Source: a virus
Reading direction: 5' to 3' (one strand)
Virus record (IMG/VR): IMGVR_UViG_3300045988_173968
DNA length: 64,000 bases
Part shown: one piece after another, positions 1 to 64,000 of the stretch
Numbering within the stretch: position 1 is the stretch's first letter
How the letters are laid out: each line of letters begins with the position of its first letter
Position numbers and translations under genes: made by a program
The notes under the pieces: model-generated
What the model was told of the DNA's origin: nothing
The model's database searches: none
The model's input: the letters and a program-made list of their open reading frames with translations, nothing else

Positions 1-113
1 TAAGTTGGGTTTATTACGCCTGCCTCTTTCAAAGCCTTTTGAAGCTCTTTAGCGTCATCTCTTTTTAATGGCCCACGAAGTGGTTTAACCCGCATCAAGT
101 CAACATTTAGCAT
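1..113 (-). CDS. hypothetical protein, N-terminal part only (gene runs off the window start)
   Basis: ATG at 113-111, 2 nt after the TAA of the upstream gene. Translates MLNVDLMRVKPLRGPLKRDDAKELQKAL... with no stop to position 1. N-terminus resembles the 392-469 micro-ORF. Confidence 0.4.
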   Translation of the reverse strand, partial: MLNVDLMRVKPLRGPLKRDDAKELQKALKEAGVINPT

Positions 114-115
114 GT

Positions 116-391
116 TTACACCCCCAATAGATTAAATAGTTCCTTTGAGAAATCCGGTATAGCGGGCTCAAAAAGATCGAGATACGAAATAAAATCACTC
201 CGGTTTAATTCTGAACCACATCTAATATCAAGTCGATTGCCATTTATTTTGTATACAGATTTGTAGCTATCCATATGCCATCCGTCGAAATTGATTCCCG
301 CATCTTTCATTGCTTCAAGTATTGCTTCTCTGTATATGCCTTGTGGACAGGTAATCCAGTTATTCCGCATCAAGTCAAGGTTTGCTTCCAT
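116..391 (-). CDS. small early protein, LDL(M/L)R family, degenerate shared C-terminal tail (..DFSKELFNLLGV)
   Basis: ORF track 91 aa. TAAATG junction with the upstream micro-ORF. N-terminus MEANLDLMR resembles the 1575 and 1905 paralogs. Confidence 0.6.
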   Translation of the reverse strand: MEANLDLMRNNWITCPQGIYREAILEAMKDAGINFDGWHMDSYKSVYKINGNRLDIRCGSELNRSDFISYLDLFEPAIPDFSKELFNLLGV

Positions 392-469
392 TTAAATCAA
401 CTCCCATTGTTGTTCTTCCGTTAATGGCCCACGAAAATAATGGCTCCTAAGCAAATAAATGTCCAACAC
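392..469 (-). CDS. micro-ORF, 25 aa (MLDIYLLRSHYFRGPLTEEQQWELI)
   Basis: GTG start 8 nt after a GGAGG. Stop abuts the next ATG. Shares the L-x-x-x-L..RGPL pattern with the 1-113 ORF. Below the ORF-track size cutoff. Confidence 0.25.
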   Translation of the reverse strand: MLDIYLLRSHYFRGPLTEEQQWELI

Positions 470-488
470 AATTAACTCCTCCTATTTA

Positions 489-766
489 TTGCAACCTGAG
501 ATATCTGTTCCAAGTTTGGATCGCCTCTTCGTCGTCTTAAGTTGGGCTTCTGGCCCAATTAAGTCGGATTTGACTTAAGTTTGACTAGCCGAGGTGTGAA
601 CTCCTGTACTGTTTATCGGACTTTGACCTAGTATATGACCTCGGGCAGCAAGCTGCCGGCTTCTCGCCTTCGCTAATCAGACTCCCTGGCGTCCTTCTTG
701 CCCTCACAATGCGTTACAGCCGGTTATACCGAGCTGCTTTAGCAGTCGCTAAAAATATCGTTGCAA
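489..766 (-). ncRNA. structured non-coding cassette A (candidate RT-associated ncRNA)
   Basis: 278 nt with no ORF. On the minus strand it starts TTGCAACGATATTTTT and ends GATATCTCAGGTTGCAA, and these ends are inverted repeats. Internal stems include CCGAGGT/ACCTCGG, TTAAGTC/GACTTAA, TTGGGC/GCCCAA and GGCAG/CTGCC. About 75 nt is homologous to cassette B2, including an identical GGTATAACCG. Confidence 0.4.
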
Positions 767-775
767 TTTTTTTAA

Positions 776-976
776 TTATTTATTTTCTGAGAAAAGCTCG
801 TCCACCGTGGAATCAAGAGCAGAAGCAATTTTCTGATAGTTCTCCAATCTGGAGCGAGTAAAGTTCTTTTCGATTTTGGAAACGGTAGCGGTACAGAGCC
901 CAACCTTGTCGGCAAGGTCTTTCATGCCGTAGCCTTTCTCCATGCGCTTCTTCATCATTTCATAATTGTGTTTCAT
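776..976 (-). CDS. XRE/Cro-CI family helix-turn-helix regulator
   Basis: GGAGG RBS 7 nt before ATG 976. Sequence MKDLADKVGLCTATVSKIEKN...ENYQKIASALDSTVDELF fits the HTH_XRE pattern. The ORF-track start at 1003 is less likely. Confidence 0.75.
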   Translation of the reverse strand: MKHNYEMMKKRMEKGYGMKDLADKVGLCTATVSKIEKNFTRSRLENYQKIASALDSTVDELFSENK

Positions 977-996
977 AGTTAATACCTCCTTAAATG

Positions 997-1025
997 TTGA
1001 CAAGTTAGCAAAAATATACTACTAT
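997..1025 (+). promoter_or_regulatory. near-consensus sigma-70-type promoter facing rightward
   Basis: TTGACA (997-1002), a 17-nt spacer, then TACTAT (1020-1025). No plus-strand gene lies downstream; a terminator hairpin follows about 35 nt later. Confidence 0.35.
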
Positions 1026-1060
1026 GGTCGTAGCACATTCTTTCTGTTTCATGGTGTGCC

Positions 1061-1090
1061 GCCGCCCTTCATGGGCGGCTCCTTTCTTTT
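1061..1090 (+). terminator. intrinsic terminator-like hairpin
   Basis: GCCGCCC-TTCAT-GGGCGGC followed by TCCTTTCTTTT on the plus strand. It overlaps the stop codon of the minus-strand gene 1089-1562. Confidence 0.4.
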
Positions 1091-1562
1091 ATTCGTCCTC
1101 TTCGGTGTAATCTACCCAATAGATAGGGAGATTGATCCAATCTTCCTCACCGTCTGCCTTAGCATAAAAGAAGCCGCCCTCGCCAGATTCTCTAACTGTG
1201 GCAACTTCTTCCTCGGTAGCTTCGCGCCAATTTCCTTCGCCAAACTCGGCATTAAGTTCATTCTCGAGACACTCTTCAGAACAATATGTAACGCAATCGT
1301 CTTCGTTGTAGTATCCCTCGTTAATTTTTTCTCCACAGCAAGCGCAGGTCGTCTTAAAAACTGGGATTGCCAGGAATGCGTCAATTTTCTTTATGGCTTT
1401 GTTCAAATCAACTCCAGTGCTCTTGATTTGAATTGTCTTACCATCTTCCGCAAGGTATGCTTCCATACCCTCGCCTATCTCATCGGCGGAATAAATAGTT
1501 TCTTTATCTTCCATACCATTGAGTTTAAGATCAATGATCAGTCTGAGTTTTCTTGAAAACAT
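1089..1562 (-). CDS. hypothetical protein with CxxC...CxxxC zinc-ribbon-like motif and acidic C-terminus
   Basis: ORF track 157 aa. GGAGG RBS upstream of the ATG. Motif CACCGEKI...YCSEEC. Confidence 0.6.
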   Translation of the reverse strand: MFSRKLRLIIDLKLNGMEDKETIYSADEIGEGMEAYLAEDGKTIQIKSTGVDLNKAIKKIDAFLAIPVFKTTCACCGEKINEGYYNEDDCVTYCSEECLENELNAEFGEGNWREATEEEVATVRESGEGGFFYAKADGEEDWINLPIYWVDYTEEDE

Positions 1563-1574
1563 TTCACATCCTCC

Positions 1575-1892
1575 TTAATTATCTAAAAGTGTTTGAAGCT
1601 CGTTTGAAAAATCATAGCCACCTGACGGATTTGACATTTCGATCAATTCCTCGATAGTGATAACTGGGTATGGCGAAAAAGTAATAAAAGTGCAAAACAT
1701 CTCAAGAAAGCCTCCGACTGCTTCTTTTATAAAATAACAATCGCCATCCCAACACATATAACATTGCAAAGATTTTTCGCCATCGTAAGCATCTACGGCA
1801 TGCTGCATTGTTGCCGCCCATTTGCCTATATCCCCGTGGAAGAACACCGCATATTCCTTGAGCAGATCCAGGTTAATATAGGGGTAATCCAT
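1575..1892 (-). CDS. small early protein, LDLL(K/R) family, degenerate shared tail (..YDFSNELQTLLDN)
   Basis: ORF track 105 aa. GGAGGG RBS. Paralog of 1905-2210 and 116-391, with N-terminus YINLDLLKEYA. Confidence 0.65.
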   Translation of the reverse strand: MDYPYINLDLLKEYAVFFHGDIGKWAATMQHAVDAYDGEKSLQCYMCWDGDCYFIKEAVGGFLEMFCTFITFSPYPVITIEELIEMSNPSGGYDFSNELQTLLDN

Positions 1893-1904
1893 ACCATTCC
1901 CTCC

Positions 1905-2210
1905 TTATATTCCAAGCAACGCTGCAAGCTGTTCGGAGAAATCTTCCTGCGGAGAAGACATCTCAACGAATTCGTCCCATGTTATTACTGGTCTGTCTTC
2001 TTCAAAATTACACAAGTTTCTGCATAACATCGTATTATGCACGATATAATACACCGCTTTATCACAATTCCATTTCATGCCGCAACTCAAGAGACCCGTA
2101 TAACAACGAACAGAGTATTTCATCGTATCGACCATGGTTCTACTCCAATGGTCAATCTTCAGAGCATATGTCCTCAACAAATCCAAATCAACATAAAGAT
2201 ATTCCGGCAT
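1905..2210 (-). CDS. small early protein, LDLLR family, degenerate shared tail (..EDFSEQLAALLGI)
   Basis: ORF track 101 aa. AGGGGG RBS. N-terminus YVDLDLLRTYA. Confidence 0.65.
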   Translation of the reverse strand: MPEYLYVDLDLLRTYALKIDHWSRTMVDTMKYSVRCYTGLLSCGMKWNCDKAVYYIVHNTMLCRNLCNFEEDRPVITWDEFVEMSSPQEDFSEQLAALLGI

Positions 2211-2212
2211 AC

Positions 2213-2455
2213 TTATACCCCCTGAATTCCAAGAATCACATATCCGTCTTTAACAAAATCCGGGTCGGACAACGCATAGCAGATACGCATTGTCACAGAC
2301 TTTCCGGTATATTCACCGTTATACTCTTTCAGAATCAGAATATCTCCCACACGGAAGTCTCTGTCGTACTTACGAACCTCAAAAGTCTTAACTCCGTTCA
2401 CTACATCTCTGTAGTACGGTGGCCAGATTTTTAATTCATGTATCTTCGGATTCAT
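2213..2455 (-). CDS. ASCH/DUF3850-like (PUA-fold) protein
   Basis: ATGA start/stop overlap with the upstream gene. IHELKIWPPYYRDVVNGVKTFEVRKYDRDFRVGDILILKEY matches my recollection of the ASCH-like pattern. The ORF-track N-terminal extension is discounted. Confidence 0.55.
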   Translation of the reverse strand: MNPKIHELKIWPPYYRDVVNGVKTFEVRKYDRDFRVGDILILKEYNGEYTGKSVTMRICYALSDPDFVKDGYVILGIQGV

Positions 2456-2721
2456 ACGGCTGCACCTCCTAACAGTGTCATAAGCTCTTCTTCGAAAGTG
2501 AAAGGCTCCTCTACTTGAACTTTTTCGAGGAATGCAGGAACAGCCCATTCGATTCTTTCCCTACCAGAGTTTTCATGAATACAGATGCGATACTCGCGGT
2601 CGCTGAAACCAATAACCTCAATAAACTCAACACAACTACTGCGCCGATATTTATCAAGTCTCCAGGGCAATCTTTGATGGTTTACGATTTGCACAACATC
2701 TCCAACTTGAAACTTTCTCAT
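2452..2721 (-). CDS. small protein with SH3/KOW-like N-terminus (KFQVGDVVQIV) and shared tail ..FTFEEELMTLLGG followed by AAV
   Basis: ORF track 89 aa. GGAGGGG RBS. Lies immediately downstream of the RT gene. Confidence 0.7.
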   Translation of the reverse strand: MRKFQVGDVVQIVNHQRLPWRLDKYRRSSCVEFIEVIGFSDREYRICIHENSGRERIEWAVPAFLEKVQVEEPFTFEEELMTLLGGAAV

Positions 2722-2733
2722 ATACTCCCCTCC

Positions 2734-3882
2734 TTACGCAGCAACATCGTCTGCCATCATCTTGATGACATCGCAATGATACTTTTTGTTGTACCAAGAG
2801 ATCACATAATCAAAATACTCAGGTTCCACATTGCTATAATAAGAAAGCTTGCCACGCAGAGTCATTACTTCTTCCGGCGGCCAGCCCTTACCATCTTTTC
2901 TTGCAACTATGTAGTTATTCAGCATTGCCTTGAACACCTTTTTATTCTCGTGTCCAACAGTGATTTTGTTGTCTTTGTTGATCATCAAACCAAGACACCA
3001 GTTTCGACCTGCTCTGCTGCCGTAATGTGTTTTTTCTTTCTTAATGGTGTATGGCGCATCGAACTTCTTAAATACATCGTTCATCATCTCGATGACGCCC
3101 ATGAACAAGAAACCTTTCTTGGAAGAAACCGTAGCATCATCGGCGTAACGAGTGTAGACAAAATCGTTAGTCTCGCTGGCTCTCAATCGTCGAGAGATTT
3201 CATGGTCGATGGGAATCATAATGACATTAGTAAGAAGCGGAGAAATCGGAGTTCCCTGCGGCAGTCCACCATCGAGGAAACAGAGAGAGATAGCATCTCG
3301 TAGCGCTTTCTCGCCATCCTCATATTTAACAACCTCGCAGAAAGGATAAATCACGGATAACATCCGCATTGTGAATTCCAGCGTAGTCGAACCAAAGAAA
3401 TTGCTCAAGTCCGTCTTGAGGTACCAATTACTGTTGTTTCTTTGATGTACTTTCAGCGCATCAGTAGTGCTTCTGCCCTTGATGTACGCAAAAGCAGCCG
3501 TATGATATAGAACCTTAAAATCATTCTCGAAGATTGCCTTGAGACTATACAGAGCTTGTTTCAGTTCGTCATCCGGCGCATCGATCTGACGCCAACCGCC
3601 GGATTTCTTTGGAATTTTGAAAGAATTATAATGTTCTCGCATGTTGTTCGCATCAAATTTCGGCTGGTAAGTACGATTAAAACTCTTCAGCTTCCCGATA
3701 AGATACGGTGCTCGCGCCATTTCTTTTAGCTCCTGGGGGAGCTTTTTGTATTCGTAGGTTCTTGTGGATGTCCCGAAGTCCACTCCGTTAATATACGGGC
3801 TGAGATTTTTCACACCAAAGAGAACATCCTCAAGGGTAAGTTGCTTCTTTGCTCTTGTCATAAATGTGGTTACATATGGCAT
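2734..3882 (-). CDS. reverse transcriptase, retron-like/DRT-like, RT domain only
   Basis: 382 aa. AAGGAG RBS. Motifs: RQIDAPDDELKQALYSL, AYIKGRSTTDALKVH, LKTDLSNFF, GLPQGTPISPLLTN, YTRYADDATVSS. No maturase or endonuclease domain was recognised. Confidence 0.9.
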   Translation of the reverse strand: MPYVTTFMTRAKKQLTLEDVLFGVKNLSPYINGVDFGTSTRTYEYKKLPQELKEMARAPYLIGKLKSFNRTYQPKFDANNMREHYNSFKIPKKSGGWRQIDAPDDELKQALYSLKAIFENDFKVLYHTAAFAYIKGRSTTDALKVHQRNNSNWYLKTDLSNFFGSTTLEFTMRMLSVIYPFCEVVKYEDGEKALRDAISLCFLDGGLPQGTPISPLLTNVIMIPIDHEISRRLRASETNDFVYTRYADDATVSSKKGFLFMGVIEMMNDVFKKFDAPYTIKKEKTHYGSRAGRNWCLGLMINKDNKITVGHENKKVFKAMLNNYIVARKDGKGWPPEEVMTLRGKLSYYSNVEPEYFDYVISWYNKKYHCDVIKMMADDVAA

Positions 3883-3908
3883 ATAAAAACTCCTTTCTTT
3901 TGTGTCGA

Positions 3909-4175
3909 TAAAACAGTCTAAAACACTTTCCTGATGACGCTGGAGGCGCCTGAAGACTCGCTGTTCTGCTAGTTACGGCTTCTAGTGACGGCGTTCTAGA
4001 TGAAATAAGGCCATCTTGAGTGCAGCTTTCTAATGGTTTGAACCATTATTTGCCAGAAAAGATGATTCGAGCTCGCCAGTCGCTCCTGGATCAGCTCCGG
4101 CGTGCCTCTTGTCTGTGACTATGCGTACCATTCGGTTATACCAAAATGCGCTCAATGAGCTATAACACTGTTTTA
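3909..4175 (-). ncRNA. structured non-coding cassette B2, immediately upstream of the RT gene (candidate cognate ncRNA)
   Basis: No ORF. A 9-nt terminal inverted repeat reads TAAAACAGT (5') and ACTGTTTTA (3') on the minus strand. Homologous to cassette A over about 75 nt. Occupies the position of msr-msd in retrons. Confidence 0.45.
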
Positions 4176-4178
4176 CTT

Positions 4179-4479
4179 TTGCAACCTGAGATGTGTGCGA
4201 TGATCAGCTACTGAGCTCTGGAGACCGGCTCCTCGAGTTTACTGCTGTATTATGTTTGTCTTTACCGTGCGTTGGTTTCTGGATAAGCGGTGGATGTTAG
4301 CAGTTTTGCTTTCGCAGTTAACCTATATCTGTCTTGGTTAACGATGATGTTCCACTTCACCTCGCCTACGCCAGGTACCTGCAGGCTTCCTTCGTGGTAT
4401 CCCGTTCCTTTTCGCTGGCAATTCAGTACATTCGCTTAAAACGAAATGCTTTGTTTTGAAAACAAAAATATCGTTGCAA
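4179..4479 (-). ncRNA. structured non-coding cassette B1
   Basis: 301 nt with no ORF. Its boundary sequences are identical to those of cassette A (TTGCAACGATATTTTT ... ATCTCAGGTTGCAA), but the interior is unrelated. Confidence 0.35.
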
Positions 4480-4488
4480 AAAAATCAT

Positions 4489-5172
4489 TTAATAGGTATC
4501 AATGGCAAAATTAAAAGCGTCCACCAGAATAATCTTCTTAAGGACACCTTTATTTACAAAGTTTACGAAGTTGGAAACCCCAAAAGAAACGATAGTCCAA
4601 ATCGTTCCCGCAACTGAAAGAGATACATTGCAGGCAGATACAGGAGTTGCCGCTCTTGCTTCCTCCTCGGTAAACTCCATAGAGCGAAGCAGATTGTCCT
4701 GCATCTTAGGATCAGACCAGTTGGCTGCGTAGTGTTGAGCATCAGTAAGCCGTGTCCGGAAATCAAAGACAGCTTTGATGTTCATGTTTGTTGCGTTTTC
4801 CTTGACGATTCTCCGCCGAAGCTCAATGCTATCTACGCAGAGGAAAACATAGCCGCTCAGACGCTGCTTGTCATATCCCTTATCGAAGATTTTCAGCTCT
4901 GAATCGATATCTGGATTGATTTTATGAAGCATTTCGGCAACCGCCGCAGTCTTGGGCTTGCCAATATCCTCAGTCGTAAACATCTGATTGGCAAGGTTAT
5001 GTGCCTCAACGACATCGAAGTCGTAAAGAGAAATGTTCGTCAGCCCCAATCGGGCCAAACAAACCGCCAAAGTAGAACCGACGCTGCCACAGCCGATAAT
5101 ATGGATGCGGGTCTTCGCACACTTGTCTGGATTAAAGAACTCGAAGCTCTTTGACAAATCCATCATCTGCAT
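4489..5172 (-). CDS. ThiF/MoeB/E1-like adenylyltransferase-fold protein
   Basis: 227 aa. GGAGG RBS. Rossmann motif IHIIGCGSVGS, DFDVVEAHNLANQ, GKPK, LCVDS. No catalytic-Cys domain is visible. Confidence 0.8.
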   Translation of the reverse strand: MQMMDLSKSFEFFNPDKCAKTRIHIIGCGSVGSTLAVCLARLGLTNISLYDFDVVEAHNLANQMFTTEDIGKPKTAAVAEMLHKINPDIDSELKIFDKGYDKQRLSGYVFLCVDSIELRRRIVKENATNMNIKAVFDFRTRLTDAQHYAANWSDPKMQDNLLRSMEFTEEEARAATPVSACNVSLSVAGTIWTIVSFGVSNFVNFVNKGVLKKIILVDAFNFAIDTY

Positions 5173-6058
5173 ATTCCTCCTCTAAGTCAATATCTTCGGT
5201 AATTCCACCGCCTATAACCTCAGCTTTTACCGAGTTTTTGGTTTTGGAATAATCCTCACTTTCGTTTTTTTTATCCTGTTTCTTACCGTAGTTGCCATAC
5301 GGATAATCATAGTCGTCCCAAAAATCTTCCCATCGACTACCGCATCCTCCGTAACCACCATATCCGTAGTCATATGTGCCACTCTTTTTAGAGCTATTGT
5401 AAGCACCTGTACCATGATAGGTATATGTCTTTGCCTTTACGAGTTTTTTGGACTCCTCCAGGAACTCACCGTTATCGAACTCAATAGAGACATCTATATC
5501 TCCATTCTCATAAAGCACATTGTTAGCGAGGTCGTAAATCTTAGCATTGTGCTCGTTCTTTTTATTCCAAATCACAAACACCCAAAATGTATCAGGTGAG
5601 CTATTCCCTACCCTGGTTGCCTGGTCAGTGAGATCAGTACCACTCGGGCTTGTCCCCATATTTACATGGCTGTGACCTTGGAAACGGATACGGTTGTAGT
5701 CCTCATCGGGGATTTTCTCGAGAAAAGCTCTGTGCTCATCCTCATCCGTGTCCACATTCACACCAGTAACGACTTGCGGGTACACAAAAACATCTGAGAT
5801 TTTGAAGCCGGCATCACCCACTCTGTCTACATATCCATACCATGCTACCTCAGAGTCAAAATTGTTGACCAAAGTAATCATCTTGGAATAGGCTTCGGGG
5901 GTGAAAATAATCTTCGCTTTACCCGTCTTCTCGCTTTTGAACTCCTTGGTGTATGTAAACTTGCCACCCTCGAAGCTCTTAGCGGATGAGATCTTCTCCG
6001 TGAATTCTCGAATCATTTCCGCAATTGTCTCTTTGGGAATGTTAATCATTTTAGCCAT
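5132..6058 (-). CDS. JAB/MPN (JAMM) metallopeptidase with Tyr/Gly-rich low-complexity C-terminal region
   Basis: 308 aa. EVAWYG ... HSHVNMGTSPSGTD gives E...HxHx7Sx2D. Overlaps the E1-like gene by 41 nt and the upstream gene by 8 nt. Confidence 0.8.
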   Translation of the reverse strand: MAKMINIPKETIAEMIREFTEKISSAKSFEGGKFTYTKEFKSEKTGKAKIIFTPEAYSKMITLVNNFDSEVAWYGYVDRVGDAGFKISDVFVYPQVVTGVNVDTDEDEHRAFLEKIPDEDYNRIRFQGHSHVNMGTSPSGTDLTDQATRVGNSSPDTFWVFVIWNKKNEHNAKIYDLANNVLYENGDIDVSIEFDNGEFLEESKKLVKAKTYTYHGTGAYNSSKKSGTYDYGYGGYGGCGSRWEDFWDDYDYPYGNYGKKQDKKNESEDYSKTKNSVKAEVIGGGITEDIDLEEEYADDGFVKELRVL

Positions 6059-7403
6059 TCTTCAACACCTCCATAGCTTCTTTCACGGTATGCACCGAAC
6101 CATCCTCGAACTCAATGAAACGCTCATTAGAAGAGCAGATCTTTTCAATGAAATTGGCGCCAACCGTCGAGTCATCAAAGTTGATATTGTGAGTAGAACC
6201 AATAGCCTGTTCAACTGCCCCAAGGTAATTTCTCTCACCCATCATACGATCAATGATTCGAGCATTACCACCCATGCAATGGAAACCGCAGAGATGAGGG
6301 TGAGGCAGATAAGTCTTGAGCTCTGCCAGATTTGTCTCTCTTTTATCTGGTCTCAAGGTACCAGCAACATCCAAGACAAAATGTGCCCAGGTGCGAATCT
6401 TGAATTTCGGATTCTCCCCAAAGACGCTATCCAAGAACAGCTTCATATCATTTTTGGACTTGATGTTCTTCCGCTCGCCATAGTTGCCATAAAAATAGCT
6501 GTATTCGTTATTGAGGCAACGCTCGAAGCTATCCTCATCAAAAGAGTCCAAATAACCCTTGACATAAAAGGAGATAAGCTCTTCGTCCGCATCTTCCAGG
6601 ATGAGATCCTTGCACCGGAGAAAGAACTTGAGAAATTCCCCTTCGTTGCCATCATTACGGCGAATTTTTTCTTCAAGAGCCGCAATTTGCAGGGTGTTAA
6701 AATGGTCTTTGTCGTAAAGGTCATCGAGCTGCCGAAGAAGATTCTCTATGTTGCTCTTAATTCTCGTGTATTCACTTTTCATTCGCTCCAACGAACTCTT
6801 CTCGAATTTCACATCAATGTCACTGAGAGCAGAGCGGATGAACATCTCACGCAGGTCAAGACGGTCATACAGTTTCTGAGATGAATCAGCAAACATATTT
6901 TCATCATTGCGAGAAATCGATTTCACGAGATCAAGCTCGTCGTTGTCGAGAGGCTTGCCCGCAAAGGTCGCAGGGAAGAGCTTCTGCACAATGCAAGCCA
7001 ACATACGACCAAATGACGAATCGAGCTTTTCGCTGTAGATGATGGAACGATTATTGTTTTCATCAATAAATGCCCAACCGACATCTTTTTGTTTGGAAAC
7101 GAAAAGACTTACCGGCTCATTCTGCTTGTAGCCAGCCGCAATAATGTCGGATTTATTCTCGCCAAGCCAAGACAAAGCGTTTTCACCGGAAATCAAATAG
7201 ACCGTGTTCCGCTCAGTTGGAATTGCATAATTGCTTTTTGCAATTTGGAGGTTGTATGTATTTTCCTTATCTCTGGGGTAGACCAGTGCTCTCAAGACAT
7301 GAGAATAACACTCCTCTCCGCCGATTGGTGTTACTGGGATATTGGTGCAAATCGTAGAAAACTTGTTGTCCGTAAATGTTGTGTTGCGAATACTTCGAAT
7401 CAT
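6051..7403 (-). CDS. hypothetical 450-aa protein, first gene of the JAB/E1 operon
   Basis: Long clean ORF, translationally coupled to the JAB gene. Has a central coiled-coil-like region and a C-terminal PHPHLCGFHCMGG motif. Function unknown. Confidence 0.7.
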   Translation of the reverse strand: MIRSIRNTTFTDNKFSTICTNIPVTPIGGEECYSHVLRALVYPRDKENTYNLQIAKSNYAIPTERNTVYLISGENALSWLGENKSDIIAAGYKQNEPVSLFVSKQKDVGWAFIDENNNRSIIYSEKLDSSFGRMLACIVQKLFPATFAGKPLDNDELDLVKSISRNDENMFADSSQKLYDRLDLREMFIRSALSDIDVKFEKSSLERMKSEYTRIKSNIENLLRQLDDLYDKDHFNTLQIAALEEKIRRNDGNEGEFLKFFLRCKDLILEDADEELISFYVKGYLDSFDEDSFERCLNNEYSYFYGNYGERKNIKSKNDMKLFLDSVFGENPKFKIRTWAHFVLDVAGTLRPDKRETNLAELKTYLPHPHLCGFHCMGGNARIIDRMMGERNYLGAVEQAIGSTHNINFDDSTVGANFIEKICSSNERFIEFEDGSVHTVKEAMEVLKNG

Positions 7404-7436
7404 TTTACATTTCTCCTTTATATTTTATTTTATGAA

Positions 7437-7512
7437 TGGAGCTGGCGGACGGACTTGAACCCCCGACCTGATGCTTACAAAACATCTGCTCTACCAACTG
7501 AGCTACGCCAGC
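7437..7512 (-). tRNA. tRNA-Thr (anticodon UGU), CCA encoded
   Basis: Hand-folded cloverleaf: GCTGGCG/CGCCAGC acceptor, GCTC/GAGC D stem, anticodon loop TTTGTAA, T arm GGGGG-TTCAAGT-CCGTC. Confidence 0.85.
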
Positions 7513-7531
7513 AATGGTAACTAATTTGTGA

Positions 7532-8053
7532 TTAGGTTCCTTTGCGTGAAAGACGGCACGCAACAAATAAACCAATTGACATCACTATGGTATCCATCAC
7601 CGCTGCGACCATATTTTTCGGAATCTTTACTGCAAGGGGGATAGAAAAGAGCAAGCATTCGACAGCTGTTTTAACAACGCCGACGCCAAGTAAAACTGCC
7701 ACACCGGTTATTGCAATGTTTGACCCACACAAACTATCATTTTTCTGGTAGGCTTTCCCACAAATGATCCCAATCAGAACATTGCCAAGCATCCAACCAA
7801 GTGGAAACCAACCCGAAGAAAGCAAGCTTACGACAGTACACCCCGCACCGCCTACAATCGCGCCGCCAAGCATCCCGAACCTCATACAGCAAACCGCAAG
7901 CACTATATACCCAAGGTCAAGCGAAATATGGCCAATGCCAATCGGTATTTTGAGCACCATACTTACGACAACATACAGTGCAATACAAAGTGCAATTTGG
8001 CATATCCACATAGTGTTTTTTCTTATAGAATTTTCTTTAGTTGGTTTATTCAT
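7532..8053 (-). CDS. polytopic membrane protein, ECF-transporter S-component-like
   Basis: 173 aa with 5-6 hydrophobic helices rich in small residues (GGAIVGGAG, GWMLGNVLIGIICG). The family call is from pattern memory only. Confidence 0.45.
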   Translation of the reverse strand: MNKPTKENSIRKNTMWICQIALCIALYVVVSMVLKIPIGIGHISLDLGYIVLAVCCMRFGMLGGAIVGGAGCTVVSLLSSGWFPLGWMLGNVLIGIICGKAYQKNDSLCGSNIAITGVAVLLGVGVVKTAVECLLFSIPLAVKIPKNMVAAVMDTIVMSIGLFVACRLSRKGT

Positions 8054-8399
8054 CAGTCGATTCTCCTTTCAACTTTTTACTGTCTACATATACCTCTATT
8101 GCCCTGTGATGCGCAAACTGCTCAAGAAGTTCGTCAAAAGATACACCATTCACTTTTGCGTCCACTTTCATTGCAGAAAATTGATCTTTATATTTCTTAA
8201 CCATGCTCTCTAAAGCGAGAAAATGTTCTTTGTCTTTCGGATAAAAAGCGATATCCTCAATGCAAACTTTGCTGATATCTTTTTCGTGGTAAATCGCTCT
8301 CAAACAATTTTTACATGGTTCATCCTCCGGCGATAATGAGAAGTTAATGCAATCACCGCAATAGACGGTAACTCCATTCACCTTAATTGGCTTTACCAT
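8046..8399 (-). CDS. hypothetical protein with CxxC...CxxC zinc ribbon
   Basis: 117 aa. AGGGGG RBS. Motif YCGDC...CKNC. Contains an internal VSFDELLEQF that resembles the shared tail. Confidence 0.6.
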   Translation of the reverse strand: MVKPIKVNGVTVYCGDCINFSLSPEDEPCKNCLRAIYHEKDISKVCIEDIAFYPKDKEHFLALESMVKKYKDQFSAMKVDAKVNGVSFDELLEQFAHHRAIEVYVDSKKLKGESTDE

Positions 8400-8423
8400 T
8401 AAAAATACCCCCTAAATTTTTAT

Positions 8424-8498
8424 TGGAGCTGAAGCCCAGACTTGAACTGGGAACCTGCGCTTTACGAGTGCGCCACTCTACCTTTGAGTTACTTCAGC
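8424..8498 (-). tRNA. tRNA-Thr (anticodon CGU), CCA encoded
   Basis: Hand-folded: acceptor GCTGAAG/CTTCAGC, anticodon loop CTCGTAA, T arm CCCAG-TTCAAGT-CTGGG. One A-A mismatch at the base of the anticodon stem. Confidence 0.75.
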
Positions 8499-8532
8499 AT
8501 ATTGCCCCTCCGAAGAGGGGCATGAGGTATTA

Positions 8533-8760
8533 TCAGGCGTTGGAGGTCTTCGCAATGCAGGACAGGCGGCAGGACTCAGTAATGCCGTAGGAGGCAAAGG
8601 ACTTGTCCATCTCACCGGCACGCAACGGAGTACCATCCAGCGCGGGGGTGGCGGTAGAATAATCTACATTGTTCTCATCGAGAACCTCTCGAATGGTCTT
8701 CTCAGCGTCTACGAGCAGAGTCTTACGATCCATGTTGTTAGTCAGAGTAATGCTTACCAT
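8533..8760 (-). CDS. 75-aa protein, possible ubiquitin-like beta-grasp fold (no C-terminal GG)
   Basis: AAGGAG RBS. Its size and the pattern MVSITL..KTLLVDAEKTIREVL...ALDGTPL...DKSFASYGI resemble small Ubl/ThiS-type proteins. This is inference only. Confidence 0.4.
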   Translation of the reverse strand: MVSITLTNNMDRKTLLVDAEKTIREVLDENNVDYSTATPALDGTPLRAGEMDKSFASYGITESCRLSCIAKTSNA

Positions 8761-8859
8761 AATTTTTTCTCCTTTGTTATGTAAATTTAATTTTTAGGGA
8801 CATAGTTGCGCCCCGCAGCGGTTAGCCACGGGGCTTGATTGTACTGTGCTGTTTACGGC

Positions 8860-9255
8860 TTACTGGACATCGATGGCAGCCTGAACGGAAGCAACCTCAG
8901 CCTCGATCTCGGTGAGAGTAGTACCAAGAGTCTCCTCCAGAGCATTCATCTTCAGGATGATGGCACCGAACTTGTCCTCAGCGTAGGTTTTAGCCTCGGC
9001 GGCAGACATACCGGTGGGGATCATCTCGGTGTAGGTCGCGTAGCCATTCTCGTCGTGAGAAGCGCTTACGAACACAACGCCATTCTTATTGGCGCTGGCA
9101 GTCTTAGTGCCAACATCAATGCTGAAAACGGGGTTCTTTTCTTTGTCGCGCAGAACCAGAGCATCGGGACGATACTTCTTAGTCTTACGCAGGGTCTCCA
9201 GCTTCAGGCCGGAAGTGAGTACGAGTGCGTCTCCATGGATAGTGATCTTAGTCAT
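8860..9255 (-). CDS. hypothetical 131-aa protein
   Basis: AAAGGAG RBS before ATG 9255 (MTKITIHGDALVL...). The ORF-track start at 9285 is less likely. Confidence 0.6.
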   Translation of the reverse strand: MTKITIHGDALVLTSGLKLETLRKTKKYRPDALVLRDKEKNPVFSIDVGTKTASANKNGVVFVSASHDENGYATYTEMIPTGMSAAEAKTYAEDKFGAIILKMNALEETLGTTLTEIEAEVASVQAAIDVQ

Positions 9256-9317
9256 AGTTTGACTCCTTTCGCCCATTTTGGGCATTAAAATTATTTATGT
9301 ATAACCCTGTCTGGGTT

Positions 9318-9605
9318 TTACAACGAAAGTATGTTCGAGAGCTGGTCAAAAAAATCTTCGTATGCAATTTCAGGCTCTATGCAGTCAACATAAAAACGGC
9401 GGTTGATTTCCTTCGCTCCAGGGATATCACAACTCCATAAGCCTTCAAGATTGTGATTATCGAACATGATCGAAACACAATTCGACTTACATACTTCAAC
9501 AACCTCACCAGCCTCTCCAATGAAATGACTTTCATCTAATCCGCTGTGTGGGTTTTTCTTAACAACAACCACTCTGTCGCCTACTTTGAATTTTGCCATT
9601 ATCAT
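9318..9605 (-). CDS. small protein with SH3/KOW-like N-terminus (KFKVGDRVVVV) and degenerate tail ..YEDFFDQLSNILSL
   Basis: ORF track 95 aa. ATGA-type coupling with the upstream gene. Confidence 0.65.
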   Translation of the reverse strand: MIMAKFKVGDRVVVVKKNPHSGLDESHFIGEAGEVVEVCKSNCVSIMFDNHNLEGLWSCDIPGAKEINRRFYVDCIEPEIAYEDFFDQLSNILSL

Positions 9606-9829
9606 TCACCTCCAAATAATTTTAGTAATTCTTTCTCGAATGTTGGTTGTTCTTCCTCTGGCAAAAGGATAAGTTCATCCTTTGCAATTTCGTCTGCGGT
9701 CGGCATATAACAGTCTGCAGAATATGCAAATGTCCCTTCACACCTATTCTTACACGCCAAGTAATCGCAATTGTCAGGGTTGGCTGTTTCATTCTGACGG
9801 AATAGACAAAATTCATAAAAACAGTCCAT
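9602..9829 (-). CDS. Cys-rich small protein with shared tail ..PTFEKELLKLFGG followed by E
   Basis: ORF track 75 aa. TAATG overlap with the upstream small membrane ORF. Confidence 0.65.
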   Translation of the reverse strand: MDCFYEFCLFRQNETANPDNCDYLACKNRCEGTFAYSADCYMPTADEIAKDELILLPEEEQPTFEKELLKLFGGE

Positions 9830-9963
9830 TACTCAAGCTCCTCTTTCATTTTTTCATACAATTCGCTAAACCGCTTGCTCCACTTCCTTAGCCCGAAGAA
9901 AAAGCATACGCCCAGCACAATCCACAGACCGCTGGCGATGTTTATTAATAGATTATCCATCAT
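9829..9963 (-). CDS. small single-pass membrane protein (44 aa)
   Basis: MMDNLLINIASGLWIVLGVCFFFGLRKWSKRF... Start overlaps the stop of 9960-10307 and its stop overlaps the next ATG. Below the ORF-track cutoff. Confidence 0.4.
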   Translation of the reverse strand: MMDNLLINIASGLWIVLGVCFFFGLRKWSKRFSELYEKMKEELE

Positions 9964-10307
9964 TCTACCTCCTGCATCCAAAATTTACGACGGCAATCAG
10001 AGCATATCCGGTTTGAACAATTTCCGTATCTATCCCGACAATCAGCAGAAATGAGTTTTGGGCATAGCATCAAGCGCCCACATTTGTCAATTTCCGCCTC
10101 TGGATACTGTTCAAGAAACACGCTCTGCCTCGTCTTGCGTGGATGTGCAGCAGACCATTCCTCGACTATAGCAATCTGATCCGTAGCGTCCAGCGTTGAT
10201 ATGGTGGAAACCCCACAACCACCATTAGAAGCTGGGCACCCAGTACATTTATCACCAAAACTCTCGCACATCCTGTTGCGTTCCTCAATAAATTTTACAA
10301 CATCCAT
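9960..10307 (-). CDS. Cys-rich hypothetical protein
   Basis: GGAGG RBS 8 nt before ATG 10307 (MDVVKFIEERNRMC...). Multiple CxxC/CxxxxC clusters. Confidence 0.6.
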   Translation of the reverse strand: MDVVKFIEERNRMCESFGDKCTGCPASNGGCGVSTISTLDATDQIAIVEEWSAAHPRKTRQSVFLEQYPEAEIDKCGRLMLCPKLISADCRDRYGNCSNRICSDCRRKFWMQEVE

Positions 10308-10445
10308 TGAATTTTCCTCCATTTGCACCCGTCGCACGCGCCATTATGTGCGTGTTTGTACTTCCCGCAGTATTGTCATAACTCGTTGATAAGCGCCTTG
10401 CGGTCTGACGCCAGCTACATTGAACTTTATCTCCCATAGAAAATT

Positions 10446-10751
10446 TCATTCGGTACTCCCTCCCAATAATTTAAGAAGTTCGTCCTCAAAGGATTCTATT
10501 GGAGCAACTAACCGGATCTCATTTTCAAGAACCCAGCGGCAATTAGGATTATAAGCGTCAAGCTCCCAAGTGGACTCATAGGCATCCTCGAATGAGATGC
10601 AAAATTTTGCATTCAATATTCCATTAACATTTTCCGGTTCATTGAAATTAACATCAATAACAGTTCCAACAGCGCCAATTAAATCGTCACACGCATAATC
10701 GTCGTATGCAATATTCTCAACAATTTCTACATTATCGCCTACTGAAAACAT
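10446..10751 (-). CDS. small protein with SH3/KOW-like N-terminus (FSVGDNVEIV) and shared tail ..ESFEDELLKLLGG followed by STE
   Basis: ORF track 101 aa. AAGGAGG RBS. Confidence 0.7.
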   Translation of the reverse strand: MFSVGDNVEIVENIAYDDYACDDLIGAVGTVIDVNFNEPENVNGILNAKFCISFEDAYESTWELDAYNPNCRWVLENEIRLVAPIESFEDELLKLLGGSTE

Positions 10752-10814
10752 CTTCTTACCTCCTTTTCAAAAGTGGGGTTCTTCCCAGTCATGCACCCCT
10801 CGACTGCTTATTTG

Positions 10815-10849
10815 AAAGGAAAGGAGAAACACCATGAACAAGATGGTGT
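10815..10849 (-). terminator. intrinsic terminator closing the tRNA/ncRNA array
   Basis: On the minus strand: ACACCAT-CTTGTTC-ATGGTGT followed by TTCTCCTTTCCTTTC. Confidence 0.5.
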
Positions 10850-10990
10850 TGGGGGAAGGCTTGGGATTTGAACCCAACAATGCCTTTCGGCAACCTTCCG
10901 TATAGAGGCGGCTGTTGCACGCTGCGCACACGCATCGAAACCGCTAATCAGGGACTGTGCAAGCACCATCCCTTGGAAGGCAAACCCTTT
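10850..10990 (-). ncRNA. structured RNA ending in a 50-nt tRNA-like minihelix (acceptor stem, T arm, CCA) but lacking D and anticodon arms
   Basis: 3' module at 10850-10899: GGAAGGT/GCCTTCC acceptor, TGCC-GAAA-GGCA hairpin, TTGGG-TTCAAAT-CCCAA T arm, then C-CCA. Upstream hairpins include GGGA..GTGC-TT-GCAC..TCCC. A second CCTTCC copy upstream can pair alternatively with GGAAGG. Confidence 0.4.
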
Positions 10991-11016
10991 GACGCAACAT
11001 TTAATTCTCACTTACT

Positions 11017-11103
11017 TGGCGGAGAGGATGGGATTCGAACCCATGGCTCTGACGAGTCACCGGTTTTCAAGACCGGCTCCTTAAACCGCTCGGACACCTC
11101 TCC
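11017..11103 (-). tRNA. tRNA-Ser (anticodon UGA), long variable arm, CCA encoded
   Basis: Acceptor GGAGAGG/CCTCTCC, anticodon arm CCGGT-CTTGAAA-ACCGG, T arm ATGGG-TTCGAAT-CCCAT. Confidence 0.85.
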
Positions 11104-11560
11104 AGGTCTAGCTGGTTTTCTTGTTTCTCTCAAACCAGCAAAGCATCTATCTACGCAAGTTCAAACCGTAGCCATTGGATGAACTTTTTCTCGACCCGCA
11201 GGGTTAGATGCTTTACCCCGCTTGAACATTTTCGCAGTCCCTAGCGCCTCACCACAAAGTCTTTACTCTGTGGAGAGGTCTGAGCGTTAGGCAAGCTGTG
11301 TACACTATTGGCCAATTTATGCCATGCAATTAGCACTCGCCCTGCGGAATCGTACCGCACCCTCATAAACCGTACAGTATTAAGAATGGCCATTCCTACC
11401 CTCGGTGGTTTATGATTCGAACCTCGCTTTGCTGTACTGATGTAGTAATACGACTCGTGCCATCCAGCAGTTCACACGAGAAGTGTGGGTTGAAGATTTT
11501 TAATCGACCTTTTAGCTAGCTCTCACTTCTTGGATTAGCGCGACCCACAAATTGATATTT
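11104..11560 (-). ncRNA. large (about 455 nt) non-coding, hairpin-rich RNA candidate embedded in the tRNA array
   Basis: No credible ORF on either strand. Bounded directly by tRNA-Ser and a tRNA-like gene on the same strand. Many local stems, for example GCGG-TACGATT-CCGC and GTGGGT...ACCCAC. Confidence 0.4.
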
Positions 11561-11629
11561 TGGTTTCGGGTGGACTTGAACCACCGACGCACTGGCTCCC
11601 AGCTGCTCTACCTCCTGAGCTACGAAACC
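11561..11629 (-). ncRNA. tRNA-like gene with truncated anticodon arm (5-bp stem closed by a 3-nt GAG loop)
   Basis: Normal acceptor (GGTTTCG/CGAAACC), D arm (GCTC-AGGAGGTA-GAGC) and T arm (GGTGG-TTCAAGT-CCACC). The anticodon arm is GCTGG-GAG-CCAGT. Total 69 nt, no CCA encoded. Confidence 0.55.
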
Positions 11630-11744
11630 ATATTTAATTGGACAGTCTTTCTGAATCTAGTGTGCGCATTGCGCCTTCATCTCTCTCCGCAACTGTCCGG
11701 GATGCGTCAAATCCATCCGCGTGGCTGTCCCGGGAACAGCTAAT

Positions 11745-11820
11745 TGGTACGCCATCAGGGATTCGAACCCCGAACTAGCCGGATATAAGCCGGATACTCT
11801 GACCGTTGAGTTAATGGCGC
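11745..11820 (-). tRNA. tRNA-Ile (anticodon UAU), CCA encoded
   Basis: Acceptor GCGCCAT/ATGGCGT, anticodon loop CTTATAT, T arm CGGGG-TTCGAAT-CCCTG. One mismatch at the 27-43 pair. Confidence 0.75.
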
Positions 11821-11846
11821 ATTTAAGCAGGCAAGCCTTGGCACCT

Positions 11847-12359
11847 CTAAACGAGGTGCCGCCTGTTGGTTCGATATGTATTGATTTCTTCTTGAAGCTC
11901 GTCCATGATGTCGGTAAGGATCTCCACATAGTTTTCATCTTGGCAGTAGCGATAAGCCACATCTTCAAGTTTCGAACCTGTGTACTTCCAGGAATCTGGA
12001 TTGTTGTATTCCAACAGCCCTTCCGCAATGAACCAGATACATTCTTCAACGGAGTCGAACGACCGGAAACTGCCATCATATTGACGCCAACCTCCGATGT
12101 TATTTTTCTCCTTGAAGTAGGTTGATGTTCCCCATCCGCTCTCCAATCCGAATTTTGCAAGTAAGTACAGCGGGTTTATTCCGTAATACTTCCCTGTTTC
12201 GAGGATTGTCCAAGCATATGGGGACAGCCCTTCTCGAAGATTTGTCAGTACATACTCGAATTCTTCCAATGTGTAGTCCGTTTCATCGGTAAAGACTTCG
12301 TACCCATACGCCGGAACTACTATCAGAAGCGCTAAGAGGATTGCAATGATTTTACGCAT
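11847..12359 (-). CDS. secreted GH73-type N-acetylglucosaminidase-like peptidoglycan hydrolase
   Basis: 170 aa. Signal peptide MRKIIAILLALLIVVPAYG. LAKFGLESGWGTS...NNIGGW matches the glucosaminidase pattern. It is the only gene here that ends at TAG (11847-11849); a TAA follows 7 codons later at 11823-11825. Confidence 0.65.
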   Translation of the reverse strand: MRKIIAILLALLIVVPAYGYEVFTDETDYTLEEFEYVLTNLREGLSPYAWTILETGKYYGINPLYLLAKFGLESGWGTSTYFKEKNNIGGWRQYDGSFRSFDSVEECIWFIAEGLLEYNNPDSWKYTGSKLEDVAYRYCQDENYVEILTDIMDELQEEINTYRTNRRHLV

Positions 12360-12391
12360 TTAATACCTCCTGAATTTTTGCCCTTGCGGGC

Positions 12392-12468
12392 TGGTCGGGA
12401 TGACAGGATTTGAACCTGCGACCTCGTACTCCCAAGGCACGCGCTCTACCAAGCTGAGCCACATCCCG
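12392..12468 (-). tRNA. tRNA-Pro (anticodon UGG), CCA encoded
   Basis: CGGGATG/CATCCCG acceptor, anticodon arm CGTGC-CTTGGGA-GTACG, T arm GCAGG-TTCAAAT-CCTGT. Confidence 0.85.
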
Positions 12469-12639
12469 ATAAAGAAAGAGCCTGCGGTTTTTCTACGCCA
12501 CAGGCTCTTCCACAGAAAGGGGGCGATGCACATCCCTGCATCTGGGGCTCTTTTTCCGGCTTGCATTTCGCAAGTCGCCTCTCGCACGAGCAGTGCTAAG
12601 GTTATCTCGAAAGGAGGTGCGGGGGAATGACGACCCCCG

Positions 12640-12726
12640 TGGTGCCGCTGGCGGGATTTGAACCCGCACGATGTTTCCATCGAGGGATTTTAAGTCCCTT
12701 TCGTCTGCCAATTCCGTCACAGCGGC
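12640..12726 (-). tRNA. tRNA-Leu (anticodon UAA), long variable arm, CCA encoded
   Basis: GCCGCTG/CAGCGGC acceptor, anticodon arm AGGGA-CTTAAAA-TCCCT, variable arm TCGATGGAAACATCGT, T arm GCGGG-TTCAAAT-CCCGC. Confidence 0.85.
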
Positions 12727-12729
12727 ATT

Positions 12730-13194
12730 TTAATCATCTCTTCTTGCGCACTTCCCATCAACAAAGTGATAATCTCCAGCATATGCACAATCAGCACAAT
12801 CGTTTGTCTCGTCACCGCCGAGAGGGCAAAGAAGATTCATAAGCTCATCCTCGAAATAGAATTTTTGTTTTAACTCCGGTCGATATTTCATAATGAAATC
12901 ATCAACAGGGATTACATACCATCCATCGTAAAGTTCAGTTTTCTGATAATATTCCAAGTAACAAAACGAACCCCACTTAAGGCTTCCATTTTGCATCACA
13001 AGGATAGCAACTGTATCACTGCTCATTCGACCGAATTGCTTCCCTATTGCCTCAATGTCACTCTTTGGGAAAACTCTGACTTCATGATCTTCAGACCAGT
13101 CATCTGGGCTCAAAACTCCGTCGAAGATTTCTACAAATTCCTCAACCGTAGTCTCTCGATTAAAGTAGACGAGGAGCTTCTTTTCAATTTCCAT
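12730..13194 (-). CDS. early protein with shared tail ..FYFEDELMNLLCPLGG followed by a 27-aa Cys-rich extension
   Basis: ORF track 154 aa. Paralog of the 13196 and 13560 genes. Post-GG peptide is DETNDCADCAYAGDYHFVDGKCARRDD. Confidence 0.7.
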   Translation of the reverse strand: MEIEKKLLVYFNRETTVEEFVEIFDGVLSPDDWSEDHEVRVFPKSDIEAIGKQFGRMSSDTVAILVMQNGSLKWGSFCYLEYYQKTELYDGWYVIPVDDFIMKYRPELKQKFYFEDELMNLLCPLGGDETNDCADCAYAGDYHFVDGKCARRDD

Positions 13195-13195
13195 T

Positions 13196-13558
13196 TCATC
13201 CTCCTATCAGTGCCATTAGTTCATCCTCAAAGATTATTGGTTCCCGTAGGTCGGGGCGAAAAACATCAATGAATTCATCGATAGTATAGACAGGCGCTCT
13301 TTCATAGCCGTGCTCCTTATACCAAGACAGAGAGCAATAACCTTCCCATTTGATGGGATCATCATCTGAAACAATAAGAGATATAGTATCATCCTCTCTT
13401 CCAGAATCAAGAATATTTCGAGCCACTACGGAATGTATATCGACTGCGAAGAACTTTTTCGTGCCATTTCTATCATAAACTTCTGACATCGCATCGAAGA
13501 ATTCCGATTCTGTCATCTGTCTATCGAAGTGAACGAGAATTAACCCAGTTTTATCCAT
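13196..13558 (-). CDS. early protein ending exactly in the shared tail ..PIIFEDELMALIGG
   Basis: ORF track 120 aa. Tandem paralog of its neighbours. Confidence 0.7.
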   Translation of the reverse strand: MDKTGLILVHFDRQMTESEFFDAMSEVYDRNGTKKFFAVDIHSVVARNILDSGREDDTISLIVSDDDPIKWEGYCSLSWYKEHGYERAPVYTIDEFIDVFRPDLREPIIFEDELMALIGG

Positions 13559-13559
13559 T

Positions 13560-13880
13560 TTACCCTCCTAATAGTTGCATCAGCTCGTCCTCGAATGGCT
13601 CAGACTCTTTAATGCCAAGAAGCTCAAGGAACTGATCAAGGTTGATTTCAGTGTAACCTGATATATAATGGCTTCCCTGTGGAGTATGATAAAATTCATA
13701 GTTGGCATATCCAAGACATTTGAAATTACCATTAAACCGAAGCCCTACGCCTCTTTTAAACTTTGCTACAACATAATCATTACTACTAAAGAGAGATCTG
13801 TCTATTTTTACACCAGCAAACATTATTTCGTCTATAAGGTTCTCGTCGAGAGCCTCGTGCAAGACCAAAAGATATTTCAT
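13560..13880 (-). CDS. early protein ending exactly in the shared tail ..EPFEDELMQLLGG
   Basis: GGAGGGG RBS before ATG 13880 (MKYLLVLHEAL...). ATGA overlap with the upstream ORF. Confidence 0.7.
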   Translation of the reverse strand: MKYLLVLHEALDENLIDEIMFAGVKIDRSLFSSNDYVVAKFKRGVGLRFNGNFKCLGYANYEFYHTPQGSHYISGYTEINLDQFLELLGIKESEPFEDELMQLLGG

Positions 13881-14071
13881 CCCAACCCCTCCATGATAAT
13901 CCGCCTGCAAATCTGATCGACTTCAATTTCGGAATTGCAAGCGTACAGTTTCTCTTTGTCTTTCTTTTTGAGTTTAATGCGGAAGTCCTTGATCATTTCG
14001 AGCTTTTTTTCTATGTACTTCTCCTTATCGGAAGTGATTTTTATGACCTTGAAATGCACCTTTAATTGCAC
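13877..14071 (-). CDS. Lys-rich small hypothetical protein
   Basis: ORF track 64 aa. ATGA coupling to the downstream gene. The start codon (GTG 14071) is poorly supported. Confidence 0.35.
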   Translation of the reverse strand: MQLKVHFKVIKITSDKEKYIEKKLEMIKDFRIKLKKKDKEKLYACNSEIEVDQICRRIIMEGLG

Positions 14072-14153
14072 CTCCTATGCAGGTAATGATGATTGTTGCC
14101 ATTAAGACAATCAGCGGAGAAGCCGCGATTAGAATTACATCAGTCATCGGCAT
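14025..14153 (-). CDS. small membrane protein (42 aa)
   Basis: GAGGA RBS before ATG 14153. MPMTDVILIAASPLIVLMATIIITCIGGAIKG... is a single hydrophobic helix. The longer ORF-track version is discounted. Confidence 0.4.
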   Translation of the reverse strand: MPMTDVILIAASPLIVLMATIIITCIGGAIKGAFQGHKNHFR

Positions 14154-14268
14154 ACCCCATTTCCTCAAGGTCTTTGCGGGCTTCTTTGGTATCATCGGCG
14201 CTGAAAAGGAACACGCCGTCGCCGTACACTTCCACATGCCCTTGAACATATTTCATTGTGATGCTCAT
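14140..14268 (-). CDS. small acidic hypothetical protein (42 aa)
   Basis: AAGGAGG RBS 8 nt before ATG 14268. MSITMKYVQGHVEVYGDGVFLFSADDTKEARKDLEEMGYADD. Below the ORF-track cutoff. Confidence 0.4.
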   Translation of the reverse strand: MSITMKYVQGHVEVYGDGVFLFSADDTKEARKDLEEMGYADD

Positions 14269-14280
14269 CGCAAAGCCTCC

Positions 14281-14580
14281 TTATTCAAATGTGTAGCCCC
14301 ATCCCGCAAGATTGAGAAATCCATCGTGAGGATTTTCAAATACATCAAGCTTAACCGGCTGTTGACACAGGAATGTGCCTGCATGATTAACAAATACTCT
14401 CTTTTCGAGTGTGCAGAAGTCGCCCTCATCTCCATGCCGTATATCATACGCATACCAGCCATCTGGAACTGTGTTTTTATCTACACGGCAGTTTGTGAAG
14501 AAGCCTCTTACCTCACGCTCTGTGTCCGGCGCTACTACAAAGGCTTGGTTTTCCTCCAGCGCCTCTTGAAATGTGATCAT
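14281..14580 (-). CDS. hypothetical protein (accessory type common in phages and conjugative elements)
   Basis: ORF track 99 aa. GGGAGG RBS. Confidence 0.6.
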   Translation of the reverse strand: MITFQEALEENQAFVVAPDTEREVRGFFTNCRVDKNTVPDGWYAYDIRHGDEGDFCTLEKRVFVNHAGTFLCQQPVKLDVFENPHDGFLNLAGWGYTFE

Positions 14581-14583
14581 TTT

Positions 14584-14778
14584 TTAGTCCTCCCAGTTGT
14601 CCAAGAATGTTTCCCCGTCAATGAAATACCACTCATCGGCAACAAGAATATCTTCTTCATCGACGCCGTTTTCTATGAGAGATCGAACTCGAGCTGTCGC
14701 TTTTTCGGTGAATTCCACCCGTTCTACCCGGAGGTGGTTATCCTCCGGGTCTGGGTAGATGATGTAGTAGGTGTACAT
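14584..14778 (-). CDS. small acidic hypothetical protein
   Basis: ORF track 64 aa. TAATG overlap with the upstream gene. Confidence 0.55.
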   Translation of the reverse strand: MYTYYIIYPDPEDNHLRVERVEFTEKATARVRSLIENGVDEEDILVADEWYFIDGETFLDNWED

Positions 14779-15005
14779 TACGCTTTCATCACCGCCTTAA
14801 ACATGTAAGGGGTGCGCTCTCCGAGCAGACCACGATAGTCGCTCTCCTTATAGACACCATTCTCCCATTTTTCCTCACGCTGCTTGCGCTCGGCTTCGGT
14901 GAAAGGGGTCATGTTCAGACCGTAGCAGAACTTGCTGTTGTTGCCGGCAGCTTTTTCTGCCTTTTCCTTAAGGATAATTTCTGCGTTGCGGGTTCTCTTT
15001 TCCAT
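14778..15005 (-). CDS. hypothetical protein
   Basis: GGAGG RBS 8 nt before ATG 15005 (MEKRTRNAEIIL...). TAATG overlap with the upstream gene. Confidence 0.55.
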   Translation of the reverse strand: MEKRTRNAEIILKEKAEKAAGNNSKFCYGLNMTPFTEAERKQREEKWENGVYKESDYRGLLGERTPYMFKAVMKA

Positions 15006-15328
15006 TATGCGTACCTCCATGTGTTCAAAAAATGTGTGTATTTCTCGATGAGATCATCGGGAATGCTTACGAAATCTTCTTCGCCCAGCCCACAGATAAA
15101 GACCGAACCGAAGATGATGTCCTTTACTGCTCCGGCTTCATCAGCCATCATCAGGCAGGCTTTGCTGCCATCGAATTTTCCCTCCTCATTGCAGATGAGT
15201 GCAACGGGGTCGTCAAACGGGAATATTGCCTCTATGGGGCCTTTTACGATTTCCTGCATAGATTTGAGGCTGCCGTCGACCTCAACGATCTGGGGCTTTC
15301 TATGCGGCTCTAACGCAAGAATTTTCAC
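15005..15328 (-). CDS. DUF3846-like protein
   Basis: 107 aa. GTG start after GAGGAGG. ILALEPHRKPQIVEVDGSLKSMQEIVKGPIEAIFPFDDPVALICNEEGK matches my recollection of that family. Confidence 0.55.
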   Translation of the reverse strand: MKILALEPHRKPQIVEVDGSLKSMQEIVKGPIEAIFPFDDPVALICNEEGKFDGSKACLMMADEAGAVKDIIFGSVFICGLGEEDFVSIPDDLIEKYTHFLNTWRYA

Positions 15329-15332
15329 CCTA

Positions 15333-15581
15333 TCACTCCTCCTCTCGGAGATACAGGACTTCTCCGGTACTGTTGTCCGTGAGGGCGTTCAATCCTTTAA
15401 TCGGGACAATGACTTTACAGCCGGCAAGGTTGATGTATGCGGCGTTTACCTTGCCCTCGTCGGATTTCTTGATGAGCATGAGCATCGGCTCACTCAGCAC
15501 AACCACACAGCCGTGGTAACAAGCTGTGATGCCATTGGGAAGAATGTGGATACCGGTCTGTACGAATTCATTGATTGTCAT
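15333..15581 (-). CDS. hypothetical protein
   Basis: ORF track 82 aa. AAAGGAG RBS. Confidence 0.55.
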   Translation of the reverse strand: MTINEFVQTGIHILPNGITACYHGCVVVLSEPMLMLIKKSDEGKVNAAYINLAGCKVIVPIKGLNALTDNSTGEVLYLREEE

Positions 15582-15677
15582 TTTTGCTTACTCCTTTCAG
15601 TCTCTGCGCTCAAGGCGCTTTTCGCTTATTATTTTCTCGCTTATTCGGGCTTCGCCCTCATTGCGTTCGAGATGTAT

Positions 15678-15702
15678 CAAAAAAGCACCCTTTGTGGGTG
15701 CT
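15678..15702 (-). terminator. intrinsic terminator (hairpin usable on both strands)
   Basis: AGCACCC-TTTGT-GGGTGCT flanked by an A-run on one side and a T-run on the other. Lies 18 nt downstream of the stop of 15720-15971. Confidence 0.6.
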
Positions 15703-15719
15703 AATTTTGCATTTGATTT

Positions 15720-15971
15720 TTACGCCTCAACGACAGTCCAGCTTTTGCCGGAAGCCGTATCGACCACTTTTTTGATTTTTCTTGCGTTAAACACGGATAC
15801 CGCCCCATCATCAAAAGTGAACGCAACCGCATTTGCGGAGCTGCTGAAGCTGAACCGCTTTACGGTTGAAAATTCTTTTGTCTTTTTAGTACAGTCGGTC
15901 AGGACGATACCTTTTGCCATAGGCGCATCAAGTCCTCCAAGGATTGCGCCGTAATCAGTTTTTAGGAACAT
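15720..15971 (-). CDS. hypothetical protein
   Basis: ORF track 83 aa. AGGAGGAG RBS. Confidence 0.6.
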   Translation of the reverse strand: MFLKTDYGAILGGLDAPMAKGIVLTDCTKKTKEFSTVKRFSFSSSANAVAFTFDDGAVSVFNARKIKKVVDTASGKSWTVVEA

Positions 15972-15995
15972 TTTTGCTCACTCCTCCTAAATGCT

Positions 15996-16115
15996 TCAGC
16001 CAAAAGCGGCGAACATTACGAACACAAATCCCCAGAAGAAAGCCCCTCCGAGGATCACTCCAAGGACGATTTTTACCCAGTCCATCAGGGTAAAATCCTT
16101 TGTTGCTTCAAGCAT
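15996..16115 (-). CDS. small membrane protein (39 aa)
   Basis: GGAGG RBS. MLEATKDFTLMDWVKIVLGVILGGAFFWGFVFVMFAAFG. Below the ORF-track cutoff. Confidence 0.4.
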   Translation of the reverse strand: MLEATKDFTLMDWVKIVLGVILGGAFFWGFVFVMFAAFG

Positions 16116-16291
16116 GATTTTTACCTCCATACAGACTATTGCTCCAAACAGGCTTAATAGCATTTTTGCCATCTGGAATGCTTGCTTTCAGCCGCTTTTA
16201 CGCCTAAACAATTGGCATAAAAGCGTTGCCCGATACCCGGCACGAGGAGCCATCAAGCATGGGTATCTTTTCGCTCATTAAGGGATAAAGC

Positions 16292-16320
16292 AAAGCCCCG
16301 ACAGCATAAGCCATCGGGGC
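16292..16320 (-). terminator. terminator-like hairpin after the 16336-17274 gene
   Basis: GCCCCGA-(12-nt loop)-TCGGGGC, with T-rich flanks on both strands. Confidence 0.5.
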
Positions 16321-16335
16321 TTTTCCCATTCGTTT

Positions 16336-17274
16336 TTACGCGGCAGCTTTAGCGGACTTCTTGCCTTTGCCGCCTTTGCCCTTTTTGGGAGCGGGCGCGG
16401 GGGTAGCGGCAGCCTCAGCCTTTGCAACAGCAGCCTTTTCCTCAGCAACCTTAGCAGCAGCCTCAGCCTTAGCAGCCTTTTCATCGGCATTTTTCTTAGA
16501 CCATTCATCAGCGGTGAGACCCTTAATCTCATCGAGCTTTTTCTGGGCATCATCGACTTTCTTCTGGAATTGGGCGATTTTGGCATCGCAGATATCGGAG
16601 AGAGCCTTAAACTCTGCCTTTACAGCTTCAGAGGAATTTTTTGCAGCACGAACCTCATAGGCGGATTTGTTGGCTTTTTCCGCTTCAATGTTGGCATTAT
16701 TCTTGCGAATAGTGCCTACGAGCTTATTCAGGGCACGGAGAAACTCACGCTCATTATCAGTCATAACCTCGGCTTGGTTCATACGGATACCGAGAATGGT
16801 TTCAACCTTATTGCGGAAAATGCCCTCGGGTACGGTTGCCCAGACCTTTTGCGCAACAAAATTTTCGTCCATATCGGTGTTCACAGCATTCGCCTGAAAT
16901 CTCTGAACGACGGTCATCAGATCCTCAATGTCGCGGGGGTGGACGATAATGCGTCTCTGATCCTTTTCTGCTTCACCCCAGTCCAAAATCTGACGCCACA
17001 GGTCAAAAACCTTGTTGCGACGCTCTTTCAGAGCCTTTTCATGCTCCATGGGATTGGTCATGAAGTCCTTAGACTTGCCATAGCGAACATAGTCGCAGAG
17101 TGCCTCATACAGGACAGAAATGCTATCCTTGTAGATGGCAAACTGACTTTCAGTCACATTGTTCAGAATAGCCGCCTCAGACTTGATTGCACCACGGTTT
17201 CCATTGTCATAGGCGCTCAGCAGAGCATCGTGCATCCAGTTAATGCAGTGAACTTTCTTTTCAGTGTTAGCCAT
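16336..17274 (-). CDS. hypothetical protein with Ala/Lys-rich (histone-H1-like) C-terminal tail
   Basis: AAGAGG RBS before ATG 17274 (MANTEKKVHCINW...). The C-terminus ...AEKAAKAEAAAKVAEEKAAVAKAEAAATPAPAPKKGKGGKGKK suggests nucleic-acid binding. Confidence 0.65.
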   Translation of the reverse strand: MANTEKKVHCINWMHDALLSAYDNGNRGAIKSEAAILNNVTESQFAIYKDSISVLYEALCDYVRYGKSKDFMTNPMEHEKALKERRNKVFDLWRQILDWGEAEKDQRRIIVHPRDIEDLMTVVQRFQANAVNTDMDENFVAQKVWATVPEGIFRNKVETILGIRMNQAEVMTDNEREFLRALNKLVGTIRKNNANIEAEKANKSAYEVRAAKNSSEAVKAEFKALSDICDAKIAQFQKKVDDAQKKLDEIKGLTADEWSKKNADEKAAKAEAAAKVAEEKAAVAKAEAAATPAPAPKKGKGGKGKKSAKAAA

Positions 17275-18103
17275 AATAATACCTCTTTCATCAAAATGCG
17301 TGCTATTGCACATTTTCTTATGCTCGAACACTCATGAGCATACCAATGCCCCCAATGGCAAGCATCAGGGGCACGCCGTATGCTCACGAATAAGCCCTCA
17401 GAGGTATTCACGATTAGAGCCATCAGGACAATCATTTTCGCTTGCTCACCGTGTTCGCGGCGCTCAAGCCATTAGCGCAGGTTCGGATCAACTTAATGCC
17501 ATATGGTCTGCAAGATTGTTCATCAGGTTCCAACCAATCCTACCCATCAAGCCATTCTCAAGCACGAGATTTTTCACTCGCTCGATACTCTCGCATCGCT
17601 CAAGTGTTCATTGATAAAGAGGTGGTTTTCTCCATCTCGCCTCAGCATTTCCTCAAGCCGAGTTTAGGTTATGCAGGCATAAACCTCTGGGCATTTTCAC
17701 CATCTGCTCCAGCGACGGCCTCGAGCTTAAACCACTTCCCAGCGGGTTTCATAGGTCACGCGGTTGTGGCGCTTTTGGCTTGTTTTTTGTTTCCCCCGCC
17801 GCCCGCCGCTTGCTTTCGTTTCGCGGCGGGGCGGGGCGGGGGGCTTTCGCTGTGGGGGCTTGCGCCCCGCACCTACTATGTATTTGAAACGCACATAACC
17901 GACATACTAATTTTGCTATATTTATATAACAGTTTTGTTATATACGCACCGCCCCATATACGCGCGGGCGGAAAAGTGCCTGCAATCGCTTGCAAGGCGG
18001 CAAATTTGCGCCGTGCGCGGTTTTTGTGCGCGGCGCGTAAAATTTTACGATTGAAACAGAAAGCCGCCGTAAAACGCATTCACGGCGGCGCGGCGAAAGG
18101 CAT

Positions 18104-18133
18104 AAAAAAAGCCCCCCGCAAAAAGCGGGGGGC
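18104..18133 (-). terminator. strong intrinsic terminator of the GC-rich gene
   Basis: On the minus strand: GCCCCCCGC-TTTTT-GCGGGGGGC followed by TTTTTTT, 12 nt after the TAA at 18145. Confidence 0.75.
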
Positions 18134-18144
18134 GGGGGGTAAAA

Positions 18145-19029
18145 TTAGAGGGTAAAGGCGGCGCGGGCGGCGGTGAAAATTCTTTCAATCATCTTTTGTT
18201 CCGCGCCTGAAAGCGCTTTCATATTGCGGGCGGCCCCATTGTATGCGGCCCATGCTTTTTCGCGGGGGATTTTACCCTTGCAATAGCTTTCAATCCATTC
18301 CACGACGGCGGCGCACTCCGCGGCTGTTTCCGTATTATCGCGGGCTTTCAGATTGACAATATAGATATTGCTATCGTCATCATCGGCGGCGGGTGCATAG
18401 TCCATTTTAACGGCCTGAGCGCGGGCGGCGTTGATATTGCGCCATACTGCTTTCATTCCCTCTTTCAGTATATCGGCGTCGGGGGCGGCGGTGAGCATTG
18501 CGACAATGGCGTCTTGTACCATATCGCAACAGATACCGCCCGCCATATACGCGGCTATGCTTCCGTCATTCCATGCGGCGGCGGCGGTGCTTTCGCGGTT
18601 TGCGCGGGCGGCTTTCGCTATCTTGCTTTCAGCTTTCATGCGTACTTTCGCGCGGCTATCGGCTTTCGCGGCTTTCACGGCGGGGGCACTGTTTTTGGGG
18701 GCGCGGATTGCCTTGCAAGCCTTTTCCGCTTTCGCTTTCGCGTTTACGGCGGCGGTATTCATGCGGCGCACTTTATACCGCGCGGCTTTCGTTCCATAAT
18801 GGGCGGCGGCCGTTTCCATGCGTTTCACATAGGCGGCGGCGCGGCATAATTCATTGTAGTACTCACGCATTGTTTCCGCGCCATTGCTTTCGGCTTTCCC
18901 GCCGCGATACAAATATCGAACGGCGTACATTGTCGCTTTCAGCCCATAGTAGTAGGGGCGGGCATTGATGGCGGCGGGGGTAACAGTTTCGCGGGCGGTG
19001 CTTTCGGTTTTGTTCATGTTCTCTTTCAT
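18145..19029 (-). CDS. Ala-rich hypothetical protein in a GC-rich island (weak sigma-factor-like hints only)
   Basis: Long ORF (track 18145-19083). AGGA RBS before ATG 19029. GCG/GCC-rich codons are unlike the rest of the window, and all six frames are open locally, so frame choice relies on the start, RBS and terminator. Confidence 0.5.
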   Translation of the reverse strand: MKENMNKTESTARETVTPAAINARPYYYGLKATMYAVRYLYRGGKAESNGAETMREYYNELCRAAAYVKRMETAAAHYGTKAARYKVRRMNTAAVNAKAKAEKACKAIRAPKNSAPAVKAAKADSRAKVRMKAESKIAKAARANRESTAAAAWNDGSIAAYMAGGICCDMVQDAIVAMLTAAPDADILKEGMKAVWRNINAARAQAVKMDYAPAADDDDSNIYIVNLKARDNTETAAECAAVVEWIESYCKGKIPREKAWAAYNGAARNMKALSGAEQKMIERIFTAARAAFTL

Positions 19030-19468
19030 GGTATTCCTTTCTTTCGTGCCTTTCGCCTTTTGGGGCTGTTTGGCATTGTGCATGGTTATTTGGTATCCGC
19101 CCCCATGCGGGCGGTATTTTGGGCGGGGGATTATCCCCCTTGCCTATTGTATCAGTTTTCCGCACCCATTGCAATACCCTTTTTGCAGATATTCACACGC
19201 CCCATTTTCACATTTTGGGGTATGGGGGGGTATTTTTCACCGCATACCCCGCCGCTTTTGCCCAGCCAGATGCTAGCTGTTCATTCCCGTTCAGTCAATT
19301 CACTAATCCCCTCACCCATAGCGAAAAAGCCCAGTTTCAACGCAAAAACAGCCACTACACCAATTAAACCTTACAGAGAAAAAATACCACTTTTCAGTGG
19401 CAAACTTCAAAAAATCCCGTTTCACCGGTAACAACCGTATATTTATACGGCAAATTCTCCAAACGCCA

Positions 19469-19497
19469 TATACAAATACCTTTTTTGATGATATAAT
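19469..19497 (+). promoter_or_regulatory. candidate promoter of the integrase gene
   Basis: TATACA (-35, 4/6 match), 17-nt spacer, extended -10 TGATATAAT (19489-19497), 35 nt upstream of the integrase ATG. Confidence 0.45.
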
Positions 19498-19531
19498 ATA
19501 CTCAGAAACTAAGGTTCAAGGAGGTACATAT

Positions 19532-20326
19532 ATGGAGAGAATTGCAAAGGTTGAGTTAGAGGAAATCGAAGAGAAGGAGCTTGCGGAGAGCAAAGCAGCT
19601 GAGCCTATTAAGGACAAGGAAGACATTCGCCGTATATCGGAGTATCTGGTAGAGCAAGGCCGGTACAGAGACAACATGCTGTTTATTGTAGGGATCAATG
19701 TAGGACTGAGAGTTAGCGACCTGATAGAGCTACGGTTCAGTGACTTTATTGATGCCGATGGCAAGTACAAGACAGAGTTTGATGTATTTGAGCATAAGAC
19801 TCGCAAGAGCCGCAAGAACCCAAAGAATAGACGGATAGGTATTAACGAAGCAGTGGTTTGGGCTATTGATGAATACCTGAACAATGAAGCCCGCAAGGGC
19901 AATAAAATAAAACTAAATGAATATTTATTTCCGGCGACCAGGAGCGACACAGAGACTGGGCATATAAACCGGAAAACTGTGGACATGATGATTAAGGGAG
20001 TTATTAAGGATTTAGGTATTCAGGTTAAGGCAAGCACACACACCTTACGCAAGACATTCGGGTATCAGATGATGGAAGCAGCTCCGGTTGGCAAAAAGGA
20101 AGCTACTCTGTTACTGCTTCAGGAGATTTACGGGCATTCCGACAGCCGTACAACTAGACGATACATTGGCATTACTCAGGATGATATTACGGATGCGTAC
20201 TTGGGATTAAACCTTGGATTAGGCCCAAGACTGCAAAAGTGGTATGAAGGCCACCCCGCCAATGAACAAGGTGATCAAGTGAAATTTATTGATTTTTGTT
20301 CAGGAAAAAATGTGATTAACGGATAA
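19532..20326 (+). CDS. int: tyrosine recombinase / phage integrase
   Basis: GGAGG RBS. 264 aa. GLRVSDLIELR (Arg), HTLRKTFGYQMM (H-x-x-R), YGHSDSRTTRRYI (His...Tyr). Confidence 0.9.
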   Translation: MERIAKVELEEIEEKELAESKAAEPIKDKEDIRRISEYLVEQGRYRDNMLFIVGINVGLRVSDLIELRFSDFIDADGKYKTEFDVFEHKTRKSRKNPKNRRIGINEAVVWAIDEYLNNEARKGNKIKLNEYLFPATRSDTETGHINRKTVDMMIKGVIKDLGIQVKASTHTLRKTFGYQMMEAAPVGKKEATLLLLQEIYGHSDSRTTRRYIGITQDDITDAYLGLNLGLGPRLQKWYEGHPANEQGDQVKFIDFCSGKNVING

Positions 20327-20598
20327 TAGCCCATATTTTTTGCATTCTAACTGCAAAATTTGCAAACTGGTTGCAAAAAATTTTTAGAAAACCGCTTGAT
20401 CAATAGGCTTTACGGTACCTGTCCCTTAAAAGGAAATTATAAAGGCTAACAGTTTAACGAAAAATGGGCAAGGGTACATACGCAGGAAGAGGACGCTACC
20501 ATACCACTTGCCCCCAAGCCCCCATTGTATGTGCATGGTGGATACTGTACGCCAATGGAGGACAGTCATTATTATCTTTCGAGGACATATGTTTGTCC

Positions 20599-21846
20599 AT
20601 GAAATACACTTTTGGAAAGAAGGAATGTTTATTGAAGACAGTAAAAGTCTGCGACTCTATCATGGGCTCAGGCAAGACGAGTGCAGCGATACGGATGATG
20701 AACGAGGAAAGGGATAAGAGATTCATCTTTATTACTCCGTTCCTTGCTGAAGCTGACCGCATCGCAGAGGAATGCGAAAGCAGAGGTTTTACGGTTCCTG
20801 TTAAGGTTAAGGGCAGGAAACAGGAATGTCTGCACCAACTGTTGCGGGAAAAGAGGAATGTGTCCACCACTCACGCACTGTTTCTGGACAGTACGGAGGA
20901 GACTATCCGGTTAATTGAAGAAGGCGGATACACATTAGTTCTCGACGAGGTACTTGAACTGTTCGAGAGCAAGGACATCTCGGAGGACGATGTGAACCTG
21001 TTGCAGATTGGCGGAGTAATTGAGATTAAGGAGAACGGTTCTGTTGTCTGGCTAAACGAAGAGTATGATGGTGTGTTTGCGGACTATAAGGAGATGGCAC
21101 TGACTGGCGAACTTTATTACATCAATGATCGGCTGATGTTTTACTCCTATCCTGCTGATGTACTTAAGGCGTTTGAGGAAGTGTATGTGCTAACTTACAT
21201 GTTCGCCGCCCAGACACAAAGATACTACTTTGACATGCGCGGTATTGGTTATGAGTACATCGGAACAAAGAAGCTGCCGGACGGGGGGTACATTTTCACC
21301 GAACGGGCGGAGGTACCTGAGTACGCTAGACACCTTAAGGAAAAGATACATATTGTGGACAGTGAGAAGATGAACAGTGTAGGTAATGGGAAGTATGCCT
21401 TGTCTATGAGATAGTTCCAAGAGAGAGCCGAGCCGGAAGCCGTCGAGCAGATTAAAAAGAACCTACTAAATTATTTTCAAGCAATTAGTGGTTCCAAGGC
21501 ATCTGACCGCTTGTGGGCAACATACAACGTTTCCAAGGATAAGTTGCAGGGGCGTTATGGTCAAAGCTTTCTCTCCTTCAACTCTCGTGCGACAAATAGC
21601 TACAGAGACAAGACCTGTCTGGCGTATCTAGTAAATGTATTTATGAATCCATTTGAGTACAACTTCTTTACGGCGCAGGGCGTCCAGCCAGACCAAGATG
21701 GGTATGCACTGTCTGTTATGGCTCAGTGGATCTGGCGGTCGGCTATCCGCGAGGGCAAAGACATTGAGATTTACATACCGTCCAAGCGAATGCGAGACCT
21801 GTTGATTGCATGGTGCGATAGACTGGAGAAGGGAGAGATGCGGTAA
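20599..21846 (+). CDS. P-loop NTPase / SF2-helicase-like replication protein; one in-frame TAG (21412-21414)
   Basis: Walker A MGSGKTSAAI, Walker B LVLDEV. ORF-track pieces 20464-21414 and 21511-21846 share a frame with only the TAG between them. The start is uncertain (ATG 20599 preferred over 20464). Confidence 0.7.
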
Positions 21847-21847
21847 T

Positions 21848-22240
21848 ATGGAGCCTGCTTATAAGATATTGGCCGTTGAGTTTGATGAAACCATCTTCCG
21901 GCGAGACCTGAAGACATGGAAGTACGAAGCCAACTGGGAAGTCGTACAGTACATACGGCAAAAAGCCAAAGAGGGCTGGGACATCGTTCTGATAACAAAC
22001 CGTTTCAATAAGTGGACACTGAATGAGGCAATTAAGCTGTGTGAAAATGTTGATATACGGTTTTCTGAGATCAACGATAACCCATGGTGGGTGTATGCCA
22101 TTAAGGGACAGCCAAATAAGATTTACTGGAATGAGCTAATTGACCGCTGGGGTTTCCATGAGGCGAAAGGTTGCGAGATTCCCGAAGGATTTGACGAGAA
22201 CTGGGGGTTAGAAGATGAGACGAAAAATATTAGCAGTTGA
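21848..22240 (+). CDS. HAD-superfamily phosphatase-like protein
   Basis: ILAVEFDETIF (DxDxT-like). Tandem paralog of the next gene. Confidence 0.55.
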   Translation: MEPAYKILAVEFDETIFRRDLKTWKYEANWEVVQYIRQKAKEGWDIVLITNRFNKWTLNEAIKLCENVDIRFSEINDNPWWVYAIKGQPNKIYWNELIDRWGFHEAKGCEIPEGFDENWGLEDETKNISS

Positions 22241-22562
22241 TTTTGATGACACTTTGTTTTGGACAGATTACTACAGTTATGAATACGAGCCGAACTGGCC
22301 GGTGATCAATTATGTCCGTAAGCGCCAGAAAGAAGGGTGGATCATCATCCTGTGGACTTGTCGGTATAGAGAGGAAGCTGTGGCAGAAGCAGTAGCAAAG
22401 TGTGAAGAGTACGGGATTAAACCTGACTATGTAAATGAAAACGCCGCCCAAACGATTGAGCGGTATGGCGACCCAAGAAAAATTTTGTGTGACGAGCTGA
22501 TTGATGATACGGTTCGGCACACGGTAAAGGAGATTTATAAGAATGTAGGGAATCTATTATGA
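22215..22562 (+). CDS. HAD-superfamily phosphatase-like protein (paralog)
   Basis: ILAVDFDDTLF DxDxT motif. ORF track 115 aa. Confidence 0.6.
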   Translation: MRRKILAVDFDDTLFWTDYYSYEYEPNWPVINYVRKRQKEGWIIILWTCRYREEAVAEAVAKCEEYGIKPDYVNENAAQTIERYGDPRKILCDELIDDTVRHTVKEIYKNVGNLL

Positions 22563-22593
22563 AAGCAATGACGGTACCTCTCGGAAGATTGGG

Positions 22594-22755
22594 ATGGTGA
22601 GTAAGTTTGATGACTATTGGGATATAGTCAAAAAGGACTTCGCTGTACGAGGGATAACTCCGTACTATTACCGCTACTGGGGCGATGAGAACGAGATGAC
22701 TGTTGATTTCGGGAGCTGGTCAACATTCATTAAGGTGCGGAAGGAGGAACCGTGA
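22594..22755 (+). CDS. small hypothetical protein (53 aa)
   Basis: ATG 22594. Its TGA overlaps the next ATG. Weak RBS. Below the ORF-track cutoff. Confidence 0.3.
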   Translation: MVSKFDDYWDIVKKDFAVRGITPYYYRYWGDENEMTVDFGSWSTFIKVRKEEP

Positions 22756-23324
22756 TGAACTACTATATTGCTGACACCCACTTTGGGCACCGCAATATCA
22801 TCAACTTTGATGGTCGCCCTTTCCACGACATTACTGAAATGAAGCTTGCGTTGATTGCTCGCTGGAATAAACGAGTTACCAGCGAGGATACCGTATTTAT
22901 CCTTGGCGACTTTTGCTGGGGTAAGGCCCCGGAGTGGATAGAACTGCTTTCTGCTTTGAACGGCAATAAGGTTCTCATTCGTGGCAACCACGACCTGCGA
23001 AATATGCCGGCTGAGCTTCGTCATATGTTTGCCGATGTGAAGGACTACAAGGAGGTAAAGGACGGGGATAGACTGGTCATTATGTGCCACTACCCTATCC
23101 CCTGCTATAAAAAGGACTATGACCCGAATGTATACATGCTCCACGGACATGTCCACGAAACGCAGGAGTGGGCTCACACTCACACCATTGTGAGCTTTAT
23201 GAAAGAATCCAATCCGGGAAAGTATCAAGGTAATGTGTACAATGTCGGAGCAATGATGGATTACATGGACTACACTCCAAGAATTCTGGACGAAATCATT
23301 GCCGGAGGAAGCAAATATTATTAA
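22755..23324 (+). CDS. calcineurin-like metallophosphoesterase
   Basis: AAGGAGG RBS. IADTHFGH, ILGDF, RGNHD, LHGHVH motifs. Confidence 0.8.
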   Translation: MNYYIADTHFGHRNIINFDGRPFHDITEMKLALIARWNKRVTSEDTVFILGDFCWGKAPEWIELLSALNGNKVLIRGNHDLRNMPAELRHMFADVKDYKEVKDGDRLVIMCHYPIPCYKKDYDPNVYMLHGHVHETQEWAHTHTIVSFMKESNPGKYQGNVYNVGAMMDYMDYTPRILDEIIAGGSKYY

Positions 23325-23342
23325 GAAAGGACTACATAAATT

Positions 23343-23603
23343 ATGAAGTACCGAAAGCTCCCTGTTGTAATCGAAGCATTTAAGCTCGGATCTCAGCCAA
23401 CTCCCCCATGGTTCCTTAACGCTGTACGGGATGGTCGCGTACAGATGCACTACGATGAGAAATTGTGGTGTGAGGTAAATACGCTGGAAGGTATTATGAC
23501 AGCTTCCCAGTGTGAAGACTACATAGTGCAAGGCATAGACGGCGAACTCTATCCTTGCAAAGCAAACATATTTGAGAAAACATATGAGGAGGTCGTTGAA
23601 TGA
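23343..23603 (+). CDS. conserved phage hypothetical protein
   Basis: ORF track 86 aa. The pattern PVVIEAFKL...[32 protein letters not shown] recurs in phage genomes as far as I recall. Confidence 0.6.
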
Positions 23604-24103
23604 GTGTAGTTTGTGCGAGAAAGTATGAAGATAAAATAATTATGGCTGCTGACTCGATTCTTTGCCAAGGCGATATGAAACGCACAAAAGGGGATGTCGT
23701 AAAGCTTCGCTCTATCAATGGAATGGGGATTGGCGGATGTGGGATGGCGCAGGAGATTAGCCTTATGTTTCGGTTTGCTGATACTCACCTCCCATCTTCC
23801 GCTACAGAAGCTGGAATGCAGGATTTTATCGTTGAGTTTTCCAAATAGAAGCATGGTTACGATGGAGATTATAGTGTCGAAAATGTATATCTGATTACAT
23901 ACAAGGGCCATTTATTCTGTGTTGAAGATTTTCTCGTTTATGAGGTGAAAGAATACGAAGCTATCGGAGCCGGAATGTATTACGGTTTGACTGCTTTGTA
24001 TCTTGGACACACGCCAAGAGAAGCCGTAAAAGTATCGTGTGACCTGTGCTGCTATGTGGCAGAGCCAATTATTGAGGTAGAGTTCCCGAGAGAGGAGGAA
24101 TGA
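23600..24103 (+). CDS. HslV/proteasome-beta-like Ntn-hydrolase; one in-frame TAG (23846-23848)
   Basis: N-terminal [15 protein letters not shown], then after the TAG ...[25 protein letters not shown]. Same frame throughout, ending at TGA 24101-24103. Confidence 0.6.
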
Positions 24104-24107
24104 CCAA

Positions 24108-24209
24108 GTGGATAACGATTACATCGTCGATGTGAATACTCGGGACGGCAGCCGATTTATGGCTGAGTAGAATGAGTACATAGAAGAATGGGAGGGTGAG
24201 CAACAGTGA
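24108..24209 (+). CDS. 33-codon ORF with in-frame TAG (24168-24170)
   Basis: GTG start 9 nt after a GGAGG. Its TGA overlaps the GTG start of the next gene (GTGA). Confidence 0.35.
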
Positions 24210-27013
24210 GCTTAACTGACCAGATAAATATCTATGCCGTAGATTCTGACGCATTCTACAACGAGGAAGAACGGGATATCAGTATTCAGCTCAATAATCT
24301 GCGCACCAGAAAGAAGAATTTGAAAGAGGAGTTACGAATTGCTGAGCAGTTTCTGGGTGGTTCCCTTCCGGAGAAGTCATAGGCTACCCGATATCGTGAG
24401 ATATACCGGTTGCGTAAGGAAATTGAGATTGACCCGCCTACACAGGATGTGGTTGAGATTCTCAATGAGCAAATTGCTACCTTGACCCCTATTATCACGG
24501 GGCTCAAAAACGAGCTTAAGGATAAACTGGAGAGCCATTCCGGAATTCGCGCCCTTGACCCTCGTGCGCTCTCCCCTAAAAATGTTATATCGGTGTTTGA
24601 ATCCGCCATGACAAGAGTGTTTGGCTTCGAGAAGGATCAGTTATACGATGATGTAATTGTTGTTCGGGCGTATTACTACGAGGTGCTGAAAGACATCATG
24701 CGGGATGGATTTCTTCACAATGGTGAGCGGTATGTGGTGTTTACGGCATCCGCAGGACAGATCCGAACCAAAAGAACCGTCTTTGTTAAGGAATCTCTGC
24801 TTGAGAAGCATCGTCTGACACTCATGTGTGGGCTTACGGTTGACCATATCAATGAGCTGGGCGGTGTCAATGTCAATAAGTATCTGGCTTATTTGGCTTT
24901 GAGTAACTCTGCCACTGATATTTGGGAAGGGTTCGATATTGATAAGTCCATCGTTGTAGAAGACTTTGAGACGCTCGTAAATGGCACCGTAGACTACATT
25001 GATGGTACTACATATGAAATCACTCGCAAGGAAATGGGCGTTCCCATAACGCACACAGATGGCTGTGGAATGATGCTGCCGAGCATCAGTTGGAAGAACA
25101 TGATGGTGCGGCTCCCATGGGTAAAGGGATTGCTCGCCTCTTTCGACTTCAAGAAGTTCATTCGAGAGGCTAATGAGAGAGAACCGGAGATAAACCATGG
25201 TCTCGTCAGAGATATCTACGGCAAAGAATGGGATATTCTGCGAGACGATATCCGTTGTATTTTCACTAAGAGTCAGTTCAAAATGTAGAAATATTACGAC
25301 AATTGGCAGGATTATGTCGATAAATTTAAACATTATGGGTGTCTGGCGTGTAAGTGCAACGAAGAAGAGAGCTTCATCCCCAACGCCAAACTGAACTACC
25401 AGATGTTGCAGACTCTGACCGATATATCAGATGAGGAGTTGCGGGCTCTCGCTGAAAAGTCAGTCAAAAAGCTGGACAACATTGCAGCGGATAAGGATAC
25501 CATGCTCCGAGTATTTGGTGTTAAGGACAGCAACCGAGAGAAGAATCACTTTCAGAAATGTGTCGGTATCTATAATGAACTTCTCTGCCAGGAGTATTCC
25601 AAGGAAACCTTAAAACAGATAAAAAAGAGCCTCGTCAATGACTATCGGGCGGGAAAATTTGATGTTGATGGCAAATATCTGTTTATTATTCCGGATCTGT
25701 ACGCATTTTGCGAGCATCTGTTCCTTGGCATTGAAGTGCCGCAGGGGCTGCTTAAGGACGGTGAAGTGTCGGCAAGAGTGTTCGCCAAGCGGGAGAAGCT
25801 GGATTGCCTGCGGAGTCCACACCTCTACCGCGAGCATGGTGTTCGCCGTAATGTGGTCAACGAGGATACGAAGAAGTGGTTCCGTACTGATGCTCTTTAT
25901 ACAAGCTCTTATGATTTAATTAGCAAATTATTGCAATTCGATTGCGACGGAGATAAGAGCTTAGTGGTCGCTGACGAACTATTTGTCAGCATAGCAGAAC
26001 GAAACATGCATGGTATTGTCCCCCTCTATTACGAGATGGCGAAGGCGGGACAGATGCATATTGACAATATGAAGATCTACGATGGTTTGCAGGCTGCCTA
26101 CAGCGGTGGCAATATCGGTGAGATCAGCAATACTATTACGAAGATTTGGAACAGTGGCGAAATGACGCAGGATAAACTTGATGTGATTAAGTGGTTATGC
26201 TTCGAGAATAATGCAACAATTGATTACGCAAAAACATTGTAGAAGCCCATCCGCCCACATTATGTTGATAAAGCCATTAAATCCTGCGCCAACTATAAGC
26301 CACCCCAATTCTTTATTTACGCTAAAGATAAAACCCAGGAACAAGTAGAACCACGCAATGACAGCATCGTCAACAAGTTGTTTGACATTATCCCCGATAA
26401 GAGAATGCGTTTTACGGCTGCCAACCTCGGGAAGTTCGATTATAAGGTACTGATGCGAAATCCCATCGTTTCTATTGACCCTCGTGTCATTGAGAAATTC
26501 AAAGATCTTGACGCCAGAAAGAACTTGTCTTTGTCTTACGGTTCCAACGAGGAGAACTATGCATTCTTCCGTACAACCGTTAGATGTGAGCTGTATGCTA
26601 TTAACCCGAATGTGAACGCCGTCTGTGATATGCTTGTGGCTCACTTCTTCCGGGACAAGAAAAGTAAGAGCCTTAATACATTCTGGCTGTGCTATGGTGA
26701 CATAGTGTTCCAGAATATTCGAAACAACATCGAGAAAGATTACATACAGTGCAGTTGCTGCGGCAAACGGTTCTGGAGAACCTCTTATAAGAACCAGATT
26801 TGCGAGGCATGCATTGAGAAGATGTCTAATCCAAATCTGCCAAAACCAATTAGATACAAGGTAAAGGTCTGCATTGATTGTGGTAAAGAGTTCAAGACAG
26901 TTTCTACCGCAAGACGAGCTTGTCGTTGCACCGAGTGTAGCAAAATACGGAAGAGGAAAAATACAGCTAAGCGCGTATCACTCTTCCGGAGCAAAGAAAG
27001 TAACGCTTTATAA
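24206..27013 (+). CDS. YonO / eukaryotic-type RdRP-like (double-psi beta-barrel, DxDGD) RNA polymerase candidate with C-terminal zinc ribbons; three in-frame TAGs (24380, 25286, 26240)
   Basis: The segment 24206-24379 upstream of the first TAG (below the ORF-track size cutoff) and three ORF-track pieces (24410-25288, 25403-26242, 26378-27013) share one frame, separated only by TAG. Motifs: VFTASAGQIRTKRTVFV, LRSPHLYREHG, QFDCDGDKSLVV. C-terminal CSCCGK..CEAC and CIDCGK..CTEC. Confidence 0.6.
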
Positions 27014-27188
27014 AAAAAGCGAGAAGTCCATAAAACCGCTTAAAATAAGGCTTTTTTGTCTCCGTTATTATTTAAAAATGCCGAAAAGTGCCTATTTCAA
27101 CGCATTTATCGGCATTTTCATTAAATTACAATACGGGAGGCTAATGGGCGAATTGTATGAATGTGAAGCCGCTTGTTCCCCACACTCT

Positions 27189-27307
27189 GGGCGGAGCAGC
27201 AACTCCGCCCGGTCAGCCACACCCGCCCACCGTTGGCGGCAATACAAATGAACGGCTCGATAAATACCGTCCGCTTACCACCACCGGCGGCAATACAAAT
27301 TGGTGGT
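27189..27307 (+). promoter_or_regulatory. hairpin cluster with two hairpins displaying the same 15-nt loop GGCGGCAATACAAAT
   Basis: GGGCGGAG-CAGCAA-CTCCGCCC (27189-27210). CCGTT-[GGCGGCAATACAAATG]-AACGG (27230-27255). ACCACC-[GGCGGCAATACAAATT]-GGTGGT (27280-27307). The two stems differ in sequence but both pair. Confidence 0.5.
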
Positions 27308-27484
27308 TTAAAACAGAACAGGACTTCCTGGCACGCGCTGCAAGGCAGTGAAACACAGGGAGACATTTTGCTTAAAAGGGAGCGGTGCGCGTACACTGCT
27401 CCCCTATTCTTTATCTGCTATGGGATGGCTGACCAATAAACAGCCAAGGCTATATGCCGTAATATTTAAGGAGATTAAATTAAA

Positions 27485-27688
27485 GTGTTTAAGATCGGAA
27501 AAGATGAAGTAAAGGCGGTGCAGAAGCTTGCACCAAAAAACAAACTCAAGGTGTTGTCTCGCCGCAAGAATTCCAGAGGGCATACATACCTCGTTCTTGA
27601 TGATGATTATGATACCCTGCGCGTTCTCTCAAGCCTTCGTGGCAAGTCTATCCGAGACATCCTGGCGGACGAGTACCGCTACATTTAA
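27485..27688 (+). CDS. small basic hypothetical protein
   Basis: ORF track 67 aa. GTG start after AAGGAG. Confidence 0.5.
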   Translation: MFKIGKDEVKAVQKLAPKNKLKVLSRRKNSRGHTYLVLDDDYDTLRVLSSLRGKSIRDILADEYRYI

Positions 27689-27699
27689 GGAGGTCTGGC

Positions 27700-28983
27700 A
27701 TGATAGATTTCAAGAGAAAGGAAAACGAAACAGAAAATCAGTACCTGTGGCGGGTTGGCGTAGCTATTGAAAATGGTTCTGCTGGACTGACATAGGATGA
27801 GGCTGCTCCGCTTATCAATAAGGAATGGCGCGAAGATGAATCTGAATATCGTACATCTTCTGCTTACCGTAAGCCGGTGCAGTATGCCCTCCGTTTTATG
27901 GAGGACGGTGTGTTTGATGGCAAGAAGGATGGATTGTCCGAAGAACTAATCGAACAGAAATACGAGCTGACCAAGGAGCGTATGCGTCTGCGTGATGAGC
28001 GTCGAGCAATCAACGACCGCCTGCGGTCTGCCGCTCGCTTAGATCACCGTCTGGATTACCTCGGTGAACTTATTGAGAGCAATGGCCATGCGTCTTTTGG
28101 CAATATCCAGTTGCCGGAGCAGAGAACTATCAATCGCCGTAAGGCTGACATTATTGTTTCTTTGGCTGATTTGCACATCGGCGCATCATACTATAATTAT
28201 AATGGTGTGTATGACAGCGAGATGGCAAAGAAACGGCTTGTAGAATACTTGTCGTATGTCAAGGAAATAAAGGATACACACGACCCAGAGAATTGCCACA
28301 TCGTAATTCTCGGTGATTGCATTTCCGGCAATATACATAAGAATCTATCCGTTACGAATGGCGAGAGTGTTGTAGCACAGATTCAGCTCATGTGCGACTA
28401 TGTGAGCGAGTTCTGCGGCAGAGTTGGCGAGATGTTCGGTCAGACTGGCGGCAATGTAACTATTCATTGTGTTGCTGGAAACCATACTCGTCTCGATAAG
28501 AAGGAAGATGCTCTTCACGACGAGCGCCTGGATGATTTACTTCTTTGGTATCTGAGCAGATTCTTTGCAAAGGTTCCCAATGTGTCCGTTTCCGAAGAGC
28601 GCCTCGATAACGGGATTGACCAATTCATTATTCGTGGTCGTAGCTATGTCGCAGTGCATGGCGATTTCGACGGCTTCAACGAAGCTGGCGTATCCAAACT
28701 GGCGATGTTCCTTGGGTACAAACCAAATGTTGTACTGTATGGGCACAGGCACTTCCCTGCCATGACAGAATGTTCCGATGTGGTAATGGTGCAGAGCGGC
28801 AGCTTGGGCGGTAGCGGGGATCAGTTCACACTGGAGCATCGGATGCGTTCAATGCCTGCTCAGTCCGTTCTCGTTGTTAATAGCGATGGCGTTGTTGCTC
28901 ATTATCCTGTTAAGCTTGGTATTATTCCCTGTCTCTCCTACGACCTGGAAAAGTATCCTGCGGAGGAGGATGATATCCTGTGA
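27700..28983 (+). CDS. SbcD/Mre11-type metallophosphoesterase (nuclease-like); one in-frame TAG (27793-27795)
   Basis: AAGGAGG RBS before ATG 27700, in the same frame as ORF 27877-28983. Motifs: LADLHIG, ILGDCISG, AGNHTR, AVHGDF, YGHRH. Confidence 0.75.
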
Positions 28984-29303
28984 ACAAACATAAATTCATA
29001 CGCTATGTATCCGACGAAACAAGGATTCGCGTGAACGAGTGCGATTATATGGTCAACGCTATTCTCCGGTGTATTAAGGATGTGTTAGCAACCGGCGAAG
29101 ATCTCTACTTAAATGACTTTGGCAAATTCATTGTCGAGCGTCGAGACCCAAGGAAGTGCATTCTGCCAGATGGCGCTGAGTGTATGGCACCTGGCAAGAT
29201 CATTATTAAGTTTCGACCTTCGGTTTCTTTGAAGGAAGAAATGGAATATGTCCCTAATCCTGAAAATCTTCGCAAGAACGGTGGCGGAGACGCAGCTAAA
29301 TAA
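28980..29303 (+). CDS. HU/IHF-family DNA-binding protein
   Basis: 107 aa. ...LYLNDFGKFIVERRDPRKCILPDG...IIIKFRPSVSLKE matches the HU beta-arm pattern. GTGA overlap with the upstream gene. Confidence 0.75.
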   Translation: MNKHKFIRYVSDETRIRVNECDYMVNAILRCIKDVLATGEDLYLNDFGKFIVERRDPRKCILPDGAECMAPGKIIIKFRPSVSLKEEMEYVPNPENLRKNGGGDAAK

Positions 29304-29390
29304 ATGTCTGGTGAACTTGTATTAAAGGTGTACCCTACCTTAGTGGGAGCTAAAAAAGCGGTGTTGCTCAGCCGAAATTGGGCAGAGTGA

Positions 29391-29418
29391 GGGAGCGTCC
29401 GAAATGGCGCTCCCTTTT
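29391..29418 (+). terminator. intrinsic terminator
   Basis: GGGAGCG-(10-nt loop)-CGCTCCC followed by TTTT. Confidence 0.6.
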
Positions 29419-29446
29419 CATATGAGCGATTAAGAGGAGTGATTAA

Positions 29447-30574
29447 ATGACCGCACCTACAAAGAGGAGCCTTAAGCCAGCGATTGGTGCGGCTAAGGAA
29501 CCTGCTTTTGAAAAGCGAAATGAAAAGTACGAATGTGTTTGCTGCCACGAAGAAAAGAAGCCTACTGATTTCTACAAATCCCCTACTGCGGCGTTTTGGG
29601 ACTACCCCGGCAGCATTACACTTGTGTGCAAGCAATGCGTCCGTAAGCAGTTTGATCGTGATGTGGATCAATACGGTCTTGACAATGCAATTATGTTTAC
29701 CTGCTATCGTCTTGACCAGCCATATATCAAGTCAACTGCAGAGGATGTTAAGGTCAACACAAACCCGTTTGATATTGGTGTTTACCTTGGCTCTGTTTCT
29801 CGTGCTGCCTATACCGGCAAATCTTTCGCGTGGTCTCTCCTTTCCGGAGAAATTAACCGTGACGATGACAATAGTGTCAAGGAAGAGAGAGAAGATAAAT
29901 GGTCTAAGCGAGACCGCCAGAATATGAACTATGTCATATCGATTATTGGGTATGACCCGTTTGATGACGCTGGCCTTAGTAATATGGACAGAAAGTATTG
30001 CTACAATGTCCTTTCATCTTACCTTAATACACCTTATATTACGGACGATTCTCACAAGATGCAGTCCGTTATCCAGCTTACCAATACATTGTTGCAGGTT
30101 CGCAAGATTGACGAAGCAATCAACAGAGAGCAGCTGAAGGCAAACACTAATACCGATACTCTCACCAATATGGTCATGGCGAGAAAGAACCTGCAGACCA
30201 TTGTAAATGCCATTGTAAAAGACAACAATATTGCCTCGCAGTATTCCAAGGAAAAGACCGGCGGGGAAAATACCTTGACCGGCAAGATGCGGGAGCTAAC
30301 CAATAATGGCTATGAAGCAATGAAGGTTAATCTATTTGATATTAAAACCTCTGAGGCTATGAAGCAAATCGCTGATCTTAGTAACTCGAGCATCATGGAA
30401 CAGCTCTCTCTAGATGCCAACGACTATACCGAAATGCTGAAAGAGCAACGCACCATGCTGACTGACCTGCGAGAAAAGGCGGATGCGCTTGAGGAGGAAA
30501 ATAGACAGCTCAAGAATAATCTTGAAAATCTGATTTCGGAATCATCAGCTAAGAGAAAGCGTGGTGGTTCATAA
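29447..30574 (+). CDS. hypothetical protein with zinc ribbon and C-terminal coiled coil; small-terminase candidate by position only
   Basis: 375 aa. AGAGGAG RBS. CVCCHEEK...LVCKQC. TAATG overlap with terL. Confidence 0.6.
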   Translation: MTAPTKRSLKPAIGAAKEPAFEKRNEKYECVCCHEEKKPTDFYKSPTAAFWDYPGSITLVCKQCVRKQFDRDVDQYGLDNAIMFTCYRLDQPYIKSTAEDVKVNTNPFDIGVYLGSVSRAAYTGKSFAWSLLSGEINRDDDNSVKEEREDKWSKRDRQNMNYVISIIGYDPFDDAGLSNMDRKYCYNVLSSYLNTPYITDDSHKMQSVIQLTNTLLQVRKIDEAINREQLKANTNTDTLTNMVMARKNLQTIVNAIVKDNNIASQYSKEKTGGENTLTGKMRELTNNGYEAMKVNLFDIKTSEAMKQIADLSNSSIMEQLSLDANDYTEMLKEQRTMLTDLREKADALEEENRQLKNNLENLISESSAKRKRGGS

Positions 30575-32400
30575 TGGAAATTTATGTGCCAACTACACCA
30601 TCCGAATGGTCTCAGCGCAAGGTCGAGGAATATGAAAAGGCGGCAAAAGTAATCAATTAGGGGCGAGAAAACCCTGTTCGCTTTGCGGAGGAAGTGTTCG
30701 GCATTGCCATGATCGACTATCAGAAGTGGTCTTTCATGGAGAGCTGGTGGCGGCCATATGTTCTTTGGCTCTGTAGCCGTTCAGCCGGTAAGACAACCGA
30801 GGCTGCAATCTTCTTGCAAACGAAGTGCTTCCTTATACCGAACTATACGGTCTGGATCTTTACAAACAGCGCCGGTCAGTCTATTGAGTGCTTCAAGAAA
30901 ATCGAGGATATCGCCTTGCAGAAGATTCCTTCATTTAGAACCTGTACGGACATCTTCGCTTCCGAAATCGAGAGAAACTCCAATTCCCCTACTGGGTTTA
31001 TTCATGACCCTGCGGGTCATCACTTCTCTCTGTTTAATAATTCTGGTGTGACTACCCTGTCTTCAAACCTTAACGCCATTCGTGGTAAGCGTGGTTCTAT
31101 ATTCTACGACGAGACTGGTTGGATGGGCAAAGAAGAATTTGCAACCACTGAACCATTCGCTTCACAGGACGCGAGTTGGGGTATCGGCGTCTCTAAAGGC
31201 CCTAAGTATTACGAGCCGCAGGCGATGCCTTTGCAGAGACTGTACGCTAGTTCCGCAAGTGATGTGACATATCCGTTTTACGAGAAGTATCGTGATTTCT
31301 CTAAGAAAATGATTCTTGGGCATCCTGACTACTTCGTTTGCGATATCAACGCTAACACTATTTTAGATTTCTCTACTCTTAATGGCGAACAGATCCCTTC
31401 TCACTTACAGCGAGAAGAAATCATCCGAAAGATGGACGAAGACCCGGATATGGCAGAGCGCGAATACTTCAACAAATTCTCAAAAGGCGGCGCTCAAAAC
31501 AGTGTTGTCCGTATGGAGACAATGATCCGGAACTCTTTTGTTTATCCTCCGGTTATGTGCAACGATACTGGTAAGCGTAAATTCATCTTTACATATGACC
31601 CTGCTCGCAACTTCGATGGAAGTGTCCTTTCTATTTTTGAGCTTATTGAGGACGAAAAAGTTGGATTGAAGTTGCGGTATGTGCGGTGTATTTCCTTTGT
31701 CGATACAGAAACGCGCAAGAAAACTCCATTGCCGATGAACGAGCAGGTCAAAATAATCAAAAAACTGCTCGTTGATTACAACGGGCCGAACGCTGCTGAC
31801 TGGGAAAATATCGAGGTTTATATCGATGCCGGTGCCGGTGGTGGCGGTATCTCTGCCGTGGCTGATAACCTTATGGAGGATTGGGAAGACAGTTCCGGGC
31901 AGGTGCATCGTGGCATGGTTGATCCGGAACATAAACAGTATGAGACTTCCAGGGCAAATTATCCTAATGCTCTTCCCTGCATTCATCTGATTGAACCTGC
32001 TTCTCATAAGCGGCTTATCTTTGATGCGCTGGAGAATATGACAAAGTTTGACCTGATTGAGTTTCCTGATTATGACGGCAAGGATGTTATAACCATAGTA
32101 AATGCCGATGGCAGCTATCAGGATTATGAGCTTTCCTTCCCAGAGCGGCTTGCCCTGGTGCAGTGCAATCTTGCCAAAACTGAAATCACCTATATGCGAA
32201 AGTATATTTCCGCCAATGGGCAGACATCATACGATCTCGCTAAGGATAAGAAAAACACAATGCATGATGATCGTTGTTACACCGTAGCCATGGCTGCATG
32301 GGTTCTTTCTCAAAAGAGAAGAACCGATTTAATCAATTCCAATGTCCAAACAGATGACGATTTTTCTGAATTCTGTTTCCGGGCGCCAAAAGTAAAATAA
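30574..32400 (+). CDS. terL: terminase large subunit; one in-frame TAG (30658-30660)
   Basis: ATG 30574 is in frame with ORF 30694-32400. Walker A LCSRSAGKTT, FYDETGW Walker-B-like motif, C-terminal nuclease-like HDDRCY. Confidence 0.85.
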
Positions 32401-32416
32401 GGGAGGTGCGCAGTGC

Positions 32417-33922
32417 TTGCAAAAATATGCAAATCGTAAAGACATGATGAACCGTCGTAAGGGCGAATCACACCCTGAGCCAGTTGTAGATCCACCTATG
32501 ATGTTTGCAAATCTCAATCATGTTATTTATCGTGATTTGAATGGCACGACTCGTGCCCCGACTTTCGCAAAATACTCGAGAGAAGAAATTATCACTTATC
32601 TCTCAAATCCGTACAGATATAAAACACAGCTTCGCAATGCTGTTATCTATATGTATGGAGCCAGTTCCAACTTCCGCCGCCTAATCCAATATTTCGTCGG
32701 GCTGAACGATTTCTCATATATCGTTACGCCATACCGAATGGATTATGACAGCGCTGAAACCAAAGGCACTACATATAAGAAGAACTACATCAAAACTCTT
32801 GATTTTCTGTCCACTATGAACATTAAGACGCAGGGGGCCAAGATTTTGACTGTGTGCCTGCGGGAAGATGTGTTCTATGGCACTTGCCATGTCACAAAAG
32901 ACGATATCACTATTCAGCAGTTGCCTTCCGAGTATTGCGATATCACATCCGTTGAGGGAAATGTCTTCAATGTATCGTTCAATTTTAGCTATTTTGATTC
33001 GAGAAAGGATCTTTTGCCGTTTTATCCGCCGGAGTTTGAGCGTAGATACAACGACTACACCGATAGCTCGAAGAAAGACATCGGCAAATGGCAGGAGCTT
33101 GACTCTCCAACATCCTTTGCTATCAAAGTTAATAGTGATGTTCCAGACTATCCTATTCCGCCGTTTGCTGGCATTCTTCCCAATCTCTATGATATCTCGG
33201 ACTATCAAAGCCTGAAAATGACAAAAACCGAGCTGGAGAACTACGCAATTCTGGCGATGTATCTTGAAAAAGATCCCGATGGCAGATGGCAGATGGACTT
33301 CGGCAAGGCGGAAAAGTATTGGCGTAACCTCGATGGTGTTCTGCCAGATGAGGTTGGTTCTATTCTGTCGCCTATGAAGCTTGAGAAAATCAGCTTTGAC
33401 AGGGCTGGAGGCACTTCCACTTCCGATACTGTTTCCGACGCGGAAGAGCACATGTTTAGTTCTGCTGGTGTATCTTCTCAAATTTTCTCTAGCAAGAATG
33501 CCACATCGAGCAATGCAATGCTCCTTTCTATCAAGGCAGACCAAAACATTACTTTTGGCATTGTTCGTATGATTGAAGACGCCATCAACCGAATACTGCA
33601 CGAACAATCTGCATCTAAGAACTTCTCTATTCGTTTCTTGGATACTTCTTGCTATAACCGCAAGGAAGCCGCAGAGGTCTACCTTAATGGTTGTCGATCT
33701 GGTGCGCCTTTTGTATCCGCCTACTGTGCAGTTGCGGCTGGCCTTAATCCGGAGGAGATGGATGGTCTTTGTTGGATTGAGCAGAAGGGTTTTGATTTCG
33801 TGTCGAAGTTTAACCCACTGCGGATGTCGTCTACTCAGTCCGGCAATGGGGGAAATGGTCGTCCTGAGTCTAATCCCGATACGCTCACGGATGAGGGCGA
33901 GCGCTCCAGAGAGAAGAATTGA
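32417..33922 (+). CDS. portal protein
   Basis: 501 aa immediately after terL. Size, position and the acidic C-terminus are typical. The start codon (TTG 32417 versus ATG 32444) is uncertain. Confidence 0.7.
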   Translation: MQKYANRKDMMNRRKGESHPEPVVDPPMMFANLNHVIYRDLNGTTRAPTFAKYSREEIITYLSNPYRYKTQLRNAVIYMYGASSNFRRLIQYFVGLNDFSYIVTPYRMDYDSAETKGTTYKKNYIKTLDFLSTMNIKTQGAKILTVCLREDVFYGTCHVTKDDITIQQLPSEYCDITSVEGNVFNVSFNFSYFDSRKDLLPFYPPEFERRYNDYTDSSKKDIGKWQELDSPTSFAIKVNSDVPDYPIPPFAGILPNLYDISDYQSLKMTKTELENYAILAMYLEKDPDGRWQMDFGKAEKYWRNLDGVLPDEVGSILSPMKLEKISFDRAGGTSTSDTVSDAEEHMFSSAGVSSQIFSSKNATSSNAMLLSIKADQNITFGIVRMIEDAINRILHEQSASKNFSIRFLDTSCYNRKEAAEVYLNGCRSGAPFVSAYCAVAAGLNPEEMDGLCWIEQKGFDFVSKFNPLRMSSTQSGNGGNGRPESNPDTLTDEGERSREKN

Positions 33923-33932
33923 GGTGGCGCGT

Positions 33933-34121
33933 ATGGAATTTATTTATGTTCTTAATCCCAAAGCCGCAGAAGAACTGATGGCTCAGGGGTTTGGATATAC
34001 TACTTCGACCATGAACGGAAACTTGGTTTGGATTTTTGATTACAACGATGAGCTGCAGCGGTTTACGCTGTCCCGCTATTCCGATGATCAATATTTCATT
34101 TCCGACACGATGTTCATTTGA
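33933..34121 (+). CDS. small hypothetical protein (62 aa)
   Basis: GAGGTGG RBS before ATG 33933. It is the C-terminal part of ORF-track entry 33573-34121. Confidence 0.5.
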   Translation: MEFIYVLNPKAAEELMAQGFGYTTSTMNGNLVWIFDYNDELQRFTLSRYSDDQYFISDTMFI

Positions 34122-34168
34122 GGTGGTACTATGAAGATTTTTCAAAATGGAGGAGGTGAAAACGAAAA

Positions 34169-35740
34169 GTGGAACAAATAAATTTAAGTTTTTCCTCCAA
34201 ATTGACTGAGTTTTCAAAACTTAATGAGCAATTTATCAAAGCATCCTGTTATGTAATGGCTCTTGGGAAAAACCGCAACGGCTCACACTTCTCAAAAGAA
34301 GCAGTGGTTGATGCCTTAGATTCGCTCTATTTTATTCCTGTCGTTGCTCACCTGCTTTATGATGAGGACAACAACAAGTGGTATGTGGGTGGACATGATA
34401 GAGAGCTTGTGGTTACAGAAAATGGGCTTATGCTGAAAGATGTGACCGTTCCGTTCGGTTGCGTTATCCCCGAGAATACTGAGTTTGTAGAGGTTGAGGA
34501 AGACAACGGGACGCAAGCTACATATCTTAAGTGTTCTATTGTGATTTGGGCTGGAAGATACCCGAATCTCATGGAAAGTATCTATAGCAGCGATCTCTAC
34601 TGGGGTCAATCCATGGAGATCAAGGCTAAATCAATCCGTCCTTTGCCGAGTGATAAGAAGTATAGAGACATCACTGAATTCACATTCTCATGTTTAACAC
34701 TACTTGGCAAGGACGATAACCCCGAATACCATACAGAACCATGCTTCCCATCTGCTTGTGTGGTGCCTGTAGAGTATTCTTTGGGAGAAAACTTTAAATC
34801 TGAATTTGAACTTATGAAGAACCAGCTCAAAGAGCTGGCCTTTTCTTTTAGTCCGGATTCAAGAACTGGAGGGAAAGACTTGGAAGACAAGAAAGCTTTA
34901 ATTGCAGAGTTTGGCCTGAACGAGGATCAGCTTGATTTTGAAATTAGCGATGAAATGAGTCTCGACGAGCTGCGGGAGAAGCTTACTGCATTTGCGGAAG
35001 CACACAGCTCCCAGTCCGGCAGTAATGACATCGAGTTTGGCGCTACTTTTAATGAACGCCGTGACGCTCTGTCTGCAGCTGTAACCGATGACTATGTTCG
35101 CAATGAGTCTGGCGATGTAACTGAGTACATCAGCCGCTGGCTCTTTGATTTCGATGACAAGTACATCTTCGTGAATGGCTACCACTATGTTGTCGCTGAC
35201 AACACAGAGACCCGCTTCTATGCAAGAGTGCCCTATTCCTTTGATGAGGAGAACAAGGTCGCTTCTTTAACCGGTGAGTATGAGCATATGTTTATGACTT
35301 TGCTGACTAACGAAGAGAAACAGGCCGTGGACAATGCGCGCGCCGAACAGGAGAACTATGTTGCTACCCATTCCTACAGCAACGAGGAGTACGAGGCCCT
35401 GAAGGCATATAAAGACGAGAAGGAAACCGAGGCTCGTAATGCTGAATTTGATGCGGTGATTGCCGAGTATGCAGAGATTGCCGAGATGCCTGAGTTTAAG
35501 GCTATTGCTGAATCTGTATATTCCTACGAGAATTCTGATGCTCTCCGCATGGCTTGTGATGCTGCCTATGGCAAATTCAAGCGTGAGCAAGCTGCTGTTG
35601 TTGCCCAGAACTTTTCTGCTGTCGGTGGCGAGAAAAAGGCTACTGGCAAGCTGAAAATGCCCACGGATTCTGCGTCTATTGACGGCAAAGGTGACAGCCG
35701 CCCCTACGGCGATCTGTTCGAAAAATACGGTAAGAAATAA
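34169..35740 (+). CDS. head morphogenesis protein (scaffold and/or prohead protease candidate, by position)
   Basis: 523 aa. GGAGGAGG RBS, GTG start. Acidic coiled-coil C-terminal half. Lies between the portal and capsid genes. Confidence 0.6.
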   Translation: MEQINLSFSSKLTEFSKLNEQFIKASCYVMALGKNRNGSHFSKEAVVDALDSLYFIPVVAHLLYDEDNNKWYVGGHDRELVVTENGLMLKDVTVPFGCVIPENTEFVEVEEDNGTQATYLKCSIVIWAGRYPNLMESIYSSDLYWGQSMEIKAKSIRPLPSDKKYRDITEFTFSCLTLLGKDDNPEYHTEPCFPSACVVPVEYSLGENFKSEFELMKNQLKELAFSFSPDSRTGGKDLEDKKALIAEFGLNEDQLDFEISDEMSLDELREKLTAFAEAHSSQSGSNDIEFGATFNERRDALSAAVTDDYVRNESGDVTEYISRWLFDFDDKYIFVNGYHYVVADNTETRFYARVPYSFDEENKVASLTGEYEHMFMTLLTNEEKQAVDNARAEQENYVATHSYSNEEYEALKAYKDEKETEARNAEFDAVIAEYAEIAEMPEFKAIAESVYSYENSDALRMACDAAYGKFKREQAAVVAQNFSAVGGEKKATGKLKMPTDSASIDGKGDSRPYGDLFEKYGKK

Positions 35741-35761
35741 AAATACTGGAGGAATTTAATT

Positions 35762-36265
35762 ATGGCTAATTATGGCGTTGTTCGCCTGGACAATATGTCC
35801 GGCACCACTGATGGTACCCTGCTGCGCTCTGTTCGTTTCTATGATGGCGACAAAGAGGCTGCTATTGAAAATGGTCGCGTTGTTCTGATTGGCGACCTGC
35901 TGGATGGTCAGCGTGAGGTTCGTAAGGCTACTGCTCCTGCGGCTACTTCTCCCCTGACTCATATTGGTCTGGTTGCTACTCCCGAACTGATGTATGACGA
36001 GCGCAAGCGCAACCTTACCGAGTTCATCAACGAGGCTGGTGAAAATGTTCGTGTTTACATTCTCCATGTAGGCGGTATCTTCTCTGTTACCGCTGAGGAT
36101 CTGGATGCGGCCGCTGCTATTGCTAAGGGCAACCTGGTTGAACTGCAGGCTGGCACTAAGCTGAAGGTTGTTGCTACTGCCACTGACAAGTCTACTCAGG
36201 TTGGCAAGATTATTGACATCGAGACCGTAGGTTCCCTGACCTACTATGTCATCGAGGTCGGCTAA
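35762..36265 (+). CDS. head accessory / decoration-like protein
   Basis: 167 aa directly upstream of the major capsid gene. GGAGG RBS. Confidence 0.55.
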   Translation: MANYGVVRLDNMSGTTDGTLLRSVRFYDGDKEAAIENGRVVLIGDLLDGQREVRKATAPAATSPLTHIGLVATPELMYDERKRNLTEFINEAGENVRVYILHVGGIFSVTAEDLDAAAAIAKGNLVELQAGTKLKVVATATDKSTQVGKIIDIETVGSLTYYVIEVG

Positions 36266-36300
36266 GAGTAACGGAAGTATCTAATTAGGAGGAAAATGAT

Positions 36301-37299
36301 ATGAATGAGAAAAATTCTATTGTAAAGCTCGCAACCGACATGCTGCATGGCAAGGTTGAGACCTATGATTCCAAGAGCTCTGAAGATGTACTGCGTGAAG
36401 CTCTGATTGCCGCCAACGGCGGTTCTTCCAAACTGAATGTTAAGGCCCTGCGCCGCAACAAGGTTGAGATCTTCGAGATTATCGAGGAGCTGGTTCCTCT
36501 GATGGTTAATGAGGGTCTGAAGGGCGATGAGTTCTTCATGAATTATGTTGAGGAGCGCAATCTTGCCGAGGGCGACAAAAATGAGTTTGTTGCTCCCGAT
36601 AACAGCACTTTCATCGTTTCCGAGATTGCTAACGGCATCGCTACTCCTCGTCGTCAGAGAATTGGTGAGAAGACCGTTGTGAGCGTTAAGACTACCGTTC
36701 ATGCTATTCGCATGTATGAGGAGTTCTCTCGTTTCATGGCTGGTCGTATCGACTGGAACGAACTGGTTGCTAAGGTAGCCGAGGCTTTTAAGGCTGCTAT
36801 TTACAACGACATCTACACTGCCTTCAAGGGCATTAGTGCCACTACTGTTGGTCTGAGCAATGCCTATGTTGGCACCGGCACCGCTGACGCCGAGAAGATC
36901 CTGGCTATCGTTGAGCACACCGAGGCTGCTAACGGCGAGTCTGCTGTTATCGTTGGTACCAAGGCTGCCCTGCGTAAGTGCCCCGGCGCTGAGCTTGGCG
37001 ACAATGCTAAGACTGACCTGTACAACGCTGGTTACTTCGGCAAGTTCTATGGCACTCCCATGGTGGCCGTAAAGAATCGCCACAAGGTTGGCACTGATGA
37101 GTTTATCTTTGATGATAACACCATCTATGTATTTGCCGGCGGCGACAAGTTCGTTAAGTTCGTCCGTGAGGGTGAGTCTTATATCGTTGAGACCCAGACC
37201 GGTAATGCTGACATGTCTGTGGAGTATCTGTACACTGACAAGTACGGTGTTGCCATTCTGGTTAACGGCAAGCTGGGCAAGTACACCATCACCGGCTAA
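36301..37299 (+). CDS. major capsid protein
   Basis: 332 aa. AGGAGG RBS. Position, size and high-expression codon style are typical. The antisense 273-aa ORF is a shadow. Confidence 0.75.
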   Translation: MNEKNSIVKLATDMLHGKVETYDSKSSEDVLREALIAANGGSSKLNVKALRRNKVEIFEIIEELVPLMVNEGLKGDEFFMNYVEERNLAEGDKNEFVAPDNSTFIVSEIANGIATPRRQRIGEKTVVSVKTTVHAIRMYEEFSRFMAGRIDWNELVAKVAEAFKAAIYNDIYTAFKGISATTVGLSNAYVGTGTADAEKILAIVEHTEAANGESAVIVGTKAALRKCPGAELGDNAKTDLYNAGYFGKFYGTPMVAVKNRHKVGTDEFIFDDNTIYVFAGGDKFVKFVREGESYIVETQTGNADMSVEYLYTDKYGVAILVNGKLGKYTITG

Positions 37300-37320
37300 T
37301 AAAGGGCTGGTGAGTATTGG

Positions 37321-37515
37321 GTGGAGCGAAAAAGAAAAGGATTCGACAGAGAATATGCGACCTCGTTTAGACGCGAGGTCGCTTTTCTTGCTGAGTGCGG
37401 TATTCGCTACACCTTTGTAAAAAGAGTTCAGGAGGTATCCGTGTATAAATACGAGAAGACTCCTGAACTCTTCGCAAAGTTAGCAGAATTCTATGCTCAG
37501 AAAATTAGTGATTAA
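37321..37515 (+). CDS. small hypothetical protein
   Basis: ORF track 64 aa, GTG start. Confidence 0.45.
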   Translation: MERKRKGFDREYATSFRREVAFLAECGIRYTFVKRVQEVSVYKYEKTPELFAKLAEFYAQKISD

Positions 37516-37532
37516 AATGGAGGATTAAATAT

Positions 37533-38117
37533 ATGGCACAGCAAACGAAGGGCACTAAAAAGCCCCAGACTTCTGCTACTAAACCTGCAGAGGCTAAAGA
37601 AACGAAACCTGTGGTCGAGCAGGCTCCTGTCGTCGAGAAGAAGCCGATTTATCGCACTTTGAGAAAGGTTTCTCCCGATGAGCTCGTAGATGTACAGTCC
37701 TGTACCTATGGCAATATGCTTTATATTTCAAAGCGTACTGGTAATAGAGTCGAGTGGGAGGATTTCGGGGATATCCAGACAATGACTGTTGGCGAACTTC
37801 AGATCATGAAGGGTTCACAGCCGCTGTTCTTTGAGCGCAAGTTGATTATGATTGTCGGTGAAAATGCCAAGGATGTTATCGACTATCTGCAGCTTAATAA
37901 ATACTATGCAGATTTTGGTTCTATCGATGAGATTGATGCGATTTTTGAAGCTTCTCCGGAAGAGATCAAGCGTATCGTTGCAAATCTGCCTGATAAGGCA
38001 ATTGAGACAATTGCTCGTCGGGCATATGCGCTTATTGAAGATGGTACTATCGACAGCCAGCGTGTTATCAACGCTTTGCAGGATTCTCTCGGTTACGAGC
38101 TGGTGGACAATGACTAA
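37533..38117 (+). CDS. hypothetical head-module protein
   Basis: 194 aa. GGAGG RBS. Confidence 0.6.
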   Translation: MAQQTKGTKKPQTSATKPAEAKETKPVVEQAPVVEKKPIYRTLRKVSPDELVDVQSCTYGNMLYISKRTGNRVEWEDFGDIQTMTVGELQIMKGSQPLFFERKLIMIVGENAKDVIDYLQLNKYYADFGSIDEIDAIFEASPEEIKRIVANLPDKAIETIARRAYALIEDGTIDSQRVINALQDSLGYELVDND

Positions 38118-38135
38118 TTAAAGGAGGTGGTTGCG

Positions 38136-38576
38136 ATGGTTTCATACGATGTATTCAAGCGATACTTCAAATCTAAGATTAGCCAGTATTCTTTCAGTGA
38201 TTACGGTTATGACGAAGAGATGGATGAAATCGACCGCTTTCTGCACCTTGCTATTGCCGAATTCAAGAATATCTGCGTAGTCGATTTATCGGATCGAGAT
38301 GATGATGCTCGTGTGTTCAATTCTGACGATGTGAACGATGACGAGATTATTGATATTTTGACTGACGGGATGGTCTGTGTCTGGCTTCGCAAAATTAAGA
38401 ACGAGCCACAAAACCTGCAGAACTACCTTGACACGAAGGATTTTCAATTGGCGGCGTCTCCTGCAAATGTGCTGAAGGAAGTGCGTACCACCTATGAGGT
38501 TGAATATAACATCTTTGTTGGAAAGATGCTTGAATATTCCTACAATCACGGGGATATTTCGAGTCTTCATATGTGA
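38136..38576 (+). CDS. head-tail joining region protein (by position)
   Basis: AAGGAGG RBS 8 nt before ATG 38136. Confidence 0.55.
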   Translation: MVSYDVFKRYFKSKISQYSFSDYGYDEEMDEIDRFLHLAIAEFKNICVVDLSDRDDDARVFNSDDVNDDEIIDILTDGMVCVWLRKIKNEPQNLQNYLDTKDFQLAASPANVLKEVRTTYEVEYNIFVGKMLEYSYNHGDISSLHM

Positions 38577-38587
38577 GAGGTGCTTTT

Positions 38588-39250
38588 ATGTCTGAGATGC
38601 AGAGAAGTGACTGGCTCACAAGTATGAAATCCACCCATCGTAGATTTGGCCCATCTTCACTATCGTGTAAGGATGTTGTGGTCAATGGCGAAGATCGGAA
38701 GATTATGATAATCAATTCTGATGACTTCGACCTTAAGTATGCTCATTGTATTTTTGATGACTTCCTTATTGTAGGCTCGTACATTGAATGGAATGACGAG
38801 ACCTGGATTGTCACTAAGGAGGGCGGGCAAAAAGATGTCTATCCTTCCTATGAGCTTCAAAAGTGCAACTATGAGCTTAAGTGGGTTAAGGATGGCGAAA
38901 CCATCACCAAAAAAGCGTATGCTTCCGACATGACCTATTCGCAGGTTGGTGTGCAGCATACTGACTATATGGTTTACGGTGATTCTCGGTACCGCGTCAT
39001 CATTCCAAAAGATGATGACACTACTAAGATCCGTCGTGGTGATAGATTCTACATCGACGATGGTGACAGCGAGGACGACCACCCTATTTATGAAGCAACA
39101 AAGATCGATAGAATTACCCGTATGTACAATGGCAACGGTGTTTACACTTTGATGCTTGTTGAGTGCAATGAACACCCAACCGATAATTCTGATTCTATGG
39201 TTGCCGATAACAATAATAAAACTGAGCTTGAGGAAGGAGAGTGGGTCTAA
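38588..39250 (+). CDS. head-tail joining region protein (by position)
   Basis: GAGAGG RBS before ATG 38588. Confidence 0.55.
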   Translation: MSEMQRSDWLTSMKSTHRRFGPSSLSCKDVVVNGEDRKIMIINSDDFDLKYAHCIFDDFLIVGSYIEWNDETWIVTKEGGQKDVYPSYELQKCNYELKWVKDGETITKKAYASDMTYSQVGVQHTDYMVYGDSRYRVIIPKDDDTTKIRRGDRFYIDDGDSEDDHPIYEATKIDRITRMYNGNGVYTLMLVECNEHPTDNSDSMVADNNNKTELEEGEWV

Positions 39251-39726
39251 TGGGTTATATGTCAATGTTTAAGGATTATAGAAATACTCTCATGAAGGCT
39301 CTGTGCTCTTCTAAGGATATCGTTAATCTTTTAAAGAACACAAACGAGGACTCCCCTACCCTTCCCGACAAGTCTCTTTTATATGACCATATTTACCCTT
39401 ATCCATTCATTCCACAAGCAGACGAGGCGGCCAAGACCTATGTTGGTGTCCGCTTGACCGTACCACAGGTTGGGAGCAAAACATTCAAAACCATACGCCT
39501 TACCGCTTTCATCTTCACGCATTACAGTTTGATGAGAGCTCCTGGCGGTCTTCGCGTTGATCTTTTGGCTGATGCGATTGATTCCGTATTAAACGGATCT
39601 CTCGAGTATGGCCTTGGTCATGTCGAGTTAAAAGATGTCGATGATGTTCACCCCGCTAAGGATTATTACGGCGTCGTGCTCACTTATGATATTACAGACT
39701 GGAATCGGGTGAGCAAACTACAATGA
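39250..39726 (+). CDS. head-tail joining region protein (by position)
   Basis: ATG 39250 overlaps the upstream TAA. The ORF-track GTG start at 39241 is less likely. Confidence 0.55.
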   Translation: MGYMSMFKDYRNTLMKALCSSKDIVNLLKNTNEDSPTLPDKSLLYDHIYPYPFIPQADEAAKTYVGVRLTVPQVGSKTFKTIRLTAFIFTHYSLMRAPGGLRVDLLADAIDSVLNGSLEYGLGHVELKDVDDVHPAKDYYGVVLTYDITDWNRVSKLQ

Positions 39727-40433
39727 GGTTAGGTTTGATATCGAAAAGGGATCACAAAATCAATAACTATATCACGGTTCATGTCCCAACCCTCGGCGAG
39801 ATCTTCGACTTTGGGCAAAGCGAGTATATGAGTATCGTTAGCTCTCTGGTTGCAACTCCGTATGAGGCAATGGTTATGCTGGATGATATGGGTGTTGATT
39901 TTACAACTGTTGATGAGTGGTTCGTGTTTGAATTGATGTTTTCATACTTCGCTAAGAAGTACAAACGCATAAGGATTATCTTTGGCAATCTGGATTTATC
40001 CCTTTTTGAAAGGGCAATAAACAAAGAGACCGGAGAAGATATTCTTTATGACTTCGAACATGGCTACATCATCGATAGGCTTGCCCAGGAACAAATCAGC
40101 TCCGTATTGCGGGAAATTCTGCAATTTGAAAAGCATGATAAAATTCCTGGCAACGCTATAACCAAGAAGTATCTAATTGATCGTGAGCGGAGGCGTCTTC
40201 GCAGGGCGGCAGATCAAGAGAAAGAGCAACTCGAGGACTTGATTCTTGCGCTCGTAAACACACCAGAGTACAAATACAATTTTGAACAATCGATGGAGTT
40301 GACTCTGTATCAGTTCAACGCCTGCGTAAAACAGATTCAGAAGAAAATTTCTTTTGACCATCGGATGAGCGGTATTTATGCCGGTACGGTAGATGCTTCA
40401 AAAATTAGCAAAGAAGACCTGACTTGGATTTGA
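39723..40433 (+). CDS. hypothetical tail-module protein
   Basis: 236 aa. ATGA overlap with the upstream gene. Confidence 0.55.
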   Translation: MRLGLISKRDHKINNYITVHVPTLGEIFDFGQSEYMSIVSSLVATPYEAMVMLDDMGVDFTTVDEWFVFELMFSYFAKKYKRIRIIFGNLDLSLFERAINKETGEDILYDFEHGYIIDRLAQEQISSVLREILQFEKHDKIPGNAITKKYLIDRERRRLRRAADQEKEQLEDLILALVNTPEYKYNFEQSMELTLYQFNACVKQIQKKISFDHRMSGIYAGTVDASKISKEDLTWI

Positions 40434-40468
40434 GTCGGGTCATTTATTTTAGAAAGGAAGATATAACT

Positions 40469-41266
40469 ATGGTTAATGTTAATGAACTTACCCTGACTTC
40501 CCTCGAAAGAATCATTGGCTATAACCTGGGCGGTGAGTATCTCTGGACTCTGGACGAGCTGCAGAATGCTACCATCAGCAACACCCAGGAGAAGGTCGAT
40601 ATCACTGGTAAGCAGGGCCGCAAGCTGAATTCTCTTAAGAGAAATAAGGCTGTAAAGGTTACTGGTACCAATGGTATGCTGAGCCTTGGTCTGATTGCTA
40701 CTGATACTGGTACTGAAGTTTCCCGTGATGAGAATGTTCAGTATAAGTGGTATGAGATTGTCGATATCGAAGAAAATGCTGCTTCTACTACTTACACCGC
40801 CGTTGGCACTGTTGGCGCTGAAATTGATGCCCTGTACATCGTGAATGTTGATGGTACTCGTGGGGTTAAGCTGGAGCAGGACGCTACCGCAACTGAAGGT
40901 ACCTTCACTTATACTCCTGGCACGAAGAAGCTGGCTTTCCTTGCTGACGCTTACAACGGTCAAAAAGCTGTTGTGTATTACACTCGTAAGGTGAACGCTG
41001 CCGTTATTTCCAATGATTCCGGCAAGTATTCTCAGAAATGCACTCTGTATATCGATGCTCTCGCTGAGGATAAGTGCAATAAGTGCTATCTGGTTCAGTT
41101 CGTGATTCCTGTTGCTGACTTCTCTGGCAACTTTGATATTGCCATGGGCGATAATCAGGCTACTCATTCCTTTGAGGCGGATTCTCTGTCCTCTGGTTGC
41201 AGCGGCGGTGGTATCCGGCTGTGGGATATGCTCGTTATCGAAGACGGTACCGCTGATGTCACCTGA
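40469..41266 (+). CDS. major tail (tube) protein candidate
   Basis: AAAGGAAG RBS before ATG 40469. 265 aa, Thr/Gly/Val-rich beta-type composition. The antisense 320-aa ORF is a shadow. Confidence 0.55.
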   Translation: MVNVNELTLTSLERIIGYNLGGEYLWTLDELQNATISNTQEKVDITGKQGRKLNSLKRNKAVKVTGTNGMLSLGLIATDTGTEVSRDENVQYKWYEIVDIEENAASTTYTAVGTVGAEIDALYIVNVDGTRGVKLEQDATATEGTFTYTPGTKKLAFLADAYNGQKAVVYYTRKVNAAVISNDSGKYSQKCTLYIDALAEDKCNKCYLVQFVIPVADFSGNFDIAMGDNQATHSFEADSLSSGCSGGGIRLWDMLVIEDGTADVT

Positions 41267-41285
41267 TTGAATTGAGGTGACAACT

Positions 41286-41654
41286 ATGGCGAAGTGTAAA
41301 GTCTGTGGTAAGGAATTTACGCCTTGCCGCACCAACACGCCTCTGAATTGGAGGCGTGTTGCCTGTTGCGCTGAGCATGGGGCTATTTGGTTTGAAAAAA
41401 TCGAAGCGGCTCGTATTGCTCAGCCAAATGTCGAGCCCGAGCATAACGAGGAGCTGCAAGCTTTGCTTTCCGTTGAAGAGCCAATAGAGCCTGTAGAGGC
41501 TGAGCCAGTGGAGGAAATCGTTGAGATTTCCGAACCGGAACAGCCAGATACGGTATTGCAAGCTTTTGAAGGATCTGAAGCCATTGAGGAACAGGAACCT
41601 ACGCAGGAAGATGAGGAATCTCCCGAGTATTACAAAGGGAGAAAACACAGATAA
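41286..41654 (+). CDS. zinc-ribbon protein with highly acidic Glu/Pro-rich C-terminus
   Basis: ATG 41286 after GAGGTG. CKVCGKEF...ACCAEHG. Confidence 0.5.
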   Translation: MAKCKVCGKEFTPCRTNTPLNWRRVACCAEHGAIWFEKIEAARIAQPNVEPEHNEELQALLSVEEPIEPVEAEPVEEIVEISEPEQPDTVLQAFEGSEAIEEQEPTQEDEESPEYYKGRKHR

Positions 41655-41663
41655 AAGCATTTT

Positions 41664-41690
41664 GGGGACTGCATTTTGCAGTCCCCCTTT
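41664..41690 (+). terminator. intrinsic terminator
   Basis: GGGGACTGC-ATTTT-GCAGTCCCC followed by CTTT. Confidence 0.6.
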
Positions 41691-41707
41691 CTGTGCGGTG
41701 AAATGAA

Positions 41708-42199
41708 ATGATTAAATTTATAGCTCTTGATCAGGCGACCAAATACACCGGATATTCGGTTTGGGTTCTGAGCAAAAAAGGCGAGCTTAAGCTCTTGGAG
41801 CATGGTGTGTTTAAGGCCAATGTTAAAAATGATGTTATTTCCAGAATGTGCGAAATGTACAACGATATCAAGGGCTTAATTTTTACACACAAACCTAACT
41901 ATGTGTTTTTTGAGGCGACACAGTTTCAGTCTAACCAGCGTGTGTACAGCACATTGTCCCAGCTGCAAGGTATCGTAATGGCAATTCTGTTTGAAAAAGA
42001 CATTGGATTCAGCATTATAGAACCGTCTTCGTGGAAGTCGTACTGTGGTATTACTGGGAGAAAGCGCGAGGAGCAGAAGGCAAAGTCCATAGCCATTGCT
42101 TCCAAACAATTTGGCTTATCTGACCTTACGGACGATGTGGCTGACGCTATTCTTATTGGATACTACGGTGCCCATATTTTAAACAATGAAAAGGGGTGA
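41708..42199 (+). CDS. RuvC-like Holliday junction resolvase
   Basis: IALDQATKYTGYSVW (Asp), FFEATQFQ (Glu), DDVADAILIGYYG (Asp). 163 aa. Confidence 0.7.
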   Translation: MIKFIALDQATKYTGYSVWVLSKKGELKLLEHGVFKANVKNDVISRMCEMYNDIKGLIFTHKPNYVFFEATQFQSNQRVYSTLSQLQGIVMAILFEKDIGFSIIEPSSWKSYCGITGRKREEQKAKSIAIASKQFGLSDLTDDVADAILIGYYGAHILNNEKG

Positions 42200-42542
42200 A
42201 GATGTGGCGGAAAACAAAAATCTTAACATCATCTATCGTGACTCCACTCCGTTTATTTCTTTCCCCTGCGACTTCGATGTATCTATTCTGAGTTCTGGGG
42301 TTGAAGATATCGAGATCGTATTCTCGCAAGATGGAGCCGAAAAATTTACAAAAAGAGGAGACCAAGTTGAAGTATGTGTTGAATTAAATTCAATCATTAC
42401 TTCGTTAAGCCGGAATGACACAAGCAAGCTAAAGAGCCGTTTGGAGACTACAATGCAGATTTTCATTCACATGGAAGATGGCGCTGTTATTCCGAGCAAT
42501 ATTATGGTTGCAAACACCGGTTATATCTTAGAACGGAGGTGA
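42186..42542 (+). CDS. hypothetical protein
   Basis: ORF track 118 aa. Start uncertain. Confidence 0.5.
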   Translation: MKRGEDVAENKNLNIIYRDSTPFISFPCDFDVSILSSGVEDIEIVFSQDGAEKFTKRGDQVEVCVELNSIITSLSRNDTSKLKSRLETTMQIFIHMEDGAVIPSNIMVANTGYILERR

Positions 42543-42832
42543 CGGGTGCCGTGAGCGATTTTTCTACCAAGAATAACTTTAGTGCTACTTTTGGCACTTT
42601 TTACAACCTCGGCGGAGATTACAAGATTATCCGCAAGAACAGTCTTTCAGAGTTTCCGGCTGTAGGAAACGAAAAGTATCTATATGTAGCCAACGATACA
42701 AATCTTATGTATTTCTGGGACGACGAGAATAAATCGTTTGTTTCAGCAAAATCTGAAAGCTCCGTTATATTCCCCGATGTTCTAAAAATAAACGGTGGTA
42801 ATGCAGGAAGCATATATGAAGAAAATGAATAA
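42539..42832 (+). CDS. hypothetical protein
   Basis: ORF track 97 aa. GTG at 42539 or 42551, after GGAGG. Confidence 0.5.
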   Translation: MTGAVSDFSTKNNFSATFGTFYNLGGDYKIIRKNSLSEFPAVGNEKYLYVANDTNLMYFWDDENKSFVSAKSESSVIFPDVLKINGGNAGSIYEENE

Positions 42833-42847
42833 TAAGGAGTGGGTTTC

Positions 42848-44113
42848 ATGAACAAGGAAATTCTGACCAAAGTGATCCTTCGGAACGACAGTACCGCGAA
42901 TTGGGACACTAAAAACCCCGTCCTTGATAAGGGCGAGATTGGTTTCGAGTTCACCGCTGACGGTGCCGTTCTTACCAAGGTTGGCGATGGTGCGACGGCT
43001 TGGAAACAGCTTGGCTACAGCGGCGTTGACGAGGACAAAATCAATACACTGATTGGGCAGGCTCGTGACAGCTATTATACTGTTGTTCGTAACGATGGCG
43101 AAACCGATAATGAAGCTATTACACGCGCTCTCGGCGAGTCTGTTGCCGCAAAGGGCGATGTATGCGCGATCAAAACTGCGCTTGGTACTACCCCTGAGAG
43201 TTACTCTTATATGGGCTATGTATTTGACGGCGAGAACTGGGGTGCCATGGATGGCAACATCAACTCTGAAAATGTAATTATCGGCAAGGATCTGGTTTTC
43301 GCCGGCAGTTATACTTCTGTTGGCAATGTATCCAAGGGCACTACTATTCAGAAAGGCAAAACTCTGGATCAGCTTCTGACCGCAATGTTTACTCAGGAGC
43401 TCAATCCCCCCAAGCCTACTCCAACCTGCTTTGTCACTCTGACCGGCGCTGGTGCTAAGGAGGTTGGCGAAACCTTTACTCCTGCTTATACTACCGCTTT
43501 TGACCCGAAGACATATGCTTACGCCCCCACCGCTACTGGCGTCACTGCTACTGGCTGGGAAGTAAGTGATAGCGCCGGTGCCAAGAAGACTACGGCTACC
43601 GGTTCCTTTGATGGTTTCACTGTCGAAGATAATACGAACTATAAGTTAACTGCTAAGGCTACATATGGTGATGGTAATGTTCCTAAAACAAACCTCGGCA
43701 ATGACTACCCGGCATCACAAATTAAAGCTGGCACTACTGCGGCTGCTTCTTCCGCTGCCGTTACTGGCTATCGTAAGTGGTTTACTTATGTTGGTACTGA
43801 TCTGACCGCTCTGACCAGCAATGTGATCCGTACTAAGGGTACAAGCAAGGGCGCTGCTGGCTCAAACTTCAATGTTAACCTGGCTATCCCTGCCGGCACT
43901 AAGCGTGTCTATGTTGCTATTCCCGCATCCAAGAACAAGGCTCTGTCTTCTGTAATAGATGTGGACGGTATGGGTCTGGATGTAAAGGGCAATTTTACAA
44001 AGCAGACTGTATCTGTTGAAGGTGCTAATGGCTATACTGCCGTTGACTATGATGTATTCATTGTGGAAAACCTGGCTGGTTTGGCTGCTACTACCTATCA
44101 GATCAAGTTTTGA
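42848..44113 (+). CDS. tail fibre protein 1 (shared N-terminal fibre-anchor module)
   Basis: AAGGAG RBS. N-terminus LRNDSTANWDTKNPVLDKGEIGFE....KVGDGATAWKQLGY recurs in the 46614 and 47783 genes. Confidence 0.65.
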   Translation: MNKEILTKVILRNDSTANWDTKNPVLDKGEIGFEFTADGAVLTKVGDGATAWKQLGYSGVDEDKINTLIGQARDSYYTVVRNDGETDNEAITRALGESVAAKGDVCAIKTALGTTPESYSYMGYVFDGENWGAMDGNINSENVIIGKDLVFAGSYTSVGNVSKGTTIQKGKTLDQLLTAMFTQELNPPKPTPTCFVTLTGAGAKEVGETFTPAYTTAFDPKTYAYAPTATGVTATGWEVSDSAGAKKTTATGSFDGFTVEDNTNYKLTAKATYGDGNVPKTNLGNDYPASQIKAGTTAAASSAAVTGYRKWFTYVGTDLTALTSNVIRTKGTSKGAAGSNFNVNLAIPAGTKRVYVAIPASKNKALSSVIDVDGMGLDVKGNFTKQTVSVEGANGYTAVDYDVFIVENLAGLAATTYQIKF

Positions 44114-44132
44114 GTAAAGGGGGATAAATAAT

Positions 44133-46550
44133 ATGGCTATTAAGAATTGGAACAATGGCAAGCCCAGCTTCAGTTATGAAGGTCATGCTAATCTGGGTGT
44201 AAACCTTAACCGCCAGAAGAATGCCCCGCTTGATATCTCTTGCGAGTATTCCTCTGTCAAGGATATGCTTTACTATGTAACAGAGGGTCGCTTCCCCGCT
44301 AATGGCACTGGTGTATCTGCCGCTGTTAAGGATATGAAGAAGTATCCCTACCTCGGTCAGGTTATTGCTCTGGTTAATCCAGAAACCGAGGAGGTTGCTC
44401 TGTATTATGTAAAGACTGCTGAGTATGATGCTACTCTCGCTACTGACGATGCCATGTTTGAGCATTATTTCGAGGCGGTCGGTCGTGCTACCCTTGGCGA
44501 CAATGTTACTATTGTTCGTAACGAGGAAACTGGTGTTCTCTCTATTAAGGGCTACGCCGCCGCAGAGACTGGTGCTCAGCTCGTAAAGACTGCAAATGGC
44601 CTTGAATGGGTTAAGCCGGACAATACAACCGTCGAAGGTTTGAATACCGCTGTTGCCGCTATTGAAAGTACCATCGGCGAGGACGACACTCAGGGTCTGC
44701 GTCTGCGCATTAAGACTAATGAGGATGACATTGGTACACTTGGTGGTAAAGTCGCAACTCTTATTGGCGAAGATGCCGGCAAGTCAGCTCGTGCCATTAG
44801 CGCCGAAGAGGTCGCCAAAATTGTCGCCGGTGCCGATAAGGACTATGACACTCTGAAGGAAATTGCGGACTATATTAACTCCGATAAGACCGGTGCTGCT
44901 CAGATGCAGACAGACATTTCTACGATTAAGTCTGACCTGAACACTGCAGAAACTGGTCTGAAAGCTCGCATGACTGCAGCTGAGGGTGAGATTGATGCTC
45001 TGCAGGAGTCAGTTGCTGGTATCCACAGTCACGACAATAAGACTGTTCTCGATGGAATTACTGCCGAGAAGGTTGCCGCGTGGGATGCTGCAGAGACTAA
45101 TGCGAAGACCTTCACTACTACCAAGATTGGGCTGACGAAGGAGGATGGCGGCGATTCCGCTACTGAAGCTCCTACCGTCAAGGCATATGTCGATGGTAAG
45201 GTTACTGCCCTGAATACTGCTATTGGTACTCAGAAAGACCGTATTGACAATCTTGGTGCTCTTGCCTCCAAGAGCGAAGTTGGCGAGACTGATCTTGCCG
45301 CCGCTCTGGCTACCAAGATCAATGGCAAAGCAGACTCCGCTACTACTCTGGCTGGTTACGGCATCGGGAATGCCTACACTAAAACTGAGGTTGATGATGC
45401 GATCACTGCGGCGAAGGAAGCTGCCGCTACCGATGCTACCACTAAGGCTAACACCGCTGAGCAGAACGCAAAGGATTATGCTGATGGTCTCGCTGGCAAT
45501 TACGATGCCAAGGGCGCTGCTGATGCAGTTCAGAAGAATGTTGATAAGGTTAACGAAGCCGTTACTACTGTTCAGGGTCAGGTAAATACCCTAAATGGCG
45601 ATGCGACCACGGTTGGCTCCGTAGCGAAAAAGATTGCTGACGCGCTTGATGGCCTTGCTCTTGGCGATACCTATGCGCCTAAGACCCATAATCATACCAT
45701 TGCTCAGGTCACTGGTCTGCAAGATGCTCTGGACGAAAAGGCTGTTGCGACTCAGGTTGCTACCGACATTACCGCCGCTAAGACTGCTGTTCTTGGTGAG
45801 GCTGACTATGCTCATACCGTAAAGGATGCCTATGAGCTCGCCAACGGTAAGGTTACTATGGCTGATGTCGAGGGGAAGGGTTATGCCGTTAAGACCGAGG
45901 TTGAGGCCAGCATCAAGGCTGTTGATGACAAGATTGGTGCCGCCAATACCGCCGCCACTAAGCTGACTGAGCGTGTTACTGCAAATGAGACTGCCATTAC
46001 TAAGCTGAACGGCACTGGCGAGGGTTCCGTCGCTAAGACTGTTGCAGACAAAATCGCAGAAGTTGTTGCAGGTGCTGACAAAGACTTTGACACCCTGAAG
46101 GAGATTGCTGATTGGATTATGAGCGACACCACTGGTGCTGCTAAGATGCAATCCGACATCAGTTCTCTGAAGACACTTGTTGGCGATACAGCTGTCGCCA
46201 CTCAGATTGATAATGCGCTGAAGGTCGATGGCGTTGACAAGTATGCTCTGGCTTCTGAGCTGAAGGCTGTCGCAGATAAGGCTCACGAGCATGCCAATAA
46301 GGCCGTTCTCGATGGCATTACCGCCGAAAAGGTAACTGCTTGGGACGCTGCCGAGACTAACGCCAAGGCTTACACCGACGAGAAGGTTGGTGCTATTCCC
46401 GCTGCTACCGCCGCGGCTCTCGGCCTCGTTAAGGTCGATGATGTTACTATCAAGGTAGCCGCTGACGGCACCATTGGTGTTAAGGCAATCAGCACCGACC
46501 TGCTGACTCAGGGCACTGATACTCTGGTGTTTAATTGCGGACACGCTTGA
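44133..46550 (+). CDS. long fibrous tail fibre protein (805 aa) with an internal duplication
   Basis: AAGGGGG RBS. Ala/Thr/Lys-rich coiled or fibrous composition. HSHDNK/HEHANK motifs. The antisense 550-aa ORF is a shadow. Confidence 0.7.
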   Translation: MAIKNWNNGKPSFSYEGHANLGVNLNRQKNAPLDISCEYSSVKDMLYYVTEGRFPANGTGVSAAVKDMKKYPYLGQVIALVNPETEEVALYYVKTAEYDATLATDDAMFEHYFEAVGRATLGDNVTIVRNEETGVLSIKGYAAAETGAQLVKTANGLEWVKPDNTTVEGLNTAVAAIESTIGEDDTQGLRLRIKTNEDDIGTLGGKVATLIGEDAGKSARAISAEEVAKIVAGADKDYDTLKEIADYINSDKTGAAQMQTDISTIKSDLNTAETGLKARMTAAEGEIDALQESVAGIHSHDNKTVLDGITAEKVAAWDAAETNAKTFTTTKIGLTKEDGGDSATEAPTVKAYVDGKVTALNTAIGTQKDRIDNLGALASKSEVGETDLAAALATKINGKADSATTLAGYGIGNAYTKTEVDDAITAAKEAAATDATTKANTAEQNAKDYADGLAGNYDAKGAADAVQKNVDKVNEAVTTVQGQVNTLNGDATTVGSVAKKIADALDGLALGDTYAPKTHNHTIAQVTGLQDALDEKAVATQVATDITAAKTAVLGEADYAHTVKDAYELANGKVTMADVEGKGYAVKTEVEASIKAVDDKIGAANTAATKLTERVTANETAITKLNGTGEGSVAKTVADKIAEVVAGADKDFDTLKEIADWIMSDTTGAAKMQSDISSLKTLVGDTAVATQIDNALKVDGVDKYALASELKAVADKAHEHANKAVLDGITAEKVTAWDAAETNAKAYTDEKVGAIPAATAAALGLVKVDDVTIKVAADGTIGVKAISTDLLTQGTDTLVFNCGHA
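44803..45113 (+). repeat. intragenic repeat module, copy 1
   Basis: Encodes AEEVAKIVAGADKDYDTLKEIADYINSDKTGAAQMQTDIS...HSHDNKTVLDGITAEKVAAWDAAETNAKTF. Coordinates approximate. Confidence 0.6.
46041..46373 (+). repeat. intragenic repeat module, copy 2
   Basis: Encodes VADKIAEVVAGADKDFDTLKEIADWIMSDTTGAAKMQSDIS...HEHANKAVLDGITAEKVTAWDAAETNAKAY. Coordinates approximate. Confidence 0.6.
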
Positions 46551-46613
46551 TATGACATTCTGGGATCGCCCATGTGGCGATCCCTCCTTATATAAAAGAA
46601 AGGATTGATTATT

Positions 46614-47714
46614 ATGGCTGAAAAGACTTTGCAGACACGGATACAGCTTAAGTATGATACTTGGGCGAACTGGAATACCGAAGCTGGCAAGGCTGTTGTA
46701 CTTAAAAAGGGCGAAATAGCTTTTGTTGAGGTTCCTTCTGCCACAGGTGATATTACTCAAACTCCTGCATTGCTTGCAAAGGTTGGCGATGGGGTTAAAA
46801 CATTTAGTGCTCTCCCCTGGCTGAAAGCTACTGCTGCAGATGTTTTCCCATGGGCCAAGGCAGAAACAAAGCCTACCTATGAAGCGTCCGAGATTTCTGG
46901 GCTTGACGCTTTTATCAAAGGACTCGCCGACAAGGATACAGACACGCAATACCAGCTTGTTGAAGTAAAAACGAACAATGTTGTCACTGGTTATAAACTG
47001 CAGAGCAAATCCAAGGGTGGCACCTTTGCTGACATTTCCGGTTCTCCTGTCATTGATGTTATGACGGAAGCGGAAGTAAACGCTCTGATTGACACTAAGC
47101 TGAACGGCAAGAACTTCGGTGATATTATCACTCATAACGCCTCTGAATTTGCCGCTACTTCTCACACGCATAAAATGGCAGATGTATCTGGCTTGCAGAC
47201 TTACATTGATGAGAAAACTGCTGGTCTGACCGGGGCCATGCACTTCGTCGGTACAGCTACTGCCAATCCTACAAGTGAGTCCGGGCCTGCCGTGACCGGC
47301 GTTACCAACTTTGCCAAAGGTGATGTTGTTGTCTGGAATAAGCAGGAGTATCTTTGTACGACTGCTGGTACCAACAAAACTGCTGTGTGGCAGCTTTTCG
47401 GTGATGAGGGTTCTTACGCTGTAAAAGGCAGTATTAAGAATGCAGATATTGCTTCCGATGCCGCTATTGATCAGAGCAAGATTAGTGGTTTATCTACTAC
47501 TCTTGGCAACAAGGTCGATAAGGTGGCCGGCAAGGGATTGAGCGCCACAGATGTCACAAAGACTATGACTGATAAGTGGGATGCTGCATATAAGCACTCT
47601 CAGACTGCTCATAACTATGCGGCTGCTTCCCATAAGCACAACCAGGCCGATATTGTTCAGGCTACTGGCGATATCCTGATTCTTGATTGTGGCAGCGCTA
47701 CTAAGAATATTTAA
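46614..47714 (+). CDS. tail fibre protein 3 (shared N-terminal module)
   Basis: ATG 46614. N-terminus LKYDTWANWNTEAGKAVVLKKGEIAFVE...KVGDGVKTFSALPW. HTH and HKH motifs. Confidence 0.65.
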   Translation: MAEKTLQTRIQLKYDTWANWNTEAGKAVVLKKGEIAFVEVPSATGDITQTPALLAKVGDGVKTFSALPWLKATAADVFPWAKAETKPTYEASEISGLDAFIKGLADKDTDTQYQLVEVKTNNVVTGYKLQSKSKGGTFADISGSPVIDVMTEAEVNALIDTKLNGKNFGDIITHNASEFAATSHTHKMADVSGLQTYIDEKTAGLTGAMHFVGTATANPTSESGPAVTGVTNFAKGDVVVWNKQEYLCTTAGTNKTAVWQLFGDEGSYAVKGSIKNADIASDAAIDQSKISGLSTTLGNKVDKVAGKGLSATDVTKTMTDKWDAAYKHSQTAHNYAAASHKHNQADIVQATGDILILDCGSATKNI

Positions 47715-47727
47715 AAATTTGCTCTTT

Positions 47728-47758
47728 GGGTCGTTGGTTAATTCCAACGGCCCTTTTT
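47728..47758 (+). terminator. intrinsic terminator
   Basis: GGGTCGTTGG-TTAATT-CCAACGGCCC followed by TTTTT. Confidence 0.65.
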
Positions 47759-47782
47759 GAGCATTGTTGAGGAGGTTTCTTA

Positions 47783-48472
47783 ATGGCTCAAAAAATTATA
47801 AATGCAAGAGCTAAAAACAAGCGCGATACAAGCGCCAATTGGACTGCCGCAGATCCCGTGTTGCTCGATGGAGAAATCATTATTGTTGATACAGCGGAAG
47901 GCGAAGTTCGCACGAAGATCGGTGATGGTACAAAGAAGTATTCCCAGCTTCCGTTCGAGGATGAAAAATTGAGAAGTCTCCTGAACAATAAGCTGGATAA
48001 AAACGGGAAAGTTGATTGGAGCAACATAGAGAATGCTCCAACAATTCCATCTAATCTTGACAATGTTGTTACATACGATGAAGGTGGTATTGTAGATGCG
48101 GCAGATCCAATCGACGCCGACACTCTCGGTGGGTATAGCGCTGCGTATTTTGCGACGAAATCATCTGTTGATGCTACAAATTCGAGCCTTTCTTCTTTGC
48201 AGACATCTGTATCCAATGCTGAATCCAGTATCACCAGCTTGCAAGAGTCCGTAGCTTCTGCACAGTCAGACATTGGCACATTGCAAACATCTGCAGAGAA
48301 TCTGTCCTCTTCCAAAGTTGACAAGGCTGGTGGCACTATGAATGGCAAGCTTATAGCTCAAAATAATGCTGATTATGCCGTTAAGCAGATGCGCAATATT
48401 TTCATTTCTACTGCTGCACCTACTGCATCTGATGGTGCCAATGGCGATATTTGGCTTAAGTATGAAGCGTGA
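47783..48472 (+). CDS. tail fibre protein 4 (shared N-terminal module)
   Basis: GAGGAGG RBS. N-terminus KNKRDTSANWTAADPVLLDGEIIIVD...KIGDGTKKYSQLPF. Confidence 0.65.
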   Translation: MAQKIINARAKNKRDTSANWTAADPVLLDGEIIIVDTAEGEVRTKIGDGTKKYSQLPFEDEKLRSLLNNKLDKNGKVDWSNIENAPTIPSNLDNVVTYDEGGIVDAADPIDADTLGGYSAAYFATKSSVDATNSSLSSLQTSVSNAESSITSLQESVASAQSDIGTLQTSAENLSSSKVDKAGGTMNGKLIAQNNADYAVKQMRNIFISTAAPTASDGANGDIWLKYEA

Positions 48473-48488
48473 AGGGAGTGGTGTTTAA

Positions 48489-50027
48489 ATGGCGACGGCT
48501 GATGCGGTTAAAGCTGTTCCTTCTGGTAAGCACATCTTGACCAATCTGCTTCCCCATAGCAGTTTTGATAATGCCGGATGGACTTCTGGGGCAAATTGTA
48601 CTGTATCTTATGATAGCACAATCAAGAAGTACGGAAATTATTCCTTAAAAGTCACAAGCACTGCTTCAAGCACTACGGAAAATTTATTCTACTCCTCTTC
48701 CCTACCATACCAGACGAAAGGCCACATTTACTACTGTAGATGCGAAATGTATCAAACTGTTGCTGGGGCGTCTTCTGGTATGCAAGCATATTGGCCAGAG
48801 GCTGAACCTTTCATGGGAACAAGTACATACGATTCCGCTAAGATAAACACATGGCAAATACAAAGCTTTAGAATTGTTCGTAGTTCATGGGCATCTGGAA
48901 ATCAAAAATTTAGATTTGATGTTGAAGCCATGAAGTCTCCAAGTTTTATTTACATTGACGGTGCAATGCTCATTGATCTTACTGCAACATACGGCTCCGG
49001 TAATGAGCCTACTCAGGCGTGGTGCGATGCAAACATTCCATATTTTAGCGGAACACTCGTAATCGGAAAGCTAAGCCCCGGAGATATTATTAACTTTGAT
49101 TATTCAGGGGCAGGAAATTTCATTGAACTTCCTGCTGGCAAATATAAACTCGAAGCATGGGGGGCTCAGGGAGGTAATTATTCATCCTATAAGGGTGGAT
49201 ATGGCGGTTATTCTGTCGGCGTTCTAAGTCTTGCTAAGAAAACACCACTTTATGTTTATTCTGGCGAGCAGGGTAGTTCCTCTGCTATAACTGGGGGATT
49301 TAATGGTGGCGGTAGCGGAAGAACATCTGGTCGCGGTGGCGGCGGTGCCTCCGATATTAGAATCGCACAAGATTCACTGTACGCTCGTGTAATCGTAGCG
49401 GGCGGCGGTGGCGGTTCCGGTGTTACATCCAGCGGTAGCGGCAAAGGTGTTGGCGGCGGTACAACCGGTCTTGGAGGCTACACGAACGAAACTACGCTTG
49501 CTGGAGGCAATCGTAGCGGCGGTGGCGGCACTCAGACAGAAGGCGGCATATCGTGGAATAACCAAAGCTCTACGAAGGGCACCTTCGGAAATGGCGGTAA
49601 CGGAACCGGATATAGCTGCGGAGGCGGCGGTGGCGGTTGGTACGGCGGTGGCGGCGCATACGACAACGACAGTGACTCTGATGGTCGTAACGGCGGCGGT
49701 GGTTCTGGTTACATCTATACAGCATCCACTGCATCAAATTACCCTTCTGGGTGTCTCTTGAACAGCTCTCATTATCTTTCTGACGCACAAACTGCGACGG
49801 GAGCAACATCGTTTCCGTCCCCTACTGGCGCTAATGAAACAGGCCATACAGGGAATGGATATGCTCGCATAACAGTAATCGAAGTTTCTCCGACCTTTTC
49901 TGCTCCAGTTAAAATTAGCGGCAACTGGAAAGTAGCTTCTGATGGTCTCGTTAAAATAAATGGTGCTTGGAAATCCGTTGAACAAGGCTTTGTAAAAATA
50001 AACGGTACCTGGAAAGAGATTTCATAA
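48489..50027 (+). CDS. receptor-binding-type fibre protein with glycine-rich domain
   Basis: 512 aa. AWGAQGGN..GGYGGYS..GGFNGGGSG..GGGGASDIRI..VAGGGGGSG matches the glycine-rich-domain pattern seen in phage fibres. Confidence 0.6.
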   Translation: MATADAVKAVPSGKHILTNLLPHSSFDNAGWTSGANCTVSYDSTIKKYGNYSLKVTSTASSTTENLFYSSSLPYQTKGHIYYCRCEMYQTVAGASSGMQAYWPEAEPFMGTSTYDSAKINTWQIQSFRIVRSSWASGNQKFRFDVEAMKSPSFIYIDGAMLIDLTATYGSGNEPTQAWCDANIPYFSGTLVIGKLSPGDIINFDYSGAGNFIELPAGKYKLEAWGAQGGNYSSYKGGYGGYSVGVLSLAKKTPLYVYSGEQGSSSAITGGFNGGGSGRTSGRGGGGASDIRIAQDSLYARVIVAGGGGGSGVTSSGSGKGVGGGTTGLGGYTNETTLAGGNRSGGGGTQTEGGISWNNQSSTKGTFGNGGNGTGYSCGGGGGGWYGGGGAYDNDSDSDGRNGGGGSGYIYTASTASNYPSGCLLNSSHYLSDAQTATGATSFPSPTGANETGHTGNGYARITVIEVSPTFSAPVKISGNWKVASDGLVKINGAWKSVEQGFVKINGTWKEIS

Positions 50028-50044
50028 TGAAAGGAGTTGTTTCA

Positions 50045-50575
50045 ATGGCAAAGAAAGCTAATTTAAAAGATCCACTTGGAAATATTTTATACCCTTATAC
50101 TTTGGTTGACAGTGTTCGTGATGAAGCTGGGAGGGTGCTTAGTTCTCTTGTATTAAGAAAAGACAATACGACAGAATTTACTCCATCTGCGGATTATCAT
50201 CCGTCAACAAAGAAATATGTGGATGAAACCGCTGCAGCTAAGCAGCCAAAAATCACATCTTCCGGCATCCTTATGGGCAATGGTTCTGGTGGAGTGTCCG
50301 CTGCTACAGCAAACACTGATTATCTTCCCGTGTCAAACGCTAACCTTAAAGGAACGCCTACCGCACCAACTGCAGCAAAGGGAACCAATACCACACAAGT
50401 TGCTACAACTGCTTTTGTCCAAAACGCTTTATCTGGCATAAGTGCCAAGGGATTTGAGTTTGGCACCACTGCTCCGACAAACACCAACCTGTTATGGATT
50501 GATACGACCAACGGAAGCATCCTCAAGTATTACAATGGGTCTGCATGGACAGCCGTAAATGCTGTATTTAAGTAA
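50045..50575 (+). CDS. fibre-associated protein (shared C-terminal module LWIDTTNGSILKYYNGSAWTAV)
   Basis: AAAGGAG RBS before ATG 50045. Confidence 0.55.
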   Translation: MAKKANLKDPLGNILYPYTLVDSVRDEAGRVLSSLVLRKDNTTEFTPSADYHPSTKKYVDETAAAKQPKITSSGILMGNGSGGVSAATANTDYLPVSNANLKGTPTAPTAAKGTNTTQVATTAFVQNALSGISAKGFEFGTTAPTNTNLLWIDTTNGSILKYYNGSAWTAVNAVFK

Positions 50576-50587
50576 GGTGGTGATGAT

Positions 50588-51082
50588 ATGTCTTTATTAA
50601 GCAAGCTCATCATCAACATCCTGACTAAGGCGCAGTTGAATGGGGCGTCTGGTGTTACAACTTCTAAAAAGGATTTGTATTATGGAAGTAATGATCAGAT
50701 CTACCTTGTTCCGCATGAGCAGGAAGCTCCAAATATTGATGTCGGCACAGTGACATCGGGTACTTCTCCCGCTGTCACTGTTTCCATATCTGGGGATAAG
50801 GCACTTCTCAACTTTGTGCTACAAAAAGGCGACAACGGTAAAGATGGAACGAATGGCACTAATGGTACAAGTGCCTATGAGGCCGCTAAAACCGGCGGCT
50901 ATACTGGCTCTGAAACAGACTTTAATTCATCATTGGCCACTGTCCCCTCCTACTCTCCTTTTGTGTACTCGAGCTCGGCTCCCTCTGATACTAAGAAGCT
51001 TTGGATTGATACAGCAAACAGTAATATTATGAAGTTCTATAATGGTACTGCTTGGACTCCCATAGGCTCTGTATTTTCTTAA
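50588..51082 (+). CDS. fibre-associated protein with short collagen-like GxT run (shared C-terminal module LWIDTANSNIMKFYNGTAWTPI)
   Basis: AAGGTGG RBS. GDNGKDGTNGTNGTS. Confidence 0.55.
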   Translation: MSLLSKLIINILTKAQLNGASGVTTSKKDLYYGSNDQIYLVPHEQEAPNIDVGTVTSGTSPAVTVSISGDKALLNFVLQKGDNGKDGTNGTNGTSAYEAAKTGGYTGSETDFNSSLATVPSYSPFVYSSSAPSDTKKLWIDTANSNIMKFYNGTAWTPIGSVFS

Positions 51083-51099
51083 GACGGGAGGAAGACGCT

Positions 51100-51390
51100 A
51101 TGGAAACGATAGACTTAATTATAAAAATTGCAGCTTTGATTACTGCGGTTGCGACTTGCTTTGCGTTGGTTAAGCAGATACATAGGGCAGTAAAGTGGGT
51201 CGAACATTTGGCTCAACAGTGTGACGAGAATGTTTTAAGCATTTTACGGCTCACTATTGTGTCTACTGAGATGCCAATGTCTGAACGCATTGCCGCCGGA
51301 GATAAGTACATTAAGCTTGGCGGTAATGGCGCTGTTAAACATTTGTATCAGAGTTTGGTTGATGAGAACGCTAAAGACGAGAAAATTTAA
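51100..51390 (+). CDS. small membrane protein, holin-like candidate
   Basis: GGGAGG RBS before ATG 51100. N-terminal TM helix IIKIAALITAVATCFALV. The function is a guess from size and topology. Confidence 0.4.
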   Translation: METIDLIIKIAALITAVATCFALVKQIHRAVKWVEHLAQQCDENVLSILRLTIVSTEMPMSERIAAGDKYIKLGGNGAVKHLYQSLVDENAKDEKI

Positions 51391-51404
51391 GAAGGAGGGA
51401 TTAT

Positions 51405-51911
51405 ATGGTTGATTTAAGCTTTTATAGCCTGCTTGTGGCTGTAAAATCGTTTGAACCTGTTACAGAAAATTTGGTTGCTGATTACTACGCACAAAGCAAT
51501 CATCTTAGTATTGACGATTTATTTATGGTGCTCGCCGATGGAAGCGATCGTTATAAAGATAAAACACTTGATGAGATCTTAGAGTATTGTTCCTCTGCAG
51601 CGAGCTCAATCTGTGCTGGCTATGGTGTTGCTGAGAGGTTTTCCCCTATTTTTAAAGCATATTTGATTCCATACGATTGTAGCACTTCTACCGACGAAGA
51701 TAGAAGTAAACTAATCTCTCTTTATGAGTCTGCTGCGTGCATCGATGTTTCAAATAATGATCCTGCGTGGTATCTTAGGGAAAATATTAGATATCGCCTG
51801 ATGAGTATTTATGTTGTTTCTTCGAACGATATTGACAAGATAAAAGAATTGCTCCCAAAGGTGAAGGCTGGTAAAGAACAGTATAGCAAATGGCTTGTAA
51901 AAGAGAGGTGA
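51405..51911 (+). CDS. hypothetical protein, helper family 1 of the Cys-ladder cassette
   Basis: AAGGAGGG RBS. 168 aa. Weak similarity to 52663-53175 (L-x-YCS....I.A..G). Confidence 0.6.
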   Translation: MVDLSFYSLLVAVKSFEPVTENLVADYYAQSNHLSIDDLFMVLADGSDRYKDKTLDEILEYCSSAASSICAGYGVAERFSPIFKAYLIPYDCSTSTDEDRSKLISLYESAACIDVSNNDPAWYLRENIRYRLMSIYVVSSNDIDKIKELLPKVKAGKEQYSKWLVKER

Positions 51912-51917
51912 GGTTAA

Positions 51918-52532
51918 GTGTCTTTAGAATCGAAAAACACAATCCTCGCTTCTGATTTCGTGTCCCTCAAAGCTCGTGTTAAAGCTGAAATGAATCGAAG
52001 ACAATATGTGGGTTCGTTGGTTTCTTATGCCGGAACTGCCTATGATTATTCAGTAATACCAATAAGTGGTGGCGTTATTTCAACTGAACATATCAATAAG
52101 CTTGTAACTCCAGTGAATGCAATCGCAGCGAGTGGATATACAGCCAAAAATTCAGGAGATATAGTTCAGGAGCTTTCGGCTTTTAGCACTAAACTTAAGG
52201 CTCATGAAAGTCAGGCGCTGTATGGAGCAACAGACTGCGCGAGTAGCTGTTCTGGGTTGTGTAGTTCTGCTTGCAGTGGCACTTGCTCCGGTTGTAGCGG
52301 TTGTTCTGGTTGCGGAGGATGTGACACAACTTGCAGCGGCTCTTGCAGCGGCGGTTGTGAAGGTTGCGGATCTGGTTGTAACGCAGGTTGTGCGCCGTCT
52401 TGTGCGGGTGGCTGCTGGAATGATGGATGTACCAGCAGTTGTACTGCAACATGCCGAACTTGCGCGGGAGTATGCGGTAACGGTTGTGGATATAATTGTG
52501 GTTCGAATTGCAGCGGGGGCAACACAAAATGA
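51918..52532 (+). CDS. Cys-ladder protein A: about 110-aa globular N-domain plus about 95-aa Cys/Gly/Ser tail with 25 Cys, mostly C-x3-C
   Basis: 204 aa. GTG start after GAGGTGAGG. Tail CASSCSGLCSSACSGTCSGCSGCSGCGGC...CGSNCSGG. The N-domain is about 60% identical by eye to 54819-55469. Confidence 0.7.
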   Translation: MSLESKNTILASDFVSLKARVKAEMNRRQYVGSLVSYAGTAYDYSVIPISGGVISTEHINKLVTPVNAIAASGYTAKNSGDIVQELSAFSTKLKAHESQALYGATDCASSCSGLCSSACSGTCSGCSGCSGCGGCDTTCSGSCSGGCEGCGSGCNAGCAPSCAGGCWNDGCTSSCTATCRTCAGVCGNGCGYNCGSNCSGGNTK

Positions 52533-52662
52533 TTCATAAATCAGAATTTAGTCCTTTGGGATAGCTTGATTTTAAAAAGAACTGAGAACCACTTCGCATA
52601 GGAACGAAAGTTATGGAATTGTTGTTGTCGCAGTGGTTGTAGTTTTAATTGGGGAGTTGTAT

Positions 52663-53175
52663 ATGTTTGGAATTTCGATGGCAAATGTATCTGTGAAAAT
52701 CGCCGAGTTAAAAGATATTGTGATTGACGAGATTCAGGAGTGTATTGATGAAGGTAATATAAAGCCAGAATATGCCCCGTATTATATCTTGGTTTATTAT
52801 TCGACTCAGAGCAAAATTTCAGAATCTCGTAGCAATCTTTTGACTTATTGTTCTAACATAGTCAATGTTATTGAAGCGGCGACAGGCATAACATATGACG
52901 ATAATTTTAAAAATGTTGTTATTGATTTCTTTATTGCTTTTAGATCCATAGAAAATATAGATATTGATAAACGGATCGAAGAGCTTGAGGGAATCATTAG
53001 CAAATACAAAAACCTCACTGTTGGTAGTATTGAATGGTTTTTGATTGAATTTATGAAAAGAGAACTCCTTGGCCGTTATGCTGGTGATGCTAAGTATTTT
53101 GAAAAGATGAAACTGTTAGTCGCCGAGTCATCACCCACAGACAATATATATAAAGAGTTCTCAAGCCAAGTATGA
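52663..53175 (+). CDS. hypothetical protein, helper family 1 paralog
   Basis: GGGGAG RBS before ATG 52663. Confidence 0.55.
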   Translation: MFGISMANVSVKIAELKDIVIDEIQECIDEGNIKPEYAPYYILVYYSTQSKISESRSNLLTYCSNIVNVIEAATGITYDDNFKNVVIDFFIAFRSIENIDIDKRIEELEGIISKYKNLTVGSIEWFLIEFMKRELLGRYAGDAKYFEKMKLLVAESSPTDNIYKEFSSQV

Positions 53176-53194
53176 TATGTATTGGAGGATTAAC

Positions 53195-53479
53195 ATGAAA
53201 GAGATTAAGGTACAATTAACAAGCAAAGAAAGCACATATATTGAGAGACTTTGGTATGAATACAATGCTTCTCTGAACATTCTGAGATTTTTGATGTCTC
53301 AGGATACCGTACTGGAACAGCATCTGCAAAAGTATTTGGATAGTTCGGAAGCAAAATACGCGGAGCTCGAGATGGCCAAGGATAGTGTCAGTAAGGCACA
53401 TAAGCCCGAGGAGATTACTGGAGAATATGATTATCGATTCGACTTTGACGAAGAATGCTTAATTTACAAGGAGAAATAA
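53195..53479 (+). CDS. small helical hypothetical protein
   Basis: GGAGG RBS before ATG 53195. 94 aa. Confidence 0.55.
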   Translation: MKEIKVQLTSKESTYIERLWYEYNASLNILRFLMSQDTVLEQHLQKYLDSSEAKYAELEMAKDSVSKAHKPEEITGEYDYRFDFDEECLIYKEK

Positions 53480-53480
53480 G

Positions 53481-54797
53481 ATGAAGAAGAGAGTCGATAT
53501 TGGTTATCACGATTATGTATATAAATTATTTTTTGAGCCAGGCTTAGATCTTGCGCCTAACGAGAGCCTGACAAGAAATATTACCTTTCAGGTAACTGAT
53601 GACTGCTGTATGAATTGCTCCTACTGTTACCAAGGTCATAAAGGTCATCGCATCATGTCTAAGGAGGTCGCCCGCAAGGGAGTTGACCTCCTTTTTGATA
53701 TGTATGAGAAAAATGATAGCCCATTTATCAACAAAAAGACCAAGGCCATCATCCTCGACTTCATTGGCGGTGAACCGTTAATGGCGGTTGATGTTATCGA
53801 TTACATCTGTACCTATTTTGTGCAGAAATGTCTTGAGCTTGATCACCCGTGGCTATATACATGGCGTGCCTCGATGACATCAAACGGCGCTTTGTATTTT
53901 GAGCCAGCTGTTCAGAATTTTCTGAAAAAGTTCCGTGGCAATGTGAGCTTCTCAATCACTCTTGATGGCCCTAAAGAAATTCACGATGCTTGTCGAGTTT
54001 ACCACGATGGTCGTGGTAACTTTGATGATGCCTATGCTGCGATGAAGCATTTTAATTCGCACTACTACGAAGAGCTTGGCACTAAGGTTACTATTGCGCC
54101 GGAAAATCTGCATAATCTTAATAAAATCGTAGATTTCTTTCTTGCGGAAGGCATGAATCTTATTCACGCAAATTGCGTGTATGAAGCAAAGTGGACTTAT
54201 GAACAAGCAAGCGTATTTTACGATGAGTTAAAAAAGATGGCCGACAAGTTGCTTGAACGCAATGATGAAACTACTGTGAGCCTGTTTGATGAAGCGTTCT
54301 TCAGACCATTACCGCCAGAAGAAAATTCAAATTGGTGTGGAGGGGATATGAAAATGTTGGCATTTGACCCGGCTGGCATTGCATATCCGTGTTTGCGATA
54401 TATGTCATCATCTCTTGGAACTGATAGAGCCCCAATTATAGTTGGCTCAGTAGATGGGCTCTTTGTTACGGAAGAGCAAAAGAACATCAAAGAATACATG
54501 GATAAAATAACACGCCGTTCTCAGTCTACGGATGAATGCTTTAATTGCCCGATAGCGGGCGGCTGTGCTTGGTGCTCCGCTTGGAATTACCAAGAAACTG
54601 GTTCCGTTAACAAGCGCAGTACAAATATTTGTGCAATGCACAAAGCCAGGTCTTTAGCTAATGTGTATTACTGGAACAAGTGGTATAAGCAGAACGGTAT
54701 CGACAAGGTATTCAAGATGTATCTGCCCAAAGAAGAAGCCTTAAAGATCATCAACGAGCAGGAATACGATATGCTTGCTGAACTCAGCAAAGAGTAA
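53481..54797 (+). CDS. radical SAM enzyme with C-terminal SPASM-type auxiliary cluster domain (anSME/peptide-maturase-like)
   Basis: 438 aa. CCMNCSYC (CX3CX2C), GGEPLM, C-terminal CFNCPIAGGCAWC ... NICAMH. Confidence 0.85.
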   Translation: MKKRVDIGYHDYVYKLFFEPGLDLAPNESLTRNITFQVTDDCCMNCSYCYQGHKGHRIMSKEVARKGVDLLFDMYEKNDSPFINKKTKAIILDFIGGEPLMAVDVIDYICTYFVQKCLELDHPWLYTWRASMTSNGALYFEPAVQNFLKKFRGNVSFSITLDGPKEIHDACRVYHDGRGNFDDAYAAMKHFNSHYYEELGTKVTIAPENLHNLNKIVDFFLAEGMNLIHANCVYEAKWTYEQASVFYDELKKMADKLLERNDETTVSLFDEAFFRPLPPEENSNWCGGDMKMLAFDPAGIAYPCLRYMSSSLGTDRAPIIVGSVDGLFVTEEQKNIKEYMDKITRRSQSTDECFNCPIAGGCAWCSAWNYQETGSVNKRSTNICAMHKARSLANVYYWNKWYKQNGIDKVFKMYLPKEEALKIINEQEYDMLAELSKE

Positions 54798-54818
54798 AAA
54801 TGAAAGGAGGTCATATCT

Positions 54819-55469
54819 ATGGCTCTTGAATCAAAGAATCAGACGCTTGCCTCCGATTTTATATCTCTTAAAGCAAGAGTAAAAGCTGAAATGCAACGCC
54901 GTAAATATAACGGTGATCTTACAAAATACGCTGGAGCCGAATGGGATTATGTTGTTCAGCCGACTGCCGGTGGGAAACTTCTGCCGGAACACTATAATAA
55001 AATCATTGAACCGCTGAATGCTATTGCACCGACTGGGTTTAATGCCCCCATAAGGCAAGGCGATCATGCAATTGCTATTAAGGTTGCAGTGGACAAACTG
55101 GAAGAATACGAGAAGAAGTCTCCATCGAGCGGAGCAAATGACTGTGCTGTGAGTTGCTCTGGGAGATGCACCACGAGCTGCGGGAGTAATTGTTACAAAG
55201 TCTGCCATGGCGGTTGTAGTTATGGGTGCGGTGTTGGCTGTAGCGGCGATTGTGATGGTGGATGTGAAGGTGATTGCAATACGACTTGTTCTGGAACATG
55301 CAAAACTGGTTGTGGTGGAGGATGTAAAGGAACATGCAAAGGTGGTTGCAGCAATGGCTGCAGTCAGTATTGCAACTTGTCTTGCGGCTACGGTTGCGGC
55401 ATGGGCTGCGGTAATGGTTGTGGCGGGAGTTCAGGCGGCGGAACCACTAATCCTGGCACCGGAGCCTAA
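54819..55469 (+). CDS. Cys-ladder protein B: paralog of 51918-52532 with 24 Cys in a near-perfect C-x3-C register
   Basis: 216 aa. AAAGGAGG RBS. Tail CAVSCSGRCTTSCGSNCYKVCHGGCSYGCGVGCSGDC...CGNGCGG. Confidence 0.75.
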   Translation: MALESKNQTLASDFISLKARVKAEMQRRKYNGDLTKYAGAEWDYVVQPTAGGKLLPEHYNKIIEPLNAIAPTGFNAPIRQGDHAIAIKVAVDKLEEYEKKSPSSGANDCAVSCSGRCTTSCGSNCYKVCHGGCSYGCGVGCSGDCDGGCEGDCNTTCSGTCKTGCGGGCKGTCKGGCSNGCSQYCNLSCGYGCGMGCGNGCGGSSGGGTTNPGTGA

Positions 55470-55496
55470 ACAATGATTAACTTGGAGGATTAAAAT

Positions 55497-55973
55497 ATGG
55501 AAACTGTAAAATGTTCTTTCTTTTACGAAGGCGAAGAGTACGAGTTTGAGATGCGCAACCGCATCTCTTTCACCGAGATGGCTGTTCTTTGCCACAATGT
55601 TGTTGGGGAGATGTTCTCTAATGGAGAATACTTCCCTGAGTTCCGTGATTTCGCTATGTGGAAGGAGATCATTCGCGCATATACCAATGTGTCTCTGTGG
55701 GATGATTCCGAGGACATTAACGAAATGAACAAGAATTACGAGCTCATCTTCGGATCTACCATCTGCGACGAAATTCGCAGCATCGCTGGCGAACAGATTG
55801 ATCGCCAGATCGAGGAGTATATAGACAAGCTGGAACAGCGTGAGCTAAATAAGACCAGGCTGGATATGCTTATCGATGAGATAATTGGAGATCCATCCGT
55901 AACAGCGGCTTTGAAACAGGTTGCGGATACTTTGTCCGTAGCTCAGCAAGCTGATGAAGAGAAAACTGAATAA
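55497..55973 (+). CDS. acidic hypothetical protein, last gene of the cassette
   Basis: 158 aa. GGAGG RBS. Confidence 0.6.
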   Translation: METVKCSFFYEGEEYEFEMRNRISFTEMAVLCHNVVGEMFSNGEYFPEFRDFAMWKEIIRAYTNVSLWDDSEDINEMNKNYELIFGSTICDEIRSIAGEQIDRQIEEYIDKLEQRELNKTRLDMLIDEIIGDPSVTAALKQVADTLSVAQQADEEKTE

Positions 55974-55985
55974 GACACGATTAAG

Positions 55986-56014
55986 CGGGGCCCTTATTGG
56001 GCCCCGTAGTTTTA
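55986..56014 (+). terminator. intrinsic terminator closing the Cys-ladder cassette
   Basis: CGGGGCCC-TTATT-GGGCCCCG followed by TAGTTTT. Confidence 0.6.
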
Positions 56015-56035
56015 ACGCTGAAAGGAGGCGACTTT

Positions 56036-56689
56036 TTGGCTACTATATATTTTAACAATGACGCCGAATTTGTGAATTACTTCAACTCCCAAGAAGGGAA
56101 AAAGGTCGCCAAGCAACTCGTAAGACGAGCAAAAGCATCCAAGAGCGGCGTTGTTGGCAAGAGTTCTGGCATTGAATTTTCGGCAGCCGATGGGGATAGT
56201 AGAACGCAAGAGGAAATTATGTTTGATGAAGCAAATCGGTTGCGCGATTTGATTATGAAATGGATTCGGCTTTTCCTTAACTTAAAGTCTCATAAGGATG
56301 GCGTTTATTGGGGCATCTATAGAACAAATGAATACTGGCGAACTGGAAAATTAAAGCGTTCTGTTAAAGAGGTTGAGCCCAATTTTGTTCGAATAACCCA
56401 AGGACAACATGAACAGCTTTCAATCGATATTGATTTTGATCAAGAAAGCATTATGCACGAGTCGATTTTGAACGAGTGGTATCCTGGGGAATATGAAGAT
56501 CGATATCAAGGCGATGTTTATAAACTGATTCGTTACGGTTGGAGAGTTCGAAAAGATGTTTGGTTCAAGAATATACCTGATTTTGGTTATTTTGATGGCT
56601 TTGACTTTGTTGATATGGCTGTAAAAGAGTTTAATTCCAACAATCCGTACAAAATAAAGGTTGCATTGTCTGATGCATTCTATAAGTAA
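56036..56689 (+). CDS. hypothetical tail-module protein
   Basis: AAAGGAGG RBS 7 nt before TTG 56036 (..ATIYFNNDAEF). The ORF-track N-terminal extension spans the terminator and is discounted. Confidence 0.55.
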   Translation: MATIYFNNDAEFVNYFNSQEGKKVAKQLVRRAKASKSGVVGKSSGIEFSAADGDSRTQEEIMFDEANRLRDLIMKWIRLFLNLKSHKDGVYWGIYRTNEYWRTGKLKRSVKEVEPNFVRITQGQHEQLSIDIDFDQESIMHESILNEWYPGEYEDRYQGDVYKLIRYGWRVRKDVWFKNIPDFGYFDGFDFVDMAVKEFNSNNPYKIKVALSDAFYK

Positions 56690-56703
56690 AAAGAGGTGGT
56701 TAT

Positions 56704-59700
56704 GTGGCTGATAATTATAAGATAAGACTTATTGGTGAGTTGGACGCTGAAACAACCACCTCGAATATAAAAAAACAACTCGAAGGAATAAAGATTAAGG
56801 CAAACATTCTTGAAGGCGGTTTTACCGCGGAGAGTATAGAGAAGCTTTCCGAGCAAATCTCCAATGCAGTAGATGCTTATCAGAAGAAAAGCGAAAAATC
56901 TCCTATACGGGTTCCAATTAAAATCTCCAAGGTTGATGGAAGTGAAGCTATTGCTGTATTCAAGAATCAGCTTAGCAAGGAGATCAATGCTCTGAACATT
57001 GCCTCTCCTGGTACGCACGATGTGCATTTGGAAATCAAGGATTCCGAGTAGGGCAAAGAAAAGGCTGCAGCTCTTAAACAAGAAGCAAATGAGCAAGCGG
57101 CTAAGGCTGCCGAAAAAGAATTAAAGGCTCATCAGGCTACAAATACTGCTTTGCAAAATGAGATTGATAAGCTCAAGGAGAAGTTCCAAGAGCAGCAAAA
57201 AGCTAACGCAGAAGCACTGGCTGAAGAGCGTCAGGCGAGAAAAAAGGCTGAAGCCGAAGCGGCTGTGACAAACGAGAAGAAAAAGCAGCAGGAAGCTGAA
57301 GTTGCCGCTCAAGCCGCCCAAAAAAGAACTAACAAACTGATTCAGGATTCTATAAGTTTACTTAATAAACAGACTGTTTATTTCAAGAAAAACCCCGTTG
57401 TATATAACGGAAACATACTTGACGCTAACCGTTGGAAATACCAGTTAAACAATATCATCAATGGCAAGGTTACAAATCCTGATGAAGCGGCAGATATCGT
57501 TTCAAAATATCGTCAGTGGTTTGACGGTATGAAAACATCCGCTATTGAAGCTGGCATAACTGGCGCAACGGCCATCGATAAGATAAAGCAGGCTATTACT
57601 AAGTTTGGCAGTTGGAACATCATGACTTTTGCCATCACCAAACTTAAGCGCGGCCTTGTTGATATCGTTAAAAATGTCAAAGAGCTTGATGCTGCGATGA
57701 CGGAGCTGCAAAAAGTTACGGATGAAACATCCAACCGATACGAGCGCTTTGTTAAGGACGCTGCTGCTTCCGCCAAGCAACTTGGTACTACCCTTGTCGG
57801 TATCGTAAACGCTACGAGCACATTTGCTCGACTTGGCTACAATATAGATGATGCTTCTGAATATGCAAAAATCGCAACCGTCTATAAGAATGTTGGCGAC
57901 TCTATTGAAAGTATCGATGATGCTGCAAGCAGTCTTGTCTCTACGATGAAAGCATTTAAGCTTGAGAGTATTAGTGACGCTTGGGGTATTATTGATCTGT
58001 TTAACGAGGTTGGCAACTCCTTTGCGACTACATCCGGAGACATCGGCGAAGCGATGAAGCGCTCTGCCTCTGCTTTGTATGAAGCGGGCAATACGATTGA
58101 GCAGTCTGTTGGTTTGTATACTGCAGCGCAAACGATTGTACAGGATGCTGATGTAGTTGGTACGGCATTAAAGACTCTTTCTATGCGCTTGCGTGGCACA
58201 AAAACTGATCTTGAAGCCGCTGGACTTGATGTCGATGGGCTTGCATCTTCTACATCTGCGTTAAGAGGTGAGATCCTTGCCCTTACCAATGTGGATATTA
58301 TGAAGAGCGCTACCGAGTTCAAGTCTACATATGAAATGTTGCAGGATTTGAGCAAGGTATGGGATAAGCTCGAAGAAACCTCTCGTGCCAGAGTTCTTGA
58401 ACTCGTTGCCGGTAAGCGAATGGCTTCCACAGTTGCGGCCATTATCAATAATTTCGACATTGCTGAAGAAGTTACTGGATTGAACTATTCCGGCAGTGCC
58501 TTAAAAGAAAATGAGAAATACCTCGAAAGTATCAATGGACGCATTGATGTACTTAAAGCTTCTTATGAGGAACTTTCTCAAACCGTGCTCGATAGTGGTC
58601 TTGTTAAAGCATTTGTAGATATCGGGAATGCAGCTATCAATGCATTTAACTGGCTTTATAGCGCAGAAATTAGTTCTGACTCTCCGATTGGCAAATTAGG
58701 CAACATTTCAAAAAGTGTATATGAAATCAAAGATGCTATAACTTCCTTAATCCCATCCTTAGATCATGTTTCGAAGATAAAGCTGTGGGGCATCTTGCCA
58801 ACAATCATTCCTGCTATTACTGCCATTTCCAATGTACTAAGCAAAGGAAATGATAACGGGTATGTACAGGTAAAAAGAGAAGGAACATCATTAAGGCTTG
58901 CTGGCACTGATCGCTGGGCGAACGAAAAGGAAGCACTATCAGAAAAAGACTACCTTGACTTCTTAGGGTTTGGAGATTATACAAAGGCTGAAAAGTATCT
59001 CAAGAAAAATAAAGATAAATTTGACGGGTTATTTAAAGAGATTCTCACATGGAAATACGATTCGACTGATCTTGATCCAGACACGCTACTTCCAAAGAAA
59101 AAATTCAAACCCCTCTTTGAAACTGACCCTCAAAAATATCAGGAGAAGATAAAGCAATTTGGCGCTTATGCTGATGCGGCTGATCAAATTGCCCATAGCA
59201 CTGAGCAAGCAGCGGAAGCTACTGATATGATGGGCGAAGCCGTTGTTCGAGACACCTTTAAATATAAAGCTTTTACTGTTGCTGCTAAAGCGGCCAATGT
59301 AGCTTTATCAACGCTTAAGAGTCTCGCTATCTCATTTGCTATTCAGCTCGCTATAAACGCGGTAGTTGCTCTTGTCGATGAACTTAAAAATGGCATGAGC
59401 AACGCTGTTGAACGAGTGAGCGATGCCAAATCTGCTCTTGAAAGTGTTGACGAAAAAATCTCCGATACAACAAAAGAACTTGAAGAGGCTCAGAGCAGGA
59501 TTAAAGATATTCAAAATCTTGGAAAACTGTCAATTACGGATGCATCTGATCTCCGTAATCTTCAGTTATCCAATGCTCAACTTCTTGTACAGCTTTCGTT
59601 GCTCGAAAAGGAAAAAGAGCTTAAAGAAGCTGAACTTAATGCTGGCAAGAATGCCGTTTGGAATCGTTTTCAAAATTCACGGTGGGATGGATATTACACA

Positions 59701-61920
59701 AGACCCCAGGAAAAGTTAACTCAAGAAGAATATGTTAACTACATGCGTGATCAGCTTCCTAAAAAATACGAGCGTATTGCGGCACTCAATCAACTGGCTT
59801 CCCAAAGAGATTTGACCGCCGCCGAGAAGGGCGAGCTAAAATTATTGCAGTCCGGGATTGAAAAGGCACAAACCAATCTTCTTGAAATTGCTGAAAACCT
59901 GAAGGATATTGACAGTGAGCAGTCTAACGCTGTCATTGCAATGATTGCATGGCTGACTTCCAACAGTAAAACACAGCTCGAATTGTTTAATACCTACGCT
60001 GGTTCTATATCTGAGGGAGTACAGAAATCGTTGCTTGATATGGCATCGGCTGGAACCTTAACGGAAGAAAGTCTTAAAAGGGTTGTCCCCGAGCAAACGC
60101 TCGAAGCCATGGTTGCCCTTTGCGGCTCTATTGAGAATGTTATCTATCAATATGAGAACATGGCAAATAGCGGAGCGGATGTTACTGGCTCTCTGTATGC
60201 ACAGGCTCGTGAGCTTGAATCTATCAACGAAGATATGGATTCCTTGCAAAGCTCATATAAAACGCTCGTCGCGGCCATAAGCGAATATAATGCAAATGGC
60301 TACATGACTGTTGATACATTGCAGTCTTTCCTGTCCTTGTCTGACGACTATATTGAGGCTCTCACGCTTGAGAATGGACAGCTTGTTCTGAACACTGATA
60401 GTATCATCGCCTTGGCAAATGCTCGACTCGACGAAATGCTTGCGAAGAAGTGGAATCAGACTGTCGAAGTTATTGATACTCTCATTAAAGAGAAGAGTAG
60501 TACCGAAGAGACTACGGAGTCTATTCAAGATAAGACATACGCCATTGAAGATATGACGGATGCCGCTCTTGAGAATTACATTGTGGAACAGCTTGGGCTT
60601 AAGAGTAACCAAGAAATCAACAGTGAACTTCGTGCGGCTATCGACTCATTTAATATCTATAAGGCGATGATTGATTCTACTCGAAAAGGTCTTGGACGGT
60701 ACACCAATACCACTTTCGGAGCCGCAGACGCAACAAAATCTCTAACCGATGCAATTAAGGATCAATATGATAAGCTACTTGATAAGGAGAAAGCCCGTAT
60801 CAATGCTGCCAAAGAAGTTCTCGAGGATAGAAAGAAAGATCTTCAAGATGAACTTGATGCCCTTGAGGAGCAGTACGAAGCCGAGGATAAACTCCTCGAA
60901 TTGCAAAAGGCAAAAGACCGTTATGAAGCGGCTAAGGCGAACAAGAATACTCGGCTTTATACGGCTGATAAGGGATGGCAGTGGGTATCCGATCCACAAG
61001 AACTTGAGGACGCAAAGAGTAGCCTTGATGAACTCCACAAAGAGATGGAGCGAGATGAGGCTAAGAAGGCTATTCAAGACCAAATCGACGCTATCGATAA
61101 CCTAATTGATAAGTGTGACGATGCGCTGGATATTCTCGGGCAAGACTGGGATGATTACATTGAGCATTTGAATCTTGTCGCTGAGATGCAAGGTCTTACT
61201 ATGGATCAGTTGGGCGATCAGGTCGAAGGATTTGTTGACCGCGCAATAGACCTCATCAGGCAGTATTCCAATGCCTTGAAAGAAGCAGCGGCAGCTGAAA
61301 GTATGCTCGGTAATGGCAATGGTAAAAAGAATGCCGGAGATAACGACAAGCCAGTAGAAAAGGATTTCTGGAAAGATACAAAGGCTGGCACAATAATCTC
61401 TGATGTAATTGCGAAAAGCAAGCAGCAGGAGAATTGGTATCGTAATAATCTGCCGAATTCCATTACTAACCCATTCCCGAACGGAGTAAGTGGTGTATCG
61501 GGCACAAAGATTGCAGGTAAGATAGTAGATGATATTGCTAAGGGAAAGCGCGCTCCGCTCGCTACCGGCGTTAAGTATGTTTCCTCATCCGGTATTTACA
61601 ATGTCGATGATGGAAACGGCCCAGAAATCATCGCTCGTCGCGGCAGATATACTCGACTTGAAGTTGGCGATGGTGTTGTACCAGCAGATTTAACTGCTCG
61701 GTTATTTGCTCTTGCCAAATCTCCAGAGGAATACATTATGCCTAAAGTAAGCGGACTGTTTGCTATTTTGGCTGCCAATTTGATTGGCCGTCCCGGTCAG
61801 GTACAGCAATCTGCTCAACAGCCTATCTATATCGCTAAGGTAGAAGTTACTGGTGTTGAGGATGTTGATGGGTTCCTTGACGAATTAACTAAAATCGTAA
61901 ATCGTAAGAGAAAGGTGTGA
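56704..61920 (+). CDS. tail tape measure protein; one in-frame TAG (57049-57051)
   Basis: ORF-track pieces 56704-57051 and 57151-61920 share a frame with only the TAG between them. About 1738 codons. Long Ala/Lys/Glu coiled coils and central hydrophobic segments are typical of tape measure proteins. Confidence 0.8.
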
Positions 61921-61926
61921 TAATTT

Positions 61927-63279
61927 ATGGCTTTGATTTATAAACCGCTGCGGCAATTTATGAGGCCGTGTGATACAGTAATTGACCCAAAGAGCAAGGA
62001 AGAAAATGTCTTTAGCCTTACTGTCGATGGCCAAATTTGCACCGCATACCGTTTTGTAGTTTATGATCTGCGCGGTAACATCAATAATTCTCTTACGACC
62101 GGTTTGGTTGAGCTTGATACGCCGTTGTACGATGGAGACACCTTGGAGCACGAGGTGTCTCCGAATTCTTTTACCGCTGGTGAAACATATCGGTGGCAGG
62201 TGTGCCTTCTTGCTTCAAAAATGGTCGTAGAGAGTGTAGATGCAACTGAAAAGACCTACAAGGTTGCAAACCACAACCTTGTGACAGGCGATTCCATTTT
62301 CGTCTTTTCCTCTGGCTCGCTGCCTACTGAACTGACTGCGTGGAAGCTGTATTATATACGCCGCATCGACAAAGATAATATAGCACTGTTCGAGTATATT
62401 GACGGTGCAAAGAACGATGCCGGTAGAGTGGAAGTAACTGCTCCTGCCGATGGAGCAACATTGTCTATTTATAATGGGGTTCAATCGGAACACATTGTAT
62501 TTGATGTATATGACTCCCCTACCCTGTCGTTGACATCGGAAGAAATAACGGGGCATGAATACACATGGAAACCAGAGTATTCCCATCCACAAGGGGTTAT
62601 GGTTAATCATTGGGAAGCATTCATTGCAGACCCAAATTCTGCAGAATCTGATATTGTCAGCAGCGGTGATGTGTATTCTTCAAAGATCGAGTGGAAATAC
62701 GATGGTCTGATGAGTGGAACTACATACTGGGTATGGTTTAAAATAGTCACGAATATTGGGCAGACCTATTACTCTCCCAGAGTGCCTTTCCGGGTTGTAT
62801 ATTCTGATGTATCTGTAGGTATGGTACCTTCTGCTACCAATAGCGAAGACGAATCGCATGTTCTTGTCCGCTGGTCTTCACTGATAGAGAATATTGGGAA
62901 AATTACAGGTGATTACTCGTTCATTGACTATTTGGATAAACCAAACAAGGGGCTTTATCTGCATGCAGGAGCTGAGCTCTCATACGAGGAGCTCAAGGTC
63001 AACGCAGAAGAAAGTTCAGTCCCAATGTTTATGTGGACTCCTCGAAGCTCTGACTTTGACGGCGTAATCATGAAGGCAGAGAACTCATTAACTACCGAAA
63101 CCCTTGAGATAGGATATGATTCCACACTGCAGTGTTTCTGGTTCTCTATTAACGGTAATGAACCCCGGTACAATGCGGTACATGCCATTTATCCAAACAC
63201 TTCGTATGCGATTGGCATGGCCGGAGAACAGCTTGTCGTCAATGTTGTTGGCAATGTGGAGGTGAATTGGAATGAATAA
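61927..63279 (+). CDS. distal tail / baseplate protein (by position after the tape measure)
   Basis: ORF track 450 aa. Confidence 0.6.
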   Translation: MALIYKPLRQFMRPCDTVIDPKSKEENVFSLTVDGQICTAYRFVVYDLRGNINNSLTTGLVELDTPLYDGDTLEHEVSPNSFTAGETYRWQVCLLASKMVVESVDATEKTYKVANHNLVTGDSIFVFSSGSLPTELTAWKLYYIRRIDKDNIALFEYIDGAKNDAGRVEVTAPADGATLSIYNGVQSEHIVFDVYDSPTLSLTSEEITGHEYTWKPEYSHPQGVMVNHWEAFIADPNSAESDIVSSGDVYSSKIEWKYDGLMSGTTYWVWFKIVTNIGQTYYSPRVPFRVVYSDVSVGMVPSATNSEDESHVLVRWSSLIENIGKITGDYSFIDYLDKPNKGLYLHAGAELSYEELKVNAEESSVPMFMWTPRSSDFDGVIMKAENSLTTETLEIGYDSTLQCFWFSINGNEPRYNAVHAIYPNTSYAIGMAGEQLVVNVVGNVEVNWNE

Positions 63280-64000
63280 TTACTTCAATACTGCCGCATC
63301 CGGCCTTGCGGTTGCTTCTTCTCATAATCCAACAGTACCAAAGATCTCGGTTTACGATAAAGTAACATTCTATGCTCAAGAAGGATGTGTACTCGATAAG
63401 ATTTATGGCGTTAATCGCATTTTGACCAGAGAAGAAATCGACGAGAATAGCACGCCTCAATTTTCTCCGAAGTGGGAGCCAGATGTGTACCTCATCTGCG
63501 AGTTTAACGGTGGTATTTCTGGTGGCAATGTTGAGAATATTACCTCTAAGGTTAAGAAATGGCTGTTATACAGAGGATTGCAAGGTGCTTCGAGCATGAA
63601 GCTCGTGAGTGTCTTAGAAGCGAATGAAACATTCTTCAAAGACTTCACTGCTTCCAAAACGCATAATTACCAGTATAGGTTGTTTGCACAAACGGAAAAT
63701 GAAATGTCTGTTCCAATGGATACCAATGTGGTTTACTGCAATTACTTTGGTTGGTTCCTTATCGATGAGGAAAACCAGGTGGCGTATAGCTTTGGTAACA
63801 ATCTTGAAGACACAACCATTTCTCAGGTCGAAGATGTTACTGAGTATTCAACCAACAAACGGTTTAGTGTTCACAGCCGTGGCAATATGGATTACCTCTC
63901 CGGCTCAGTAACTGCTGTTGTAACAGATAATTGTTCTGCGCAGATCCAAACTGTTGAACATCTTGAAGAACTTCGCAACTTCATTCTTAGTGATCGTCCA
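63272..64000 (+). CDS. tail/baseplate protein, N-terminal part (runs off the window end)
   Basis: ATG 63272 after GGAGGTG overlaps the upstream stop. 243 codons open to the window end (MNNYFNTAASGLAV...). Not in the ORF track because no stop is reached. Confidence 0.6.
   Translation, partial: MNNYFNTAASGLAVASSHNPTVPKISVYDKVTFYAQEGCVLDKIYGVNRILTREEIDENSTPQFSPKWEPDVYLICEFNGGISGGNVENITSKVKKWLLYRGLQGASSMKLVSVLEANETFFKDFTASKTHNYQYRLFAQTENEMSVPMDTNVVYCNYFGWFLIDEENQVAYSFGNNLEDTTISQVEDVTEYSTNKRFSVHSRGNMDYLSGSVTAVVTDNCSAQIQTVEHLEELRNFILSDRP

Follow-up and report, generated by a model that had tools for sequence, protein, structure and literature searches.

Short terminal peptides are known to bring unrelated proteins to one partner. 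For example, the C-terminal cargo-loading peptides of encapsulins and the capsid-targeting sequence of phage T4 have the shell or the prohead interior as their receptor. The gp43, gp33 and gp55 proteins of phage T4 bind the gp45 clamp, and gp2.5 and gp4 of phage T7 bind DNA polymerase, in each case via acidic/hydrophobic C-terminal tails. Bil systems, which conjugate a ubiquitin-like protein (Ubl), have the gene order BilA-D, and the E2 has been proposed to recognise the targets (PMC10557695); the Bil-type E1 has tandem IAD-AAD domains with a CYS domain, and a Gly is conserved near the C-terminus of the Ubl (PMC10557695, PMC11601596).

In this study, a 64 kb stretch of gut phage DNA (hereafter the window) was analysed, and about a dozen small accessory proteins belonging to at least five unrelated families were found to carry one C-terminal tail. 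The best explanation, which we hold at an even chance, takes the tail as a portable docking peptide at the C-terminus; we infer both the docking and a single putative partner, which would co-evolve with the tail. As with the encapsulin and T4 targeting peptides, a short movable terminal peptide is found on unrelated proteins, would serve one partner, and is more conserved than the bodies that carry it. In contrast, those peptides have a known receptor and other sequences, and the genes of this phage lie in an accessory arm and not among the structural genes. The T4 and T7 replication and transcription tails are alike in that unrelated phage proteins have similar C-terminal tails for one hub, but they are found on two or three proteins of known function, whereas here each genome has about a dozen small orphans with tails, and these tails are not the same from lineage to lineage. 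The tail also does not conform to QL[SD]LF, the bacterial clamp motif.

The motif F-[ES]-x-[EDQ]-L-x-x-L-[LIF] forms the C-terminal tail of nine minus-strand ORFs between positions 116 and 13880. A strict-motif regular expression matched five ORFs, with zero further matches in the six-frame translation of the whole window, and with a looser expression the ORFs 12730, 116, 1575 and 1905 (named by their lower coordinate) joined these five. A 9-column PSSM gave nine matches of 21-30 bits, and the runner-up in the window reached 12.6 bits. Nine matches of at least 18 bits were observed versus 0.1 from block shuffles, a comparison that is partly circular because the PSSM was derived from the same tails; the C-terminal-only position of the matches and their single strand are evidence free of this circularity. 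The tail of 9318, EDFFDQLSNILSL, scored 7 bits with the PSSM. It was counted as a divergent member because its orthologs keep EDF[FY]DQL[SA]NILSL and because it resembles the tail of 1905, EDFSEQLAALLGI. All ten tailed ORFs claimed in the preliminary description were located together with their C-termini, 9318 being the divergent one, and, beyond the eleventh gene described below, relatives have another tail gene, with the tail FEDDLLKLLGGDKNG. In several families, the tail comes with a pre-tail element, h-T-x-D-E-F-h-E.

The tail-bearing genes are all encoded on the minus strand. The gene at 13560..13880 encodes a 106-aa protein that ends exactly at GG, with FEDELMQLLGG at 13563-13595, and the gene at 13196..13558 encodes a 120-aa alpha/beta protein with FEDELMALIGG at 13199-13231. 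Its 154-aa paralog (12730..13194) has FEDELMNLLCPLGG at 12814-12855, after which comes a Cys-rich extension of 27 aa; in L088, the helix of a paralog is degenerate. SH3-like proteins are encoded at 10446..10751 (101 aa, FEDELLKLLGG at 10458-10490, then STE), at 9318..9599 (93 aa, the divergent tail at 9321-9359) and at 2452..2721 (89 aa, FEEELMTLLGG at 2464-2496, then AAV). A 75-aa Cys-rich protein (9602..9829) has FEKELLKLFGG at 9608-9640, then E. The 101-aa 'LDLLR' protein at 1905..2210 ends in FSEQLAALLGI (1908-1940), and its 105-aa paralog at 1575..1892 ends in FSNELQTLLDN (1578-1610). The 91-aa protein at 116..391 has FSKELFNLLGV at 119-151, and its paralogs have strict tails. The N-terminal part of an eleventh tail gene, MLNVDLMRVKPLRG..., lies at 1..113, where it is truncated by the window edge; the C-termini of its orthologs are FESELMALLGG or FENELMVLLGG.

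When the tails were removed and the bodies compared by hhalign, 13196 was linked with 12730, 116 with its two paralogs, and 1905 with 1575; 10446 and 2452 were weakly linked, and no other links were found. At least five families therefore stand under one tail, which upholds the earlier claim of unrelated bodies. The proposed trio of paralogs 12730, 13196 and 13560 held for the first two, but 13560 is not demonstrable as a paralog by hhalign. The claim that the tail behaves as a portable module is borne out by the unrelated bodies, by selection at the level of the peptide, and by a natural chimera: in the relatives L010, L088 and L093, an SH3-like body is fused to the 9602-type linker and tail.

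Between families, the nine helix codons have a codon identity of 0.94 at position 2 and 0.40 at position 3, and identical tail residues use the same codon in 38 of 95 pairs, approximately as in random synonymous choice. This scrambling of synonymous codons from one tail to another places the selection at the peptide level. In orthologs, 13% of the columns are variable in the tail versus 32% in the body (Fisher p = 7e-5), and the tail is invariant among 13196 homologs with identity down to 66%. Conservation in homologs had been named beforehand as a point on which the tail hypothesis might fail, and here the tails proved more conserved than the bodies.

Under the docking explanation, the tail would have two parts, a Pro/acidic linker and, after it, an acidic amphipathic helix of 9 residues. 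Linkers of this kind, variable in length, are present upstream of the tail, and in the AF2 model of 13196, the one tail-bearing protein modelled, the pLDDT is 72-88 for the body and 57-67 for the tail helix (residues 110-117), so that the tail looks tethered and not packed in this prediction. It is also possible, although we regard it with clear doubt, that the tail is an intramolecular or oligomerisation helix that packs on its own body or bundles proteins, is inherited and shuffled by recombination and has no common external partner. S-F-E-D-E-L-M-R-L-F-G-G is an internal conserved segment of SecA, most lineages restrict the tail to a single SH3-like family, and the pre-tail element travels with the tail, all of which would suit a structural helix. 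However, it is difficult to imagine one helix that packs equally on bodies of the alpha/beta, SH3-like and Cys-rich types, and both the lower AF2 confidence of the tail in the 13196 model and its conservation beyond that of the bodies argue against such packing.

The Gly-Gly at the end of the tails has another origin. Its codons are GGA-GGN in five of five strict tails, while the genome usage of GGA is 0.18, and GGA-GGN is the GGAGG Shine-Dalgarno located 3-9 nt upstream of the next ATG. For example, the junction after 13560 is GGA GGG TAA A ATG, in which 5 nt separate GGAGG from the start codon of the next gene. Translation of the spacer from the Shine-Dalgarno to the ATG yields the extensions AAV, E, STE and DKNG, stop and start overlapping as ATGA, as is the case for the STE of 10446. 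The Shine-Dalgarno lies directly 3' of the stop codon in 1905 and 1575, and the same junction in sister lineages is LL-TGA-GGT or LL-TAA-GGAGG. The C-terminal ends vary among GG, GE, GV, EV, GI, GM, DN and SL. We attribute the Gly-Gly and the short extensions to reading of the ORF in frame through the GGAGG of the next gene; they lie outside the tail signal. The extensions had been likened to those of ubiquitin-like precursors, and this likeness gives way to the spacer. The embedded GGAGG is read in frame 0 in 5/5 strict tails versus 0/10 other embedded sites, and the one Gly-Gly that is not confounded with a Shine-Dalgarno, that of 12730, is internal in the protein and has the codons GGC GGT. 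Therefore, a role of the Gly-Gly at the peptide level, such as a helix cap, may exist.

The tails always adjoin the Shine-Dalgarno and start codon of the next gene, and S-L-L-stop is near-invariant in sister lineages, which would fit a nascent peptide that acts in cis on termination or translational coupling. We consider this very unlikely, together with the related idea of a C-degron as a proteolysis tag, because neither the terminal residues nor the distance from motif to stop (0, 1, 3, 4 or 30 residues in the window lineage) is constant, unlike what an arrest peptide or a C-degron would require; known arrest motifs also do not resemble the tail. The likeness to the double-glycine leaders of class II bacteriocins pointed out earlier is correct in its spacing, E(-8) L(-7) L/I(-4) G(-2) G(-1), which is identical. 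In contrast, leaders are N-terminal and cut by C39 peptidase transporters, whereas the tails here are C-terminal, three to four of them lack GG, and a peptide after GG is found only in 12730. No C39 peptidase or ABC transporter domain was found among the approximately 50 window proteins scanned. The same spacing inside SecA indicates a pattern generic to amphipathic helices with a glycine cap.

A module of five minus-strand genes lies in the same arm. It consists of a 75-aa ubiquitin-like beta-grasp protein (8533..8760, C-terminus K-T-S-N-A, AF2 pLDDT 88.9), the 450-aa protein X in the E2 position (6051..7403, conserved P369-H370...C376), a JAB/JAMM peptidase (5132..6058, E70, H129-x-H131, S139 and D142), a 227-aa ThiF-type E1 (4489..5172, GxGxxG, D51/D53, K74, D114 and conserved C181) and a retron-like reverse transcriptase (RT) that always follows E1 (2734..3882). 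Ubl, X, JAB, E1 and RT form a self-contained module in at least 163 viral contigs. The model of 8533 matches ubiquitin and SUMO (Foldseek probability 1.0, TM 0.55-0.71), and across 74 loci the C-terminus of this Ubl family is K-x-D-N-A plus 0-4 variable residues, which reads as the real precursor pattern. The protein of 8533 is likely the true substrate of E1 and JAB. The order Ubl / X / JAB / E1 is that of BilA-D, with a beta-grasp Ubl present, but the E1 is a single ThiF domain (223-243 aa across loci) and not IAD-AAD-CYS, the Ubl ends in K-x-D-N-A and not in Gly, and protein X matches no E2 family and no other family.

The preliminary description had favoured a reading of the tails as ubiquitin-like handles that JAB would trim and the ThiF-like E1 would adenylate or conjugate. 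Both enzymes are encoded in the same arm and have conserved catalytic residues, some tails end in GG plus 0-3 residues as Ubl precursors do, and 12730 keeps its GG without Shine-Dalgarno codons. The CBASS E1-E2 enzyme Cap2 (whose system, Cap2-Cap3, also has such E1 and JAB functions) reportedly conjugates a non-Ubl protein through the C-terminus of that protein, which could serve as a precedent. However, the tail is not such a handle insofar as its Gly-Gly is the ribosome-binding site of the next gene read in frame, and the gene junction accounts for the extensions. The terminal residues vary, and the bodies are not beta-grasp: the 13196 model is mixed alpha/beta, with no PDB fold match at E below 2, and other bodies are SH3-like or Cys-rich. 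The module also has its own Ubl, and zero FEDELM..GG tails are present in 75 related loci whose JAB, E1 and Ubl genes are homologous and whose tails end in SLL, FE, FI, EM and others. We therefore consider a handle processed by E1 and JAB extremely unlikely. The expected co-occurrence of handle, E1 and peptidase across lineages was not borne out by these 75 loci either: the FEDELM..GG genomes found are all close relatives, and most phages with the module are without this tail.

The wider set of loci was gathered via the JAB gene, which limits their independence. Across a large group of gut phages (50-150 kb), the module is flanked by arrays of small accessory proteins, most of which belong to an expanded SH3-like family. 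The 75 related loci contain 597 SH3-like ORFs, of which 532 have hydrophobic-x-S-L-L-stop as their C-terminus, and at least three SLL-type tails are present in 63 loci (median 8). Most lineages have [CF]-x-S-L-L-COOH, and others have ELDxFFxxF-type or DIDxALSSLL-type tails; C-x-C-x-S-L-L is an example of a lineage-specific tail on arrays that are mostly SH3-like. By hhalign, the SH3-like proteins of the window share homology with the SLL-type family (probability 93.7%, for the 9318 body, and 84.7%), yet their tail is different, and in the window lineage FEDELMxLL is also found on non-SH3 bodies. Tails are uniform inside one genome and different between lineages, and the sequences indicate that they evolve in concert within genomes. 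This uniformity within genomes and difference between lineages point to a docking peptide for a co-evolving common partner, so that the fallback of the preliminary description, docking on one hub, becomes our preferred explanation, with as much chance of being right as wrong; the tail is portable and selected as a peptide, and the hub is putative. FEDELMxLL would then be the local version of a wider lineage-specific tail feature, and diverse small modules would be tethered by it to one common partner co-evolving with the tail.

We also considered that this partner could belong to the Ubl-conjugation machinery of the phage. F-box and SOCS-box receptors likewise combine many diversified modules with one short helical motif, and the tails here lie beside a Ubl-conjugation module; unlike those receptors, the tails share no sequence similarity with them, and docking on the phage machinery is pure inference. 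By this analogy, the tail would plug small binding modules into X, E1 or JAB, and the modules would be substrate receptors or preferred targets, which we consider unlikely. In 63 of the 75 distant loci (JAB identity as low as 36%), the arrays flank Ubl / X / JAB / E1. No other module member has diverged as far as protein X (21% identity versus 41-49% for Ubl and E1), a pattern that would suit a receptor evolving together with the tails, and X keeps the invariant P-H...C; the target recognition proposed for the Bil E2 (PMC10557695) points the same way. However, SLL-type tails are absent from the 10 kb around the module in 10 loci, several of which are without any SH3-like gene there, and the association rests on loci all selected via the JAB gene. 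It is improbable in our judgement, though conceivable, that lineage tails plug fast-diversifying SH3-like and other modules into a phage Ubl / X / JAB / E1 machine directed against host proteins. If this were true, such tails would give the phage a modular and retargetable protein tagging against host proteins, for example defence proteins.

The ten C-termini listed in the preliminary description were found in the ORF translations of the window exactly as stated. Nine are an acidic amphipathic helix of the form F-[ES]-x-[EDQ]-L-x-x-L-[LIF], with FEDELM..GG as the strict form, and the tenth is a divergent version; each lies at the end of a small minus-strand gene named here by its left coordinate. 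A regular expression for the strict form recovered only five ORFs in six frames of the window, and a looser one added four. The tail PSSM gave nine matches at 21-30 bits, followed by the next best at 12.6 bits, and on shuffled sequence it gave 0.1 matches at or above 18 bits. The tenth tail, that of 9318 (EDFFDQLSNILSL), scored poorly, yet it is kept in orthologs and is similar to the tail of 1905. An eleventh gene, with its start at 113, is truncated by the window edge, and its orthologs end in FESELMALLGG; relatives carry an additional tail, FEDDLLKLLGGDKNG. The JAB peptidase was considered as a tail carrier and rejected: its C-terminus ...EEEYADDGFVKELRVL (FVKELRVL; 5132-5172) scores 12.5 bits, overlaps the start codon region and first codons of the E1 gene, and is absent from the JAB protein of the related locus L095.

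Outside the window, a 30-aa C-terminal profile searched against 1.84 billion representative proteins found same-lineage families only, together with one spurious repeat protein. The strict and loose DNA patterns in IMG/VR likewise found the same lineage only, plus chance matches away from termini. In GTDB genomes, all 58 matches to the strict pattern were SecA (RRIDNQLRGRSGRQGDPG..[FY]..SFEDELMRLFGGE; L027-L084, from Dojkabacteria, Saccharibacteria and two Clostridia MAGs), with no prophage copy. The SecA match, S-F-E-D-E-L-M-R-L-F-G-G, is an internal conserved segment, and we attribute the likeness to chance or to convergence on an amphipathic helix, not to homology. This indicates that the tail string is generic, and so is its likeness to the double-glycine leader consensus, to which attention had been drawn earlier.

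The tail was also said to be portable among unrelated bodies, and this holds. When profiles without the tail were compared, the sole links were 13196 with 12730, 116 with its two paralogs, 1905 with 1575 and, weakly, the SH3-like 10446 with 2452, so that the bodies make up five families or more. In three related phage loci (L010, L088 and L093), a natural chimera has the linker and tail of the Cys-rich 9602 type behind an SH3-like N-terminus. Searches of Pfam, NCBIfam, PHROG and PADLOC gave nothing informative for the tail proteins, nor for the neighbouring module's X, Ubl and 131-aa proteins; the one exception was phrog_7488 (unknown function), for a related SH3-like family described below. 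In the AF2 model of 13196, a confident alpha/beta body is followed by a linker and a lower-confidence terminal helix (residues 110-117), and Foldseek of this model against the PDB found no fold match. That the helix serves as a structural or oligomerisation element is a reading we consider rather unlikely.

A 54-aa ORF at 10285-10449 (MKFSMGDKVQCSW...) appears to be a broken copy of an SH3-like gene of 95 aa, whose counterpart in L088 lies at 5773-6060 and which bears the 9602-type linker and tail in relatives. Set against the intact gene of the relatives, this ORF is direct evidence that tails are shuffled or fused by deletion. The protein of 12730 carries a 27-aa Cys-rich extension after GG (DETNDCADC...KC; 12730-12813), which may be a small zinc knuckle. 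In a paralog of 12730 in L088 (2954-3382), the helix before the extension has decayed (YKLNAKKLLCPFGG), which would fit with the tail having to be terminal.

When families are compared, position 2 of the nine helix codons is 94% identical and position 3 only 40%. Of 95 pairs of identical tail residues, 38 use the same codon, the level of random synonymous choice. Among orthologs, 13% of tail columns are variable versus 32% of body columns (p = 7e-5), and the tail does not change at all among 13196 homologs as distant as 66% identity. The scrambling of codons together with the low variability of the tail indicates that selection acts on the peptide; a DNA- or RNA-level element and recent gene conversion were rejected because synonymous sites are scrambled. 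MinD carries a membrane-targeting helix at its C-terminus, and a tail of this kind was rejected as well, since the helix is acidic and its PSSM score is -1.3. A nascent-peptide or degron role seems to us very improbable.

The preliminary description had proposed that the tails may be ubiquitin-like Gly-Gly handles, processed by the neighbouring JAB or activated by the E1. The Gly codons are GGA-GGN in all five strict tails, although GGA makes up just 18% of Gly codons genome-wide. The resulting GGAGG lies 3-9 nt 5' of the ATG of the next gene, and the "precursor-like" extensions AAV, E and STE (DKNG in relatives) are the spacer between this Shine-Dalgarno sequence and the ATG, with the stop codon of extended tails overlapping the next start as ATGA. 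Upstream genes in the window routinely carry an embedded GGAGG at their ends (15 junctions), and the tail genes are those that read it in frame 0. In three looser tails the Shine-Dalgarno sequence comes directly after the stop, and variants ending in GE, EV or GM are present. The homologous junction in related phages is LL-TGA-GGT or LL-TAA-GGAGG, so "LL-stop" and "LLGG..." differ by one base. The only GG with non-Shine-Dalgarno codons is that of 12730 (GGC GGT), which is internal in the protein. Codon usage, spacing, variants and related junctions show the GG to be part of an inherited gene junction, and nothing in these sequences shows a requirement for it as peptide. We therefore regard the handle model as highly improbable. 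The methodological lesson is that, where genes are tightly coupled and GGAGG sites are strong, a translation signal can leave a Gly-Gly and a short extension at a C-terminus as an artefact, which then resembles a ubiquitin-like precursor.

The leftward (minus-strand) arm that holds these genes is densely packed with small genes and includes a retron-like reverse transcriptase (RT), a ThiF-like E1, the JAB peptidase and seven tRNA genes (7437-12726; Thr twice, Ser, Ile, Pro, Leu and one by Rfam alone at 11561-11629) interspersed with the tail-bearing genes; the Rfam search returned tRNAs only. Genes for an integrase, for pieces of a YonO-like RNA polymerase and for tail and other structural proteins lie in the rightward arm. 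Together the two arms mark the virus as a large temperate phage. The rightward arm has a YonO-like RNA polymerase fragment (PF05183; 24410-25288), an Mtd_N (DGR tropism determinant) protein (42839-44113) and an ALK/LTK glycine-rich-domain protein (48489-50027), and relatives have YonV_C, DUF3846 and LPD28 domains, which gives the phage affinities with SPbeta-like and polyvalent-protein phages. Megablast of the leftward arm against cultured phages gave no match. The sole cultured-collection relative is MT835544, a distant one of human-faecal origin, which was found by tblastn with the E1 (49% identical) and has the same module. Its faecal origin, the strong GGAGG sites and the genes for ECF and glucosaminidase suggest that the host is among the gut Bacillota.

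The E1 and JAB genes belong to a conserved module found in at least 163 IMG/VR contigs retrieved with the JAB alignment, from which 80 loci were fetched. In the window (2734-9285, minus strand), in L095 (2692-8291) and in L096-L169, the order is, with window coordinates in brackets, a protein of about 131 aa (8860-9255), a 75-aa Ubl (8533-8760), X (6051-7403; 450 aa in the window), JAB (5132-6058), E1 (4489-5172) and RT (2734-3882). The Ubl is a confident beta-grasp (pLDDT 88.9) matching ubiquitin and SUMO. The fetched loci have in common the JAMM residues, the nucleotide-binding residues and Cys181 of the E1, and the P-H...C pair of X; X varies from 413 to 535 aa with P-H...C invariant, and E1 from 223 to 243 aa with its conserved Cys. 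X matched no E2 family. Some loci have a 155-190 aa "MTREEF" protein between JAB and E1. An ECF-transporter S-component gene and a 117-aa ORF lie between Ubl and X in the window (7532-8399) and in some relatives, and are absent from L001 and L091, where X comes immediately after the Ubl. The two genes are a variable insertion in the module. The RT matches the NCBIfam retron St85 type at 184 bits, below cutoff. The non-coding gap of about 600 nt between E1 and RT (3883-4488) is a possible template or ncRNA region; it has no Rfam match and a single weak inverted repeat (4050-4065/4406-4421). The gene order resembles that of BilABCD (PMC10557695), but two Bil traits are lacking: the E1 has one domain only, and no Gly is conserved in the Ubl. 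At the C-terminus of the Ubl, K-x-D-N-A is followed by 0-4 variable residues (none, R, LAA, TGMN, VVM, GQ or TSK). This is a genuine Ubl-precursor pattern, a property of the Ubl and not of the tails, and it further argues against the handle model. Literature searches found no description of this phage module. It looks like a ubiquitin-like system, borne by phages and so far undescribed, that has a Ubl ending in Asp-Asn-Ala and not Gly-Gly and is always coupled to the retron-like RT.

The tail had earlier been tied to ThiF-like and JAB genes, but the module is present in 75 distant loci and the FEDELM..GG tail in none (0/75), and the window PSSM showed no C-terminal enrichment in them. Instead, 63 of the 75 have at least three small ORFs ending hydrophobic-x-S-L-L then stop (median 8, maximum 14, at distances of no more than 10 kb from the JAB gene); because all were fetched through the JAB gene, this link between arrays and module was examined in one direction only. 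Among SH3-like ORFs, 532 of 597 end in this way, as C-x-C-x-S-L-L, C-[KR]-S-L-L or F-x-S-L-L. The massive expansion of small SH3-like ORFs in L095 (1928-15506) and L100-L169 (e.g., L111, 7015-20188) is phrog_7488-like, and every ORF of it ends in W-T-D-[DE]-M-F-x(4-9)-[CF]-x-S-L-L, LL being followed at once by the stop. Codons are scrambled here too: those for Ser and Leu vary, and the extreme C-terminus is near-invariant. The SH3-like proteins of the window are homologous to this family but have the local tail. Tails of other lineages are of the ELDxFFxxF type, the DIDxALSSLL type or other acidic-hydrophobic forms. Judged from these sequences, spread to unrelated bodies is demonstrable only in the lineage of the window.

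Tails are thus uniform within a genome and differ between lineages, the pattern that marks co-evolution of a peptide and its partner. In the reading with the most support, to which we give about even odds, the tail would be a portable helix by which these proteins dock on one shared partner that co-evolves with it, either a host or a phage protein. The partner could be the adjacent Ubl machinery, with the tailed proteins as F-box-like adaptors or targets; the conserved neighbourhood of arrays and module and the fast divergence of X favour this, but ten module-bearing loci are without an SLL-type tail nearby, and we think it improbable. The Ubl, X, JAB, E1 and RT module deserves attention independently of the tails. 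Should the tail prove to be a docking peptide, it would be a ready-made affinity or targeting tag, and a dozen orphan accessory proteins per genome, and hundreds across related gut phages, would act via one hub, the identity of which would open functional access to a large block of phage dark matter.

Follow-up and report, generated by a model that had tools for sequence, protein, structure and literature searches.

The RT gene of a large gut phage is accompanied by three bounded non-coding units on its own strand, which raises the question of what kind of RT this is and whether it uses the units as template RNAs. We analyzed the locus within a window of 64 kb, the whole stretch of phage DNA available to us, starting from an earlier note that had proposed a retron-like RT with more than one interchangeable template. 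The features are listed in the table below. Our favored reading, which we consider likely, is that of a phage-borne retron in which three same-strand ncRNAs of the msr/msd type, each folding on its own, serve a single retron-clade RT.

Table. Features of the RT locus in the 64-kb window and parts of the three ncRNA units
Feature	Position	Strand	Basis	a1	Putative branching G	P1	P2	Opposing G	a2
ncRNA unit A, 280 nt	488..767	(-)	covariance model 52.3 bits; consensus fold	767-760	759	753-738	737-716	496	495-488
Six small ORFs between RT and A	776..2721	(-)	ORFs + Pfam						
RT, retron-type, 382 aa	2734..3882	(-)	ORF + Pfam RVT_1 1.3e-20						
ncRNA unit B2, 267 nt	3909..4175	(-)	covariance model 34.1 bits; consensus fold	4175-4167	4166	4160-4150	4149-4127	3918	3917-3909
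Fast-evolving segment in B2	4038..4124	(-)	pairwise divergence 0.202						
ncRNA unit B1, 305 nt	4177..4481	(-)	covariance model 53.3 bits; consensus fold with five relatives	4481-4473	4472	4466-4450	4449-4428	4186	4185-4177
Fast-evolving segment in B1	4218..4313	(-)	pairwise divergence 0.226						
E1-like (ThiF/MoeB-fold) adenylating enzyme, 227 aa	4489..5172	(-)	Pfam ThiF 9e-24						
JAB/MPN-like protein, 308 aa	5132..6058	(-)	weak PADLOC JAB matches, 5.7e-4, residues 78-169						
p450, conserved 450-aa protein	6051..7403	(-)	first gene of conserved module						

Both its sequence and its predicted fold place the RT in the retron clade. It carries the motifs YTRYADD, LPQGTPISPLL and GRSTTDALKVH, as described earlier, its YADD catalytic motif is intact, and RVT_1 (residues 90–288) is its sole Pfam domain; the N-terminus forms a family-specific extension of about 78 aa. 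The best PADLOC model is retron RT_II-A (1.1e-51), all of the best 25 PADLOC matches listed are retron RT models, and the best NCBIfam match is the retron St85 RT (2.8e-54), compared to 7e-21 for group II RT and 1.6e-9 for Drt2. Retron RTs likewise make up 13 of 15 matches in a PDB sequence search (Ec83 4.9e-25), and the AF2 model (pLDDT 87) is nearest to the Eco7/Ec78/Ec83 RTs (TM 0.71–0.80). In Foldseek, the best 12 matches of this model are retron RTs (E 2e-19, TM 0.75, rmsd 4.6), followed by group II, DRT9, DGR and DRT2 enzymes with an rmsd of about 5.5–14. Two observations count against a retron RT, namely a score below the curated NCBIfam St85 cutoff (184 vs 235 bits) and the degeneration of the signature motifs, NAXXH being ALKVH (DAVKRH in the family) and VTG being CLG or NLG. 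In the RT family, H146 of NAXXH and G298 of VTG, the best-conserved positions of these retron motifs, are invariant, which we counted in favor of a retron RT. The family check proposed by the earlier note places the enzyme with the retron RTs, a clade needing an ncRNA.

The same comparisons bear on the idea that the locus represents a diversity-generating retroelement or what is left of a group II intron, an idea suggested by fast-evolving segments lying next to an RT in phage DNA. In a set of seven phages whose RTs are 99% identical, pairwise divergence is 0.226 in the B1 segment and 0.202 in the B2 segment, compared to a mean of about 0.02 for the RT gene (range 0–0.063 per 100-nt window). 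In the B1 segment, one hairpin is swapped for a different hairpin in sister phages, and the B2 segment has an 11-nt insertion in two relatives. However, DGR and group II RTs score well below retron RTs, the Rfam group II intron gives no match and, with RVT_1 standing alone in Pfam, no maturase/X or endonuclease domain is detected in the RT. Since no second copy of any unit interior is found in the 64-kb window (best match 17 nt, E 0.17), there is also no TR/VR pair in it, and we regard this origin as the least credible of those considered here.

All three units show the layout of a retron msr/msd. Each consists, in this order, of a1, an invariant G, hairpin P1, GC, hairpin P2, GTAAC..TTG, a variable U-poor interior, ATGTAG (the last G being the opposing G) and an a2 complementary to a1. 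The a1/a2 arms comprise 9 bp in B1 (TTTTGCAAC/GTTGCAAAA) and 8 bp in A (ATTGCAAC/GTTGCAAT), and the 9-nt terminal inverted repeat previously noticed in B2 is present (TAAAACAGT/ACTGTTTTA). B2 ends 26 nt before the ATG of the RT, the canonical retron position, A lies about 2 kb downstream of the RT, and B1 is found in loci L001–L012. Our refined boundaries differ by 0–2 nt from the earlier ones, and the ends that A and B1 have in common are exact, both the 16 nt at the 5′ end (751–766 and 4464–4479) and the 14 nt at the 3′ end (489–502 and 4179–4192). The P2 hairpin is common to all three units (repeat family 706–737, 4118–4149 and 4418–4449). A and B2 are indeed homologous, but over less than the roughly 75 nt claimed, with 55 nt in a local alignment (score 37; shuffles 17.5 ± 2.1, maximum 25) or about 70 nt when the 5′ half of P2 is included. 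Similarly, the description of the units as hairpin-rich is borne out by energy alone for A (MFE z-score -3.85), while the values for B1 (-1.99) and B2 (-1.56) are weak and were counted against the retron reading, as was the result that no Rfam family, retron msr included, matches the units even at E≤5. The consensus fold of A contains one compensatory change, in P2. No ORF of at least 60 aa lies between the stop of the E1-like gene (4489) and the RT start (3882), where the ORF-free stretch had been placed; this interval contains spurious ORFs of 41–53 aa only.

Scanned with a covariance model of the 5′ module, the window yields exactly these three sites, at the scores given in the table, and the next match reaches 11 bits. 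Since A, B1 and B2 were among the training sequences of this model, independent support comes from other loci. There, the architecture recurs in relatives with an RT identity as low as 33–52%, and the model yields 333 matches in 159 loci, all of them inside the scanned flanks of 7 kb or less. A perfect a1(≥6 bp)-G...G-a2 arrangement occurs in 171 of 200 model matches and, in loci outside model building, in 85 of 121 compared to 57 of 2420 random positions. The units have a median length of 292 nt, the RT-upstream unit ends 15–35 nt before the RT start codon across loci, and ATGTAG before a2 as well as G.ATT after a1 are conserved. Covariation backs the a1/a2 stem and both hairpins: the a1/a2 sequences change between lineages yet remain complementary; P2 is paired to 98.2% (slid controls 39–53%) with compensatory changes at seven of seven pairs and 241 double-change cells vs 58 in shuffles; and, for P1, 111 of 113 distinct sequences fold into a hairpin of 4 bp or more, with a mean MFE of -5.9 vs -1.75 kcal/mol in shuffles (p=4e-20). 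The cassettes are present in homologous phages, as the earlier note required of its own reading, and the arrangement of RT, ncRNAs and E1/JAB is conserved in hundreds of uncultured phages. A published account of an RT with three ncRNAs beside E1/JAB was not found in the searched literature.

Units with terminal inverted repeats of 6–12 bp, a length of about 290 nt and several copies per genome, of which B1 and A possess identical termini around different interiors, might also be MITE-like miniature mobile elements whose repeats resemble a1/a2 by chance. Yet 333 of 333 matches lie on the RT strand near the RT, with none elsewhere in the 64-kb window, and the window units have no flanking target-site duplications. 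Compensation in P2 and conservation of the P1 hairpin moreover indicate selection at the RNA level, and position-specific a1 signatures are conserved across lineages. We consider such elements a very improbable explanation.

That one RT may have more than one template RNA turned out to be the family norm, as three units per RT are commonest (44 of 74 viral loci, range 1–8). P2 identity is 0.756 within a genome vs 0.521 between genomes (0 of 2000 permutations reached the observed value) and the a1/a2 arms are unit-specific within genomes, a combination which fits one RT serving several RNAs. Since the a1 signatures are kept by position even across lineages whose interiors diverged beyond recognition, the three RNAs look, as judged from these sequence comparisons, like long-maintained, non-redundant paralogues. 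Hence, the proposed interchangeability agrees with the common P2, the probable RT dock, but not with the position-specific a1 signatures.

Alternatively, the units could be structured elements through which the operon is regulated in cis or processed (RNase-processing sites, stabilizers or translational leaders, for example) and that reside with the RT without being reverse transcribed. They lie between the co-directional genes of one block, and the window units end 10–35 nt before a ribosome-binding site, B2 before the RT and A before a small ORF. However, P2 tracks the genome, and so the RT, rather than the downstream gene, downstream units often stand in tandem with no ORF between them, and a1/a2 arms, a G opposite a G and two 5′ stem-loops recur beside a retron-clade RT at 33–52% identity. 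In our judgment this makes cis-acting elements unlikely.

The interior of the units is less typical of a retron, as it is multi-branched and then A/C-rich and U-poor (12–22% U) with no canonical single long msd hairpin, and almost no compensatory changes occur in it within close relatives; both were counted against the retron reading. Such a largely unstructured interior would suit templates of a DRT2-like or other UG/DRT-type mechanism, in which rolling-circle or template-jumping synthesis leads to repetitive cDNA or a de novo gene instead of retron-type msDNA, and a structured ncRNA of about 300 nt also accompanies the RT of some DRT systems. The RT is, however, far nearer to retron RTs than to Drt2 or Drt3 (Drt2 37 bits, cutoff 390), the fold search lists DRT2 and DRT9 well after the retron RTs, and a1/a2 pairing with opposing Gs is characteristic of retrons. 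Stop-free frames in the units are not in excess over composition (medians 53.5 vs 49 codons sense and 47 vs 48 antisense). The DRT2 analogy drawn earlier could therefore not be upheld, and we hold a DRT-type mechanism to be quite unlikely.

For the favored retron reading, we infer that the units are transcribed and reverse transcribed and that msDNA is made. Each RNA would be closed on itself by its own a1/a2 stem, and the RT would dock on the P1/P2 stem-loops, of which P2, the element common to the units of one genome, is probably the docking site by analogy with solved retron complexes. Priming would occur from the 2′-OH of the invariant G after a1 (G4472, G4166 and G759) and copying would start at the conserved ATGTAG just 5′ of a2. 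The predicted products are three different msDNA-like RT-DNA species, each starting with 5′-CTACAT and possessing a G/T-rich, A-poor body.

The neighboring genes form a conserved module. The E1-like gene directly upstream of B1 encodes an invariant Cys181 in the motif TPVSAC and matches PADLOC E1-E2 (Cap2-like, 2e-18) as well as E1, MccB, ThiF and Cap2 in the PDB. The JAB/MPN-like protein has a C-terminal tail rich in Tyr, Gly and Asp. The protein p450, labeled after its length, belongs to no family in Pfam, NCBIfam, PADLOC or PHROG, although it has 1321 representatives at E≤1e-3; its AF2 model (pLDDT 91.8) has no PDB fold match at E<0.3, and its only BFVD match is an uncharacterized phage orthologue. 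The suggested link to E1/JAB holds: the RT is syntenic in 74 of 74 loci retrieved with E1 alone, a JAB orthologue is found upstream of E1 in 68 of the 69 viral loci whose flanks are long enough and also in MAG loci whose RT identity is as low as 33%, p450 is syntenic in 68 of 69 such viral loci, and the order p450, JAB, E1, ncRNA, RT is kept in nearly all loci down to the same identity. Known retron types are defined by tight synteny of this kind, so the E1, JAB and 450-aa genes would constitute an accessory or effector module of the retron. Counted against this are loci L090, L103 and L108, which contain RT and units with no E1 or JAB within 7 kb, and the absence of known retron effectors (types I–XIII) from the RT module; the synteny could also partly reflect vertical inheritance in one old phage lineage rather than functional coupling. 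The small ORFs between RT and A encode proteins of 89 aa, 80 aa (DUF3850/ASCH), 101, 105 and 157 aa and a Cro/C1-type HTH protein. By tblastn, only DUF3850 is found near the RT elsewhere, in two other loci, and in other lineages two ncRNA units usually follow within 15–470 nt after the RT. As to the role of the system, our preferred guess is a conflict function during infection, directed against host defenses or competing mobile elements; we consider a role in replication less likely.

When compared to known systems, the locus resembles DRT2 and other class 2 UG/DRT systems in combining a single RT with an adjacent structured ncRNA of about 300 nt, which here would serve as template, but differs from them in RT clade, a1/a2 arms with opposing Gs, the lack of a stop-free template frame and several ncRNAs per RT. 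The locus also resembles type II CBASS (Cap2, E1/E2; Cap3, JAB) and the Bil systems of ubiquitin-like conjugation in that genes for a JAB protein and for an E1-like adenylating enzyme containing a conserved Cys adjoin that of a nucleotidyl-transferring enzyme, and the best PADLOC models are the Cap2-type E1-E2 and Cap3-type JAB of CBASS. In contrast to these systems, no CD-NTase, recognizable E2 or Ubl was found at the module, and the PDB fold search with the 450-aa protein gave neither an E2-like nor any other match; the partner enzyme here is an RT accompanied by ncRNAs, and the system is phage-encoded.

The likeness to bacterial retrons, especially types I-A (Ec78/Eco7, Ec83) and II-A (Ec86), as reportedly classified by Mestre et al. 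2020, extends from the RT to a same-strand ncRNA just upstream of it, terminal a1/a2 pairing, a conserved G after a1 facing a G before a2, 5′ (msr-like) stem-loops and tightly syntenic neighbor genes. Unlike those retrons, the system is a conserved part of large uncultured Bacillota-type siphophages and not a chromosomal or prophage cargo island; it has 1–8 units per RT, mostly three, instead of one ncRNA, a multi-branched and then A/C-rich interior instead of a single long hairpin, degenerate NAXXH/VTG motifs (ALKVH, CLG) and the N-terminal RT extension, and in place of the effectors of types I–XIII it encodes a 450-aa orphan protein, a JAB protein and an E1-like enzyme. A parallel for the number of units is provided by multitrons, engineered arrays in which one retron RT processes several ncRNAs (PMC10370050). 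Here, too, one retron RT stands with arrayed ncRNAs, each of which would yield its own RT-DNA. However, multitrons are man-made from retron-Eco1 for multiplex editing, whereas the array described here is natural, consists of units with distinct a1/a2 arms and is conserved over deep divergence.

The window belongs to a genuine tailed phage, with a large terminase, a portal and a tape measure protein of 1589 amino acids, and the closest cultured relatives of the portal are large siphoviruses of Bacillota with 30–37% identity. From position 7403 down to about 390, the minus strand carries a co-directional string of genes that includes the reverse transcriptase (RT), and the ORF-free stretches of this string hold three non-coding units, B1 and B2 upstream of the RT and A about 2 kb downstream. 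A cluster of six tRNA genes (Thr-TGT, Thr-CGT, Ser-TGA, Ile-TAT, Pro-TGG and Leu-TAA) starts 34 nt upstream of this module, and Rfam matches a seventh tRNA-like sequence for which ARAGORN makes no call.

Features of the RT module and of the surrounding phage genome
Feature	Position	Strand	Remark
450-aa ORF	7403-6051	minus	first gene of the string
JAB-like ORF	6058-5132	minus	second in the string
E1/ThiF-like ORF	5172-4489	minus	third in the string
Stretch without an ORF of at least 60 aa	about 600 nt between the E1-like ORF and the RT	minus	
Unit B1	4481-4177	minus	
Unit B2	4175-3909	minus	
RT, 382 aa	3882-2734	minus	after the ORF-free stretch
Six small ORFs	2721-776	minus	between the RT and unit A
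Paralogous small proteins	116-391, 1575-1892, 1905-2210, 2452-2721	minus	
DUF3850/ASCH-fold protein, 80 aa	2213-2455		
Second ORF-free stretch, about 280 nt	767-488	minus	unit A
Six-tRNA cluster	7437-12726	minus	
Seventh tRNA-like Rfam match	11561-11629		
Large terminase	30694-32400		tailed-phage gene
Portal	32417-33922		tailed-phage gene

The motifs that the earlier note had read in the RT are all present, and with RVT_1 as the sole Pfam domain no fused domain was found in this search. Among the PADLOC matches listed, the best 25 are all retron RT models (II-A, 1.1e-51; I-A, 1.9e-44). The best NCBIfam match is the retron St85 RT (2.8e-54), followed by Ec67-type and TIR-type retron RTs, while its 184.4 bits fall short of the curated cutoff of 235 bits for the retron St85 family RT (NF038233). 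The non-retron models of NCBIfam score lower, with 7e-21 for the group II RT (74.6 bits, cutoff 300) and 1.6e-9 for Drt2 (37 bits, cutoff 390). A group II intron was rejected on the shortfall of the group II RT score and on the lack of any intron match in Rfam. A sequence search of the PDB returned retron RTs in 13 of 15 matches, and the AlphaFold2 (AF2) model of the RT (pLDDT 87.1, pTM 0.83) superposes best on the Eco7, Ec78 and Ec83 RTs (Foldseek; E about 1e-19, TM 0.71–0.80, rmsd 3.8–4.9). All of the top 12 Foldseek matches are retron RTs, with Ec86 and Eco2 after these three, and the group II, DRT9, DGR, AbiA and DRT2 RTs rank lower and fit more poorly apart from a few partial-length matches (rmsd up to 14). 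Profile, PDB-sequence and fold searches place the RT, as a predicted member, in the retron or retron-like clade. Retron RTs are characterized by the motif NAXXH in region X, of which the histidine is most conserved, and by the VTG triplet in region Y, of which the glycine is most conserved (PMC7736814). When the RT is aligned to that of Ec83, NAKIH corresponds to ALKVH and VTG to CLG, so that the classical motifs are half kept: H146 and G298 are invariant in 24 members of the RT family, and the N, A, V and T positions are not retained. At four MAG loci (L141, L142, L158 and L159) the RT match spans 1360–1410 nt instead of the usual 1135 nt or so, and this stretched or split match suggests an insertion or a frame disruption in the RT gene.

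Regarding the non-coding units, the exact 16-nt repeat at the 5′ ends and the identical 14-nt 3′ ends described for A and B1 were found again, as was the 9-nt terminal inverted repeat of B2. The homology claimed between A and B2 is a real local alignment (score 37 versus 17.5 ± 2.1 in shuffles) that spans 55 nt instead of the roughly 75 nt proposed, and a weaker third copy of the shared hairpin occurs in B1 (repeat family D1). The description of all units as rich in hairpins holds by folding energy for A (z = -3.85) and is less convincing for B1 (z = -1.99) and B2 (z = -1.56). The regions upstream of the RT in relatives with 45–52% RT identity reveal a common plan: a 5′ arm a1 with the core TGYAAY, an invariant G, 3–8 nt, a hairpin P1, the dinucleotide GC, a second hairpin P2, GTAACAAnTTG, a purine-rich or GC-rich structured stretch, a variable A/C-rich stretch, ATGTAG and finally the 3′ arm a2, which is the reverse complement of a1. 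The last nucleotide of the upstream unit lies 15–35 nt ahead of the RT start codon. The arms vary by lineage and yet remain complementary, as exemplified by the pairs TATGCAAT/ATTGCATA, ACTGTAAC/GTTACAGT, GTCTGTATT/AATACAGAC, GAATTGTAAC/GTTACAATTC, AAGCATGTAAT/ATTACATGCTT and CTCACAAT/ATTGTGAG. Opposing Gs at the inner end of the a1/a2 stem are a retron hallmark drawn by Mestre et al. 2020; in the window they are G4472/G4186 in B1, G4166/G3918 in B2 and G759/G496 in A. In alignment A2 the G that follows a1 never varies, and AG precedes a2 in 81% of the units.

We built a covariance model, R1, of the 5′ module from 24 sequences including the three units of the window; its E-values are rough by design. 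Scanning the window with R1 returned the three units only, and the wider search gave 210 matches in 79 viral loci and 123 in 80 loci from species-representative genomes and MAGs, none of which had contributed to building the model; all 333 matches lie on the RT strand. In the independent alignment, 98.2% of P2 is paired, compared to 39–53% in slid controls, and all seven P2 pairs exhibit compensatory changes (241 double-change cells versus 58 ± 7 in shuffles); because this alignment was fitted to the model, the percentage is flattered and the count of pair types should be less affected. A perfect arrangement of a1, G, G and a2 with arms of at least 6 bp, in a search that demanded both Gs, is present in 171 of the 200 viral matches (out of 210) taken into the per-hit analysis and in 85 of 121 independent matches, compared to 57 of 2420 random positions. 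Most arms comprise 8–12 bp, and the median unit length is 292 nt. A P1 hairpin with 4 bp or more forms in 111 of the 113 distinct sequences (mean MFE -5.9 versus -1.75 kcal/mol in shuffles, p = 4e-20). The units display features by which retron ncRNAs are recognized, namely location on the RT strand, adjacency to the RT, paired ends, opposing Gs and msr-like stem-loops, and on these grounds all three are predicted to be retron-type ncRNAs. They belong to no curated RNA family, since Rfam searches of the whole window at the gathering threshold, and of 440-4520 and the distant locus L165 at E ≤ 5, gave only tRNAs and noise. Searching with the three units by nhmmer and blastn returned nothing beyond near-identical sister phages. 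Scans for promoters and terminators were uninformative, with 17 promoter-like sites where 12 were expected.

The presence of several units per RT is widespread: three units accompany the RT in 44 of 74 viral loci (range 1–8), most commonly in the order ncRNA, RT, ncRNA, ncRNA, with the first downstream unit starting 15–470 nt past the RT stop codon. The lineage of the window has rearranged this layout, placing a pair of units before the RT and a single one 2 kb after it, beyond the six small ORFs. Direct scanning finds units even at 33–39% RT identity, three in tandem after the RT in L165 and one on each side of it in L160. P2 is more alike within a genome (identity 0.756) than between genomes (0.521), a value that none of 2000 permutations reaches, and its loop differs between lineages, for instance GGTATAACC versus CGCCAAAGG. 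The a1/a2 arms, in contrast, are unit-specific, and several related lineages share signatures of position, with CTGTAAC in the upstream unit, TCCTGTAAT in the first and CATTTGCAAT in the second downstream unit, which persist in lineages whose interiors no longer align. Since P2 is alike within a genome while the arms are specific to the unit and their positional signatures are kept, we read the sequences as one RT that would dock on the common P2 of three self-closing, long-maintained RNAs. The three RNAs of the window are probably non-redundant. Within the window, A and B1 have identical termini, comprising a1, the G and the next 8 nt (751-766 and 4464-4479) as well as the last 14 nt (489-502 and 4179-4192), and unrelated interiors. 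The units of other genomes differ in their arms, and the shared termini therefore point to a recent gene conversion that involved the ends of A and B1 in this lineage.

The interiors, i.e. the variable remainder of each unit, are poor in U (12–22% T versus 26% background) and rich in C. An open-frame test detected no coding signal in them beyond composition. A system of the DRT2 (UG2) kind was rejected on its score of 37 bits against the cutoff of 390 and because the units hold no excess of open frames. A diversity-generating retroelement was rejected since the 64-kb window contains no second copy of any unit interior, be it a TR/VR-type or a self-targeting match, and the DGR RT comes 39th in the fold search. 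Conservation of the interiors is confined to close relatives and to equivalent positions, and across lineages they cannot be aligned; their consensus folds comprise a long-range helix around branched hairpins and an A/C-rich stretch, with few compensatory changes among close relatives. In seven phages with 99% identical RTs, the segments 4313-4218 and 4124-4038 diverge by 0.23 and 0.20 compared to about 0.02 for the RT gene, about tenfold more, and hairpins have been swapped for different hairpins. Some neighbouring small ORFs are nearly as variable (0.12–0.16), and the two segments are hence hot spots and not unique outliers. The motif CTTCAG(G) is enriched 20–60 nt before a2 (39 of 153 representatives, 6 expected). 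In L165, the interior of the first of the three tandem units includes, at about 3490-3550, a sequence that looks like the 5′ half of a tRNA (GCACCCTTAGCTCAGCTGGCAGAGCAACTGACTCCTACAGTT) and that the Rfam tRNA model does not recognize.

Retron types have been defined by tight synteny of this kind. In 68 of the 69 viral loci whose upstream sequence is long enough, the order is 450-aa protein, JAB, E1, ncRNA and RT, as it also is in GenBank MT835544 (42% RT identity). JAB and E1 are kept down to 33–39% RT identity in MAG contigs from bins labelled Nealsonbacteria, Bacteroidia and Bacilli, where an SNF2 helicase and an AAA_24 ATPase come next. In loci retrieved via E1 alone, the RT lies 261–1520 nt downstream in 74 of 74 cases. 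Three loci (L090, L103 and L108) have RT and units and no E1 or JAB within 7 kb. As all contigs look like phages of one old lineage, inheritance and function cannot be fully separated in this signal. No known retron effector was detected near the RT by PADLOC, Pfam and NCBIfam, which matched only E1-like, JAB-like, DUF3850/ASCH and HTH proteins; the effectors or fusions of types I–XIII checked included ATPase+HNH, Toprim, NDT, PRTase, 2TM, TIR, protease and others.

The E1-like protein has a ThiF fold and an invariant cysteine in TPVSAC. The family of the 450-aa protein numbers at least 1321 cluster representatives; the protein has invariant H370, C376 and G378 (family consensus PNPHI..Y.CLGN), and its AF2 model (pLDDT 91.8) features a central helix of about 54 residues. 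The conserved PNPH..C.G prompted the idea of an E2-like protein, which is unsupported because this confident model, searched as a whole, has no fold match in the PDB and its sole other match, in BFVD, is an uncharacterised phage orthologue. Two candidate marks of a ubiquitin-like (Ubl) E1 substrate were likewise discarded, the C-terminal glycine of the 450-aa protein because this terminus is not conserved, and the 'LLG' tails of small ORFs because they are acidic 'EELLxLL' tails with no di-glycine. Many JAB orthologues end in ...Y(L/F)GG[KE] or ...YLGQ after a tail rich in Tyr, Asp and Gly, resembling a ubiquitin-like di-glycine terminus with one residue to trim; the copy in the window has no such end and continues instead into the start of E1, with an overlap of 41 nt. 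Paralogous small proteins of about 85–105 aa surround the RT module and are also found in L108 (4073-6650 and 8299-8688). Several start with a 'GD.V.V' strand, and most end in an acidic amphipathic [DE]EL(L)xLL tail (e.g. EEELMTLLGGAAV, SEQLAALLGI and EEELLDLLS), a shared C-terminal peptide that looks like a docking or sorting motif. The DUF3850/ASCH-fold protein just downstream of the RT is PUA-like and putatively RNA-binding, and homologues close to the RT were seen at just two further loci, L143 and L163.

RT matches number 425 in IMG/VR and 440 in species-representative genomes and MAGs, and originate from human, ruminant, rabbit, chicken and termite guts. INPHARED contains no cultured phage with an RT more than 30% identical, its sole closer match being an unannotated human-faecal contig. 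The MAG labels point to Clostridia as hosts, with the proviso that bins can misplace phage contigs. Among the papers searched in full text, none was seen to describe a conserved retron in phages of the virulent type or in large gut phages, natural retrons with several ncRNAs, or an RT tied to E1 and JAB; an ncRNA-mining preprint of September 2026 that mentions RTs (10.64898/2026.09.22.753630) could contain an earlier description of this family. Judged from sequence, the module appears to be retron chemistry as a deeply conserved component of a widespread clade of large gut phages, with several ncRNAs per RT and no known effector. It makes testable what RT-DNA does outside toxin-antitoxin control and how one retron RT chooses among several RNAs. 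Such natural 'retron arrays', which combine a compact, putatively common docking hairpin with closing stems that are orthogonal, could guide the design of multiplexed RT-DNA tools. That E1 and JAB are constant partners is a hint that ubiquitin-like chemistry and reverse transcription may be connected.

When established retron biochemistry is applied to the observed RT clade, covarying RNA architecture, unit multiplicity and synteny, the RT would bind the msr-like stem-loops, prime on the 2′-OH of the G after a1 and copy from the conserved ATGTAG towards the interior. The product would be three RT-DNAs with a common 5′-CTACAT start and G/T-rich bodies. As to the role, we favour a conflict function, either counter-defence or mobile-element competition, coupled to the E1/JAB genes. 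We consider it rather unlikely, though worth stating, that the 450-aa protein, JAB, E1, ncRNAs and RT make up one new kind of phage conflict system, in which the three predicted RT-DNAs would be made during infection and the E1/JAB pair would covalently modify or unmask the RT, the LGG-type tail of JAB or a host target, in parallel to Cap2 and Cap3, which control the CD-NTase in CBASS. If true, this would be the first retron in a virus's own infection programme, as opposed to a cell's weapon against viruses, and the first link of reverse transcription to ubiquitin-like chemistry.

Retrons are understood as bacterial abortive-infection sensors composed of one RT, one ncRNA and a toxic effector. 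Their msd region folds into a long stem-loop, which is copied into msDNA, a 2′-5′ branched RNA-DNA. The known types I–XIII carry a type-specific effector gene or fusion (Mestre et al. 2020), whereas none was found among the neighbouring genes here. With its E1 and JAB it resembles type II CBASS and Bil-type Ubl operons, but no E2, Ubl or CD-NTase was recognized in the module, the model of the 450-aa protein lacking a PDB counterpart. Among engineered systems, multitrons show that one retron RT can service an array of ncRNAs (PMC10370050).

Follow-up and report, generated by a model that had tools for sequence, protein, structure and literature searches.

Results

Organisation of the locus

The window, a 64,000-nt stretch of DNA (IMG/VR record IMGVR_UViG_3300045988_173968), derives from a tailed phage whose host group is gut Clostridia and which encodes terminase, portal, tape measure and exonuclease. 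It carries a cassette in the order p141, a ubiquitin-like protein (Ubl, p75), p450, a JAMM peptidase (JAB), an E1-like enzyme, one or two ncRNA units of ~250-330 nt and a retron-type reverse transcriptase (RT). The original prediction, made from the letters alone, had named five open reading frames, from the small p131 to the E1; all five were recovered where it had placed them on the minus strand, as were the overlaps of 8 nt (6051-6058) and 41 nt (5132-5172) that translationally couple the p450, JAB and E1 genes. It had seen part of the unit only: downstream lie a 606-nt structured non-coding gap (3883-4488) and then the RT. In the window, p75 and p141 are parted from p450 merely by a polymorphic insertion, which is not part of the cassette; the corresponding p75-p450 interval is 40-250 nt in other lineages.

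Table 1 Features of the cassette and of the insertion within it, in order of transcription.
Feature	Position	Strand	Description	Evidence
p141/p131	8860-9255 (ORF readable from 9285)	minus	Small alpha/beta protein, C-terminal helix	29-43% identical homologs
p75 (Ubl)	8533-8760	minus	75 aa, ubiquitin-like beta-grasp with flexible C-terminal tail K-T-S-N-A	AF2, Foldseek
Polymorphic insertion	7437-8498	minus	Outside cassette	Loci L006 and L013 of the same phage species have just 222 nt at this place
tRNA-Thr	8424-8498	minus	In insertion	
117-aa ORF	8046-8399	minus	In insertion	
ECF-transporter S component	7532-8053	minus		Pfam 1.3e-11
tRNA-Thr, second	7437-7512	minus	In insertion	
p450	6051-7403	minus	450 aa, two domains and central ~54-residue helix	60-sequence alignment, AF2 model
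JAB	5132-6058	minus	JAMM/MPN+ metallopeptidase, 308 aa	E..HxHx7SxxD motif invariant
E1-like	4489-5172	minus	ThiF-family, minimal adenylating enzyme, 227 aa	Pfam ThiF 9e-24
Retron-like ncRNA unit 1	4177-4481	minus	a1 TTTTGCAAC 4473-4481, unpaired G 4472; G 4186, a2 GTTGCAAAA 4177-4185	
Retron-like ncRNA unit 2	3909-4175	minus	a1 TAAAACAGT 4167-4175, unpaired G 4166; G 3918, a2 ACTGTTTTA 3909-3917	
RT	2734-3882	minus	Retron-type, 382 aa	NCBIfam retron St85 RT 2.8e-54

Components of the Ubl module

The 75-aa protein had been proposed as a Ubl from its size and pattern, and structure prediction agreed, with AF2 giving a beta-grasp of topology b-b-a-b-b-3(10)-b plus tail (pLDDT 84.9). All 50 of the PDB matches listed by Foldseek were ubiquitin, NEDD8, SUMO, TtuB or archaeal Ub/Ubl (49 of them at probability 1.00, TM-scores mostly 0.57-0.73), and 99 matches had E<=1e-3. 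As originally noted, p75 lacks a terminal GG and ends in N-A. Across the family, the C-terminus reads K-x-x-[NSGC]-[AG], or more narrowly K-x-[DS]-[NSGC]-[AG], after which come 0-4 variable residues or p141 as a fusion partner; most tails are N-A or S-A, while C-A and G-G are also tolerated. The presence of extra residues or of p141 beyond a conserved end implies processing by the JAB peptidase. An N-A or S-A tail in place of G-G is unusual for E1 substrates and is a point against the interpretation that we favour below.

Ubl-p141 fusions, with p141 C-terminal, occurred in eight lineages, joined at the identical residue each time (K-x-x-N-A/A-x-[IV]-x-[IV]-x-G, the slash marking the junction), and the two genes adjoin p450 in ~70 related loci, so that their suspected membership of the operon held. 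The p141 protein, which has no invariant residues and no match in Pfam, NCBIfam, PHROG or PDB, has homologs at the corresponding place of distant cassettes and is the predicted partner of the Ubl. Because the homologs begin with MAKITI, the true gene is probably the 131-aa version, with the Met at 9255 as its start.

The assignments of the two enzymes were also borne out, and the motifs originally quoted hold throughout their families rather than matching by chance. The E1 exceeded the 28.1-bit cutoff of Pfam ThiF, with 84.4 bits, and HIIGCGSVGS and DFD.VE..N..NQ were conserved in 61 non-redundant sequences; conservation extends to the ATP loop, to the Asp that binds Mg and to a Cys, the invariant Cys181 within T-P-V-S-A-C. 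Its PDB matches (Uba1, MccB, ThiF, MoeB, Cap2 and Uba5) covered residues 15-93 only; the SAMP E1 model of NCBIfam matched at 4.6e-11, and in PADLOC the adenylation core was most similar to Cap2-type E1-E2 models, over only ~75 residues of them. In the JAB protein, E70, H129-S-H131 and, after seven residues, S139 and D142, with two residues between them, were invariant in 39 homologs (31-63% identity), and a low-complexity, G/Y/K-rich tail follows at the C-terminus. The JAB profile aligned with Rpn11 over the MPN core (E=0.044), and CBASS-type (Cap3-type) JAB models of PADLOC matched at E=6e-4. We predict that the JAB processes the Ubl, and it may also act in deconjugation; JAB peptidases that free Ubls from extensions and fusions have a precedent in Iyer et al. 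2006 (PMC1779556).

The p450 gene, always directly upstream of the JAB gene, belongs to a family with 1321 or more cluster representatives (E<=1e-3). P144, H370 and C376 were invariant in the 60-sequence alignment, and the segment PHPHLCGFHC, which had been likened very speculatively to an E2 active site, lies inside the most conserved block of the family; a block Y-x-P-N-P-H-I-x-x-Y-x-C-L-G is conserved. The AF2 model had a pLDDT of 93. An E2-like fold was not found: no E2 and no significant match occurred among the 50 PDB matches listed by Foldseek (best E 0.5), and in hhalign canonical E2s reached 0.2% probability, with a control domain doing no worse. The sole viral match was an uncharacterised member of the same family. 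The invariant Cys/His pair is the sole ground for considering p450 a candidate thioester carrier or ligase.

Reverse transcriptase and ncRNA

The RT carries YADD, QGTPISP, a region-X-like D-A-L-K-V-H, one residue longer than NAXXH, and a region-Y-like C-L-G-L-M-I-N; YADD was found in 59 of 74 family sequences and QGxxxSP in 64 of 74. Its best NCBIfam match, retron St85 RT, scored 184 bits (cutoff 235) compared to 74.6 bits for group II RT, and PADLOC retron RT_II-A matched at 1e-51; the RT did not reach the curated cutoff for any of the named retron families.

The gap between E1 and RT was ~270-330 nt in most lineages (full range 0 to 5.8 kb), and where the two genes abut, an ncRNA unit of like design lies between p75 and p450. 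The ncRNA ends are covarying inverted repeats of 8-13 bp with 15 different arm sequences, and an invariant G after a1 and an invariant G before a2 were present in 18 of 18 catalogued units despite their differing arms; of the 28 gap sequences examined, 4 yielded no terminal-repeat element. RNAalifold closed unit 1 with a 9-bp a1/a2 stem, and unit 2 contains a hypervariable patch within a domain that is stable across all variants. MFE z-scores were modest (-2.27 for unit 1 and -1.54 for unit 2), and Rfam gave no match for the cassette ncRNA. Its terminal inverted repeats and flanking G residues, as in msr-msd RNA, correspond to the retron definition in PMC7736814.

Conservation and neighbourhood of the cassette

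We found all six genes, in identical order and on the same strand, in ~70 of 80 related viral loci identified with the JAB profile, and the cassette was recovered twice independently, by sampling JAB homologs and by sampling distant p450 homologs. The order and strand of E1 and RT were kept in 79 loci, at JAB identities down to ~30%. The remotest JAB-E1 pairs are without p141, p75, p450 and RT, all jointly, and no p450-bearing cassette without RT was seen on contigs long enough to tell. The comparison shows the unit to be inherited as a block in numerous phage lineages from gut Clostridia, in which the association with a retron-type RT and ncRNA is obligatory and the most distinctive feature. 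A literature search found no publication on a retron RT and ncRNA joined to a Ubl, an E1 and a trimming peptidase.

Genes for NAD+ salvage (NAMPT/NAPRTase, PRTase, nicotinamidase-like, NAD synthase and NMNAT) adjoin the cassette in three independent loci. In the window, the cassette is flanked by at least seven small proteins with the tail F-E-[DE]-E-L-x-x-L-L-G-G, some carrying the short extensions GGAAV, GGE or GGSTE.

Comparison with known systems

A resemblance to the PRTRC cassette, suggested by gene sizes, was not upheld. The PRTRC cassette (TIGR03734-03742) likewise combines ThiF-family, JAB-like and similar-sized small proteins on mobile elements, but the phage cassette is without a ParB-related gene and all model-based tests fail: PRTRC_ThiF reached 33.8 bits against a cutoff of 144.75, the PRTRC A-F models did not match the other four proteins, and sister JAB-E1 loci likewise gave no PRTRC matches. 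Membership in CBASS type II (no CD-NTase and no effector in the cassette), in Bil (no recognisable E2) and in DGRs was tested and not supported.

Partial likenesses extend to several systems. The best defence-database matches of the E1 core and the JAB were Cap2- and Cap3-type models, whereas, unlike in type II CBASS, the E1 is unfused to an E2 and a true beta-grasp Ubl is present; E1-driven conjugation of a C-terminus that is not GG has a precedent in CBASS. Archaeal SAMP/UbaA and Thermus TtuB/TtuC share a small beta-grasp Ubl (TtuB being among the Foldseek matches of p75), a single ThiF-type E1, a JAMM protease and the lack of E2/E3, but their Ubls, which end in GG, also act as sulfur carriers, and these are chromosomal housekeeping systems without RT, p450 or p141. 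Bil and the 'row 6d' operons of Iyer 2006 (Ubl, E1, E2, JAB and an alpha-helical protein) resemble the cassette in their single-domain stand-alone Ubl, separate E1 and JAB, one further large protein and conflict-system context; the cassette differs in being phage-encoded, in its N-A or S-A rather than G tail, in having an RT and ncRNA but no recognisable E2, and in that p450 and p141 have no sequence-level match to anything.

As in retrons, to whose RTs the cassette RT is most similar, the ncRNA immediately precedes the RT gene on the same strand and has closing inverted repeats, an unpaired G at the stem and then short hairpins; accessory genes are co-inherited and prophage carriage is common. 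Unlike in retrons, the accessory module comprises five genes including Ubl, E1 and JAMM peptidase, and the ncRNA is long (250-330 nt), sometimes tandem and sometimes moved into the accessory operon, with msDNA putative. None of the 13 types in the retron classification of Mestre et al. 2020 (PMC7736814) has a Ubl, E1 or JAMM peptidase, and ubiquitin, ThiF and JAB are never mentioned there.

Discussion

We interpret the cassette, with a probability of about 50%, as a phage- or prophage-borne retron with a compact Ubl conjugation system as its accessory module, serving conflict. The Ubl would be produced as a precursor, either bearing a short extension at its C-terminus or fused to p141, and the JAMM peptidase would cleave after the conserved [NSGC]-[AG] dipeptide. 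As p75 of the present phage already ends in N-A, no trimming is needed here, and the peptidase may instead serve as a deconjugase. The E1 would adenylate the exposed Ubl carboxylate using ATP, and the Ubl, probably loaded onto Cys181, could then move to lysines of target proteins either directly or via Cys376/His370 of p450; no E2 or E3 was recognisable in the cassette, p450 having failed both the Foldseek and hhalign E2 tests. The RT would copy part of the ncRNA into msDNA, priming from the unpaired G beside the a1/a2 stem, and the RT-msDNA complex may, as in other retrons, gate the accessory module as its sensor or regulator.

The most likely biological role is in inter-virus or virus-host conflict. 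We tend to favour a prophage that uses the cassette to exclude competing phages because, to our knowledge, every characterised retron and bacterial E1/JAB/Ubl operon is antiviral and a host- or prophage-side defence; counter-defence is, in our assessment, a close second. Under this second, more tentative reading, the phage would use the module in lytic growth to disarm host immunity, either attaching its Ubl to defence proteins of the host or removing Bil-type conjugates of the host's Ubl from virion proteins by means of the JAB, and the RT product might be a decoy or regulator. Large phage genomes (contigs of 40-150 kb) carry the cassette in their accessory arm, among tRNAs, which is consistent with such a use, and the breadth of the p450 family suggests a direct benefit to the phage. 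The adjoining NAD+ salvage genes fit counter-defence equally well, as such genes have a phage anti-defence function. Besides the defensive nature of the characterised systems, relatives on contigs of up to 1.3 Mb, which indicate prophages, and beside integrases argue against it; prophages are the typical place of exclusion systems.

Other readings dispense with the coupling of retron and conjugation system, or with conjugation itself. That a stand-alone retron merely shares an accessory hotspot with an unrelated, uncoupled Ubl/E1/JAB operon appears unlikely: E1 and RT lie anywhere from 0 to 5.8 kb apart, with extra genes sometimes inserted, and retron modules are exchangeable (PMC7736814), but the constant order and strand in 79 divergent loci, the ncRNA unit within the Ubl operon (p75/p450) in some lineages, the joint absence of RT, p141, p75 and p450 from some JAB-E1 pairs and the RT found wherever contigs with p450 were long enough to tell all oppose it. 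We consider it improbable that the E1 and Ubl perform sulfur-carrier or small-molecule chemistry like ThiF/ThiS, MoeB/MoaD or MccB, yielding a thiocarboxylate or an adenylated or modified peptide or nucleic acid and no protein conjugate. ThiF (PRK08644) was the best NCBIfam match of the E1, MccB, ThiF and MoeB were among its top PDB matches, and the cassette has neither an E2 nor a GG tail on its Ubl; however, the cofactor-family scores fall far below curated cutoffs (87 vs 159 bits) and cover the ATP-binding half only, no ThiG, ThiH, MoaE, rhodanese or cysteine desulfurase partner is present, such carriers end in GG whereas this Ubl family tolerates N-A, S-A, C-A and G-G, and the best fold matches of p75 are ubiquitin proper. 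None of the three outcomes named at the outset as contrary to the original prediction (a cofactor-family E1 beside its usual partners, an unconserved JAB motif and a p75 other than a beta-grasp) was found. Its suggestion that the cassette is the enzymatic core for the GG-tailed proteins, the E1 activating their tails and the JAB trimming the extensions, fared less well and is the least probable of these readings: the flanking proteins and their extensions look as expected of precursors, but they occur in one phage lineage only (8 of 93 sequences examined, with p450 97-98% identical among them) and at none of the remaining cassette loci, and the cassette has a dedicated, conserved Ubl of its own.

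Organization and distribution of the cassette

All five open reading frames of the original prediction, together with their overlaps of 8 nt and 41 nt, were present on the minus strand exactly as described, and encode a ThiF-like enzyme (E1), a JAMM/MPN+ peptidase (JAB), a 450-aa protein of uncharacterised fold (p450), a 75-aa ubiquitin-like (Ubl) protein (p75) and a 131- or 141-aa protein (p141). A reverse transcriptase (RT) gene lies on the same strand, and the tailed-phage genes of the window include an exonuclease gene in addition to the terminase, portal and tape measure genes. Positions 1 to ~19000 form a minus-strand accessory arm with six or seven tRNA genes, the seventh being a tRNA-like element that scored 50.8 bits in Rfam and was unreported by ARAGORN. 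A possible RAGATH-36 RNA among the tRNA genes scored 55.5 bits in Rfam, below the gathering score of 70 (E=4.6e-9, full-length model).

Features of the window
Feature	Coordinates	Strand	Size or remark
RT	2734-3882	-	
ncRNA unit 2	3909-4175	-	tandem with unit 1
Hypervariable patch, unit 2	~4045-4090		alignment columns ~398-445
ncRNA unit 1	4177-4481	-	tandem with unit 2
Hypervariable patch, unit 1	~4200-4245		alignment columns ~250-290
E1	4489-5172	-	227 aa
JAB	5132-6058	-	308 aa
JAB C-terminal tail	5132-5440		residues ~205-308
p450	6051-7403	-	450 aa
tRNA-Thr	7437-7512		
ECF transporter S component	7532-8053	-	folate/riboflavin family
tRNA-Thr	8424-8498		
p75	8533-8760	-	75 aa
p131/p141 ORF	8860-9255/9285	-	131/141 aa
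Possible RAGATH-36 RNA	11221-11362	-	
tRNA-like element	11561-11629	-	
Large terminase	30694-32400		
Portal	32417-33922		
Tape measure	57151-61920		
GG-tailed proteins	116-391, 1905-2210, 2452-2721, 9602-9829, 10446-10751, 13196-13558, 13560-13910	-	
GG-tail variants	1575-1892, 9318-9605, 12730-13194	-	

No match was found when window positions 4400-9300 were compared by megablast with 50,697 phage records. The neighbourhoods of three distant JAB homologs (34-38% identity) shared one order, in which proteins of ~130 aa, ~75 aa and ~480-513 aa were followed by JAB, ThiF, a ~300-nt gap and a ~380-aa RT. We then took a census of 80 IMG/VR loci fetched with a JAB profile, in which each of the six proteins was sought with iterated HMMs. 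A complete six-gene set in collinear order was found in ~70 of the 80 loci, and p450, JAB, E1 and RT occurred together in 79 loci in total; p450, RT, p75 and p141 were missing only from the most distant JAB-E1 pairs, and there all four were missing together. Sampling started from p450 homologs recovered the same picture, and the p75 and p141 of the window were 29-43% identical to the proteins in matching positions of other loci.

In the window, a polymorphic insertion parts p450 from p75 and p141. It holds two tRNA-Thr genes, a 117-aa ORF and the gene for an ECF S component. By comparison, p75-p450 spacing is 222 nt in two loci of the same phage species (L006 and L013) and 40-250 nt in other lineages. 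Within that species, the insertion measures 1129 nt in the window and 1527 nt in a third locus (L001), and is absent from L006 and L013.

Relatives of the cassette were recovered on viral contigs of 40-150 kb and in metagenome-assembled genomes (MAGs) of Oscillospiraceae, Ruminococcus, Lachnospiraceae, Roseburia and Defluviitaleaceae. The cassette is abundant, as some p75 clusters span >1000 contigs and an exhaustive HMMER search with p450 returned at least 1321 cluster representatives (clusters at 50% identity), where word-indexed searches found close relatives only. Contigs in the p75 clusters reach 1.3 Mb, with names that include Faecalibacterium prausnitzii, Ruminococcus bromii and Anaerostipes hadrus; these large named gut-bacterial contigs, together with the distribution over MAGs and viral contigs, point to temperate phages of gut Clostridia as the carriers. 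Integrase and resolvases adjoin the cassette in one locus.

Two further arrangements were observed. In some lineages (L053 4641-6190; L062/L063/L064/L073 4372-6029), a single p450-JAB-E1-RT set has two p141-p75 pairs in tandem upstream of it, and the tails of the two Ubl paralogues differ slightly (DSA-M, DSA-F). Sister phage JAB-E1 pairs that are devoid of RT, p450, p75 and p141 (L077, L080-L083, L086-L088, L090 and L092; for example L081 4921-9875) have conserved uncharacterised neighbours of their own, with lengths of 432-584, 439-452 and 73-74 aa. No relationship of their 439-aa protein to p450 was detectable and models of the plasmid-borne PRTRC cassette did not match these loci, which are possibly another undescribed Ubl-type system.

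The Ubl and its predicted processing enzymes

Structural modeling backed the guess that p75 is a Ubl. The AF2 model, built from a 17-sequence alignment (pLDDT 84.9), has a predicted ubiquitin-like beta-grasp fold with the topology b-b-a-b-b-3(10)-b and a floppy C-terminal tail (tail pLDDT 57). Foldseek returned 99 PDB matches at E<=1e-3, and the 50 matches listed were all ubiquitin, NEDD8, SUMO, FAT10, ISG15, TtuB or archaeal ubiquitin, with probability 1.00 in 49 of the 50 and TM-scores mostly of 0.57-0.73.

Among 50 non-redundant family members, p75 ends in K-x-[DS]-[NSGC]-[AG] followed by 0-4 variable residues (for example DNA, DNA-R, DNA-GQ, DNA-TGMN, DSA-F, DCA, NGG-F, DGG-CC and DGG-RQ). 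A true GG tail occurs in only 4 of ~50 variants, and p75 of the window ends in N-A. Fusions of p75 to p141 occur in eight lineages at a constant junction, which reads ..K-x-x-N-A/A-x-[IV]-x-[IV]-x-G in seven (slash, junction) and G-A/T-I-R-V in the eighth (L078); where p141 stands alone, its mature form starts with the residue that directly follows this junction. Judged by sequence, the short extensions (as in the p75-YAA of L007) and p141 fusions (as in L009) appear as the classical Ubl-precursor pattern. Iyer et al. 2006 (PMC1779556) argued that Ubl domains with extensions or fusions of this kind are freed by JAB peptidases.

The assignment of the 308-aa protein as a JAMM peptidase held, with the full motif E...HxH-x7-S-xx-D (E70, H129, H131, S139 and D142) invariant in 39 of its homologs and a family profile that aligns to Rpn11 through the MPN core. 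JAB has ~170 homologs and matched PADLOC Cap3-type JAB models at 6e-4, while Pfam Prok-JAB gave only E=0.038, so we regard it as a divergent subfamily. Its C-terminal tail, like those of its homologs, is highly variable and of low complexity, with G/Y/S/N-rich and then K-rich segments. Low-complexity tails of this kind are often involved in nucleic-acid binding or self-association, and the tail may be relevant to a link with msDNA, the DNA product of retrons.

The E1-like protein likewise proved to be what was proposed, scoring 84.4 bits against Pfam ThiF PF00899 (gathering cutoff 28.1), consistent with a Rossmann-type adenylation domain. Over 61 non-redundant cassette E1s, conservation extends to the HIIGCGSVGS ATP loop (GxGxxG), DFD.VE..N..NQ, the CVD aspartate and the Cys of TPVSAC. 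Scores were far under curated family cutoffs, with 87 vs 159 bits for the best model (ThiF PRK08644), 68 vs 320 for 6A-MBL cap2_3 and 33.8 vs 144.75 for PRTRC_ThiF. Specific-family matches were restricted to the N-terminal half, and PDB matches (Uba1, MccB, ThiF, MoeB, Cap2, Uba5) to residues 15-93. No normal partner genes of the ThiF, MoeB, TcdA or MccB cofactor families occurred in any neighbourhood of the three distant JAB homologs, and given these sub-cutoff scores and absent partners we rejected membership in a cofactor family.

p450 and the absence of a recognizable E2

In a 60-sequence alignment, P144, H370 and C376 of p450 are invariant, within a Y-x-P-N-P-H-I-x-x-Y-x-C-L-G block. The original prediction had likened this region to an E2 active site, which is attractive as a motif: Asn-to-Cys spacing is the same as in HPN..C, and the order of secondary structure over residues 256-424 is UBC-like. 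Fold-level comparisons left the proposal unsupported. A Foldseek search of the PDB with the AlphaFold model (pLDDT 93) found nothing significant, with E 0.5 for the best match and no E2 in the list of 50 matches, a PDB profile search gave coiled-coil noise only, and the sole match in BFVD was an uncharacterised phage protein. When the C-domain was compared with four canonical E2s, hhalign gave 0.2% probability over an aligned stretch limited to the 15-residue motif, and a control domain did no worse. We therefore reject a UBC fold for now. p141 has no conserved Cys and its profile matched nothing in the PDB; PHROGs, Pfam, NCBIfam and PADLOC held no match for p450, p75 or p141.

Reverse transcriptase and retron-like ncRNA

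The best matches of the RT were retron models (St85, 2.8e-54, 184 bits, under the cutoff of 235; PADLOC RT_II-A, 1e-51), with much weaker matches to group II (74.6 bits) and DRT models. The family carries YADD and QGxxxSP, a region-X-like D-A-[LV]-x-x-H with conserved H and a region-Y-like x-L-G with conserved G. Retron RTs have NAXXH in region X, one residue shorter than the motif here, and VTG in region Y, with H and G as their most conserved residues (Mestre et al. 2020, PMC7736814).

The gap between E1 and RT is 270-330 nt in most lineages, and its sequence is conserved within lineages only (nhmmer), with no family match in Rfam. The ends of the gap form an inverted repeat of 8-13 bp, represented by 15 distinct arm pairs that differ between lineages. 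A G after the 5' arm (a1) and a G before the 3' arm (a2) were present in all 18 catalogued units, and a short covarying hairpin follows the first G, which in the window lies at 4472 (unit 1) and 4166 (unit 2). The terminal-repeat element was detected in ~22-24 of the 28 gap sequences examined, and L049 carries two units, as does the window. In loci such as L066 and L061, where E1 and RT abut, a unit built in the same way is found between p75 and p450; the element has thus remained part of the cassette despite its change of place. In silico, the units have the contiguity, hybridising terminal repeats, conserved branching G and msr hairpin of the retron template RNA (msr-msd), and production of msDNA is predicted.

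Among phages with 97-98% identical proteins, differences in the ncRNA units are almost confined to two patches, which are wholly replaced, with indels. The patch in unit 2 is part of a domain for which a stable fold is predicted in all variants (z -1.6 to -3.3), and no significant hairpin or structure signal was found in the patch of unit 1. These hypervariable patches could be rapidly evolving msd or specificity regions.

Comparison with known systems

We classified the cassette as a retron with a Ubl-conjugation accessory module. Its ncRNA has the features of a retron in silico, and its RT best matches retron models yet falls under the curated St85 cutoff. A diversity-generating retroelement (DGR), the subject of our literature leads on Desulfovibrio prophages (PMC12724379) and F. 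prausnitzii phages (PMC5883640), has a template repeat upstream of its RT and a near-identical variable repeat in a target gene. This reading was rejected since the gap sequence had no second copy within the 64-kb window to serve as variable repeat and the RT has QGxxxSP. The group II intron reading failed for want of an intron RNA in Rfam and with a maturase model score of 74.6 bits against a cutoff of 300. On the Ubl side, resemblance to a PRTRC cassette (TIGR03735-03742), as the original prediction had it, was contradicted by the low PRTRC_ThiF score and the absence of a ParB gene, and PRTRC models had no match to JAB, p450, p75 or p141 at E<=0.1. Type II CBASS, which comprises a CD-NTase, an effector, Cap2 (an E2-E1 fusion) and Cap3, was rejected for lack of a CD-NTase in the cassette; PADLOC E1-E2 models matched E1 at residues 16-94 only, and PADLOC had no hit to p450, p75 or p141. 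Bil or 6d-type Ubl operons have a UBC-fold E2 with a catalytic Cys, which neither the E2 comparisons of p450 nor p141 provided. None of the 13 types in a systematic classification of retrons includes a ubiquitin, ThiF or JAB component (PMC7736814), and our search of full-text open-access literature found no description of E1, JAB and Ubl genes in association with an RT, although an earlier description may exist elsewhere.

Proposed mechanism and significance

The analysis shows gene content, co-inheritance, conserved catalytic residues, a ubiquitin-like fold in the model of p75, precursor-like tails and fusions of the Ubl, and the architecture of the ncRNA. We infer a sequence of steps in which JAB would expose the C-terminus of the Ubl and E1 would adenylate it and may carry the Ubl on Cys181. 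p450 might then act as carrier or ligase through Cys376 and His370, or E1 alone may suffice for conjugation. Conjugation with E1 only is known from archaeal SAMP and Thermus TtuB. RT and ncRNA would produce msDNA that gates or targets the module, as has been proposed for accessory modules of retrons generally (PMC7736814).

We put the probability that reverse transcription and Ubl conjugation are mechanistically coupled in one machine at roughly 0.3. Under such coupling, msDNA-RT would sense infection and license E1/p450 for the tagging of a protein of virus or host or, more radically, the Ubl would be attached to the RT or msDNA itself. As to the role of the cassette, we lean towards prophage-encoded exclusion of other phages, with counter-defence as a close rival that gains from the adjacency of NAD+ salvage genes in three independent phage lineages (L009 2236-7370; L011 18468-20930; L111 10678-13148). 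The salvage set comprises NAMPT/NAPRTase, a PRPP-synthetase-like PRTase, an isochorismatase/nicotinamidase-like protein, NAD synthase and NMNAT, and its position suggests an accessory or anti-defence island shared with the cassette.

Retrons and bacterial ubiquitin-like systems are among the most actively studied prokaryotic immune families and have been treated separately so far; the cassette unites both machineries in one co-inherited unit. If the coupling is real, in either version, it would add a new class of conflict system, encoded by phages and widespread in the human gut virome. It would also define a new type of retron whose accessory module is enzymatic rather than a toxin, and a minimal Ubl system that consists of an E1 and a peptidase and in which the tail is not GG. 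The large uncharacterised-fold family with the invariant Cys/His pair, p450, would be a new thioester-carrier fold in place of an E2, and attachment of the Ubl to msDNA would yield a protein-nucleic-acid conjugate made by an E1. The parts are compact and separately testable, with the natural Ubl-p141 fusions as ready-made predicted substrates of JAB, and the tandem ncRNAs could interest retron-based DNA production.

GG-tailed proteins

At least seven otherwise unlike small minus-strand proteins encoded within window positions 116-13922 share the C-terminal tail F-E-[DE]-E-L-x-x-L-[LI]-G-G, with further copies in L001 (17287-17900). The cassette had been proposed as their enzymatic core; we rejected a link on co-occurrence, with the tail found in 8 of 93 sequences examined, and we treat these proteins apart from the cassette because they are confined to one phage lineage. 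Some tails extend 2-5 residues past GG (GGAAV, GGE, GGSTE), and one protein carries the motif internally (..LLCPLGGDETND..). The tail looks like a double-glycine leader or Ubl tail set at the C-terminus, and might give these proteins a common signal for docking, processing or targeting.
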